Shown: positions 1 through 55,133, counted from the stretch's first letter. The stretch: DNA of 55,133 nucleotides from Rhizaria sp. SCN 62-66 (GCA_001724265.1 MEDY01000372.1:1-55133); one strand, 5' to 3'. Translations and numbers: made by a program. Notes: generated by a model not told the origin, from the letters alone.

Positions 1-2
1 CG

Positions 3-443
3 CGCGCGCCCGCCGCCGGGCTGGCCGCGGCGCAGCGCGCGGTGCGCGCGGGCCGCGGCGGGCTGGCGGCGCTGTGGGGCGACCTGGCGGGCCGCGGCGC
101 CGCGCGGTGGAAGCAGGCGGCGGCGCCGGAGGTGGCCGTGACCGTGGTGCGCGTCAAGGGCCATGAGGTGACCTACGTCGTGGGCCTCGAGGCGCTGGGG
201 CTGGGACTCAAGCGCGTCGCCGAGGCGGGCGTGCTGCGGCAGCGCGTGGGCTGCGGCGTGCAAGTTGTCCCCGTGACGGCCGAGCTGAAGCAGAACCTGG
301 GCGGCGCCAAGGCCGTGGGGCCCGAGGTGCTGCGCATGCAGGGCGACCAGGCCGACAAGGCCGCGCGCGCAGTCGTCGAGGACATGTGCGTCCCACAGGC
401 CGCCGTGCACGTCTACCGCAAGGGCACGCGCGTGCGCAACTGA
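3..443 (+). CDS. C-terminal fragment of an eIF2D/ligatin-like SUI1-domain protein (5' truncated by the window edge)
   Basis: The frame is open from the window start. 'VTVVRVKGHEVTYVVGLEALGL...EVLRMQGDQ...VPQAAV' resembles the C-terminal SUI1 domain (VT.v.GLE..., .QG.). Ends TGA. Confidence 0.55.
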   Translation, partial: RAPAAGLAAAQRAVRAGRGGLAALWGDLAGRGAARWKQAAAPEVAVTVVRVKGHEVTYVVGLEALGLGLKRVAEAGVLRQRVGCGVQVVPVTAELKQNLGGAKAVGPEVLRMQGDQADKAARAVVEDMCVPQAAVHVYRKGTRVRN

Positions 444-870
444 GTCCGCGCGCTTATTACTGCGGGCCAGTGAGCCGGGGAGCCGGGGAGCCGGTTGCCG
501 GCGACGAAGAGTGCGCCAAAGCCAGCGATGAGGGCATGTCCCGAGGCGATATGCATTGCTGATCTTGTGTACTTTATTAAAAATCGAGTAATTTATGGTT
601 TTAAGCAGGCCATAATAATACAAAGAAATTAATTTATTGATTTGTCTACAATTTGACTCTTGTTATGCATGTTGAAGCTGGTGAAATGCAACCGTGACAG
701 TGTGATTTTTGACTGTGGTGAGACCTCTCCATATCCTTTGTCAATCGAATGGACGATGAGAAACGGACTATGAAACAGTGTCTATTATCGTGCTAGTGGA
801 CTGCCAGAATGATATCTTACTTAACTGTGCTTTTTGTATATTTTCCTTTTTATTCATTTTGTTTAGCAGT

Positions 871-1778
871 ATGGGTTGCGGAGCCTCTACGAGTTCTGGC
901 AAACAGCCTCACCACACCATGCACGTCGGCGGCAGCCAGCCGAAAGCGGCCTCGCGCGCAAACTCCTTCAACACAGTCTCGCGCCGTGCCTCGACGGGAC
1001 CCGACAATCGCAAGGCAGTCGTTGGCCAGCGTGCCGACCGCACTGCGTACGTCATGCTTTATGTCTCTTTCTGCACTCGCTTTGTCTCCTTCCGCATCCT
1101 CCTTGTTTTGGTTCTCCTTTAGTTTAGCCCCTACATATCTCTAAATATCTCGCTTTCCCCGAAACCTTGCACATTCTGCATAATTACAATACGTTTTTTA
1201 CTAAAATGTGTTGTTGTTTTTTCTTTATTACCCCCTTCCTACGACTCCCAATGTCCTTGCACTCCGCCTCATCACACAACCACAGCAACCGCGCGCTGGG
1301 CACCAACATCATCAAGACCCTCAGCGCGACGGAGCTGCGCACGATGACGCCCGATCAGGTGGACCTGCTGTTCCGCCACGTGGACCTGGACGGCAACGGG
1401 CGCCTCTCGCGCGCGGAGCTGAGGCAGCTGTGCGCCGTCATGGTCGCGCGCATCTCGGAGCTCATGAAAGAGTACATGGTGTCCCGCATGCCGCACGCGT
1501 CGCCCGAGCAGATCGAGCGCGCCGTCGCCGAGGAGCGCGCCTTCCTGCTCCCGCGCGCGCACTCGGTTGACGGCGGCCAGGGCAACAGCTCCAGAATGAC
1601 CGAGGAGGACTGGACCAAGCACATGCTTGCGCATCTGCTCGCCAAGCTCGACGTCAACGACGACGGCGTCGTCTCCAAGTTCGAGTTTTCAGACACCTGG
1701 AACAAGGTCGCCGCCTCCGTCTTCAACATCGAAGGCGGCCACGGTTCCAACGACCGCAACGGCTGCGCACAGCAGTAA
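871..1778 (+). CDS. N-myristoylated/palmitoylated EF-hand calcium-binding protein; exons 871-1046 and 1286-1778
   Basis: Starts MGCGAS (G2/C3 acylation motif). EF loops DLDGNGRLSRAE and DVNDDGVVSKFE. Intron GTACGT...CACAG at 1047-1285 joins the exons in frame. Ends TAA. Confidence 0.85.
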
Positions 1779-3249
1779 GCTTTAAGCATTCAGCAGTATA
1801 AGCAATTCGCCGACTCAGCCGGCAACGGTCAGCATTAGCAGTTAGTATTTGTCGTAAAGCATGCGATAGCTGCCGCAGCACTGCGCGCGGTGGGTCTGGC
1901 GCCGCCGTTGCGCAGTGAGTGAGCGAGCGAGCCGTCGCATGCCGATGTTGTGAGCACTCTTTTGCCCGTGTTTCCCTGTCTATTATTTTCCTTTTCTTTC
2001 ATCCTGCGCTTTTTTCTCTTTTCTTTCTGTGTGAGTTTTCTCCGTCTGCCTCCTTGTCTATGCGAATCTTGTGGCGTATTCTGTGTGTGTCACTTTGCAA
2101 CACAAGCACACTCCTCCAGTGGGAGCTCGCAGCGATAGTTATGTCATACTATTATATCAAATTCATCATCAATGTTCGTCGCCCAATCATAACTATTCAG
2201 CAAGTCTGTGTTTTCACAAGTCAGTAAGTGCATTGAACGAAGTTTGACTGAGACTTTCTGGTGCGTATGTAAAACTTAACGCATCATACTTTATTTTTGT
2301 GTTTTTCTTCCTCGCTTCTTCTTTTTTTCAATTTGTTTCTGTGATTCCTCCCCATTGTTGGTTGTTGTTGTCGTTGTTGTTGTGCTGCAGCTGTTGTTGC
2401 AGTTGTTGCTCTTTGGCTCATGAGACTTTTGTGCTCCTTACCTCACGTTTGTCGTTGTTGTAGTTTGTTTTTTCTTCACGAATGTGACGAACACACTTTA
2501 CTTCTGATACGTACCGCTAGTCTCTCGCTATTTTATGTTAGATTTATACTGATTTTTTGTCTGAATATGAATACTAATATTAATCCCACTCAACCATATC
2601 ACAACGTGAACGCTCACGCATTTGTATGTCAGCAGCGTCACATGGAGCCGATGTCAATATGTCAGTTCTCTGGCTGCAACGCCTTCATTGCTGTCAGATA
2701 GCTCTGCACTAGAAATGAACTATAGTGCTTTTATTACTTGATTGTTGTGAGCTTACAACATGATATTTTGACGATTATGACACATGAAGCATACGCACTG
2801 CTGCGTCCTGGTGTATATATGCTGCGCGCATTGTTTTATGCGACACAAACACATACGACACAACACGAATAATACTAAATAGCCATTACTAGTTACCACA
2901 TGTCACATGTCACCTTTGATATCAGTGATACTGACGACTGAAATGATGAAATCCCCTGTAATAAACTTTGAAATATGCATTTCAGACAACGCGTGCCTCC
3001 AATATTAATTCGATGAAAAAACAAAAACACGTAGGAATATATGTTTTATTGGACACATAAGCTTAAACACATAAGCTTAAGCTTAAAAACTAAGCTCTTG
3101 AGCTGTTAGGCTTATGCTACCTGGCCTCATGTGAGCTAATGGGCCCTGCTTACGGAGATGGCCTGATAAGAACACTGCTCGCAGTAGCTCAGATACGCAA
3201 GCACGCATACACGTGCGCACGCCACTCTAAGTACCCCCTTAGACGGCGC

Positions 3250-3957
3250 TCACTCGAGCGAGTAGCCCTGTCCAGCGCGGAAGCCAGCCATCGGCGGCGG
3301 CTGCGCGACGGGCGCGGCCTCCTTGCTCCAGCTCTCGACAAGGCTGTAGAAGGGTTGCGGGCAATACAGCACGGTGCGACCGTAGCGGCGCGGAACGACG
3401 TCGACGGCGAAGTGGTAGGTGTGTCCGATGGCGATACCGATGAGCCCGTTGGTGAGCGGGTTGCCGAAGAGGAGGTCCATGAGCAGCAGCAGGAACGGGA
3501 GGTGCCAGGCGCGGAAGGTGAAGCCGTAGACAACCACGGCGCGCAGAGGGTCCTTGCGCGACCAGACGTAGACGATGACGAAGATTAGGATGGGGCCGGC
3601 GAAGTACACCGGCAGCCAGACGTAGGAGATGAGGAAGACGGCGCACATGGAGCAGGCCAGCAGGAAGAGCATTTCGGCGCGGCCGCGGAGGCCGGAGAAG
3701 CACTCCTGTTCGGCGGTGCGGAAGTAGTGGACCATCATAGCAATCTGGAAGATAAAGGGCATGGAGAACTTGCCGAAGAAGATGAAGGCCGTGGCGAGGC
3801 GCCAGAAGTTGAACTCGTAGAGCACCTTATCCCAGTCGAGGTACAGCAGCGCGGGCGACAGGACGCCGAAGGTGCACAGCAGCGTCGTCGACAGAATCAG
3901 TGTGAAGTACGTCTTCGTGATGAAGGGCAGCGTCGAAAACCACTGCTCGGGAGTCAT
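3250..3957 (-). CDS. Derlin (Der1-like ERAD membrane protein)
   Basis: MTPEQWFSTLPFITK...LLYLDW...FWRL.TAFIFFG...YVWSRKDP...GIAIGHTYHF are typical derlin motifs. Ends TGA. Confidence 0.92.
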   Translation of the reverse strand: MTPEQWFSTLPFITKTYFTLILSTTLLCTFGVLSPALLYLDWDKVLYEFNFWRLATAFIFFGKFSMPFIFQIAMMVHYFRTAEQECFSGLRGRAEMLFLLACSMCAVFLISYVWLPVYFAGPILIFVIVYVWSRKDPLRAVVVYGFTFRAWHLPFLLLLMDLLFGNPLTNGLIGIAIGHTYHFAVDVVPRRYGRTVLYCPQPFYSLVESWSKEAAPVAQPPPMAGFRAGQGYSLE

Positions 3958-4358
3958 GGTCGCGACACTGTTGTTGTTGTAGTGGACATGACAGTTGCAA
4001 GGCGAAAGTCGAAGCAGAGAGGAACAAGGCGAAAGAGTCAGCGTCAGAGTAGGAGCATCAGAGGCAAGATGTGAGTGTAATGATGCAGAATAAGATGTAA
4101 TTAAGACTAAATGCATATTCTAATTCTCTCATGCAAGGAAATCTCTATCGTCGGAGCGCCGGTGGAGATCAAGAAGCAGAAAGTTTGCTGACACCCCCAG
4201 CTTTGGTCGGTCAAAGCTCGGTCGGCCGGTCGGTCATCGAAATTCGTTTGTGGTTGAAAATAAATCATTTTTTGACGAAGCCGAAGGTTGGTTCGTATAA
4301 AAAAGGTGCTGGCCGGACCGAACTTAAAGCAGAACAGAACGGCAATTTTCTCCACCTG

Positions 4359-4367
4359 TGACGGTCA
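4359..4367. promoter_or_regulatory. Candidate palindromic promoter motif TGACSGTCA (other copies at 46013-46021 and 49660-49668)
   Basis: A perfect TGAC-N-GTCA inverted repeat occurs upstream of gene starts three times. Confidence 0.3.
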
Positions 4368-4642
4368 TTATAGGATTTATATTCAGAATTAAACTAGAGA
4401 GATGTTGTTTGAAACTATATTCCGATATATGAACTCGCCAATCGATAACTGTCTGCGTATAATCTTGCTTTTTCAATTGATCCTCCTCCGTCAAATCCTG
4501 TCTTTCGATCTCTCACTTTGCCGTTCCCCGGCGCCTTCTCTTCGCAGCTTTTGGAAGATATCGTTTCCCGTAGTTACCCCCACCGCTCTTAACTCCCTTG
4601 TGACACTTAGTTTGTCCGCTCCGCGCGCCACCTAAGCCCGCA

Positions 4643-7600
4643 ATGCCCTCGCCGCCGCACCGCCCCCTGTGGTGCGCTGCTCCGACTCTGGCCCCCGCCG
4701 TTTGTGCTGCCTCTGCCTCAGCTGCAACTGCAGTCGCTGCCTCTGCTGCTCCGGCGCCAGCCCTTGTGTATGGTCCTGCTTTGCCGCCCCGCGTGGTTTC
4801 CCGAGCGACAACAGCTTTAGGCCCGCAGCAGCAGCACTCGAGCTCGAACTCAACCTCGGCGACTCCCGCGCCCACGCTTGCTGTCGTCACCGCTGCTGCT
4901 GCTGCTGCTGCTGCTACTCGCAGCTCTGTGTGCATGACCTCGCAGCGTCTTTTGCGGCGTTCCGTCTCCTCTTTGCTTGCCCGCACCCTCGCGTTTGCGC
5001 TCGCACTCGCACTCGCCCTGGTGCTAGCGTCCCCTATTGCAGCGGCCGCAGCTGATGATGCTGCTACGACTGCTAGTGGAGGTGCTGCTGGTGCTGCTGC
5101 TGGCGCGAAGCCAAGACCGCCGCCGATGAACCTAGCGCCGCGCCTGGTGCCGCTTACTTACCGTGTTCATCACGAGCTGCGGCTTCCCTTCGATCACCAG
5201 CATCAGCAGCACAGCGCTAGCACTGCCACTGGCACCGACGCGTACCCCGACCCCGACACCGATGTGACAGATGACGCGGTCACTGCTGCACAATTGCAGT
5301 CGGAGTCGCAGCCCGGCGGACGGCGCGCCTGGGCCGGCTACCGCGCCCCCGCGCAGTGGCTGCACGGGCTCGCTCAGGCGCTCGGCCCCGCTCGGCAACA
5401 GAAGCAGCAAGACCGACAGCGAGCTAGCAGCGACCACAGTGGGAGAGCTGAGGCGGCCGTGGGCCTGTGCTGGCTGCCAGCGCCTCGCGCCGCCGCCGTC
5501 ACGCTGACTGACTTCACGCCCATCGTCGTCCCGTACACCTACAGCAGCGGGAGCACTGATACTGAGACTGAGAGTGCCGGTGCGAATGTCGCTACGAGCG
5601 ACAGCTGTGTGAGTGTCAAGACGGTGCTCTCCGTCGCCACAGCTCTCGCAAACAACAGCACGGCGTCCCCGGATTTAAGCACCCGTCTAAGTACCCTCGA
5701 GTCCCATCTAAGTGCCCTGCCCCCGCCGCACCGCCGCTGGCTCCTGTCGCGTGCCCCCGCTCTCGCAGCCCTTGCGCGCGACATTATTAACAGCAACAAC
5801 AACAACAGAATCAAACCAGGCAGTGCGCCTGCGAGCGCCCTCGCTTTCGGAGACCCCGTGCGCGCGACTCAACTCGCACTGCGCCGGCTGCTGCCGCGCA
5901 CTCTAGCCTTCGCAGTGGTGCCAGAGACCGTCACCGCGCTCTCGCCGAAGCAACTCGGCGCGGACAGTGACAGCGAGGGCGACGAGAGCGGCGACGATGA
6001 CGACGAAGAGGAGGACGATGACGATGACTACGACGACTTCAGTGCCAACGGCGTCAGTCCCCCGCCCGCCCCCACAACCCCCTCGCCGCCCCAGCACCAG
6101 CAGCAGCAGTCGTCGGCGGCCCTGGGTGGCGGCGGCTACGGCGCGGGCCTGCCCAGCGAGCGCGACGCTTCGGTGGCCGGCGACCACGGCGCGGCGCTGC
6201 TCTGGGCGCGCAACGCCACGGGCCGCGGTGTCACCGTCGCCGTGCTCGACACGGGCGCGCCGCTCGCGCACCCCCACCTGGCCGCCCTGCGCGCGCGCGT
6301 CGACTTCACCGGCGAGGCGGCGCCCGGCGACGCGCTGGGCCACGGCACCTTCGTCGCGGCCGCGGTGGCGGGCGGCGGCCCCTCGCCGTGCCCGGGTATG
6401 GCTCCCGGTGCTCGCCTGCTCTCGCTGCGCGTCTTCTCGCGGCGACGCGTTTCGCACACGGGCTGGTTCCTTGATGCGCTGGCGTACGCGCTGCAGGCGG
6501 GCGCGGACGTGGTGAATCTCTCGGTCGGCGGGCCTGACCACCGCGACGCGCCCTTCGTGGCCCGCGTGCGCGAGGCCTCGGCCGCGGGTGCGCTCATCGT
6601 CTCCGCCGTCGGCAACGACGGGCCCGTCTGGGGCTCGCTGTCTAGCCCCGCAGACCAGGAGGACGTGCTCGCCGTCGGCGCGGCCACGCTCGCTGGGGGC
6701 GTGGCGCCTTTCTCCTCGCGCGGCGCCGTCGCCTGGTCGCTGCCCAAGGGGCCCGGGCGGGTCAAGCCGGACCTGCTGGCGCTGGGCAAGAACCTCCGCT
6801 CCTCTGCGCCCCTTGACAACAACAACAACAATGCTCACAGTGCCAACGGCAACAGCAACGCGGCGACTGCGAGCTGCCGCGCGCTGTCGGGCACCTCGGT
6901 GGCCGCGCCCGTCGTCGCCGGCGCCGCCGCGCTGCTGCTGTCCGCGCTGCCGCGCGCCGGCGCCGTGCTGCCCGGGGAGGCCGCGCACGCGCGCGCGCGG
7001 GGCCTGCCCCCGCCGGCCCCGCGGCCGCGGCGCGCGCTGCTGAACCCCGCCGCCCTGAAGCAGTTGCTGCTAGCGACCGCGCGGCCGCTCGCGGGAGCCA
7101 GCCTCTTCGAGCAAGGCGCGGGGCTGCTCGACGCGCCCGCCGCGCTCGACGCGCTCGCGCGCTACCGCCGGCACGCCTCGCTGTTTCCTCCGCTCGTCGA
7201 CGCGCGGCCCGAGGCGTGCCCGCGCATGGCGCCCTTCTGCGAGGCCCCCCTGGCCTTCTCGCAGCCGCCGCTGAGCGTCAACTTCACGGTCCTCTCGGCG
7301 CTGGCCCCGCGCTCGCGCATCGTGGCCGTGCGCTGGGAGGTGCTCGACGTCGCGCAAATCGAGACCGCTGACGCTACGGACGCCGCTGATGCTACGGGTG
7401 CAAGCACGAATGCAGACGCAGATGCGAGCGCTGACGCTGACGGCAGCAATCGCAAAGATATCAATGCCGATGACGATGCGGACGGCGATGCGGACGGTTT
7501 GTCGTCCCCGTACCTGCCCTCTCTCGAGGCGCGCCGTGCAACGCTGGCCGCGCTGGCCGCCGCCGAGCGCGCCGGCGACGCGGCCCGCGCGCGCCGCCTG

Positions 7601-9665
7601 CGCCGCGCCGCCGCGCCGTGGCTGCCGCTGGTGAGCGCGCGCACTGGTGAGACCTACTACGAGCACCGCGTGCCCGCGGCGCCCCCGCGGCGGCTGCGCG
7701 ACGTGCTCACGGTCACCTTCGCTCATTCGCAGTCGCTGTGGCCGTGGTCGGGCCACCTGGCGCTCGCGCTCGCCGTCACGCACCCGCTGACCGTGCGCAC
7801 CCAGGTCCACGCGCGCCTCACCGTCACCGTCGAGGCCGACGCCGACAGCGGCGATGGCGCGGAAGGCGCAGACGCCGAGGGCGGCGAGGGCGGTGCTCCA
7901 GCCGGCGTCGTGCGGAGCGACGCTGTGGCGCGGCTGGTGCTGGTGCTAGCGCCTACTCCGCCCCGGGCGCGGCGCGTGGCCTGGGACCAGTTCCACTCGC
8001 TGCGCTATCCGCACGGCTACGTCCCGCGCGACAGCCTCGAGGCGCGCGCTGACGCGCTCGACTGGCTGGGCGACTCGCTGGCGTCCAACTTCCGGCCCCT
8101 CGCGCTGGCGCTGCGCGCGCGCGGACTTGCGCTGGAGCCCGTGAGCCGCGACTGGACGTCACTCGACGCGCGGCTCTACGGCGCGCTGCTCGTGGTCGAC
8201 CCGGAGGAGGAGCTCTTCGCGGCGGAGCGCGCGGCGCTGCTGCGGGCAGTGCGCGACCGCGGGCTCGGGCTGCTGCTCGCGGCCGACTGGTACAATGCCG
8301 CCGTGCTCCGCGCCGTCGCCTTCTTCGACGACAACACGCAGCGCACGTGGGTGCCCGTGACCGGCGGCGGCAACCTGCCCGCGCTCAACGAGCTGCTCGC
8401 CCCGCTGGGTGCCGCGCTCGGCGACTCGGTCTACAAGGGCCGCCTGCGCCTCGCGCCCCCGCTCGCACTTGCGAACTCGACGGCGCCGCTGCCCCCGCTC
8501 AGTCACTATGGCTCCGGCGCCGGGCTGGTGCGCTGGCCCCGCGGCGGCCACCTACTGGCGGCGCCGCTGACCGATATCACGCCTGCGCCCCAGCGTGCGC
8601 GCGCTCAGCCCAGCGCTCAGCCCGGCGCCCACAACAGCAACGCCAATCGCGACGGCGACGCTAACGCTGCGAGCGCTGCGGCGGGCGGCGGCGCCCGGTT
8701 CGAGGAGGCTCTGCTCCGCACAGGGTCCGCCGCAGCCGCAGTGGCCGAGGCCGCGCCCGCGAACGGGGCTACAAGTGCGTCCGCGCACGCAAGCGACCTG
8801 GCCCCGGTCTCCGGGGGCGCGGGCGCGGAGTCCGGCGCGGGGGCCGCCGCCGCCGCCGTGCGCGCGGACGCCGAGGCCTCGCTGCGCCGGGATCTGGCCG
8901 CCGCCGCAGCCGCCGCCGCACTCTCTCACAGCCGGAGCAATGTCGGCGTTGGCACTGGCGCGGGCGCTGGCCCTAGTGGCCCAGCAGTGGGCATCGCCGC
9001 CAGTGTGCGGGCGGGCGCGGCGGCGGTGGCGGCGCGCGTGCTATCGCCCGTCGCCGACACGGTAGCCGCCGCCGTGGGCACTTACCCTCCGCTAGGGCAA
9101 CAACAGCAGTCTAGCGGCGGCAGCATTCACTTCGACATGAGTGGCGACGGGGATCTAAGTACCCCGGATCCAAGTGCCTCCGCGACCACTGACGGCAACG
9201 ACAACCTTGTCGACGCCGCCGATGACTACAGCGGCAACGCCAATGACGCCGACTACAGCGAAAACGACAGCGACGACGCCCTGTCTTTTGTGACGCAGCC
9301 GCCGCGCCGCTGGGGCCGCCAGCTGCTGCAGGCCAGCCCCTCCGGCCACGGCCACGGCCTCGGCGCCGCCTCCGGCTCTGGCTCGAGCCCGGGGCCCGGT
9401 GCCCCGGTGCTGGTGCCTGTGCTGGGGGTGCTGCAGACGCGGCCGCTGACGCCGCTGTCGGCGCCGCGCGCGGGCTCGGGCGCCGTGGCTGCGGTGTCCG
9501 CGCTGGGCCACACCGCGGGGCGCGTGGCCGTCTACGGCGACTCGCAGTGCCTCGACGGGGCGCACCGCACCGCGCAGCCCTGCTTCGACGCCGTGGCCGC
9601 ACTGCTCGCGTACGTCGCCGCCAGCGACCACAGCGATGCCGGCGACGGCCGCGACGGCAATGCTG

Positions 9666-9729
<64 letters not shown>

Positions 9730-12700
9730 GAAGTGGGGTGCAGTGCCGCGGCCGCCGGAGGCCATCTTCGGTCTTCCGGAGCGGAGCCGTCTGCGCAGCC
9801 CGATGGGACACCCGCCTCGCTCTGCGACTGCGGCTGAGCACAAAGAGTACAGTGAGTTCGACTCTGTTGTGTTTGATCCCACCCTGTACACCGCTGTACC
9901 CGACAAGGACGGACTCGTATGGCCTCTCAAGCTACAGCCACAGTCTCAGCAGGCGCAGGCGCAACAGTCTCAGCAGTCTCCGCAGAGCGCTGGGCTGGGC
10001 AGGCTGCACCTGGGCCGCGGCGTCTGGTGGGAGGACGACGACGCTGACAATAAGAACAACGACAGCAATCTCGGCGGCGACGCCGATACGAAGCCCACCA
10101 AGTCCGCCAAGGCCAAGGGCTGGGTGCCGCTGCCGGTGCGCGTGCCCGCCTCGGCCGCCGCCCTCGCGCTTCACTCGCGCGTCGTCGCCCCGCTGCCCCT
10201 CCGCGTCGGACACAGCGGCGACGCCGGTGAGACTGCAGAGACGGCGGAGACGGGTGGTGACCGCGAGCATGACCTGAGCGACCCGGAGACAGCGCTCAGG
10301 GCCCTGGTGGCCGCCGCGCGCGCCGCCGCGCTCGCCGAGACCGCCTCTGACCTGCAGGCTTCAGACGCAGACGCAAACGCTGACTGGGAGTGGGACTGGG
10401 ACTGGGCTGCGGCCGACGCCGGCCAGGCGCGCTGCCCCGGGGACGTCGCCGCGCTGCCGCCGCGCCCGCGCGCGCTGCCGCCCTCGCGCCCGCTCTCAGA
10501 GGCCGCGGCCGCCGCTCTGTGGCTGTCCGACGCTCATGCAAACGCCGATTCTGCGAGTGGCGACGGCGGCGCGGCGACGGAGCCCAGCCAGGACGCCGCC
10601 CCGCGCCCGCCTTCCGTCCTGGAGCGCACACGCACTGCCCTCGCGGCCTCCGCCGCCGCCGCTGCTGCTGCTCATAGCGCCAGTGCCGCCGCCAGCGCCG
10701 GTGTCGGTGCTGGTGTCAGTGCTGAGGCTGCGGCGCAGGCCGCGCTGGCCGCCGCTGCGCTGAGCGCGCCGCAGCCCGCCTGCCCGCCCCCGCGGCGGCC
10801 GCGGCGCCCGCTGCCGCCCACTGCCGCGACGGCGGTCGCGGCGGCCGCAGAGGCGGCGGAGGCTGTCGCTGCTGCGGGCATTGCGGCCGCCGCCGTGGGG
10901 GCCTAGCTCGAGGCGGTCGAGAGGCTCTATAGGGCGAACTATAAGGCGAGCGCCGACGTAAATGCTCGCAAAAACACCCGCACTAACACTAACGGAAACA
11001 GCGAAAGCGCGGATGAGGATACTGTGCCTGGCGCCAGGAAGCTCCTCTCCATCGAGAGTGAATCTCTCTAGCTCGAGCAAGAGCGAGAGCTTGAGTCTGA
11101 AATAGCGCTGCTGTCACCGCTCGATTCGTACCGGTAGACAAACCGCCCCGTCTCGAGTCACACTGACGCGCACAATCGGAGTCCCAGGCGCAGTCAGAGT
11201 CTGGGTGTCAGCGGTTGCAGCCGCGGTCATGGAGACAGGGACAGCGACGGCATACACCGAGACCGAGACAAGCACTACGACGGAGACGGTGGCAGAGACG
11301 GTGACGCGAGCAGGGGCAGTGGCAGCGCTACAGCAGAAGCAGCGGCAGCGCTCGAGAGCGCGGATTGTCCGGACAGCGCTGCCGGCGGCGCGGTGGCGGC
11401 GACGCGGCTGGGCTCTGCGTCGCCCCCGCCCCCCGCCCATAGTGAACACCCCCGCCGGGCAGTGACCACAGTGAGGCCGTTTGCCTCCATAAAGCGACGC
11501 AAGAACAAGAGTCAGACTAAGAAGACTCAGCAGCAGCGCGCTCTTGCTTCACGTGATCCTCACGCCGACACGCGTGCCGCGATGTCGCAGCCCCAGCCCC
11601 AGCCGCAGTGGCCGCTGCCGTGGGCCCCGCGCGCCTGGCTGGCCCGCCCCGCGCCTCGCCCCCCCACGCGCGCGCGCACGCGCTCTAGCGCGCATGCCAA
11701 CGCCCGCGCCACTGCGACTGCCACGGCTAGCGCCGCTGCCGGCCACGGCCACGGCCACGGCTGCGGCGAGGCCGCGCGCTGGCTGCCCCAGCCCCCCGCG
11801 TGCCCCACAAGCTCTGGCACGAGCTCCGGCTCTGGCTCCGGATCCAGCGCTGCGAGCGCGGGCGCGGGCGTGGGCGCCGCGGCGGGGCGCGCGCTGCTGG
11901 CGGCCATCTCGCCCTGGCAGTGGCCGCTGCTGGTGGCGCAGGGCATTCGCGGCACCGTGCGCGGCGTCTCAAGCCTCGCGCGCGCAATCGGGGGCGTCTA
12001 CTCGCGCGCGCTGGCGGGGCTTCGCAACAGGCTCGTTGCCGCCGCGCTCATGCTGCCCTCCTCAGGCGCTGCCGCGCGAGACACAGGGGCCGGCGACGAC
12101 TCCGCGGCGGCCCAGCAGCAGCAGCAACAGCGTCATGAAGGCGACGGGGGCGATGGGGGCTATCGCGACGCTGACGGCGACGACGACCTTTACCGCAGCG
12201 GCGGCGGCGGCGGCGCCGGGGACAGAGACGTCGACAGAGACTGGGACTTGGGCTGGCACAGCGAGGCCGCCGCCGCCGCCGCGGCCGCCGCGGAGGCCGC
12301 CGCCCATTTGGCCGCCGAGGCCGCCGCGGCCGATGCCGAGGCTGAGGCCGCCGCCGAGGCAGCGTTCACGCGCCTCTCGCGGCTCGCCCTGGGGCCCGGC
12401 GCCGGCGCCAGCGGCGGCGCCCGGCGCGGGCGTGGCGGCGGCGGCAGCAAGCAACAGCAGCAGCAGCAGCAGAGCCTCAGCCGCAGTCTCGGCTACATGG
12501 TCGATGACGGCGACGACGACGGCGGATACGGCGGCAGCGACGGCGACGGCGACTGGGGCTGGGGACTCGTGCCCGTGCCCGTGCCCGTGCCCGCGGCCGC
12601 TGTGCGCTGCGGCCACAGCAACGCCAGCGTTGTCGGTGACTCGGACTCTGGCTTTGGCTCTGGCTCTGGCGCAGGATACTACCGCTGGCGCTCAGCCTCC

Positions 12701-15700
12701 GAGATTGCAGCATCATCATCATCATCATCATCATCATCGCTCGGTGATGATAACAGAAACCTCGACCGCTCGGCCAAACCCGACAACAACAGCAACAACA
12801 CGGAGACCGACGACGACGACGATGAGGACGAGGACGAGGAGCCCATAGACCCGGAAGTCGTGCTGTGGCTGCTGCGGCGCCTCGTCGCCAACACGCTGCC
12901 CGACCCCCACGCCCAGGCCGCGGCGACCGCGGCGGCATCGGCGGCAGCAGCGGCGAGCCCTGGGTCTGGCACGGGCAAAGCAGCGACGGCCACTGCCCCT
13001 GCGGCTGCGGCAGCAAGCGACCGCGCCGCGAGCGACCTGGCGCAGCGCCTGGTTGAGACCCTCAAGCCCGGCTCCGCCAAGCACGCGGCCGCGGCCGCAG
13101 CCGTGGCGGCGGCAGCGGCCGCAGCAACTGCGGCGCAACCGAGAGCGACCACGGCAGCGGAAGCGGCGGCGGCAGCGCCCGCGAGCGAGGGCCGCCGCCT
13201 GCGCCTGGCGCGCGCGCTGGCGCAGCCGCTGCTGCTGCTGCTGCTGGGGCTGCTGCTTCTGCTCACCGTCGTTGTCGGCACGCTCATCGCGGTCGGACTC
13301 TTCCGCCTGCTGCGCCGCTGCGGGCGCCGCTACGACCCCTACGGCGCCTCGGTCGGCGGCGGCGACGACTGGGGCCTGGCTGGCTCCGGCTCCGACTCAG
13401 GTTCGGGCTCGGAGTCCGAGTACGCGGCCGCGCCGGGGCCCTGTGGCGGCTTCGGCGGCTACTCTCCGCCCTCCATCAGCGGCAGCAGCGGCGGCGGCCT
13501 GAATGGCGACAGCGACGGCGGCGGCGACGGCGACGCGCGGGACGGCGGCGTGCGGCGCCGGCGCCGCCGCAGGCACAACAACAGCAGCAGCAGCCGCCAC
13601 AGCGACGGCGGAAGCGGCGACGGCAGCGGTGGGCGCGCGCGCAGGCACAGGGACAGGGACAGGGAGGGCCGAAGCTCAGGTGAAAGCGACCGGAGCAAGA
13701 GCAGCAGGAGCAGGGGCGAGCGCCATGGCGACGAAACCGACAGCAAGGACAAGGACCGGCGCCGGCGCAGGCGCAGGGACAAAGCCGATGCTGCCGCGGC
13801 CACGGCCGCCGGCGCTGTCGATGCTGTCGTTGCTGTCACTGGCACCGCGCCGGTTGTTGTCGTCGACCTGACCGACGTCGAGCCTCTGCTGGCCGCTGAG
13901 ACGGCTGTCCGCGCGCGCGCTGGCTCGGCCAGAGCGCGCGCTGCGACTGCTGCTGCAGGGAACGCGGCCGCTGCGACTGTTGCACCTGCTCTTGCACCTG
14001 TCTCTGTCGTCGCCCCTGACGCGACTGCTGCGCTCAAAAGCCCCTTCCGCGCGGTGCGCAGCGCGCGCGCGCCCGCCGTCATCAATGCGAGTGCAAGTGT
14101 CGGTGCTAATGATGCTGCAGCTGACGCTGCAACAGCGAGAGCCCCGAAAACGTCCCCGCAAAAGCCCTCGCAGCTGAAATCGCAAGCGCACTCGCACTAG
14201 CACGTCCACGGCTGTGCCGAGTGCGAGCTGGCCGCTGCCGCCGCTGCGGCAACTGCGACGGCTGCGGCCGTTGCCAGCCGTGCTGCCGCCCCATCGCCGC
14301 CGCAGTCGCCGCCGCAGCAGCAGGCACAGGTGCGCGTGCTGTCAGACTCGGTGGCCGCCGCGCTGGCCGCCGCCGACAGCGCTGCCGCTGCCGCTGCGAC
14401 TGCCTTCGGCGCCAAAGTCCCTGCGGCTGCAACTGCGGCTGCGAATGTGAGTGCTGATGATGGCAAGCCGCGCTCGCTGTCGCCGTCGTCGCCCCTGCTT
14501 GCGCGCGCCGCCGCGGACGACAGCGAGGCCGTCGAGCGCGAGAACGCCGCCGCCGCCTGCGTCGTCAACGATAGCTCTGGCGACGACGACGACGACGATG
14601 AAGACGACGGCGACGGCGCGTACTCGCGCTTTGTGCGGGCGCAGTCCCGCGCGCGCAAGCGGCAGTCCCCGAGCCCCGCGGTCTCGGTCGCGGCACTTTC
14701 GCGGTCGCCGTCGCGGTCGCTCTCGCGCGCGCGGCAGCCGCCGCCGTCGCTGTCGTCGTCGCTGTCAGCATCGTCACTGACGTCGTTGTTGTCGTCGTCG
14801 GCCTCATCGTCGGCCTCATCGAAGCTGCAGGTACAGTTGCCATTGCATTCACATTCGCAGGCGCAGGCGCAAGCGTTGTTGCCGCCCGCGCCCCCGCGGC
14901 CGCTGCCGTCGACGCCGACCTCTGGCGGTCCCGGCGCCAGCGCGGTGGGCACGGTGGCGACCGCGGCGCGGCGCAGCGCGGCGGCGGCGGCGCGCGCGCG
15001 GGCGCAGCTGCGCCTGGCGACGACGCCGCTGTCGGCGCTGCTGACGCCAGCGCAGTGGCGCCGGCTGCGGCGGCGCGCGCCCGGCTTCGAGCCCAGTGAC
15101 AGCGACCGCAGCAGCGACAGCGACAGCAACGGCGGCGGCCGCGGCCGCGACCGCGAGCCGCTGTCTGACTCGGACTCCGCCTCAGACTCTGGGTCGGGGT
15201 CAGACTCGCAGTTCGAGTCCGGGTCGGAGACTGAGTCTGCGAGCGGGCTCTCGCGCGCCGGCTCCGGCTCCGGCCCTGAAGACGCCGCTGCTCCCAGTGC
15301 TGGTGCGGCGAAGGACGGAACTGGTGCTGCGACCGCCGCCCATGCGACTGCCGCCCATGGGACTTCTGGAGCCCCTGCTGCAACGGAGACTGTGGCCGCC
15401 GCAGCCGACGCCAACAACTCACCCAACGCTCCTGATCAGGCAGACTGCGACAACAACGACGACGACGACGATGACGACGACGATGACTCCTACGAGGACG
15501 ACGAAGACGAGGACGAGGAAGAGGACGAAGAAGGGCTCGAGTGGGCGGGCAGCATGCGTGTGCGCGCCGACATCGCCGCCTTCCTCACGCGTGGCCAGCG
15601 CGCCTGGTCCGCCTCGGCCTCCGCCTCCGCCTCGCAGCAGCAGTCGCACTCACTCTCGTACTCCCACTCCCATTCGCCGTCGCCTTCGCAGTTCGCCGCG

Positions 15701-16672
15701 GCCTCGGCGCCGACGCCGATGCTGGCGGCGCTGTCCGCGCCGGGCGGGCCGGGCGCGCCCGCGCTGGAGCTCTGCAAGCTCGAGGCCATTGCAGAGGCTG
15801 ATGCGGACGACGGTGTCGACGACGGCGGAGACGCAGCAGATGTCAACTCCACTGCGGTTATGGCTTCGAGCGCTGCCGTCGCCGACGCTGTTTCTGCAGC
15901 GTCTTCTCTTGCTGATGCGACCGCTACGGCCACTACCGACGATAACGCTGCGGCTCCGGAGGCGGTGCTCAGTGCAGAAGAGCGTGAAGCGATGGAGCGC
16001 TACTACCGTGCGCGTGAGCGCTGGTGGTACGTCTCTGACTCAGACGGCGACGGCGACAGCAGCAACACGGACAGTGCCATGAGCAGCGACGCCGACGACG
16101 GCCCACCCGGGCTGCGCCGGCGCTTGCTGTCGTCGTCGTCATCCTCGCTTGTCGTGGCCGCCAACCGACGCGCTGAAGAGTCGTCAGCGTCGTCATCGGC
16201 GCGATTGCCATCATCATTGTCGTCGTCATCTCATGCTGTAGACTCTGTCACTGCGGACCAGGCGGCAGGCGAGACTCTCTCTCACTCGCTTCGCCCGCGG
16301 CGGCTCCAGCAGCAGCGCAAAGACGACGACGGCGACGCAACCGACTACTCCTACTTTGCATCGGGCGCTGAAGACGGCTTGGCGCCTGAGGGCGTGCAGG
16401 ACACTGACAGCGCAGAAAGTTCTGACGAGGATGGCTCGCTAGCGCAACGCGGCAAACAGGCAGCAAATCGTGCCGCTGCAGCAGCTGCAGCCGCGTGGAA
16501 CGACGTCCGCGAGTGGGGCGCGCGCATCGCGGCGCCCAAATAGCGCACTGGTGCGAAGCGGACGCGTGCGACCACAGCAACAGACACAGAGGAAGACGCT
16601 GCATCGGAGAACGATGGCGAAGGCAACGATGACGAAGATGACATGCCGTTCCTCTGCGGAACGCTCAACTAA
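4643..16672 (+). CDS. MBTPS1: Site-1 protease (SKI-1/S1P-like subtilisin S8), about 4009 aa, read through five in-frame TAG codons
   Basis: Catalytic motifs VAVLDTG (D at 6248), GHGTFVA (H at 6341) and SGTSVAAP (S at 6896). S1P-type motifs VSHTGWFLDA, GGPD, WDQFHSLRYP.GY.PRD and FFDDNT..W.P.TGG.N. ORFs 4643, 11393 and 14330 share a frame and are separated only by TAG at 10904, 11069, 11135, 14198 and 16541. TM helix at about 13229-13303. First TAA at 16670-16672. Confidence 0.82.
9668..9727 (+). repeat. (GCT)20 microsatellite encoding polyAla within the S1P gene
   Basis: Read directly from the sequence. Confidence 0.95.
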
Positions 16673-17548
16673 ACATGACAGGATCGCTTTATGAACCATT
16701 TGGATACTTATATCATTCTCCTTGAGACTTTACTTAGAAAATAGCTTGATACATTTACAATCACTTGAACCTACATTTACCCACGAACCCACCACCATGA
16801 TTCAATCATAACTGGTCCGCGGCTGCATCCAGATCATTAATTTGGACATATTTCGGACTATAAACAATGTTACTGCATGTATAAATGCATACATCCAATG
16901 TAATCTTGTGCAAAGTTATATTTACATTAATTGTAAGGTTCATATTGCTCCGACATTGCTTGTTGGAGAGGATTACCTTTAAAACCCCTTTAAAACCCAC
17001 AGTCAGCAAGTCTAGAATCATGAAGATATCACTATTTAGCTACAAAACAAATATATTTTTATTAAATAGATTTTATATAACTTTTTAATAATTTATATGC
17101 ATGAGATTAAAAGATATAAAACAAATGTTATGTTAAAAAGTTAATAAACGTAAAAATGTTTAAATAATGTTAAATAGAATAAATATAACTGTTTAATTAT
17201 TATTTGTTTAATCAACAAAAAAGACTCTGTGTTTGCAATAAATTTCTTTGTATTCCCAAGCAACTCTAATACTTGAATCAAGTAACAAAAACTTACATTA
17301 ACAACCATATTAAGTTTTTAAAATTAATTAAATAGTTTCAGTTCTATTTATTGAAATATATAGCTATAACTAACTGTAACTTGTTAATTATATTCAAATT
17401 AAATTTTAAAAAAACATAATATGAATAAATATATTTTAATTTATCTTTCTTTACTTTTCAAACTTATATTGGAGAAAGAAACAAGGCGACTTGTGAGTGA
17501 AACCGAGGGTTGAGAGAAAATTATTAAAGGAGACAGAACCTGGAGTAA

Positions 17549-17612
17549 AACCTGAAGTATTGTATTCAAATCACTATTTAAACCTGAAGTATTGTATTCA
17601 AATCACTATTTA
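17549..17612. repeat. Perfect 32-bp tandem duplication AACCTGAAGTATTGTATTCAAATCACTATTTA x2
   Basis: Copies at 17549-17580 and 17581-17612. Confidence 0.95.
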
Positions 17613-17640
17613 ACCTTTGATATTTTGTTTCGATGAGCGT

Positions 17641-18804
17641 TCACACTTCATCTTCCTCGTCATCCGAGACACCGGTGAAGTCGACCTTGGAGATAAGTGA
17701 CTCGCGCTCCGACGTGAGCTTCTCCATCAGTTTGGTCGCCTCCTCGAGCGTCCGCTGCAGCCCCGCGCTGTCCATACCATTCGTTGCAGCCTCTCTATCC
17801 TCATCTGTGCCTGGTGAGCGCGCCACTACGGCCACCGCAGCCGCGGGCGCGGCCGGGTCGAGCTACGGTAGCTGCGTCACCGTGACACTGTCAGCGTACT
17901 GCACCGCTGCGATAAGCTCTGCCTCCTCCTCGTTCGCCGCCTCTGCCCGGAGCGTCGAGTTGCGCTGCAGCTGTCCTTGCGTCTGCTGCGTCTTAGCCGC
18001 CGCGCCGCCCGCCTTGCTGCGCACGCGCCGCGCGTTGGCGCTGCGGTCCAGCGCCTCGGCCCCCGCGTCGAGCGCGAGCGCGTACGCGCGCAGGGCCTCC
18101 GTCTGCGCCGCCAGCGCCGCGAAACCGGAGGAGATGGAGCCGGGCAGCTCCATCGCCAGCGCCAGCGCGTCCCCGCCACCGCCGGAGCCGCTCATTGCAG
18201 AGCTGGAGCTGGAGCTGGAGCTGGAAGACTGCCAGGAGGGCGGAAGGCGGTCAGCGTACCGGCTCATATACGAAGGCATTGCGGGTGCAGCAGTTGCGGC
18301 TGAGACAGAGGTCGCGAGCGACGACGCGCGAGCTGCCGCGGCGGCTGACGGCCCCACAACAGAGACTGAAGTTGAAGCAAGAGCAGGAACAGCTGGAGCG
18401 GCAGAGGAGGTAACGGAAGTGGAACATGCAACGTGAGAGGCGTAACTGCCAACAGGAGGGCCATAGGGCGCGGCTGCGGCAGACACAGGAGCCGGAGCCG
18501 GGGCGGATGCATACGAGGATGTGTATGACTGCGCGGGGGCCGCGTTATAGGCCGTGTTGTAGGGATTAGGGCCCGCAGCGGCGGCGGAAACGGCAGCGCT
18601 GTTAAGGGGCACACGGCCTGTTGAGACTCGCGAGACCGGCCGGGGGGCCGTGAGATCGGGCTGGGGAGCAACACAAGCGGATATTATGTGAGAAGAGGCA
18701 TTAACACAACAGGTTGTAGAACGATAGAGACACTGAGAAAGAGTGTGACGTACCAAGGGCTGGAGAGGCTCGAGGCCGTCGGAGAGCTGAGAGAGGTAGC
18801 TCAT
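17641..18804 (-). CDS. Hypothetical low-complexity protein with a short C-terminal coiled coil; exons about 18804-18754 and 18660-17641, one in-frame TAG at 17863-17865
   Basis: In-frame 93-nt intron GTACGT...CCCCAG. ORFs 17863..18891 and 17641..17835 share a frame and are separated only by TAG (QLP*LDPAAP). Ends TGA. The start is uncertain because the ATG follows a possible acceptor. Confidence 0.65.
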
Positions 18805-19217
18805 CTGTGCTGTACATTTAAACGGGAGCGGGAAGATGATCGTTAAATGATGAGTTGCTAAGATATACGTTATAAACAGGTGTCTTATCAATGATACTAT
18901 TACTGTTTCTGTTATATATCGCGGTAAAGCAGTCTACAGCGCTGTTATCAATACTCGCCCCGTCTGCTCACCCAGTTTGCTTCTCGAAAGATCTGTTTGT
19001 GGTGACCAAATCCAGATTGTCCAGATTGTCATATTTTGTTGTATGATCGTCGTACAAAAATGTTTTAGAGTTGTTAAGTTTGAAATACTCTCACTGTTTT
19101 TAATACTTTTTAATTTTATCTCCAGCCTTCTTTCTTCAGTCATAGCAGGCTGTCAAATTCTTTGCTTCGTCACCCCTCTCTCGCAGCACCCTCGCCGCAG
19201 TTCGAGCCCCGCTAGCG

Positions 19218-21292
19218 ATGTCGCGCTATTACTGCTACACGTGCGAGCGGCGCGTGAGCACGCACCCGTCCCCCTCGGACCCGTCTTCGCGTCTCTGCGA
19301 CGAGTGCGACGACCTGTACGTCGAGGAGATCAACGACGCCAATTCCTCGCTCGGCCTCTCCACTGGCGGCTCAGTCTCTCTTTCGACCGCCGGCGCTGCC
19401 GGGGCCGGCGCTGGCGCGGGCGCGGGTGGTGACACCGCTTCCATGGCCGACAGCGACGCCACCAGTCTTTCCCCGCATCCCGCAGGCTTTCCCCCGCGCC
19501 ACAACAACAACAACAACAACAACAACAATCGCTCCTACAACCACAACCACGGCAACAGCGCCAGCGCCAGCGGCTTCGCAGCGCGCGGCAACCCGGGCGG
19601 CGCGAACGATCGTGCGGGCTTCCCGCCCGCCGCTGCCGCCGCGGTTGGCGACGAGGACGACGACGACTTCTTCTTCAACGCTGAGGGCCCCTCCAGCTCC
19701 CCGGGTCTCCTACCCGCTTCCGCCTCCGCCGCCGCCGCCTCTGCTGCTGCTGCTGCTGCTGGTGCTGCTGGCGGTGTACGTGCTGGCGCTGCGCAGGCGC
19801 ACACAGCGCGCTCGGCGCAGAACACGCCCACGCACTCGAGAACGCACTCGAGCTCCAACACGCCCGCCAGCGCTTCGAGCGCCGGCCCAGGCCCCAGCCC
19901 CAGCACCGGCTTCGTCCCCGGCTTTGGCGCAGGCGCAGGCGCACGCGCACGCGCAGGCGCAGGCGCTGGCTCCGGCTCTGCGTTTGCGGGCGGCGGCCGC
20001 GCACACGGCAACGCGCGCGCGCGCACGATGGGCGGCGACGCCTTCGGCGCCTTCTCCAGCCTCTTCGGCTCCCTGCTCGCCGTGGCCACCGGCGCTGGCG
20101 GTGCTGGCGGCAACAACAACAACAACAGCGCTAGCGGCAGTGGCAGCAACAACAGCGGCGGCAGCAGCGGCGTCAGCGGGTCGATGGCGCCGCCGACCGC
20201 CGTGCGAGCGGCCTCGGCCTCCGGCAGCGTCGGCAGCGGCGGCGGCGGCCGCGGCGGGCTCGGCGGGCTGGACAACGGCAACGGCGGCAACAGCATCACT
20301 ATCGAGGAGGCCAGCGAGAGCGAGAGCGAAAGCAGCAACAGCAGCAGCAGCAACAACAACAACAACAACAACAACAATGCAAAAGCTGCCGTCGCGAGCA
20401 GCGTCACCAGCGTTGCCGCTCCCGGCCTACCTGTCGCCGAGCCCGTCTCAGAGCCTGATGGTTTGCCCGAGGTCGAAGCGGAGGCCGAGTCCCCATCCGC
20501 CGCCCCCGCCGCTGCTGCTCCCGCCGCTGCTGCCGTTGCTGCGACGGGGGATGCGCGGCCGCACGAGTCTGCGCGCCCCCACGAGAGCCCGACGCTGAGC
20601 CCGGCGCGGCCGCGGCGCAACGGGCCCCGGCTCTTCACGCCCCAGAACGGCCAGTCGCAGCTACAATCGCACTCGGGACAGCCGCAGTCGGCGCAGACGC
20701 AGAACAACAACAGCAGTGGCAGCGACCCAGCTCTTGATTTCGGACTGCAAATCGCGCAGACAGTGTTGGGCTCGCTTGCAGGCATCTTCGGCGGCCTGAA
20801 TAATAACAACAACAATAATAACAATAATGGCCAGCAACAACAGCAGCAGCAACAGGCCTTTGGCAGCTTTGGTCTGGATGGTACCCGCCACGGCAATGGC
20901 AACGGCGGTGTCTTCAACTTTAACGTGGACCTGACGCCAGGCAACAGCAATAACATCAACAACAACAACAGTAGCAGTGGCCATGGCAGTAGCAGCAGCA
21001 GCGCCAATGACAGTGCGGCTGCGGCTGCGAACGCAGCTGCCGAAGTCAGCAGCAACGACGAGCCCGCGGCCAGCAGCAACAACGACGCGAGCGCTGCCGC
21101 CGCTGCTGCCCCTGCTGCTCCTACTGCTGCTGCTGCTGCCGCTGTTGATGCTCAGCCGCAGCCTCAGCCTGAGTCAGGCGGCCTGTCCCGCAGCCTGCCT
21201 GCATAGTTTCACCAGAGCGTTCTGGAGGCGCAGCAGAGCGCGCAGGCGCTGTCACAGGCACTATCGAGGCAGCAGCAGCCGCAACAGATGCC

Positions 21293-21366
<74 letters not shown>

Positions 21367-22628
21367 TGCCGCCGGCCCTGCAGGGTTTCCAGGGCCTGAT
21401 GGGGCTGCTGCAGAGCCTCCCGGGCATCGGCGAGGCTATTCAGGGCCAACTGGGCCAGCCGGGCCAAGGGCAGCAGGGGCAGCAACAGGTGTTCCCAGGA
21501 GGCTGGCCCTTCGGCAACCTCGGCGGCCTCGGTGGCGGCTTTGGCGGCGGCTTCGGCGGCTTCGGCGGCAGCGGCGCCGTCGCGGGCATGGGCGCGGGCG
21601 CGATTGCGGCGCTGCCGCGGACCGTGTACACGGAGAGCATGATCGCGGAGGCCGAGGCGGCCGAGGCGGAAGCCGAGGCTGAGGCTAATGGCAACGGTAA
21701 CAGTGGCAGTGAGGCGACTACGGCGGATGCTGCTGACGCTGCCGCCAGCAGCGATGGGGTCAATGCATCTGACTCCCCTGCTGCTGCTGCTGCTGCTGCC
21801 GACTCTCTTGCTGCTGACTCTGCCGCCGCCCCTGTCGCCCCTGCTGCCGCTGCGAGCGCGAGTGCGAGCGCGAGTGTTGAAGACGACTCCGACAACGACG
21901 AAGACGGAAACAACGACAACAACAACAACAGCAGCAGTAGCAGCAGCAGCACTGAGACAGAGGCAACCACTGCCATTACCCCTTCCACTGCCACTGCGAC
22001 TGAACCTCCCACTGCGACTGAACCGATTACTCCAGGTGCCAGTGCTGCTGTCCCGAGCGCGTTCGCGCCCAGCTCTCGGCGCAGCTGCGGCGTGTGTTTG
22101 GAGCCCTACCGCGCGGGCGACGCGGCCGTGGATCTGCCGTGCGGCCACCGCTTCCACGCCACCTGCGCCGCCGAGTGGCTGGCCCGCCGCGCCACCTGCC
22201 CGCTCTGCCGCGCCAACGCCCACGGCAACGGCGACGGTAACGGCAACGCTGTCAGCGGCGGTAGCAGCAACGCGGGCACCAACGCTCATGGGGCGCGGGC
22301 GCCGCCGCCGCGAGTGCAGGTGCAGGTGCAGCAGTTCAACATGCCTCTGCCGCCTCAAAGGCCACACCAACAACAACAACAGCAGCAGCAGCGTCATCAT
22401 CACGTGATCAATATCCCCTTGGGCCCGCACAACAACAACAACAACAACGCCGGCGCCAATGCGAACGGCGGCAGCAACGGCAACGGCAATGGCGGCGGGA
22501 ATGGATTGACGCTGCACACGATGGTCAACGGCGTCCCCGTTGCGATTCCCCTCGGCAACAACAACAGCCTGAGCATGAACATCAACAACAACAACAACAA
22601 CGGCGGCAACGGCAACAATCCTGCAGCA

Positions 22629-22659
<31 letters not shown>

Positions 22660-24251
22660 AGCGCGGTCCAGGCACGCAGGTCTCGGAGGCGTCGTTGCGC
22701 GAGGTGAGCCTGCAGATCCACTCGCTGCGGCACCAGATGGCGCGGCTCTCGCAGCGCATGGGCCGCTGGGAGCAACAGCAGGAGCGCCTCATCGCCGCGC
22801 TGGAGCGCGCCGCGCCCGCGCTCGGCCTGGGCAACGCTGCGGAGCCGCAGCAGCCGCAGCAGCCTCAGTTTCAGCATCAGCAGCAGCAGCAGTATTCGCA
22901 GTCGCCGTCGCAGCAAGTGCAGCCCGAGCCGTCGTCGTCGCTGTCCCTGCCGGCGCTACCGCCGTCGTCGTCGCCGTCGCTCTGCGCGGCCGTGATCGCG
23001 GCCGCCTTCGACCGCGACAGCAGCAGCAGCAGCGCCAGCGTCCTTGACGCCGCGGGCCGCAGCCGCAGCAGCAGCGGCAGCAACGCGGCCGCGAAGAACA
23101 CTGCTGGTGCTGCTGCTGGTGCGCGTGCTGCTGCTCGCAGCCGGAGCTCCAGCACCAGTCCTGACAACAAGCCAGATGCTGCGCCATCTGCAACGCCGAC
23201 GGCGACGGCGACAGCGACTGCCGCGAAGCCTGTCGCGAAGTCTCCGCCACCCCCTGCCTCTGCTTCAGCCTCTGCAAAGTCGCCGTCGCCGTCGCCGTCG
23301 CCGTCGCCTCAGCCTCAGCCTCAGCCTCAGCCTCAGCCTCAGCCTCAGCCGCTGACACAGCTGCCGCAGCCGCAGCCGACGCATGCGCCGCTGCAGACGC
23401 GGCTGTTCGCGGGCGGACTGCCCTCGATCTGCATCAGCGACCTGGTGGGCGGCCTCAACTCGATCATGCTCGAGCCGCCGCTGCCCGCCAACGCGTCGCC
23501 GCAGCAGCAGCAGCAGCGGGAGCGGTAGCGGCGTCTGGTGGTGCCCGAGGGGCTGGTCGTGCGCCGCGGCGACAACGCCTGGGCGCGGGCCGGTCCGCTG
23601 CGCCGCCTGCCTCACCCCGGCGGCAACAGCAGCGGCGACGCCGTCACTGAGAGTGGCGACGGCGACAGCGGTGGCGGTGGTAGCGGCGCGCAGTCGGGCC
23701 CCCTGGTGCAGCTGTTCGCGCTCGCGACGCCGGCCGAGCGAGAGCGACAGGCGCTCGAGGTCGCGCGGGACCCCGCCCACCCGCTGCGAGAGGCCGTAGC
23801 GCACTTCATGCTGGGCGCCGCGGGCGCCGCGCACTCCCCGCCGCCGCTCTCGCCTGACCTGCTGCTCTTCACCGCGCTGGCGCTGCCCGAGGCGCAGCGG
23901 GCCGAGCTGGGCCTGCCGCCGCGCGCGCTCAGGTTCCCAACGCCCCACGCGCTATCACTGCTGAACCTCAACGCGCCCGCCGGCAGGCGCATCGTCGGCT
24001 TCCGCGTCGCAGAGCCGCGCAGCAGTGGCGGCGGCGGCCTGGCGGGCAGCTGGAGCCGCATCCGCATTCGATCCGTGCCCGCCGGAGCGTTGCCGGTCGC
24101 AGACGGCGGCGGCGGCGGCGGCGGCGGCGCTGCGGCTGCTGCGGTGGACGAAACCGAGGTGGACCTAGGGGCGGACAAGACCGTGGTCGCGATGCGCATG
24201 GTCGGCAGCACGCTGGCCGTGCTCGTGGCCCTGGGCAGGCCGCAGCTGTAA
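19218..24251 (+). CDS. RNF115/RNF126-like RING-H2 E3 ubiquitin ligase, about 1677 aa, with in-frame TAG at 21204 and 23526
   Basis: N-terminal zinc ribbon YYCYTCERRV...CDECDDLYVEEI. RING-H2 CGVCLEPY...LPCGHRFHATCAAEWL...TCPLCR. The three ORFs share a frame and are separated only by TAG. Ends TAA. Confidence 0.82.
21294..21365 (+). repeat. (CAG)24 polyGln tract
   Basis: Read directly from the sequence. Confidence 0.95.
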
Positions 24252-24803
24252 TCGCCATGGTTAACGTGCTGACTTTTAAGTCATCAGTAGCTGTAAGAAG
24301 TCAATTCGCTGACTTAGCGAACCAAACCAAGAACAAATGTAAACATTTAAGGACAGTACAGTACTATGGAAGGTTATTGTTTTTATGTTTTTATTTTTAT
24401 TCAAACGTGGATTGTAGACCGATATCTGGAGATATCTTAGTGTTTTACGCGACTTTATAAGTGTAGTTGATTCAAAGTGTTTTGTGACTTTTATCCGGTG
24501 ACTTTTATCCGTGTATTGCTTCAATTAAGTGAGAATTCAAGTTCATTTTTTATCTCCAATTTCTTAATCTCATTAATGTAGGATTATTCTTTGCTACTTG
24601 CTAACTACATAAGTGTACAGTACTACTGAGTACATGTGATGATGACCATAAACAATCAAGATTTTGTGTTCAAGTCTCCCTAAATTGGACGTACTGCGCC
24701 ACGTTATTGCTCCTTTGTGACAGTGACACGGATGCGTCCAGCTGCTTTTGTCGTCTCTTCGTTGCACTATTCGGCGCATGTTGGTGTGGCAGTGTTGCAG
24801 TGC

Positions 24804-27775
24804 TTAAGCTGCGCACATCAAAAAGTGCACCAAATACAGCACAAAGAGAAAGAGTCCCTCAAAGATACATACAAAGCAAAAAAGGGTTTTAAATGGGAAA
24901 AAGCAAGAAAAATAACCAAAACGCGACAGAATGTGGGGACTCAGGTGAAAAACGGCATCTAGAACCGCGATGAGTGCATTGGGTAGGCTGACACAAAAAA
25001 CACGAACCATGAGAAGCAGGAGTGCAACAAGACGTGACCATGGTGACCATGACGAGGCTTGCTCCTGTTCCAGTTGAAATACTTCTAACTGTGCTTTTAC
25101 AGACATCTTCGAGTTCAATAAGTAAAAATTGCGAGTTTTAAGCTTTTTAATTATGGACTGAAGTGTTACAATATTATGTTGCAACGAATTGTTTCCAACT
25201 TCTGCGATCTGCAGCCTACTCTCCAGCTCAAATGGATGCTGATACCATGAATTGTCAGGCGAGTAACAACTGCGCAGCATTCGAATGTGAGCAGTTGCTT
25301 TGTCAGCTCTTCGCTTCGCAGTATCATACTTTTTCTGATACAAAATCCAAGATTGCAGCGCAAATTTGTACTTACTTTCCCATCCAGTCTTGCACCGACG
25401 CTATGCAGCATCTACACAAGCATTTGCCTTTGCAAGCTTGACAAGCAACTCCTGATTGCGCCCTTGCAGAGCGGCAACCGCAGTCTCAGCAGCTATGAGC
25501 CTATCTATGACGGCGTCCGTCTCAGTCGCTACGGCGTCCGACAACAGCTGGAGCGCGCGCGCTTGCTGCACGACGTCGGGGAACGACACGCCGCACCGCA
25601 CGCGCACCACGGCCGAGGCGTCAGCGAGACTGCTTGTGCTGTTGCTCATCGTGTTCTTCGCCTCATAGTCGAGCAGCGCTTGGCTCAAGGATGGCGATAG
25701 ATTAAGGGCGACCGCGGCTGTAGTGCGCACGTTTTCGGCACCAGTGTCGCTTACTGCGTTCCAATTTGCTTCAATTTTAGGACTTTCTCCAGCCAGCCAA
25801 ATTTCACCCGCAGACTCGTTCTCGTTGTTGCCATGCTTGCTTAAACCATCAACCAGGTGCGTGGTGAAGATTGCATTCACGCGACCGAACGTGTTCGCGA
25901 CGGTTGCGAAAGGAGCCACAACATCATCAATCGCGGAAGTCACAGAATAGTGACTCTTGCCCTGCTTTATCTTCTACTTCTGCTTATTGCTATTGCCTTT
26001 GTTGTCCTCCGAGATGCCAGAAACGCTTGGTGTCAATGTCTTCTTATGATTCTTCCTCTTGCCATCGATGCAGTCCTGATTACTGTTCTGTTGCTTTTGA
26101 CTCAAGCTACTGCTGGCGTTTTGAGAGTCGTGGCCGTTGTCGTCGTCGTCGTCGTCGTCGTCATCGTTGGTGAAGACCAGTCTATCTATAGCACGCGCCC
26201 GAGTGCCACAGGCCTTATAGAGCGAATTGAGCGCTTTCCAAATTGGTTTCGCTGTTGTCTCGCAGATAAGTCCGCACTCACACGGCTCGCGCCAGTCAAC
26301 ACCTTCAACGCCGTTACTATCAGTAATGTTAGCAGCCAGAGGTTGCGCCGCACAGATGCAGCCACGGCGCGCGCGGAAGTGGAAGCGCACGCCGCAGAGC
26401 TCGACAGAGCCCAGCTCTACGGGCAGCGCCCCGCGCATGAGCGCAGAAAGCGGCACGTCAGCCTCGCAAACGGCCTCACGCGGGGCCGCAGCGGTGCTGG
26501 CGTCGTTGATCGCGTCCGTGATGACTTCGTAAGCGGTCGTTTGCTCTGAAGTGAGCTGAGGGGAGACGCGGGCAGGCCAGCCGCGGCTCGCAGCGGCGAG
26601 CGCAGACAGCTCCGTAATGCTGGGGGCGGCGACAGACTCTGTAATCAGAGAGAGATTCTCGCGCGCGGTGGCAAGCTTTTTGTCGTCAGTAATGGATGAC
26701 TGCGTAATGTAGAGCTTGAGCTGCGACAGTACGGTCGCAAGGGGCGCCACAGCTTGTGCGGCAAAAGTCTTGCTTTGATCAAGCAGCACTGTGTGCTTGC
26801 TGCTAACGTCGTCCTGGAGCTGCTTCATCGAATTCCTTTGCATCTACAAGGTTTTCAGCAAAATGCAAAAGTTTGGAGCAGCGCAAATATGCAAAGCCAT
26901 TTTGTGAATTGCAATATGGAATCAGCTAGAGTCGACAAACAGCACGGGGCTAAATAGGCATACATGACCCTGTTGCATTGCATGATTTGTTGTGATCATA
27001 ATTTCATCTATTAGACAAACCTAAATCTCGCATTTGAACTTCAAGAGCTGCGGCTGGAGCTGCTCTGCGAGGGCCTGGAGCTCCGTGCGGATGTCAGTAA
27101 GCATGCGGAAACTGTGATCTTTATGCTCGCCTCGCATAATCAAGCACTGTCCGCATATGGGGGTGTTGCAACTGTCGCACCAGTTGACGATATCGATCGG
27201 CGGAGTATGAAGGTGACAGTACTGCAACACAATATACATGTACAGGTGTACATTGTACATATTGTACACCATATCAACAGGTAATGATGAAAAACAAATG
27301 ACGAGTGTCATGAGAGCTGATGATCAAGTGCGAAAGTACATTTGTACTCGCATCGTATTTACGAATAATAGAGATTGAGCAATTGAAAATACAGGTATAC
27401 ATACAAGCGACATATATATGTCAGCATACAATAGCAGATTCGCGGACAAACGTACGTTAGGGTTGTTTGGGAGCACGCTAGGGGCAGTAGTTGGCGTCTT
27501 TGGCTCATGGAGCGCGAGTTGAGTCTAAATTCAGCATAGAGTAGGGGCAACACAACGTGAATGGTCATTTAATTATGCATCAAAGTGAGAGAAAATGGCG
27601 TTTGATAAAACCAGAGGAGTGTCATTAGTCCATCGCGGCGCGGATTGGCGTGTGACCATGATGACTTCGTAAGACTTACCTTCAAACAACTCACACAGCA
27701 GTCCAAAGCTAGACCTCCGGGGGGAGTAATAAAACTTTTTCTGCAGAGCCTACAGCTTGAAACCCGTGCTGACAT
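24804..27775 (-). CDS. B-box zinc finger plus coiled-coil (TRIM-like) protein; exons 27775-27680, 27524-27456, 27221-27021, 26843-24804; in-frame TAG at 27021, 25974 and 25401
   Basis: B-box CHLH...WCDSCNTPICGQCL...EHKDH. N-terminal CxxC...CxxC. All three introns are phase 0 GT-AG. Downstream ORFs 25974..26843, 25401..25943 and 24804..25343 share one frame and are separated only by TAG. Ends TAA; the 3' end could contain a further intron. Confidence 0.7.
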
Positions 27776-28603
27776 AACTGGGTGACTGGAATCATTGTGG
27801 AAACAAATGAGTTTTGGGTGTTGAGTGACACTTAGGGAGCGTGTGTTACATGAGAGGTCGACCCACTTGAGCATGGTGATCTGATAGGACAGTTTTTGAG
27901 AGCTCAGTGCATTTATAATAATAATAATAATAATATGTTTACGTGATATTCTTAGAGCCTTAGCGGCTAAGTGCGCGCTGTTTTATGGCTATCTGCATGC
28001 GGTAAGGTGATGTCATTGCAACAAATAGGATCTCACTTGCTTTGGACGTTTTTGTGGATTTCTGTTTGACCGTGGTGACTGGTGACCACTGGTGACCTGG
28101 TGAGATGTGACGGCCACGACTAGTGTGTGAGCGTGGCTTTGAGATGAATGTGGAGTACCCACTGGTACATTGGCATCAGCTCAAGGTGGTAAATACGATG
28201 AAGACTCACCAGATTGTTTAGGTCGATGAAAGAAAATAAGAAGTAGCTGAGGTGTATACGGACAAACGTTCCCACAAAGGTCATCAAGATCATATTATGA
28301 TATATCAAGCTTGAGCAGTCTTCTTCGGTATTCAGTTTTTCACTTCAAATACGTCTATGTACTCATTATTGATTGCTACGTTCGGCTTCTCATCCCTCAG
28401 GAAGGCCACACTCCGGCAAACTCTATCGAGACCTCGCTTAGTTTCTGTTTCGCATTGACGCGAGCTTAAGAAGTCGCATGAATCACGTCTGCGTCTTGTA
28501 GTCGTAATCTGAATGAAATTAAATCGTAAGCTTATGGTTAAATACTAGTGATTGAAACGCCAGCTCACGTCGGCGCATTCTCTCATAGTCAACCTTAGTC
28601 GAC

Positions 28604-31464
28604 TCAGTCGACCTCGCGAATGAACCGCGAGCGTCGCAGCTGCTCCTTGTCCTTAAGCCCGCGCACGGGCCGCTTGGACTTGCTCGGCGTGTCACTCGCA
28701 CCGGCAGCAGCAGCGGCACCGGCGCTGGCATTGCCGTCCGCGGCAAGAGTAGCAGCAGCAGGAGCGGCAGCGCCTTGCTGCTTCTGCTTCTCGCCTGCAC
28801 TGTTGTTGCTCGCCGCGTTGCCAACGCTGCCTAGACTGCCGTAGTCCTGGCTGTGGCCGCCCTTGTTGCTCCCGGCGCCCGCATTGCCGGCGCCGGCGCC
28901 GGCGCTGTTGGCCGCGGCGGCGGTGTTGCTGTGCGCGCGGCTCAGGCGCTCGCGCTCGTACTCGCTCTCGTCGTCAGCCGAGGCGGTGGCGGTGCGGCGC
29001 ATGCCCCACATCGCGCCCGCGAGCCCCGTGACAAAGAGCAGGCCCTGCGGCGCCGACATCTGCTTGTACTCCTCGAAGAAAACGAGTCCGGAGCAGATCA
29101 CGAGCAGTGTGGAACACGCAAAGTAGAAGGGGTAAACGACCGACGCGCGGCCGCGGCGCAGCGCCTGGTTCAGGAAGTACATACTGGATATAAACCACAA
29201 GAGCAATTAAAAAAGAAAAATGGGTAAACATGTGTGAGGTATGAGTTTGAATAGTCGTAAACTATGAGCGTAAACTAAAGTAGAGTATATTTTTGTAGTT
29301 TCGACCCTGACACGTACGTGGTCGATGCGCAGAAGATGAAGAGGAGGAAGATGAGCCACGAGAGCGGCTGGAACAGGTCAACGGCTTCAGCCTCGGCCGC
29401 TGGGCCCCCGTGCGGCCCCCCCGGCAGCGCCACAGCGGCAGCGGGAGCGGGACTGACTGGGGCCGACAGCAGCGCGGTGCCGTTGCCAGCAATCGCGCCG
29501 TCGCCGTCGCTGTCGCCGGTGACCGCGGCGGCCGCGCCGGCGATGGCGGCCGTAACGGTCTGCCCGGCAGCGTGCGAGGCAGCGCGCGTGGCCTGGGCGA
29601 GCTGGCCCAGCGAGGCCTTGAGCAGCTGCATGCTGCACTTGGCGAAGAGCACGCTGAAACACGCTACCAGAGCGGCGACGAAGGCGGCGACGAGCGCCGA
29701 CTGCGGGAGCAGCTGGCGCACGCACAGCGCAAGCCCCAGCAGCGTGAGCACGGCCGCCGCGAAGACGTGGAACAGACGCGAGCGGAATAGCAGCCGCAGG
29801 CGCGCCAGCGGGTAGTCCTGAGAGAGTCGATGGAGAGGGAATATATGCGGATATAATGAGAGTTTGAGACAATAAATATAGTATAATTAACATGAAAAGA
29901 ATAAAATACTCATTATCAACGTATTTCCTGAGATAAAGATGGATTTGTCGTGTTAAGCGTATTTATGCTCTTTGTTTCAGTCGCACGTACCTGGTTGCCG
30001 TGGGGCGCCGAGAGCACGACGCAGAGGGCGCCGGCGACGATGGCGGCGGCGGCTACGAGGTAGCGGCGCGTAACGCGCTCGTTGTGAAGCAGCGCAGCCC
30101 AGAGCGCGTTGCTCAGCAGCGCGCAGGACGAGAGCACTGCGATGAGCGACTGCGAGCCCAGACCCATTGCCAGCCCGGACAGGACCTGGACAGGGGGGGG
30201 GGGGAATTGAGAAAGGATGAGGAAATAAGCGATTACAAGCAGGAGACATAAGATCAATACACATACATTAAATAAATCATTTAATTCGAGTTGGATATGC
30301 GAATATTGATGCTATCAAAGCTCGTGTCGTCCAGATGGAAAGCAGAGAGAGAGTTTGCAATCATTGTTGTTCTAGATATCACACAAGACGCACCTCGCCG
30401 AGCAGGAAAATGCAGAGCCCGAGCACCCACACCGGAGTGCGGTAGACCGGCGGCACGGCCACCCAGCCGGGCGGCGGCCGCTTGCCCGGGGCCAGCTCCA
30501 GCGCCGACAGCAGCGCAGTCTCGGCGTCGACGTCGGCGTCGTGGGCCTTAGGCAGCGCTAGCGGGCGCGACTGGCGCGACAGCGGCCGCGACGGCGGCGC
30601 GCTCACCGGGTTGCTGCTGTTGCTGCTGTCATTACCGCTGAGGCTGCTGCTGTTGCTGTTGTTGGCATCGACGGGAGGGAACAGGTTGCTCGCGTTGTTG
30701 CTAGAGCTGTCCGTATCGTAGGCGCTTTGCTTCGGCGCAGCCAGAAAGCCAGCGCCAGCGCCGGCGCCAAAAGCTGAGCCAGAGGTGGAGCCAAAGGCGG
30801 AGCCGGAGCTGGAGCCGGACGACAGCAAAGGAGTCGTGACACTGAGCGAGGCGTTGCCGAGCAAGCCCTGCTCCAAGTCTGCGCCAGCGCCAGCGCCGGT
30901 GCCAGCGCCGGTGGCGGCCGCGGCCACGCCGTCGTCACCGTTGCCGCTGGCAAACACAGCGGCCGCCGCAGCGCCGTCGGCGCCGAGGTCTTCGTCGCTG
31001 CCGCTGTCATCATCGTCATCGCTGCTGCCGCTGATGCTGTTTTCGATAGCAGCTGTGTCGGCAGCAGCAGCAGCAGCAGCAGCAGCAGCGGCGGCAGAGG
31101 AAGATGCCACCACGCTGCCTGCAGCACCAGCGTCGTTGTTATTGATGCCCGCAATCAAGCCCGCGCTCGCGCTGCCTTTATCATGCGAGTGCGGGTGGGC
31201 GGCGGCGGCGGAGGCCCCATAGGCACCGGGCCCGGTCGCGGGGGCGCCACCGCGCAGGCGCGCGCGCTCCCAGCGCCGATCGGCCCTGCGGCGCGCGCGG
31301 CGCAGCGCGCGCTCGTTGTTCTTGGCGGCGGCGGCCTCGGCGGCGGCGTGCTGCGAGTGGCCCAGCTTCTGCACATTAAGGCCCAGAGTCGTGCAGCTGG
31401 TACCGACGAGGCACAACACGGACGCCAGCGCCCACTGCGGCACGTCGGGCAGCGGAAGTGACAT
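28604..31464 (-). CDS. NIPA-family magnesium transporter (DMT superfamily); exons 31464-30394, 30185-29991, 29817-29318, 29183-28604
   Basis: LGLNVQKLGH, P.W.LGL.IFLLGE, QSLIA.LSS..LL.N, YFLNQAL, VVYP.YF and G.VFFEEY. Exons join in frame through GT-AG introns. Ends TGA. Confidence 0.88.
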
Positions 31465-32219
31465 CGGGCGGGGGCGGGGGCTGCGGGCGGGAGCAGAACG
31501 ACGCCTTCAGAGAGCCGAGTTGAACGGACGTGAGCGGGCTACGCAGGCTCGAGAGGGGGCAGCGCTCTGGGGACGGGTGTGGTGAGCCTTGTTGCGGCAC
31601 CAAGGAGGGTTCGAAAATGAAGCTGCGAGGATCAAATAAAGCAAAGGTGAGATAGACCAAAGCAGTGAGCATGGAGTGCGGTACCGACGAGATAAGTCAA
31701 AGCAGACGGAGGCGCGAGAGAGGTGGGTCTGAGCAACCTTGATGTGATCATAGAGCACGACAACGAAGGTCAGATCGAGTACATTTAAAGGAGAGAGCAT
31801 GATAAGTACATGTAACAAAGATATCAGGCTGTTGTTTTGATCTGGCGAATTTTGACAGAGATACGTTGGAGGACAGCTCGTGGTGACGGAGGAGGGTGCA
31901 ACCACGGTCGCATTCGAGTCGGACAAAGGCTTGCCAGAAAGCCTCTAAATAAGTTGCCAGAGTCTGTTGTATAGCATAAATCAAAGTGAATTGAAGTATC
32001 ATTGCATTATATTATGTATATTCGATTTTATTATTCGCTTAATTTTTGTTCTTCCCCTCACGCTCACACCCCTCTTCCAACCCACGTGCTCTGCACTTTG
32101 TTCCGTGCGGCTCCAACTTCGCCACAGCACCCAAGCAGCACCCTTTCTGCTCCGTGCACACCTGATCTACCCGACTTTCTCGCCGCTTTTGCGCCGCTGC
32201 ATTGTCTTTGCGAGAGCCC

Positions 32220-34838
32220 ATGCTGCGCGTCTCCCTGCTGCGCCTGGCCCGCTCCAGCGGCGGCACAGCAGCCGCGGCCGCGGGTCGCTCTCTGCCTCAC
32301 TGCAACACAGCTCCCGCAACCAAGCTCACCACGGCGACAGCAGCCTTCTCCGCACTCCTGTCATCGTTTGCCCCGCGCCGCTGCTTCACCGCCGTCGCCG
32401 CCCCGCACCCCGTGGCCCCGCCCCACGCGTTTCCCCGCCGCGCGCACACGCCGCCGCCGTCCGCGCTGCCGTCGACGCCGCTACCACCGCTGACTGCGCC
32501 CGCCGCCGCCGCACTGGGCCCCGGCTACGTGCAGTACGTGTCGGGCTACGGCTATTTCCCCGTGCGCGATCCCGCGGCGACGGCGGCGGCTCTGCGCGCG
32601 GCGTTGTTGCCTACAGGCGCGACGGGGCGCGTCTACGTCGCCGCCGAGGGTGTGAACCTGCAGGCGACGTGCCACCCCGCGCAGACCGAGGCCGTGGTCG
32701 CCGCCGTGCGCGCCGTCACCGATCCGCTTGACCGCGCCGTCGCCGAGCACGACCGCGGCAGCGAAGGCGGCGGCGGCGACGGCTGTAGCGGGCGTAAAAT
32801 GCGCATCTTCAGGAACGAAGTCGTTAAAGTCACCACAAACGACGCCAACAACAACAACAACGGCACGACAGGCTCCGCCCCCGCCCCCGCCCCTGCCACT
32901 GACACTGCGGCGACCGCGGCGGCGACTGCGGCGGCAGAGGATAGCGCGACTGTGGCCGTGGGCGCGCCCTTCGCGGGGCTGGTGGTCAAGGCGCGGCCGC
33001 TGCTGCAGGAGGGCGGCGCGCTGGCCCCCTCGCTCGCGGCGGTGCTCGACGGGCACATGTCGGCCTACAAGCACCTGCCCCCACGCGACTGGCACCGCGA
33101 CATGAGCCGCATCCACGAGGCTAAGCGCGCGCTGGCACAGCAACAACAGCAAGCGCAACAGCAAGCGCAGTCGACACTGTCGTCTTCTGACGCCGCGTCT
33201 GATGCTGCTTTAGCTGCGGGCGCCGTCGAGCGACGCAAGGATGCCGAGGCGCTGATCTTGGACGTGCGCAACCTGTACGAGTTCGAGCTGGGCTCGTTCC
33301 TGCACGCGACCCCGCTCACCGTGGGCTCCTTCTCGGCCACCTATCCCGAGCTCGACCGGCTCCTCGGCATCGCGGAGGGCAACGACGCCGCTGCCACTGC
33401 CGCTGACTCTGCCGCTGCGTCTGCGTCTGCCTCCACTTTAGTGAGCGACCCCATCGTGGCTGCGGCGCGTGCCCTTCGCGCGCGGCCCTTCGGCGTGCGC
33501 GCCGACGGGACCCGCTTCGCCGCCGCTGAGGCCGCGGCCGCGTTCGAGGCCGCCGTTGTGCCGCAGGTGGACTGGGAGAGCGCCGCAGTTGTCGTTGAAG
33601 CCAACGACGTCCGCACGCTCGCCGCCAGGCAGCGCGCGCTCGAGCGGGCGCGAGCGCTATCGCCAACCAATGCTGCCGCTGCTGCGAAGGATGTCGCCGC
33701 CCCAGCCGCTGCTGCCGCTGCTGCCGCTGCCGCTGCTGCGGACGCTGCGGTGACCGCGGCTGCCGAGGCGGCCGCGCTGGCCGCGCCGCCGCTGGTGCCT
33801 GCGCCCGCGGGCCCCGTGGCGCGCGACCGGCGCATCCGGATGTTCTGCACTGGCGGCATCCGCTGCGTCAAAGTGGGGGCCTACCTCGCGGCCCGGGGCT
33901 TCACCGACGTCGCCGTGCTCGAGGGCGGCGTCAACGCCTACGCCGAGTTCGTGCGCAACAACACGATGGCCAGCAACAGCAGCAACAGCAGCGAAACCGA
34001 TGCCAGCAACAGCATTGAGGGCGCGAGCGATGCCATGGCAGCACAGAGCGAGAGCGTCGCGACTGCTCCCGGCGAGAATGCCCGCCTCACAGCGTCCGAC
34101 GCCGCGTCCCTGCTGGCCCCGGTGACCGTGGCGGCGACGGTCCCGCGCTTGCGCGCCGCGCCCGCGCCGCTGCGCTCTGCGTCGCTGGTGTCAACCTTCG
34201 TGGGCGGCAACGTGGTCTTTGACGAGCGGCGCGTCGTCCGCGTCACGGACCACCTGCTGGCGCGCTGCCACCAGTGCGGCTGCCCCTGCGACATGCCGCG
34301 CAACTGCGCGCAGCCGCGCTGCAACGCGCTGCTGCTGCAGTGCGCGCGCTGCGCCGTCGTGTACCGCGGCGCCTGCTCCGTCCAGTGCGCGACTGAGTTC
34401 CACAGCAGCGACCACGCGGCCGCCGCGGCGAGCGTGAGCACTGCAGCGGCTGCCGATGCTGAGGCGCCGGCCGCTGTGGCTGCTGCGCCTGCGAGTGCAG
34501 CGACGAATGTCTCTGCGGCGGCCGGAAGCGACGCCCCCGGCGGCGTGACGCCGCTGGACATGTCTGTGAGCGGGCGCGCCGTGCTGGACCGCATTATGGC
34601 CGAGAACACGCGCATTATGGCCGAGAACGGTGAGAGCAGGCGCGTCGCCAACCTCAGTCAAAGCTACAATAGCAACAACAGTGGCAATCGCGTCAGCGGT
34701 AGTGAGTTGCAGCTCGAGGCCGGCGAGAGCAGCAGGCACCCGGTGACGCTGCGGCTCTACCCGCCGCTGCTCACGGGGGCGCGCTCGCGGCTGGTGCCTC
34801 TGACGCGGCCAGTCGACATCGTCACCGGCGCAGACTGA
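32220..34838 (+). CDS. TrhO/YceA/TSTD2-like rhodanese-domain protein with a putative mitochondrial presequence
   Basis: GRVYVAAEGVN, LDVRNLYE.ELG.F, MFCTGGIRC.K, LEGGV..Y, F.G.N.VFDER and a C-terminal Cys cluster (CHQCGCPCD...NC...CN...QC..C). N-terminus MLRVSLLRLARSS. Ends TGA. Confidence 0.85.
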   Translation: MLRVSLLRLARSSGGTAAAAAGRSLPHCNTAPATKLTTATAAFSALLSSFAPRRCFTAVAAPHPVAPPHAFPRRAHTPPPSALPSTPLPPLTAPAAAALGPGYVQYVSGYGYFPVRDPAATAAALRAALLPTGATGRVYVAAEGVNLQATCHPAQTEAVVAAVRAVTDPLDRAVAEHDRGSEGGGGDGCSGRKMRIFRNEVVKVTTNDANNNNNGTTGSAPAPAPATDTAATAAATAAAEDSATVAVGAPFAGLVVKARPLLQEGGALAPSLAAVLDGHMSAYKHLPPRDWHRDMSRIHEAKRALAQQQQQAQQQAQSTLSSSDAASDAALAAGAVERRKDAEALILDVRNLYEFELGSFLHATPLTVGSFSATYPELDRLLGIAEGNDAAATAADSAAASASASTLVSDPIVAAARALRARPFGVRADGTRFAAAEAAAAFEAAVVPQVDWESAAVVVEANDVRTLAARQRALERARALSPTNAAAAAKDVAAPAAAAAAAAAAAADAAVTAAAEAAALAAPPLVPAPAGPVARDRRIRMFCTGGIRCVKVGAYLAARGFTDVAVLEGGVNAYAEFVRNNTMASNSSNSSETDASNSIEGASDAMAAQSESVATAPGENARLTASDAASLLAPVTVAATVPRLRAAPAPLRSASLVSTFVGGNVVFDERRVVRVTDHLLARCHQCGCPCDMPRNCAQPRCNALLLQCARCAVVYRGACSVQCATEFHSSDHAAAAASVSTAAAADAEAPAAVAAAPASAATNVSAAAGSDAPGGVTPLDMSVSGRAVLDRIMAENTRIMAENGESRRVANLSQSYNSNNSGNRVSGSELQLEAGESSRHPVTLRLYPPLLTGARSRLVPLTRPVDIVTGAD

Positions 34839-35117
34839 CGATGTGACCGCGTCGCTCGTAGCCGCGATGGAGAGGGTTTATTTATTGGATTGGTGATGTT
34901 GTCACATAATTGAGTTATGGGGTCATTATCAAATAGAAGTAGTACATATTAACTTCCAACGATGGTTGATGAACATTGATAACGTCCGTCAACCCCATAA
35001 CTGCATTTGCTGCTCTTCTCCTGCCAACTTCACCGGTCATCTCAATCGACTCGTGAATCTCTAGATTGTATCACGTACAACATAATTTAGTTTGCAGTTA
35101 ATTTTACTATAAAGTAC

Positions 35118-35585
35118 ATGTATTCACTTGTGCGCGGCGTTGCGCATAAACTTATATCTGCAGTAACATTTTGTGACCTCACCGATGAGAAGTGGCGATG
35201 TTCTAGTTATGAATGGTTTTTAGTTGCGGAAACACACATTTCGCGCTATAATTTCTTGTGCTACCCTGAGAGTGATGACGAGGACGATGACGGGCTCTGG
35301 GGTCTGGGGGCGCATGAGTCCGCTGATGAGGCCGATGAGGATGAGGATGCGGATTACAGCGACTTCGATGATGATAGTGACGTTGCAAGCGATGATGATG
35401 ATGGAGGCAGGAGCAATGATACCCACAGCAGTGACGGTGATGAAGAAGACACACACGATTGCTGTAATGACTCGTATTGCTCCCACGGCAAACTCTTACT
35501 GCGAAGCGGTCAGCGCCACCGACCACCTCGCCGAGCTCATCACGCCCTACATTGCGCGCGTGGTGAAGCCGCTGGAATGATGTGA
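35118..35585 (+). CDS. Possible small acidic hypothetical protein
   Basis: 155-aa ORF with an Asp/Glu-rich core and no recognised domain. The 5' boundary is uncertain. Ends TGA. Confidence 0.35.
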   Translation: MYSLVRGVAHKLISAVTFCDLTDEKWRCSSYEWFLVAETHISRYNFLCYPESDDEDDDGLWGLGAHESADEADEDEDADYSDFDDDSDVASDDDDGGRSNDTHSSDGDEEDTHDCCNDSYCSHGKLLLRSGQRHRPPRRAHHALHCARGEAAGMM

Positions 35586-35836
35586 ACAATTTGGATCAAA
35601 GAAAGAATAAAGAAAAGCGGAGTGTATTTTTGAAGCGTTAGCGACAATAGTGACGTTCGAGTCATAGAGTGCTACTAATAAATAAATCTTGAGACGGGTT
35701 AATTGAATAAATAACTAATATAAACAAAGTCACAAGGTGGTACGCTTATAATAGCGCAATTATGACATTCTTTGCACCAAGTGTCAAGACAGCGACCGAA
35801 ACAAGTGGCACACTGACAGCCTAAGCTGCAGTCTGA

Positions 35837-36740
35837 TCAATAGTAGCTCTGCTTCGGTGCGCGGCCCTTGCCTGCCCCGCCACGGTTGCCGCCGCTGTGC
35901 GCGCCGTTACTGCCGCTGCCGTTCACGCTGTTGCTGCCGCCACTGTGCAGCTGAGCCCCCGCGGCCACATTGCGCAGGAACGCACTGTGCTGCCCAGGCT
36001 TACCACCGCCACTGCCGCTGCCGAAGCCGCTGCCGTAGCCGCTGCCGCCACCGTATCCCTCGGTTCCGCTCCCGCCGTTGCCGCTGCTGTAGGCGGCGTT
36101 GGCGCCGCGTGTGCGCAGCGAGAGCTCGCGCGCGCGCGCCCCGTTGCCGGCGGCCTTGTGTGCGGTGACCAGGCGCCCGATGAGGCGCGGGGACAGGAGT
36201 CCCTTGAGCACGTTGACATCAACGCCGCTAGCGTTGTGGTTGTGGCCCATCGCCGCAGCGTTGACGCCGCCGGCATTCGCACCGCCGCCGCTGCTGCCGC
36301 TGCTGCTGCTGTTGTTCGTGGTATGATTGGTGGTAGACGCAGCGGCCGCGGAGCCTGTTGCGCGCGCCCGGTGCAGCACGCTCTCGACGATCTCGTCGGC
36401 CATGCCCAGCTGCCCCGCCGTGACGGCCGCGGACAGCAGGCTGTTATAAGTCACGGCGTTGGGAGCAACGCCGCGGCGCTGCATCTGGCCCAGCAGCCGC
36501 CACGCCTCGCCCAGCCGGCCCTCGCGAGCGAGTCCGGCAATCACGGCGGTGTACGGGTACACGGTCGGCGCGCAGCCCGCGGCGAGCATGGCGTCAAGCG
36601 TGGCCACGGCCGAGTGTAGCTGTCCGCAGCGCACGTAGCCGTTGATGAGCGTCGTGAAGGTCACGGCAGAGGGAGGCAGCCCGTGCTCCGCCATCAGCGA
36701 GAGCAGCTGCTTGATGCTGTTTTCGCCGCGTGCAAGCAGA

Positions 36741-36775
<35 letters not shown>

Positions 36776-39319
36776 TGCACTCGCAGTATCGCGGTTGCTC
36801 TTCGTATCGTTCGAGTCATCAGAGCGACTGGTGTTATCATTACTGTCAGCGCTCGCCGCACTGTCACTCGGTGCGCTCAAGTCAGTCTTTGCCTTGATAT
36901 CGCCGCTTCCGTCCTCATCGCCGCCGCCGTTGGCGTACTCGTACACGCGCGTGGTCGCGGCGCCGGGCACCAGGTGCGCCATCGTCAGCGCGCGCACCAG
37001 CATGTTGACGGTGAAGGCGTCGGCGCGCACGCCGTGGCGGCGCATCAACGCGAACACGAGCGCGAAGCCGTCCAGGTCGCCGCGCTGTAGGAAGAGGTCT
37101 AGGAAGGCGTTGAGGCTGACGGTGTCGGGCGGGGTGCCTGCGGCGGCGAAGTCGGCCACGACCTCGAGCGCGGCCGCCAGCTCGCCGCGGCGCAGTAGCC
37201 CCGTCAGCAGCAGGTTCAACGCCAGCGGCGCGCGCGGCGCCAGCAGCGGCTTGACCTGTGCGTAGAACGCCAGCGCGGCCGCGGTGTCGCCGGCGTCGAG
37301 GGCGAAGCGCAGCACCGACTGGTACAGCAGCACGAGCGTCTCCGTGTTGGCGTCCGTGGTCATCGTCGACGTTGTCGTCGCTGTTGCGGCCGCAGCAGGG
37401 GAGTTGGCGGTCGTCAAAGGGATGCCGTTGGAATCGCCTGCAGCAGTGGCAGCGCCATTGACGGCGCTCATGCTGTTATTGTTGTTGTTGGTGAGCACTT
37501 GCTGCAGCAGCAGCACCTTGTCGAGCTGCTTTGTCCGCAGCAGCCCGCGCACGAGCTCTCCGCAGAGCCGCGCCAGCAGCCGCTCACCCAGCACCGCCCT
37601 GAAGCGCACCACGGCCGCCAGCGCGCGCGCGACGCCAGGTCCGTCCCCGCGCGCGGCGGCGGCCTCGACCACGGCGGCAAACGCCGCGGGGGTGGGGACG
37701 TGGCCGCGCGCGCCCAGCTCCACCTCCAGCACGTCGAGCGCGGCGCCGGTGTGCCCCGCGGCGAGCAGTGCCGTCACGACGCGCTGGTAGGCCAGGGGCG
37801 GGGCGGTGGGCTCGCAGCCGCGGCGGCGCAGGCAGTGCGCCAGAAGCAGCATGCGCGGGACATGGGCCGGACCCGCGCGCGCTGAGGCCACGAGCAGCTG
37901 CGAGAGGCAAGAGGGCGACAGGTGCGGCATCAGGGCCGGGTCCACAGCAGCCGCAGCAGTTGCAGCAGCAGCAGCTGGCGCAGTCGCAGGGGCCGCGGTA
38001 TCTGTTGTCGCTGTTGTTGCGCTCGAGCTGGAGTTAGTAGCAGTGTCGTTACTGTCACTGCCAGTGTGGGCGGGCGTGTTGTTGCTGACGGAGGCCGCGG
38101 AGGCGCCAAAGGCCTTGGCGGCGGCGGCCACGAGGGCCTCGGCCGCCGCGTGGTCGCCGGCGGCCAGCGCGGCCGCCAGCGCCAGAGACAGGCCTTCCTG
38201 GGCGTCGTCGGCAGTGCACAGCAAAGGCGGCTGCTGCGGAGACTGCGAATGCGGGTCAATGGCACTGTTGTTGCCGTTGATGTTGCTGTTGATGGGCATC
38301 CCCGCGGCGAGACAGGCCGCGTAGAACTGGTGGACCGCGGTGAGCACGTGTGACACACGGGTCACCACGCGCGCGTTGCCGTCCAAAGTCACCGAGACGC
38401 CGTCAGCAGCCTTCGCAGCGCCGACGTTCGAGCCGTTGCTGTTGCTGTTGCTGGGGGAGGAGATAAGAGAGTGGGAGAGCATCGCGGGGCAGACTACGCT
38501 GACATTACTACCAGAAGCAGCGGCAGCAGCAGCAGAACTGCTGTCAAGCAAACTGCTAGAGCCATCACGCTCATTGCCCACCGCGCTGTTGCTCCCACTG
38601 CTGCCGCTGCCGCTGCCGACGACGGCGGTGGGCAGCACGTGGAGCACGGCTTGCGCGCAGTCGTGCAGCGCGTAGGGGTCCCGCGGGAAGCGCCCCGCCG
38701 AGGCCGCGGTCAGGAGGGCGCGCATGTGGTCCGTCACGGCAGCGGCGGGCAGGCCGGGGCTCCAGGTGAAGGGCGCGAACAGCTCTGGGGGCAGCTGCGC
38801 GCCGGGCGCGGGGCTGGGGCTCGGGCTGGAGGCGTTAGAGCCAGAGTTGGAGCTGTTTGTGTTTGTGGTGTTGATGTAGAAGCTTGAGTGGGCGCGCGAG
38901 CTCGCGTGTCGAGCAGAAGCGGTAGTTGCTGCTGTGGGCGCGGTCGCTGTTGTAGTAGTAGAGAGCATAACAGAGCTGAGGAAGCTGCTGCTGTTACTGC
39001 TGCGTGTCGCTGCGTTTAGGGAGTGAGGGTTAGAACGATGACTAGAGCTCGAGCTCGAGCTAGTGGTCACTTGGGTGCTGTTGCAGAGAGTGCTGGCAGA
39101 GAAGCGAGACAACTGACACGGAGGCGGCGGCATAGGGCCTAGCGGCGTCGCAGCGCCACCAGCAACTGCAGAGACAGCAGCAGCAGCAGCAGTAGCTGCG
39201 GCCGAGCCAGCTGCAGCTGCGAGTTGCTGGCGAGGGGAAGGGGAGAAGAGGGAGAGAGCAAGCGAGGCGCCGCGGTCGACCGCGGAAGCAAGGCGCTGGC
39301 GGGGTGCGCCCGGGAGCAT
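35837..39319 (-). CDS. Pentatricopeptide-repeat (PPR) protein, probably mitochondrial
   Basis: PPR motifs PSAVTFTTLINGYVRCGQL, PTVYPYTAVIAGLAREGRL, PNAVTYNSLLSA, PDTVSLNAFLD and ADAFTVNMLV. Ends TGA. Confidence 0.9.
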
Positions 39320-39865
39320 GCCTGGCTGCGCAGGAGAGAGGCGCGGGCGGGCGCGGGCGCGGCGGGGGCGGCGGGGACCGGAGAGAGTGAGAGAGGTGAG
39401 GCCGGGGGGTGCGGGGTAGAGGCAATGACAGTTGCTTCGAAGAAAATATTAAAAAATAGAAAAGTTCCTTCACAGAAAAGTTATACACGAACAGTTACGC
39501 CGCTATTCAAAGACAGTGCACGATGATATAGTCGTCGAGCGGAGTCCGCTTTTCGGCCCTGCTATGCCGCTGGTGGTCCAAGCTCGGGACTGGCCACCCA
39601 CCGAGTCGGTCGAGGCTCAGAGCGAGAAACGTAACGGTCCAAAACACCTTCGTGCCACTAGATGTATCTCGACGTAGACTCCGTGTTGTTGGATGCAGGA
39701 TTGAAATCCGAAAATTTCCCTTTGTTAATCACTTTTAGTTTTAATCTTTTTCTTTCAGCTCGCCAGAACCCCTCCAGCCAGCGCTTCCCCCGCGCCCGGA
39801 TTCCACCGCCCAACTTCACTCTCTTTTGTGCCGCCCTCTGGCTGTTGTGAGCCCGCCGCACGCAG

Positions 39866-41850
39866 ATGTCGAAAGCGACGCCCCGGTCTCCGCGCCCGCC
39901 CGCGGCGCCCGCGTTGTCCAGCGCAGCGCGGCCGGCCACGAACCGCGCCCGCACGCGCAAGTCCCAGGACTCGAGTGACGACCTCCCCGTCGCCCCCGAG
40001 GAACCAGTCACGCCCCCGCCCCAGTGCCCCTTCGTACGTCTAGGCCCTTATAGCGGAGCAAGAGCTACCATTTGCAGAATTTACGCGCTGCTCTCTACAC
40101 ATTAGCGCTGTTTTCTATTCGCAAATCACATTTGTCAGTCATACAGTCTATCATTAACTGCTTCGATTCTCGTCTGTCCGTACCGCTTACCTCGTCGTTG
40201 CTTCCTTCGTTGCTTTGCGTTCTGTTTTCTCGCTACCTCTCAGGACCTGATGGAGCGTGAGGTCTGGTCCGTCCCGGACCCCGCGCAGCAGCGCGCGCGC
40301 GCCGGCGCGCTCTTGGGCCTACCGGACTCCCCCGCGACCTCGCGCGCCTCAATCGAGCTCGACTCGGCCTACTACCTGCTCCTCTTCTGCCGGGGCGCCG
40401 CGCTCTCCCCCGCGCAGACGGCGCTGCTGTACTACATCGAGACGCAGCTGCGAAACGTGCTTGCCGCGCTGCCCGCGACTCCCCTCGTGGCCCAGTACCA
40501 GCTCTTCGCCGACTTGCTCTACGCCAGCAGCGAGACGGCCCACGCCCCGCCGCCGCCCTCCCAGACCACCCCCGCCGCCGCCGCCGCCGCCGCGCTCGCT
40601 GCATTGACGCCCTCCTCATCCTCCTCTTCTGCCTCTAGCTCCAGCACTGGCGCTGGCCTTGGTGCGGCGGCTTCGGCGGCCTCGGCGCCCTCGGCCCACG
40701 CGGCGGCTGTGGCTGCTTTGTGTCAGCGCCTCGGGGACCCGCGCTTCGCGTCCGTCGTCGCCCGCGCGGCGCCCTTTACGCCGCAGCAGGCGCGCATAGT
40801 GACAGACTACTTTGCGCAGGGATATTTCCGCCACTACGCTCTCTACAAAGCCGTCCTCGCACCAAGCAGTCCTAACGGCGGCGGTGGTGGCAGCGGTGGC
40901 GGCGAGTACTGCTTCCAGCGCCGCAGTGTCGCCGTTGTGGAGCAGTTGCACCTGCTGGCGGCGCCGCCGCCGCCCTCCGCGGCTGCGGGCACGGTGCTCA
41001 CGGTCACCCTGCCCCCCGGTGCGCCCGGTACCGGCAGCGGCAGCGGCGGCGGCGGCAGCGGCAACGGCGGTGACGAAAGCGGCGATTACTACAGCGACGA
41101 CGCTGCTGCCGCCGCCGCCGCCGCCGCTGCCGCTGCCGCCGCGGCCGCCGCTGCTGCTGCCGCCGCCGCCGCCACCGCCGCTGCTGAGAGCATGCACAGC
41201 CAACAACAACAGCAGCAGCAGCCACAGCAGACCAAGACTCTGTCCTCGTCGTCGTCCGGCGCCTCGACCTCGGGCTTGGCGCCGCCGGCGACCAGGCCTT
41301 CGTCCCGACCGGCCTCCGCCGCGGCCGCGGCCGCCGCGGCCGCCGCAGCAGCAGCCGCCGCGGCCGCCGCTGTGGCCGCCTCGACCTCGGCCGGCGCGGC
41401 GGCCGCGGGCGCGGGTTCCCGGACTATCTCCATTCCCGCCGGCTCTGCGATGCTCTCGCTCGCCCAACCCCTGCCCTCCAGCAGCAGTAGCACCGGCTCT
41501 GGCCCTCGGAGCTCCAGCACCAGCGCGAGTGCCAGCGCCAGTGTGAGCGAGTGCGCTGACCTTGACCTCGCGCGCCTGCGCTTCTGCTTTGAGGCCGCCT
41601 GGGCCGTCAACGCCGCCGCCGCCGAGGCCGCGCTGTCTGGCGCCAAGTCCGTGCCGTTCGCGCTCAGCTACGAGCCCGGCGGCGCGGGCGGGTCGGCGGC
41701 TGCGGCGGCGGCGGCGGCGCGCTCGGGCGCGGCGGCCTCGAGGCTGCTTTCGCCGATGGTGCTCTATGAGGCCACGGCGCACGATCCCAGCGCCGCCGCG
41801 GTCACTGCGGCCGCCACCGCCGCCGCCAGGGCCAAGGCCGTCTCCGCAGT

Positions 41851-41915
<65 letters not shown>

Positions 41916-42307
41916 CGTTCGCTGCCGGCTACGGCTCCGGCTCTGGCTTTGCTGCAGCCCACGGTCACGACGACGACAGCGACAGCCTTAGCCTTGCTGG
42001 CAGTGGCATGGGCGGTGCTGCGCCGCTGGCGCCGGCCAGGCCAGGCGTGTACACGGTGGTGTCGGCGCACGTCGCCGCCGCCAGCGAGGGCGCGGCCGCC
42101 GCGCTGGCGGCCAGGAGCCGCGCGCTCACGGCCCGGCTTGAGGCCGCAGCGGCCAGCGCGGCGACGCTGCAGGCGCGCGCGGCCGCCGCAGCGCCGCCCC
42201 CTGCCCGCGGCGGCCGGCGCGGCCAGCAGCAGCAGTCTCAGCCTCAGCTCCAGGCGCAGGCGCAGCTGTCGTCGGGTGACGCCAGCGGCCGGCCCGGGTC
42301 GTCGTGA
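39866..42307 (+). CDS. CFAP119/CCDC189-like (CLAMP domain) flagellar protein; exons 39866-40033 and 40244-42307
   Basis: 'FTPQQARIVTDYFAQGYFRHYALYKAVL' resembles the CLAMP motif F...Q.....Y....YFRHY.LY. Phase-0 intron GTACGT...CTCAG. Ends TGA. Confidence 0.7.
41858..41914 (+). repeat. (CAG)19 polyGln tract
   Basis: Read directly from the sequence. Confidence 0.95.
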
Positions 42308-43005
42308 GCGACAGAGCGGCGACGCTTTTGCGATGATGGAAATGCTGCGACACTTGAAATGACCGCGATATGAGCTGTTTCGAGCTGTTTGGAACGTTTC
42401 TGAGATGTGAAACCCGATCTGGGTGACGTTTCGCGGGATATGCACGGGATATCGGCACTTTGCGCGGGGCATACAACACTTTTTATGTAGAAAAGAGGGT
42501 CGAGTGGTCTGTAATACAGCTTTCAAACTTGATTAGCGCGTAGAAGGCGGCTTTGTAGAGATAAAAATTGTTCAAAAGAGGAAATCAAGCCGCATGGCGA
42601 GCTGACCAAGTGACCGTGAGCCGAGACGGACTGAGCGACCGGAGGCGAAGTCCAGAGCAAACCAAAAACGATCTTGTTTACGCTTGTGTGACGTCTCTTT
42701 GGAGCCATTTTGTGAAAAGATTGAATATTTAGATGGAAACATTATTCCTCAAAAAGCGAATGTGGAATATTAGGCCGCGTGTGGTTCTAGATCAAGTTCC
42801 ATTTTCACACCCACAACGAACCCTCTCACCTTGACCCAAGACTGTCTCGCTAAATCGGACCCGTAGCCCCTCTTCCCCTCATTTGTTCATGTTTATTTCA
42901 TTTTACCCAACTCTAACACCCCAAATATTTGATATTCTGCGTACCCATTGTCTCCCCGACGATGCCGATCTTCTTGTTTTGTTACTTTCTTTTAGTTTAT
43001 GCAAA

Positions 43006-45339
43006 ATGCTCTCGATGCGCTCCCATTCGCTTCGCTCCACTTCCGCCCTCGTGCGCACCGTCACTGCTCTCTGTGATCCCATTGGAGGCTCCACCCCGTC
43101 CCGCGCGTACGTCTTCTACCCCTTACTGCCCTGTATTCCCCCGACATGCACTCTTTCAAGTCTTTCCTTCTCGAGGCTCTTCAGGACTCGGACGTTATCC
43201 AGAAGCTCCTCTCATTAAACTCCTTGCATATCTTTCTGTTCTCCCATGTTTCTACACTTTTTTCTTAACGACCCGCATGAATGACTTTTTTTAACCACCA
43301 CATACTCTTTGCACACTTAACACCGACATTTTCAATTCACATCAACAACAAACTAACTTCGTTTCTCCTTCTCGGTCTTTTGTGGTCCTTTCCCTTCCTT
43401 CACCGTTTGCACACTTACAGTTTCTCCGGCCGCTACGAGCTGCCCGAGGTCAAGGGCGAGAAGGCGCTCGACTACGCACCCGGCTCCCCCGAGCGCGCCA
43501 CGCTGAAGGCCGCGCTGGCCAAGGTCCGCTCCGAGGTCGTCGAGGTGCCCTGCTACGTCAACGGCGAGCGCCGGTTCACTGGCAACGTTGTCAACCAAGT
43601 CATCCCCTCCGATCACGGCCACGTCATCGCACGCGTGCATATGGCGGGCGACAAGGACGTTGACGACGCCATTGCCGCCTCGGCTGCGGCGCGCCGCTCG
43701 TGGGCGTCGCTGGAGCCGCACCACCGCGCAATCGTGTTCCGCAAGGCGGCCGACCTGATGGCGGGCAAGCACCGCGCCGCGACCATGGCGGCGACAATGC
43801 TGGGCATCGGCAAGAGCGTGTGGCAGGCCGAGATCGACGCCTCGGTCGAGCAGATCGACTTCCTGCGCCTCGCGGGCAACTTCGCCGAGCGCATTTACGC
43901 GGAGCAGCCTCACTTGCACGCGGCGAACACGTGGAACCGCATGCGGTACCGCGAGCTGGAGGGCTTCGTGGCGGCCATCTCGCCGTTCAACTTCACGGCG
44001 ATTGGCGCGAACCTTGTCGCTGCGCCCTGCGTCATGGGCAACGTGGCGCTCTGGAAGCCTGCCCCTTCGGCGGCGCTGGGGAACTGGCGGACGCTCGAGG
44101 TGCTCGAAGAGGCCGGGCTGCCCGCGGGCGTGATCAACTTCCTGCCGTCGACGCCGGCCGTCTTCCAGCGCGGACTCGCGCACCCCACGCTGGCCGGGCT
44201 GCACTTTACGGGCAGCACGCGGACCTTCTCGAACCTGTGGAAGTTCATCGGCGACAACGTGCAGACGTACCGGTCTTACCCGCGCATCGTCGGCGAGACG
44301 GGCGGCAAGAACTTCCACGCCGTACACCCTTCCGCGGACGTTGGCAACGCGGTGCTCCAGACTGTGCGCTCCGCATTCGAGTACCAGGTACGTGCACAAC
44401 GTGCAACACGCAAAGCACAAGAGAAAATGACCACTAAGACTTGTACTCTTTTCGAGTGGGATGTGTAAGAGGAAGTTTAGTTATCGCCTTTCAACTTTTG
44501 AGGGGCTATATTGTATTTATTTCTAAAAAATGTTCCACCGTTATATTTTTAGTGAGTTTAGATATTACATCACACATTTTCTTTTCTTCTCTACATTTTC
44601 TCACTTACTCTTCTTACTTGTCTGCGCTTTTGTTCAACCTGACTGACGCTCACAGGGCCAGAAGTGCTCTGCCTGCTCGCGTCTGTACGTGCCCAAGTCT
44701 CTCTACCGCGCACCGGGCGGGTTCCGCGACCAGCTGCTGGGCGCCGTGGCCGAGATCAAGCTGGGCCAGCCCGACGACCTCTCGACGATGGTCACGGCCG
44801 TCATCGACAACGCGGCGGCGGAGCGTCTGCGCACCGCCATCGAGGGCGCGCGCGCGGACCCCAACAGCAAGGTCGTCGCGGGCGGCCGCGTCGACACCTC
44901 CAAGGGCTACTTCGTGGAGCCCACGGTCATCGAGACGACGGACCCTCTCTCGGCCACGATGTCCACGGAGCTCTTCGGCCCCGTGCTGACCGTCTTCGAG
45001 TACGACGACACCGCGGCTGGGTGGCGTTGGGAGGACTGCCTCGAGCTTATCGACCGGACCTCCCCCTACGGCCTCACGGGCGCTGTCTTCGCCAAGGACC
45101 GCCAGGCGATTGCGGCGGCCGAGAAGGTCCTCATCAACGCTGTCGGCAACCTCTACTTTAACGACAAATCGACGGGCGCCGTGGTCGGCGAGCAGCCCTT
45201 CGGCGGCGCGCGCGCCAGCGGTACGAACGACAAGGCGGGCTCGCACCTCAACCTGCTGCGCTGGGTGTCCCCGCAGACGATCAAGGAGACGACCGTGGGC
45301 ATTACGGGTATCGGCTATCCCCACATGCGCCCTGAGTAA
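43006..45339 (+). CDS. ALDH4A1: Mitochondrial delta-1-pyrroline-5-carboxylate dehydrogenase; exons 43006-43106, 43421-44387, 44656-45339
   Basis: YAPGSPER, EGFV.AISPFNFTAIG, FTGST, YPRIVGETGGKNF, AFEYQ|GQKCSA (catalytic Cys), YGLTGAVF and QPFGG.RASGTNDKAG. Introns are GTACGT...CAG. Ends TAA. Confidence 0.96.
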
Positions 45340-46152
45340 GTAAGTACAGTGTACGTACTTAGACGTCAATGTCAACGTGAAGTGAGCTGAATGCGGAGCA
45401 CGTCATTTGTTCAGCATCAATCATGGAGCATGTTGACTTTTATCTATATAGACGAAAACAAAAAGCAATGAAGGCGTTTGTCGTTGTATATATATATTAG
45501 AAATCATTTTTCTTCAAAGTTTTGTTTTACTTTCACGTCTACATAGTCACAACTGCTAGACTTTTGCAGTTTCTCTTGTTTGAGTTAAGCTTTTTCAAGT
45601 GGACGTAGAGGCTTTATTTTTGACGCAAGTCGCTTTATTATTTATTCTTCATAGCTATATGTGTTGAACTACGTCTACTTTAGCCTATTGTTCATCTGCT
45701 TGTTTGTTTCAGCTCAGCTCCACTTCGATTGCCGCAACGTGTTTGTCGTGGCAGTGACCTGAGTGATGCGGAAATGCGGCAAGTTTAGTTGCGATGATTG
45801 GCGGATAAACGTTGGTTGGGTTTATTAATACATGTAATACGTACTGATACTGAGAATTTTCTAGAGTTTGTCTTGAAGTGTGTGTGATGATTTTGAGTCG
45901 TATTGAGTGATTTTGAATCTTTGCAGCGCTGTTGTGGTTGTCGGTGAGTGACCGACAGTGCAGACTCGCGCGCGAGGATAACGAGGTCAGAAACAGGTCT
46001 AAAGTCCCGATATGACCGTCAAGCTAGAAATGAATAGCACTACAAGAAACTAGCTTTACATACATCTTTATGTTTTAAATTATACCGTCTGATTTGCTTA
46101 TAGAAACCCACAGTCCCTCCGAAAAGACCCGTCTTGGCGGAGCGCTTGCGAG

Positions 46153-47268
46153 ATGAGCTACAGCCTGCTGCCGACGGCGCCCGAGACGGAGCAGCACCGC
46201 TTCGTCGAGGCCCGCCAGCGCCACGCTAGCCAGTCTGCGCAGAAGCGCCAGTCGTGTTTTACGCTGGCTTATCTGCTCACGTTTTACATCACCACGCTTA
46301 TCATAATCCCGGCCTTACTGATCCTCAGCATCGTCATCTTCGTCAAAGAGGTACGGATAGGCGCAACTAAATCGATGCAAACTTAAACGAAACTCAAGTA
46401 TATGATATCTCACCTTATTTTTAAGTGGGGATTTTTGTTTTACTTTCAAATTCTAACATATTGTTATCTATTCGCTTGTTTTTTGATTTTTAGTGGGACG
46501 TCTTCACAGCCACCCGAGACGGCACTGAGACGGTCTGCCACAATGCCATCGACTCCTTGGTGGGCTACATCGTGCTCTACGCGCTGCTCGTGCTGTGGAT
46601 TATTGTCTACGGCGCGATTAACTCACGGGTACGCCACTTGAGAGATGCGAGTGCGGCAGCAGAGCGTTTCTATGTTGCCCCTGCCACTACCACTGTTTTG
46701 TTTATTATGTTTTTGGTTCTTATTTTAACATGATGACATATGTTACTCTCTTTACAACACTGTTGTTGTTGTTTTTACGACGACTATATCTTCTGTATCA
46801 CTCACTGCGCTCATTCGTTCTTTTCTTTCTGTGCCTTTGCCATATACACACACATGCAGTCATGCAACGAATGCATTGCCGAGGGCGGCGGCTGCGTACA
46901 AAACACAGAGACAGCCTTTCAGTACGTCTTTTCTGTCACCAGAGCTTTGTTTCATACTCATTGCATTCCCACCAACGAACGCTCACCTAACATGTTTCGC
47001 TCTCCCCCTCTGCCCCATGCACTCTGCTGCTCTGCTTCGCCCCTCTGGCCTCAGCCTGTTCGGCTTCCTCGCCTTCCTGGCCCTACTTTGCTACAACCTC
47101 GCTGTCTCCTACTGGGCCACCGAGCAGTCCTTCGTCTCGGACTGCAAGGCTACCCACCTCGCCCTGTACCGCACCGTGATCGCCAACGTTGTTGTGTCGC
47201 ATCTCGCGCTCGACACCTTCGCTATCCTCATGGTGCCCAAGCTCGTCCGCAAATACCAGTGGCTCTGA
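46153..47268 (+). CDS. Small hypothetical four-TM membrane protein; exons 46153-46350, 46494-46628, 46860-46921, 47055-47268
   Basis: Three GTACG...AG introns give a continuous frame with four hydrophobic segments. Ends TGA. Confidence 0.75.
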
Positions 47269-47770
47269 ACACCTAAACACAGCGACAGAGCGCGCGCACG
47301 AGACAGAGAGACAACGCAGGCGGGGATTTAAGTCCTTGAAGTCGTGCGAGTTTGAGTGCTGCGGCGCCGCCTCGCGACACTCGTGCCTCGCGGCACTCTT
47401 ACTGTAGGACTCGAGTGCGGAGAGCAAGTGTCTTTGGAGCAACGATTTCGCTTTGATGCTGATGCGACGTGACATCGTTGTATTAAAGTTGTTGTTGTCT
47501 AAGTAAGTATTGTTGTTTTGGTTGATTCTAGGTAGATATATAGCGTTTGAATTGTTGTGGACCTTAGTGGGGGCCATACGTAAAGATTTACAGCTAAATG
47601 CTGTCAATACATATCATAATCTTCGATGACTGATGATACAAGCGAGTCTCAGACACGTGCACTGTAGATAAGTTAGGCTCTGTGAAGATGCTTTTGCATT
47701 GTGCATTGTACATGTACATTGGTCGGCTACTGGCCGCTCGCATTACCCAGCCGCCGCTCACAGTCATCGC

Positions 47771-49537
47771 TCAGTCCCAGGCCGTGCAGCGCGCTTTGGA
47801 GGCCCTCTGCGCGTCGAACAGCGGCTCCCAGTGCGATGGCGGCTCGGGTAAGGGGTCGAACTCCATGATCTAAGTGCCCGTAGCGCCACACAACAGCCAA
47901 ACAGCAACAAAACGCGAAGCAAGAGGCGTATCATAGCAGTAAAGATGAAGGGTTAAAGGTGAGATATCGTGGCATACGACGCGAAAGAGACACATATGGG
48001 ATCATTTGAATAATTACATATTGTCAGCATTATCATTGATGATATAATTGCGATCGCACGTCGATTTAAGTTACGCCGTACCTCGATGCGCGCCAGGGGG
48101 TGCTGCACGAGCAGTGGCCGCCACACAGGACCGACGACCGTGGGCCCGCCAGTGCCCGCGCCAGCGCCAGTGGTGTTGCTGTTGCCGCCGCTGCCGTCGG
48201 CGGCGTCGGCCAGGGGCGTGGTGCGGCGCAGACAGGCCTCGATCTGTGGGTGAGACAAGGGCGAAGGCAATGGGGAGGAGCGAATATGACACAAAGGCAG
48301 ATAGAATGCGGGAGTATATGGTCGTAAGGTGAGGATATATGATGAGAAAACATTATAATATCATTAAAAACAAACTTATTTTCCATGAAAATAAAAATTC
48401 GACTCATAAATCGTTGATATATCCCAAGGTATTTGATGCCATTTCAAGCTAATGCGCGCGTACCTGAGTCCCCGCGTGCGTGAAGCGCCAGTGTTCGCAG
48501 GGCTCGGTGGCATTGGAGCCGGCGAGAAATACGCTGGAGCGGGCGCCAATAAGCGCGGCCGTGGCCATGGTGGCGGCGCCCGGGAAGGACTCGAGGACGG
48601 GGGAGACGATGCACATGCGCGGGACGCGGGGCTGCTTGTGGAACACCCAGTGCTTCAAGCCCTGCGCGGAGAGCAACAAAAGCGGGGATATGTCGCGCAA
48701 ATAAGGAGATTATACAGAAATAATATGAGAACACAGATGATATTGGGATAAACATGTTGTCTCTAAATGTTATGTCTAGTTGAAATTATACACGTGAAAT
48801 ATCACTGCTTACGTGAAATGCAAGGAGTCTGCAAATTGTGGTATGTTTACTGCTGCTGTTGCTGCGAGTGCTGTAATAGGGCGACGTACCGTTTTGTAGT
48901 CCTTGATGTCCGTTGCGTAGCGCCTGTGAAACGCGCCGACGAGCGTGAACCAGTCCTCGCGACTGCGCTTCTCCAGCCCGTCATAATGCAGCACCAGAAG
49001 CACGGGCTCGGCCGCCGTCTTATGCCACACGCGAGCCTTGAGGCGGAACCAGAGGGGCAGCGAGGGACGCGCGCTGCCGCGGTGCAGATACAGATCGCGC
49101 AGCGGTGACTGCTCGCGGCCGCTGGCGGCGGGGTTAACGTGCGCGTTTGTGTTGCCGATGTTGTTGCCGTTGCCACCGAAGATGGAGCCGGCGGCGCCGA
49201 GGAAGGGCTTTTGCGACGGCGGCTGGGACTGCGCCCAGGCGGCCTCCAGGTCCTTAAACGAGGCCATAAAGGAGCCCGACACGCCGGGGCCAGAGCCAGA
49301 GCCAGAGCCAGGGCCAGTGTAAGCAGCAGAGGCAGCAGAGGCAGCTGATGCAGAGGCGATTGGGAGGGTGACTGTGAGCAGGAGCAGCGAGATGGCGACC
49401 GCGACGAACAAGGCGCAGACGCGCGGCAGCACAGAGCCTGCGGCAAGAGGTTGTCGCAGCGCGGGCCGCAGCGCTGACAGCGGCCGCGACTGCGGCTGCT
49501 GCTGCTTCTGCTGCTGCTGTTGCTTCAGCAGGAGCAT
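47771..49537 (-). CDS. Hypothetical secreted or signal-anchored protein; exons 49537-48890, 48661-48464, 48243-48082, 47869-47771
   Basis: Hydrophobic segment ALFVAVAISLLLLTVTL. Three phase-0 GTACG...AG introns give a continuous frame. Ends TGA. An upstream exon is possible. Confidence 0.72.
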
Positions 49538-50230
49538 AGGGGACACCTGGGAGAAAAGAAGGACGTAGTTAACAGGGAATATGAGCACATGACAGAACAA
49601 GGAAAACATATAATGCAAGAATACCCAAGAATAAACCATAAAAGGGAGAAGTTCTTCACTGACGGTCAGGGTATGTCAGGGCACTTTCGCTGAATCATCC
49701 TTTTGCGTCCCTGGAAGCTGGCCATCGGATCGATTGTGGTTCCCGCTGAAGGGTCACTTTGCACAGATAGTGTGGAGTACTTTCATCGTGTATCAGCGTA
49801 AATGTACTTAATATAAACTTAAGACGCGACAATATTTTATACTTCTTTCTTTTGCAGCCAAAGACAGCTCTCATACCAATGATATTTCGAATCCGCGCCC
49901 ACTCACAACTACCGCATCCTTCCACTCGTATCCCAACACTACCTTTTCCATTCCAGAGACTCAGAGCCACTTATCTAAGGCGCAAAGCTTACATCAACCA
50001 GAAGATCTTAGGTGTACCCGTTACATATCCCCGCAACCACCCCGCGCGCCTCACCGCTGCCGCGCACCGCCACTCCTCCGCTCTTTCTCTCGCGCCTCTT
50101 CACTTGCAAGAAGAGCGTGGACCAGAGCAGGCAGCGTAGCACCGGAGCACGAGACCTTCTCCGATCGCTCTCCCATTCCACGACAGCTTTATCCGCGCCT
50201 TTCCACGCTGTGTGAGCCGCTGATACTGCC

Positions 50231-53071
50231 ATGGCCCACATTTTCGACGAGCTGCCCGACCTGGAGCTGGCCCCCTCGACCCTCCACGAATGCGCCTACT
50301 TCTCTTCCCCTTTCACCTACTCCTCATCCTCGTCATCCTCGTCCTCATCTTCTACCGCTGCCGCCGCTGCCGCTGCGTCCTCGCACGCCCCGTCGCTGAC
50401 CCGCCCCGCGCGCTTCGTCGAGCACTCGCTCCCTGCGGCGCCCGTGTCGTTGTCGTGGAACTGCGCCGGCACCCACCTTGCCTTCGCCGCAAACTGCGGT
50501 GCGACGGGCGACCGCGAGCGCGTCGGCGTCCGCGTCTTTGCCGTCACGCCCTACGGCGAGCCCGTTCTGACCACCACCGCCACCGCCACCTCAAGCAGCA
50601 GCAGCAGCGGCAGTGGCGGTGCTAGCAGTGGGCCGCTGTTCCTGCCCTCCGGCGCAGTGACCGCAGCCTCCTCCTCCTCTTCAGCCGCCGCCGCCGCTGC
50701 CGCCGCGCCTGCGCCCGTGCTGCACGTGTCCTGGAGCCCCTCGAACGACTCGCTGCTTGCGGCGGCCTCGGCAGACCGGTCCGTCCGCGTCTGGGACCTC
50801 CGCGCCCCTTCGAGGCCCGTCGCGCGCTTCGATCTCCGTCCCCCCGCCTCGGCTCATGGTAGCGGCATCGGCAGCGGCGGCCACAGCAACAGCAGCGGCA
50901 GCAACTCCGCCGGTAGCGCCAGCGCTGGCGGCGATGGCGTGAACAGCTCTAGCAGCAGCAGTAGCGGCACGAACGGCAGCAGTGGCAGTGGCGGCGGCGG
51001 CGGCAGCGGCGGTGGCGGTCCCCCCTGCGCGGGCTTCTACTGGCTGCGGCCGGCGCACGGCGGCTGGCTCTTCGGGCTTGACGCCGACGGCGCGGCGACG
51101 CTGCGGGCCGCGCGCCCAGAGGCCGAGCCCCTGGGCGCGCGGCTGCCTCAGCGGGCGCTCGCGCTTGGCAGCTCCTACCCACAGTACCGGTACCATCCTA
51201 CTGCTCACAGCGGCAGCGGCAGCGGCAGCACTGGCGGCACGTGCACAACGACGACCACCAGTCAGTACAACGGCTACTGCAACAACAACAGCAGCAGCAG
51301 CAGTAATGCTGTTAGCGACGCGTGTCCCGACGTACACCCCTTTGACTATCTCGTCGACTCGGCTTTCCCGTTGCTTTCCACCTCGCATGGCAACAACGAC
51401 AGTGTCACTGGCGCAGACGAGCCGGCGACACCGGCGCAGCGCCCGCCGGCGCTCCCCGCCTCGCTACTATGGGGCGCGGCGTCGGGGCTGCTCGCGGGCC
51501 CCACCGTGTCGCTGCCGTGCCCGCCGCCGCTGCCGGAGCGACACCTGGTCGGCTCGTCGACCGGGCTCCTTTCGCTCTGCTCGCTGCGCCTCACTGAGGT
51601 CGACGCCGCAGTGCAGGCGCACTCGGGGCCGGTGACCGCGCTTGCCGCGGCACCGGGCGGCCGCGCGCTGGCGTCGGGCGGCGCCGACGGCGGCGTCGCG
51701 CTGTGGCACCCCGGCACGCTCGCCCGCCTCGGTACTATGGACCGCCACCGCGCGCCCGTCACAGCGCTCAGCTTCTCCGCCTGCGGCCGTCTCCTCGCCT
51801 CGGCGGCGGGCAACGTGGTCGACATTGCGGACGCGGGGCCCGTCACCGCCGGCCGCGGCGCCGGCGGCGGCTGTGGGCGCGCCGCCGCGGCGGGCGGCGG
51901 CGGCGGCGGCGGCGGCCTGGCTCGCGTGCACTCGATCCTGCTGCAGGGCGCCGCGGAAGTCACCGCCCTCGCCTGGCAACCCACTGCTCATACTGCGGCC
52001 TCTGCGACTGCAGCTGCGGCACACACAGGGTACTGGGGCAGCCGCGTGCTCGCGGTGGCGTCACGCGGCGCCACCTCTTCATCAGTCCACGGCGGCCGCG
52101 GCGGATACAATGACGACGATGACGGGAACAGCAACAACAGCAGCAGCAGCAGCGGCGGCGGTCTCGGCGGTCTGACCGGCCTCGCGATGGGCGGCAGCGG
52201 CGGCAGCGGTGGCGCAGTCGTGAGCGTGTTCTCGGCGCCCGCTCACGCCGTCTCGCTGCACTGCGTGCCCGCCGCGCTGGCCGCCGCGGGGCTGGCAGGT
52301 CAGCCGGGGGCTGTGGGGGCGGCGGCGGCGGCGGCCAGCGCGGCGGCCGTTGCCAGGGCCACTGCGGCGGCGTCGGCGCTTGCGGCGGCCAAGGCCCGGG
52401 CGTCCTCGACTGCAGGGACCACTGCCACTGCCACTGCGTCTGCGACTGCGAAGAACACTGGTACTGCTGCTGCTGCTGCTGCTTCTGGTGCGACCGGGAG
52501 CGCGAGTGTCAAAAGCCCTGCGGCGGCCGCGGCTGCGGCCTCGGCGGCGGGGGCGCTGGCTAGGGCCAAGGCTGCCGCTGCCGCTGCGGCCACCGCCCCG
52601 TCTCAAGCCCAGGCGCAGGCGCAGTCTCAGTCTCAACAGTCACAGGGGCCGGGGCAGGGACAGGGGCAGGGACAAGGCGGTGCCTGGGGCGCGGTCACTG
52701 GCGCGGGCGCTGCTACTGGCGGCAACGCAGGCCGCGGCCCCCCGATGCGGGGACGCCAAGTCAGCGCCAACTCTGCCGGCTCCAACGCTGGCGCTGGCGC
52801 TATGCACGGGGGCGCGGGCGCCAGTGCTGGCGCTAGCGAGGGCGGGTATGTGCCTGCCAGTGGGGGCCGTCATCGCAGCGACCGCGACGGCGGCTACGAT
52901 AATGGTGGCGGCTACACTGGCGGCGGCTACCATCAGCAGCAACATCAGCAGCGCTATGGCGGAGGCGATCATGAGCAGGGTTGGGGCGGCGGCCGCGGCG
53001 GCCGCGGCGGCGGTCGCGGTGGCGGCGGCGGCGGCCGGGGCGGCAGGGGCCGGGGAGGCGGCCGCATGTAA
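50231..53071 (+). CDS. WD40-repeat protein resembling THO complex subunit 3 (THOC3/Tex1), with a C-terminal RGG tail
   Basis: SLSWNCAGTHLA, VSWSP...LLAAASADRSVRVWD, AHSGPV...ASGGADGGVALW and PVTALSFS..GRLLASA follow the THOC3 repeat order. Ends TAA. Confidence 0.7.
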   Translation: MAHIFDELPDLELAPSTLHECAYFSSPFTYSSSSSSSSSSSTAAAAAAASSHAPSLTRPARFVEHSLPAAPVSLSWNCAGTHLAFAANCGATGDRERVGVRVFAVTPYGEPVLTTTATATSSSSSSGSGGASSGPLFLPSGAVTAASSSSSAAAAAAAAPAPVLHVSWSPSNDSLLAAASADRSVRVWDLRAPSRPVARFDLRPPASAHGSGIGSGGHSNSSGSNSAGSASAGGDGVNSSSSSSSGTNGSSGSGGGGGSGGGGPPCAGFYWLRPAHGGWLFGLDADGAATLRAARPEAEPLGARLPQRALALGSSYPQYRYHPTAHSGSGSGSTGGTCTTTTTSQYNGYCNNNSSSSSNAVSDACPDVHPFDYLVDSAFPLLSTSHGNNDSVTGADEPATPAQRPPALPASLLWGAASGLLAGPTVSLPCPPPLPERHLVGSSTGLLSLCSLRLTEVDAAVQAHSGPVTALAAAPGGRALASGGADGGVALWHPGTLARLGTMDRHRAPVTALSFSACGRLLASAAGNVVDIADAGPVTAGRGAGGGCGRAAAAGGGGGGGGLARVHSILLQGAAEVTALAWQPTAHTAASATAAAAHTGYWGSRVLAVASRGATSSSVHGGRGGYNDDDDGNSNNSSSSSGGGLGGLTGLAMGGSGGSGGAVVSVFSAPAHAVSLHCVPAALAAAGLAGQPGAVGAAAAAASAAAVARATAAASALAAAKARASSTAGTTATATASATAKNTGTAAAAAASGATGSASVKSPAAAAAAASAAGALARAKAAAAAAATAPSQAQAQAQSQSQQSQGPGQGQGQGQGGAWGAVTGAGAATGGNAGRGPPMRGRQVSANSAGSNAGAGAMHGGAGASAGASEGGYVPASGGRHRSDRDGGYDNGGGYTGGGYHQQQHQQRYGGGDHEQGWGGGRGGRGGGRGGGGGGRGGRGRGGGRM

Positions 53072-53551
53072 GCGTGTGTTGAGGTCTTGCGCGTATTATT
53101 CGTCCTGTATTTGCTTAGATGTTCGTGACACAATAAATTTGTCGAGCTTTGATCTTTGCCTTTGTTTTTGCTGCCTCAACAATACGTGTTCGAGTGCGTG
53201 CGAACGATCTTCGATGTTTGTCTTAATGTTGGTTTGGATGTTTCAAACTAATAACAATCAATATCCACAAGCTTATATCCAAAACAGCAATACAAGCGCT
53301 TGATGAATGTATGACACATATGTTTTGTGAGTTTATTTCAGTAAACGCGTCGAAAGTTAAAGAACGTCGTACCCATGCATGAACGAGCGTGTGGGCGAAC
53401 TCAGAGTTAGATAATTGTTGAGGTGTATTTTCTGTTAAAATAGGAGTAATCTAAATCAATTAATAAAATCCATTGACCTCTTCACATCAAAGACGGACGA
53501 AGTAGATAGAGTCCAGACCTCGCACTAGGTCATTGAAACAATAACAAAGCG

Positions 53552-55132
53552 TTACAAAGAGCTCACCAGTTTCTCTTGGTGTTTCTGCTCGTTATCATTT
53601 CCATGCACGCTCGCCGCCTTCGCCCCAACCCCGACTCCGGTCACACTGCCGCTGCCGCTGCCGCCGCCGCTGCCACTAGTGATCGCGAACGCCGAGACTG
53701 GCCCCGTAGCGCCCCGCAGCCCCCCCTGCTCCGTCCCCAGACCGACGAACGTCACAGCGGCAGCGCCAGCGCCCTCAGCGGCGGCGGCCTCGGCGGCGGC
53801 GGTCGCGCCGGCAGCCCGGGCCTTGGCCGCCGCTGCCGAGGCAGCCGCGGTGCGCCGCTGCGCAAGAGTCGTCGTGTCGAACAACACCGAGCTGTGGGCC
53901 CAGCCAGCAGCGCCCGCCGTCTTGCTGCTGTTGCTCTCGCGACTCGCAAAGACGGGGGCGTAGCCGCGCGCGGTGATCGCCGCGATAGTGTATCTCGCCA
54001 GGACGTCTGCATGCGCCTGCAGATCGTTCGCGCTGTTGTTGTTGTTGTTGTTGTTGTTGCTAGCAGCAGTGTTGGGGGTGGCGTTGGTGTTGATGTTGGC
54101 ACTGCTGACGACGGCGCCGAGCGAAGAGTCGCTCAAAGACAGCGACAGAGCGCCGCTGTCAGCGCTCTCAGCGAGCTCAACGCTCTCGTTGCTCGCGGCC
54201 ACAGTCGCCGCGGCGGCGGCAGCGGCGGAGGCCACGGCAGTTACTGCCTTGGCCACCACACTTATCGCACTGCTAATGGCACCGCGGTGCTTGTTGTGGC
54301 TGAGACCGGCGATAGTAGCGCGCGCGTGTGACTTGACTTGGTCTTGCCAGTCTGCGGGCAAGTCAGCAAGCTGAGTCCAAACAATTGGAGGAGCAACGTC
54401 GGGGGGCATCACGCAGTCGACGATCACGCACTCGCCGACGCTGTTGCTGCTGCTATAAGTACTTGAAGCCGCTTCAACGCCGTCGTCGCCACCGTTCGCA
54501 CCAGTCTCTCCGTCAGACGCAGATACAGACGCAGACTCAGACGCAGAAAGTGGATGGGTGACCGTGAGCCGGAGGGCCCCGTTAACCCTCAGCCGCGCCA
54601 CGCGAAGCTTGGCCGCGTCCAGCACGACCGCCGCCCGGGGCCCCAGATCGAGGTCTGCGTCCTTGAAGGCGCCCATGCGCTGCAGCAGGGCCGTGCCCAG
54701 CGCAGGAGCGAGCACCACTGCGGCGCCGCGGCGCACGCGCACGCCGCCCAGCCGCGCGGGGCAGCCGTAGAGACGCGTCTGCTCCGCGCTGCTCGAGCTG
54801 TCACTGGCGCCGGCTCCGGCGCGGGCGCTGGCGAGGACGGTTTCCTCGCTTTCGGCGGCGATGCTGGCGCGCGGACAGCAGATGCGCAGCAGACGACGGT
54901 TGCAGTCGTAGAAGTCCCATTCCCCGGACGCCGCCGTCTCGGGCTCGAGTCCCTTAGCCTGGCGCGCGGCGGCGTCGGCGGTGGCGTTCTTGACCGGCGC
55001 AAAGGCCAGCCAGCGCGGGAACTGGCAGTAGCCGACCTTGGCCGTCGCCGGCAGCAACAGCGGCAGGTCCTGCATCATGCTCTCGAGCCGCGCGGGGGAC
55101 GCGAACGCCGAGCGCGAGGCGTCCGCGTACTT
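53552..55132 (-). CDS. UDP-sugar pyrophosphorylase (USP), C-terminal part (5' truncated by the window edge)
   Basis: KY.D.....F.SPARLESMMQDLP...VG.....WLAFAPVKN...ASGE.D.Y..N resembles the plant/trypanosomatid USP motif RLE.MMQD...PVKN. Ends TAA. Confidence 0.82.
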   Translation of the reverse strand, partial: KYADASRSAFASPARLESMMQDLPLLLPATAKVGYCQFPRWLAFAPVKNATADAAARQAKGLEPETAASGEWDFYDCNRRLLRICCPRASIAAESEETVLASARAGAGASDSSSSAEQTRLYGCPARLGGVRVRRGAAVVLAPALGTALLQRMGAFKDADLDLGPRAAVVLDAAKLRVARLRVNGALRLTVTHPLSASESASVSASDGETGANGGDDGVEAASSTYSSSNSVGECVIVDCVMPPDVAPPIVWTQLADLPADWQDQVKSHARATIAGLSHNKHRGAISSAISVVAKAVTAVASAAAAAAATVAASNESVELAESADSGALSLSLSDSSLGAVVSSANINTNATPNTAASNNNNNNNNSANDLQAHADVLARYTIAAITARGYAPVFASRESNSSKTAGAAGWAHSSVLFDTTTLAQRRTAAASAAAAKARAAGATAAAEAAAAEGAGAAAVTFVGLGTEQGGLRGATGPVSAFAITSGSGGGSGSGSVTGVGVGAKAASVHGNDNEQKHQEKLVSSL

Positions 55133-55133
55133 A

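What the first reader, a model, noticed from the sequence alone, without database searches (positions are those of the whole stretch)
4643..27775. Non-standard nuclear genetic code: UAG appears to be a sense codon while UAA and UGA remain stops
Seen: eleven in-frame TAG codons (10904, 11069, 11135, 14198, 16541; 17863; 21204, 23526; 27021, 25974, 25401) interrupt four genes on both strands. In each case the same frame continues with coding-like sequence, and I found no in-frame TAA or TGA and no frameshift. All 17 reconstructed genes terminate at TAA or TGA, none at TAG. Known: UAA and UAG almost always change meaning together in eukaryotes. Split meanings are reported in only a few lineages (UAG=Leu in an uncultured rhizarian, UAG=Gln in the fornicate Iotanema spirale, some ciliates). 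Inference: this GC-rich, probably flagellated protist has a UAG-only reassignment, possibly a new independent case.
Basis: partly seen in the sequence, partly recalled or inferred. Interest (0 to 1): 0.95.

Follow-up and report, generated by a model that had tools for sequence, protein, structure and literature searches.

The report
In-frame UAG codons, probably read as sense
An uncultured, GC-rich wastewater protist carries TAG codons inside four otherwise intact genes while every gene ends in TAA or TGA, which most likely means it reads UAG as an amino acid, a rare kind of genetic-code change.

Summary
All eleven TAGs sit in frame at the stated coordinates in four adjacent genes: an S1P protease, an unknown gene, a RING protein and a B-box protein.

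- **Frames stay coding.** They carry no TAA or TGA for 73 to 1,921 codons after the first TAG. For three of the four genes the chance of that is 2e-4 or less at off-frame rates.
- **Gene ends.** All 15 that I could fix use TAA (7) or TGA (8).
- **Not assembly errors.** Nine of the eleven TAGs are bridged without differences by contigs of other runs, including a diverged strain.
- **RNA.** One TAG (10904) stands unchanged and unspliced in a contig of a polyA RNA library.
- **Homologues.** Relatives of the B-box protein run uninterrupted across two TAG sites. At 27021 the alignment is gap-free.

UAG decoding as an amino acid is therefore the best reading (about 0.7).

Caveats:
- TAG is rare (11 of 11,573 counted codons) and absent from 12 other genes.
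- It lies only at unconserved, low-GC3 positions and is followed by C in 7 of 10 cases.
- This may mean an incomplete or context-dependent reassignment.
- The amino acid, the tRNA(CUA), eRF1 and the lineage remain unknown.

The parts
4643..16672 (+). Gene A: site-1 protease (MBTPS1/S1P) homologue of about 4,009 codons with a long low-complexity tail. It ends in TAA at 16670-16672.
   Evidence: Pfam Peptidase_S8 1.4e-41 and MBTPS1_4th 1.9e-70. Homology to S1P proteins ends near residue 1662. The only hydrophobic segments are at residues about 124-147 and 2877-2895, the second one after three TAGs.
10904..10906 (+). In-frame TAG 1 of gene A
   Evidence: Bridged with 0 differences by DNA contig X3 record 2 and by RNA-library contig X5 record 17, which covers 10652-10991.
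11069..11071 (+). In-frame TAG 2 of gene A
   Evidence: X3 record 2 covers 10426-11490 with 0 differences.
11135..11137 (+). In-frame TAG 3 of gene A
   Evidence: X3 record 2.
14198..14200 (+). In-frame TAG 4 of gene A
   Evidence: X3 record 4 covers 13724-14951 with 0 differences.
16541..16543 (+). In-frame TAG 5 of gene A, 43 codons before the TAA. On its own this one could also be a real stop.
   Evidence: No listed contig bridges it.
17641..18804 (-). Gene B: protein of no known family. It ends in TGA at 17641-17643.
   Evidence: No Pfam hit. The start is inferred from the first ATG after the AT-rich leader.
17863..17865 (-). In-frame TAG of gene B, 73 codons before the TGA
   Evidence: Bridged by X4 record 12 and X8 record 27 with 0 differences.
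19218..24251 (+). Gene C: RING-H2 protein of 1,677 codons. It ends in TAA at 24249-24251.
   Evidence: Pfam zf-RING_2 3.8e-14 at residues 994-1036 of the frame. Zn_ribbon_19 at residues 40-76 scores 24.9 bits, below its cut-off of 30.8.
21204..21206 (+). In-frame TAG 1 of gene C, between the N-terminal zinc ribbon and the RING finger
   Evidence: X3 record 6 covers 20537-21281 with 0 differences.
23526..23528 (+). In-frame TAG 2 of gene C
   Evidence: No listed contig bridges it.
24804..26843 (-). Gene D, last exon (679 codons). It ends in TAA at 24804-24806.
   Evidence: A family of environmental homologues at 31-49% identity.
25401..25403 (-). In-frame TAG of gene D (residue 481 of the last exon)
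   Evidence: Standard-code gene calls stop here. Bridged by X3 record 7 and X4 record 15.
25974..25976 (-). In-frame TAG of gene D (residue 290 of the last exon)
   Evidence: Gene calls stop here on 6 ENA contig records and 1 JGI record. Bridged by X4 record 15. Homologues are continuous across it.
26844..27020 (-). Intron of gene D, 177 bases, GTTTGT...TTGTAG, GC 0.39, stops in all frames
27021..27230 (-). Gene D, B-box exon. Its last codon is the in-frame TAG at 27021-27023.
   Evidence: Pfam zf-B_box 2e-07. Gap-free alignment with 6 homologues for 40 columns either side of the TAG. Bridged by X3 record 8 and X4 record 16. The 5' limit of the exon is approximate.
27569..27775 (-).
   Evidence: Open frame seen. 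No Pfam hit. Not verified.

Best explanation
[quoted passage not shown] In this organism UAG is decoded as an amino acid, while UAA and UGA remain the only terminators.

Inferred mechanism, not shown here: a tRNA with anticodon CUA reads UAG but not UAA, probably together with an eRF1 that recognises UAG poorly.

UAG is a rare codon, about 1 per 1,000. It occurs at weakly constrained, low-GC3 positions and mostly before a C. This suggests that decoding still competes with termination, or that the reassignment is recent. The encoded amino acid is not resolved. Weak hints point to a polar or charged residue (Lys, Glu or Gln).
For: Shown directly:

1. Eleven in-frame TAGs and no TAA/TGA in four genes. 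Openness after the first TAG has probability 8e-8 (gene A), 2e-4 (C) and 6e-5 (D) at off-frame stop rates.
2. The same frame keeps its codon-usage signature across the gene-A TAGs.
3. Fifteen of 15 fixed gene ends are TAA (7) or TGA (8). GC drops by 0.21 after them and by 0.02 after TAGs, Mann-Whitney P = 0.005.
4. The two measured introns have GC 0.37-0.39 with stops in every frame. The TAG sites sit in sequence of GC 0.45-0.86.
5. The calls that end at TAG 290 and TAG 481 of gene D (P0242, P0243) occur on 6 ENA contig records each, with twins on 1 JGI record; the last piece (P0244) is on 3 records.
6. Nine of 11 TAGs are bridged with no difference at the TAG by listed contigs of runs X3, X4 and X8, from three studies other than the possible source. 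X4 is a diverged strain with 15 and 14 substitutions in two pieces, none at a TAG. Its indels lie only in spacers and an intron.
7. A 340-base contig of a polyA RNA-Seq library (X5, 10652-10991, 0 differences) carries TAG 10904 unspliced and unedited. Seven other X5 pieces lie downstream of TAGs in genes A and C.
8. In the alignment six of nine homologues of gene D hold the N-terminal domain and both central motifs (FATVANTFGRVN, VRCxVSFPDVVQQARALQL) in one chain. These flank TAG 290.
9. With the 177-base intron removed, TAG 27021 fills exactly one column (K/K/E/K/A/E) of an alignment with 6 homologues that has no gap for 40 columns on either side.
10. The S1P homologue has no membrane anchor before its first TAG. 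Its only C-terminal hydrophobic helix lies after three TAGs, matching the type-I topology recalled for S1P.
11. Under a random nonsense-mutation model only 64-67% of new stops would be TAG, so 11 of 11 has probability about 0.009. There is no frameshift in 6,852 codons.
12. Of 5 listed variants downstream of TAGs in genes A and C, 4 are synonymous. This is weak evidence.
Against: - TAG is rare: 11 of 11,573 counted codons. It is absent from the other 12 genes, including the conserved P5C dehydrogenase. Confinement of all 11 to genes A-D has binomial P about 0.001.
- Every TAG lies at a non-conserved position, so no amino acid can be assigned.
- TAGs favour low local GC3: 0.70 against 0.79, P = 0.009.
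- Three TAGs cluster within 77 codons, P = 0.011.
- The next base is C in 7 of 10 and G in 0 of 10, P = 0.004. This is the pattern expected for leaky stops rather than a fully reassigned codon. That C at this position weakens termination is recalled, not taken from a call.
- Only 1 of 11 TAGs is seen in an RNA-library contig, and contigs cannot prove that the molecule was RNA.
- No tRNA gene lies in the window. No genome is held, so eRF1 and tRNA(CUA) are untestable.
- Strain differences in gene D are mostly non-synonymous, 10 of 12 in its last two exons, so that gene is weakly constrained.
- The closest relative found (L001, 76% identity in ALDH) has no in-frame TAG in its three genes. About one would be expected at this rate, so this is uninformative.
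Confidence: 0.7

Rival explanations
1. Standard code with leaky termination. UAG is still a stop, but at these sites near-cognate tRNAs read through it because the context is weak (C after the stop). Full-length and truncated products would then coexist.
For: - C follows 7 of 10 in-frame TAGs and G none.
- TAGs are rare, lie at unconstrained low-GC3 positions and mostly in the second half of the genes.
- The +4 base is described as key for readthrough, and the viral and yeast readthrough contexts begin UAG-C (bioRxiv 10.1101/2023.06.19.543857, passages read).
Against: - Gene A would need five and gene D three successive readthroughs, so ordinary efficiencies of a few percent would give almost no full-length protein.
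- The downstream frames nevertheless stay free of TAA/TGA and frameshifts and keep family motifs.
- No gene out of 15 uses TAG to terminate. That would be unexpected if TAG were still a working stop.
Confidence: 0.13
2. Standard code with real premature stops. Genes A-D are truncated or decaying copies, and the open frames after the TAGs are recent relics.
For: - All 11 TAGs lie in four neighbouring genes, P about 0.001.
- In GC3-rich genes most single-base nonsense changes give TAG, 64-67%.
- Gene D shows 10 non-synonymous changes out of 12 between strains.
- The catalytic and all homologous parts of S1P precede its first TAG.
Against: - 11 of 11 TAG has probability about 0.009 even under that spectrum.
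- There is no frameshift and no TAA/TGA in 6,852 codons, although strain X4 shows indels in spacers and an intron.
- There is no signature of repeat-induced point mutation (RIP).
- Conserved motifs and exact spacing are kept after the TAGs in gene D.
- The RING finger of gene C and the membrane anchor of S1P lie after TAGs.
- The TAGs are retained in a diverged strain.
Confidence: 0.09
3. The TAGs never reach the ribosome. They are changed by RNA editing (U to C) or removed as unconventional short in-frame introns.
For: - Only one TAG could be checked in RNA-derived contigs.
- Three sites share TAGCTCGA.
Against: - The RNA-library contig X5 record 17 carries TAG 10904 with no change and no gap.
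- No 'other letters' row and no plausible joint falls at any TAG in any of the 4 runs laid. Many rows were not shown.
- Known introns here are AT-rich with GT..AG ends, unlike the TAG surroundings.
- No GT lies within 45 bases upstream of TAG 14198.
- The motif is not over-represented: 4 found, and 11 of 100 shuffles reach 4.
Confidence: 0.05
4. Assembly or sequencing artefact, or a chimeric contig.
For: The window comes from a metagenome assembly.
Against: - Identical TAG-bounded gene calls occur on 7 contig records.
- Nine of 11 TAGs are bridged with no difference at the TAG by contigs of runs from three other studies.
Confidence: 0.02

Closest known systems
UAG-only reassignments outside ciliates: the rhizarian exLh (UAG = Leu) and Iotanema spirale (UAG = Gln). 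Panek et al. 2017, PMC5304391, passages read.
   Same: In-frame UAG only. UAA and UGA are the sole terminators (71 of 71 and 119 of 119 transcripts there, 15 of 15 genes here). A tRNA(CUA) is the predicted mechanism. Density per gene is similar to Iotanema: 204 UAG in 126 genes there, 11 in about 16 genes here.
   Different: In those organisms UAG sits at hyperconserved Leu or Gln positions, which gave the meaning. Here all sites are unconserved and the meaning is open. exLh has about 5 UAG per gene, against none in 548 aligned codons of the conserved ALDH here. Inference: this organism has mitochondrial-type genes (P5C dehydrogenase, PPR) that would not be expected in an anaerobic fornicate. 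A bias for C after UAG was not among the passages I read.
UAG reassignments in phyllopharyngean ciliates and Protocruzia tuzeti, and Scotinosphaera (UAG = Ser). McGowan et al. 2024, PMC11687900, passages read.
   Same: UAG is changed while UAA stays a stop. Some cases were discovered in metagenome-assembled genomes.
   Different: The coding sequence here is about 72% GC with AT-rich spacers and ordinary GT-AG introns of 177-268 bases. From recalled knowledge that does not look like a ciliate macronucleus. The lineage was not placed, so independence from Scotinosphaera or others is not shown.
Ambiguous stop/sense codes: Condylostoma, Parduczia, karyorelict ciliates, Blastocrithidia, Amoebophrya. 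Search listings and abstracts only.
   Same: A stop codon could be both read and used for termination depending on context. The bias for C after the TAG here hints at competition with release factor.
   Different: In those codes the same codon also ends genes. Here 0 of 15 genes end in TAG, and only one of the three stops is affected.
Programmed stop-codon readthrough, such as the TMV UAG-CAATTA and yeast BSC4 contexts. bioRxiv 10.1101/2023.06.19.543857, passages read.
   Same: UAG followed by C. Sites are few and lie in dispensable parts of proteins.
   Different: Up to five sites occur in one gene, far from the 3' end, with essential domains downstream. No shared hexanucleotide signal is present.

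Membership tests
UAG-only stop-to-sense nuclear genetic code | In-frame UAG inside otherwise intact coding sequences, in the genome | tested here: met
   Eleven sites in 4 genes, with frames free of TAA/TGA and frameshifts. Nine of 11 recur in contigs of other runs.
UAG-only stop-to-sense nuclear genetic code | The UAGs are present in mature mRNA (not edited, not spliced out) | tested here: inconclusive
   One of 11 (10904) is intact in a contig of a polyA RNA-Seq library. The other ten are not covered by listed RNA pieces, and contigs cannot prove RNA origin.
UAG-only stop-to-sense nuclear genetic code | UAG is never used as the true terminator, and UAA and UGA are retained as stops and absent in frame | tested here: met
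   Of 15 gene ends, 7 are TAA, 8 are TGA and 0 are TAG. There are 0 in-frame TAA/TGA in 11,573 codons. The sample is one 55-kb window only.
UAG-only stop-to-sense nuclear genetic code | UAG maps to one amino acid at conserved alignment positions | tested here: inconclusive
   All sites are variable. The column at 27021 reads K/K/E/K/A/E. Residue 481 of gene D aligns weakly to K/K/K/R. A neighbour-based guess gave no signal.
UAG-only stop-to-sense nuclear genetic code | A cognate tRNA with anticodon CUA | not testable with these tools
   No tRNA in the window (ARAGORN, Rfam). No genome is held.
UAG-only stop-to-sense nuclear genetic code | An eRF1 altered in its stop-codon recognition motifs | not testable with these tools
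   eRF1 is not in the window and no genome is held.
UAG-only stop-to-sense nuclear genetic code | Peptides spanning UAG positions | not testable with these tools
   No proteomic data were reachable.
Ambiguous (context-dependent) stop/sense code | The same codon both terminates genes and is read inside genes | tested here: not met
   No gene of 15 ends in TAG. TAG 16541, 43 codons before the TAA of gene A, could be an exception.
Programmed readthrough under the standard code | A single leaky stop near the end of a CDS with a defined downstream signal | tested here: not met
   Up to 5 TAGs in one gene, at 12-99% of CDS length. There is no common downstream hexamer, only a bias for C at the next base.
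Site-1 protease (MBTPS1) family, gene A | Subtilase domain plus the MBTPS1-specific third and fourth domains | tested here: met
   Pfam Peptidase_S8 1.4e-41, MBTPS1_4th 1.9e-70 and MBTPS1_3rd 8e-13. Homologues at 39-48% identity.

The most novel reading that the evidence does not exclude
The organism is caught part-way through a reassignment. A UAG-reading tRNA already exists and TAG has been purged from all gene ends. Release factor still competes, however, so sense UAGs survive only in weak-termination contexts (C, never G, at the next base) and in weakly selected, low-GC3, disordered protein segments. That would be a natural snapshot of the 'ambiguous intermediate' stage of codon reassignment, in a non-ciliate lineage not yet known for any code change.
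Probability: 0.2. Interest if true: 0.85.

Novelty: new member of a known kind. Interest (0 to 1): 0.7.

Why it matters
According to the passages read, nuclear codes in which UAG and UAA differ in meaning are known from only a handful of lineages. Outside ciliates those passages name three.

Another independent case would add a data point on how the UAA/UAG coupling is broken. This one comes from an abundant but uncultured wastewater eukaryote, with DNA runs from several studies and a polyA RNA run.

The low codon frequency and the context bias could make the intermediate stage of a reassignment directly testable.

There is also a practical consequence. Standard-code gene callers split this organism's genes at each TAG, as seen for gene D, which is called as three pieces. 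Its proteins are therefore fragmented in public catalogues.

Tried and rejected
**Explanations rejected**
- *Ordinary introns.* Real introns here are AT-rich with stops in all frames. The TAG surroundings are coding-like.
- *Repeat-induced point mutation (RIP) or a similar deamination process.* The dinucleotide indices of genes A-D equal those of the other genes.
- *A shared TAGCTCGA signal.* It has 4 matches in the window, and 11 of 100 shuffles reach that number. One match is out of frame in the PPR gene.

**Attempts to infer the amino acid**
- Local repeat patterns gave conflicting hints. (x-GAG)n and (CGG GAG)n suggest Glu, while CAG AAG / TAG AAG suggests Gln.
- A neighbour-residue naive Bayes gave no signal.
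- Homologue columns are variable.

**Searches for close relatives that might show the residue**
- The last protein search found none closer than 37-38%.
- The single metagenome scan gave one syntenic 4.7-kb relative (L001) without TAG-bearing genes.
- The other 79 loci are distant, and their in-frame stops are introns or other organisms.
- The genome-contig scan with the gene-D family found nothing.

**Other searches without result**
- The Protein Atlas on the C-terminal part of gene C scored under 0.9, so it gave no lead.
- tRNA and Rfam scans of the window found nothing.
- Taxonomic placement failed. The best named ALDH hits are only 53-55% identical (choanoflagellate, jakobid, chytrids). 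S1P hits are scattered. All gene-D relatives are unnamed environmental proteins.

**Read laying**
- The listed joints are low-complexity artefacts with sides of 20-22 bases.

- No whole genome is held.
- Supplements of the papers were not asked for. The supplementary tables of Panek et al. 2017 may hold context data that bear on the comparison of the base after UAG.

Full report
**What the window is**

The window is eukaryotic nuclear DNA from a metagenome contig. A self-hit, P0002, lies on a 68,306-base ENA contig. Coding regions have about 70-75% GC and are separated by AT-rich spacers of 12-50% GC. No whole genome is held for it.

Genes recognised:

| Gene | Strand | Evidence |
|---|---|---|
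| EF-hand protein | + | |
| Derlin | - | |
| A: site-1 protease (S1P/MBTPS1) homologue, about 4,009 codons | + | |
| B: no known family | - | |
| C: RING-H2 protein | + | |
| D: B-box protein | - | |
| NIPA-like transporter, several exons | - | |
| Rhodanese/UPF0176 protein | + | |
| PPR protein | - | |
| CLAMP-domain flagellar protein | + | |
| P5C dehydrogenase (ALDH4), two exons | + | |
| Two small genes | + and - | |
| THOC3-like WD40 protein | + | |
| One more gene | - | |

Introns exist but are few. The ALDH intron has GC 0.37; I read its end at 44655 (about 268 bases), whereas the script measured 44388-44652. The gene-D intron is 177 bases with GC 0.39. Both have GT..AG ends and stops in all frames.

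**The observation**

The frames hold no TAA or TGA.

In gene A the coding frame has 0 TAA, 0 TGA and 5 TAG. The other two sense frames have 6/28/12 and 10/80/12. TGA, the commonest off-frame stop, is therefore excluded from the coding frame while TAG is tolerated.

The probability that the frame stays free of TAA/TGA after the first TAG, at the lower off-frame rate, is 8e-8 for A (1,921 codons), 2e-4 for C (1,014) and 6e-5 for D (389). For B (73 codons) it is 0.39, which is not significant.

A codon-usage score trained on TAG-free genes stays positive in the same frame on both sides of the gene-A TAGs.

After the 15 terminal stops I could fix (TAA 7, TGA 8, TAG 0), GC falls by 0.21 on average. 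Another in-frame stop follows within 46 codons in 13 of 15. After the ten exonic TAGs tested, GC changes by -0.02, and a TAA/TGA follows within 50 codons only once, at the end of gene A.

**Not an artefact**

Standard-code gene calls split gene D exactly at its TAGs: P0242 covers residues 6-289, P0243 covers 301-480 and P0244 covers 522-679. P0242 and P0243 occur on 6 ENA contig records each, with identical twins on 1 JGI record. P0244 is on 3 records.

The run finder placed the stretch in 12 runs of 7 studies, labelled bioreactor, wastewater, activated-sludge and microbial-fuel-cell metagenomes. I laid four runs on 8300-28200.

- **X3** (DNA, another study than the possible source). It bridges 10904, 11069, 11135, 14198, 21204, 25401 and 27021 with pieces that have 0 differences.
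- **X4** (a diverged strain). It bridges 17863, 25401, 25974 and 27021. Its pieces over gene D carry 15 and 14 substitutions, none at a TAG. Its indels lie at 16780, 16784, 17466, 24353, 27239 and 27841, all in spacers or an intron.
- **X8.** It bridges 17863.
- **Not bridged.** TAGs 16541 and 23526 are not bridged by any listed piece.

No 'other letters' row falls on any TAG in any run. Many rows were not shown.

**RNA**

X5 is on record as a polyA metatranscriptomic RNA-Seq library. Its record 17 (340 bases, 10652-10991, 0 differences, 0 gaps) carries TAG 10904 with 252 and 85 bases on either side.

Seven further X5 pieces lie in genes A and C downstream of TAGs: 11863-12185, 14681-14947, 15947-16188, 22019-22345, 22721-22977, 22973-23241 and 23754-24051.

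At least this TAG is therefore neither edited nor spliced out, if the contig stems from RNA. Contigs cannot prove that.

**Homologues**

Gene D belongs to a family known only from environmental assemblies.

- In the alignment six of nine homologues hold the N-terminal domain and the two central motifs in one chain. TAG 290 of the window lies between them.
- With the intron removed, the B-box exon, its terminal TAG and the next exon align with six B-box-bearing homologues. There is no gap for 40 columns either side. The TAG column reads K/K/E/K/A/E.
- The TAG thus occupies a real codon position of the family.
- In the S1P homologue, similarity to other S1Ps ends near residue 1662.
- Its only C-terminal hydrophobic helix (residue 2877) comes after three TAGs.
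- The RING finger of gene C follows TAG 21204.

**Rival readings**

- *Random nonsense mutation.* It would give TAG in 64-67% of cases in these GC3-rich genes, so 11 of 11 has probability about 0.009. It should also bring frameshifts, and none is seen in 6,852 codons.
- *RIP (repeat-induced point mutation).* There is no RIP-like signature.
- *Variants downstream of TAGs.* Four of five listed variants in genes A and C are synonymous. This is a small sample drawn from mixed runs.
- *Strain differences in gene D.* Against strong constraint, 10 of 12 are non-synonymous.

**Features that do not fit a mature, fully reassigned codon**

- TAG makes up only 11 of 11,573 counted codons. All eleven lie in genes A-D. 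There are none in the 4,721 counted codons of six other genes, nor in about 1,100 further codons of five more (binomial P about 0.001).
- Three TAGs lie within 77 codons (P = 0.011).
- Local GC3 around TAGs is 0.70 against 0.79 elsewhere (P = 0.009). The rate is 1.4-2.7 per 1,000 codons where GC3 is below 0.8 and 0.3 per 1,000 above.
- The base after TAG is C in 7 of 10 (P = 0.004) and never G, although 44% of codons start with G. Counting the spliced site at 27021 gives 7 of 11 (P = 0.008).
- The +4 base is described as the key context position for readthrough (bioRxiv 10.1101/2023.06.19.543857, passages). That C is the weakest termination context is recalled knowledge.

Together these features suggest competition between decoding and termination, or a young reassignment.

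**Meaning of the codon and lineage**

Both are unresolved. Homologue columns and local repeats point weakly to Lys, Glu or Gln. A neighbour-residue model gave nothing.

The nearest relative found, L001, shows 76% identity in ALDH. It is syntenic over three genes and has no ALDH intron. It holds no in-frame TAG in its three genes, which is uninformative at this codon frequency.

Named best hits are too distant to place the organism.

**Comparison with the literature**

Panek et al. 2017 (PMC5304391, passages):
- The rhizarian exLh has 384 in-frame UAG in 71 genes, read as Leu.
- Iotanema spirale has 204 in 126 genes, read as Gln.
- In both, only UAA and UGA act as terminators.

McGowan et al. 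2024 (PMC11687900, passages) add phyllopharyngean ciliates, Protocruzia and Scotinosphaera.

The kind of code is therefore known. This would be a further, probably independent, member.

Four searches of the open-access library found no paper that links such a code to a wastewater or activated-sludge protist. In one search, none of the 15 listed papers contained the term 'activated sludge'.

**Verdict**

- Leaky readthrough under the standard code stands at about 0.13 and tolerated truncations at about 0.09. These are the main rivals.

Noticed in passing
window 4643-16672: The S1P/MBTPS1 homologue is about four times the usual length. Similarity to other S1Ps ends near residue 1662. About 2,300 residues of Ala/Ser/Asp/Gly-rich low complexity follow, with a single membrane helix at residue 2877 and a cytosolic tail of about 1,100 residues.
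   Followed up: partly
window 24804-27775 (- strand); proteins P0245-P0268: Gene D belongs to an uncharacterised family (B-box, a conserved domain of about 250 residues, and the motifs FATVANTFGRVN and VRCxVSFPDVVQQARALQL). It was found only in environmental assemblies, and no member carries a name.
   Followed up: partly
L001:1-4664 against window 43281-49675: A 4.7-kb metagenome contig from a relative (76% identity in ALDH) keeps the order of three genes. It lacks the ALDH intron and the first intron of the small membrane-protein gene, so introns were gained or lost between close relatives.
   Followed up: partly
window 17050-17500: The spacer between genes A and B falls to 12-23% GC, next to genes of about 70% GC. 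In strain X4 it carries 6 substitutions and 3 small insertions.
   Followed up: no
window 24804-27230, run X4: Between the window and the diverged strain, 10 of 12 coding differences in gene D's last two exons are non-synonymous. The coding part has no indel and a lower substitution density than the flanking spacer. The gene is either fast-evolving or weakly constrained.
   Followed up: partly
L052, L077, L078 (ALDH homologues at 35-47% identity): Three distant metagenome loci share an in-frame TAG aligned to a Glu of the query inside the ALDH coding region. They may come from another organism with a non-standard code.
   Followed up: no
window 42532-43280 and 45340-50215: Genes in the AT-richer half of the window (the small membrane protein at 46.1-47.3 kb and the - strand gene at 47.8-49.7 kb) are split by several short AT-rich introns. 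The very GC-rich genes A, C and the ones at 32-42 kb appear intronless.
   Followed up: no
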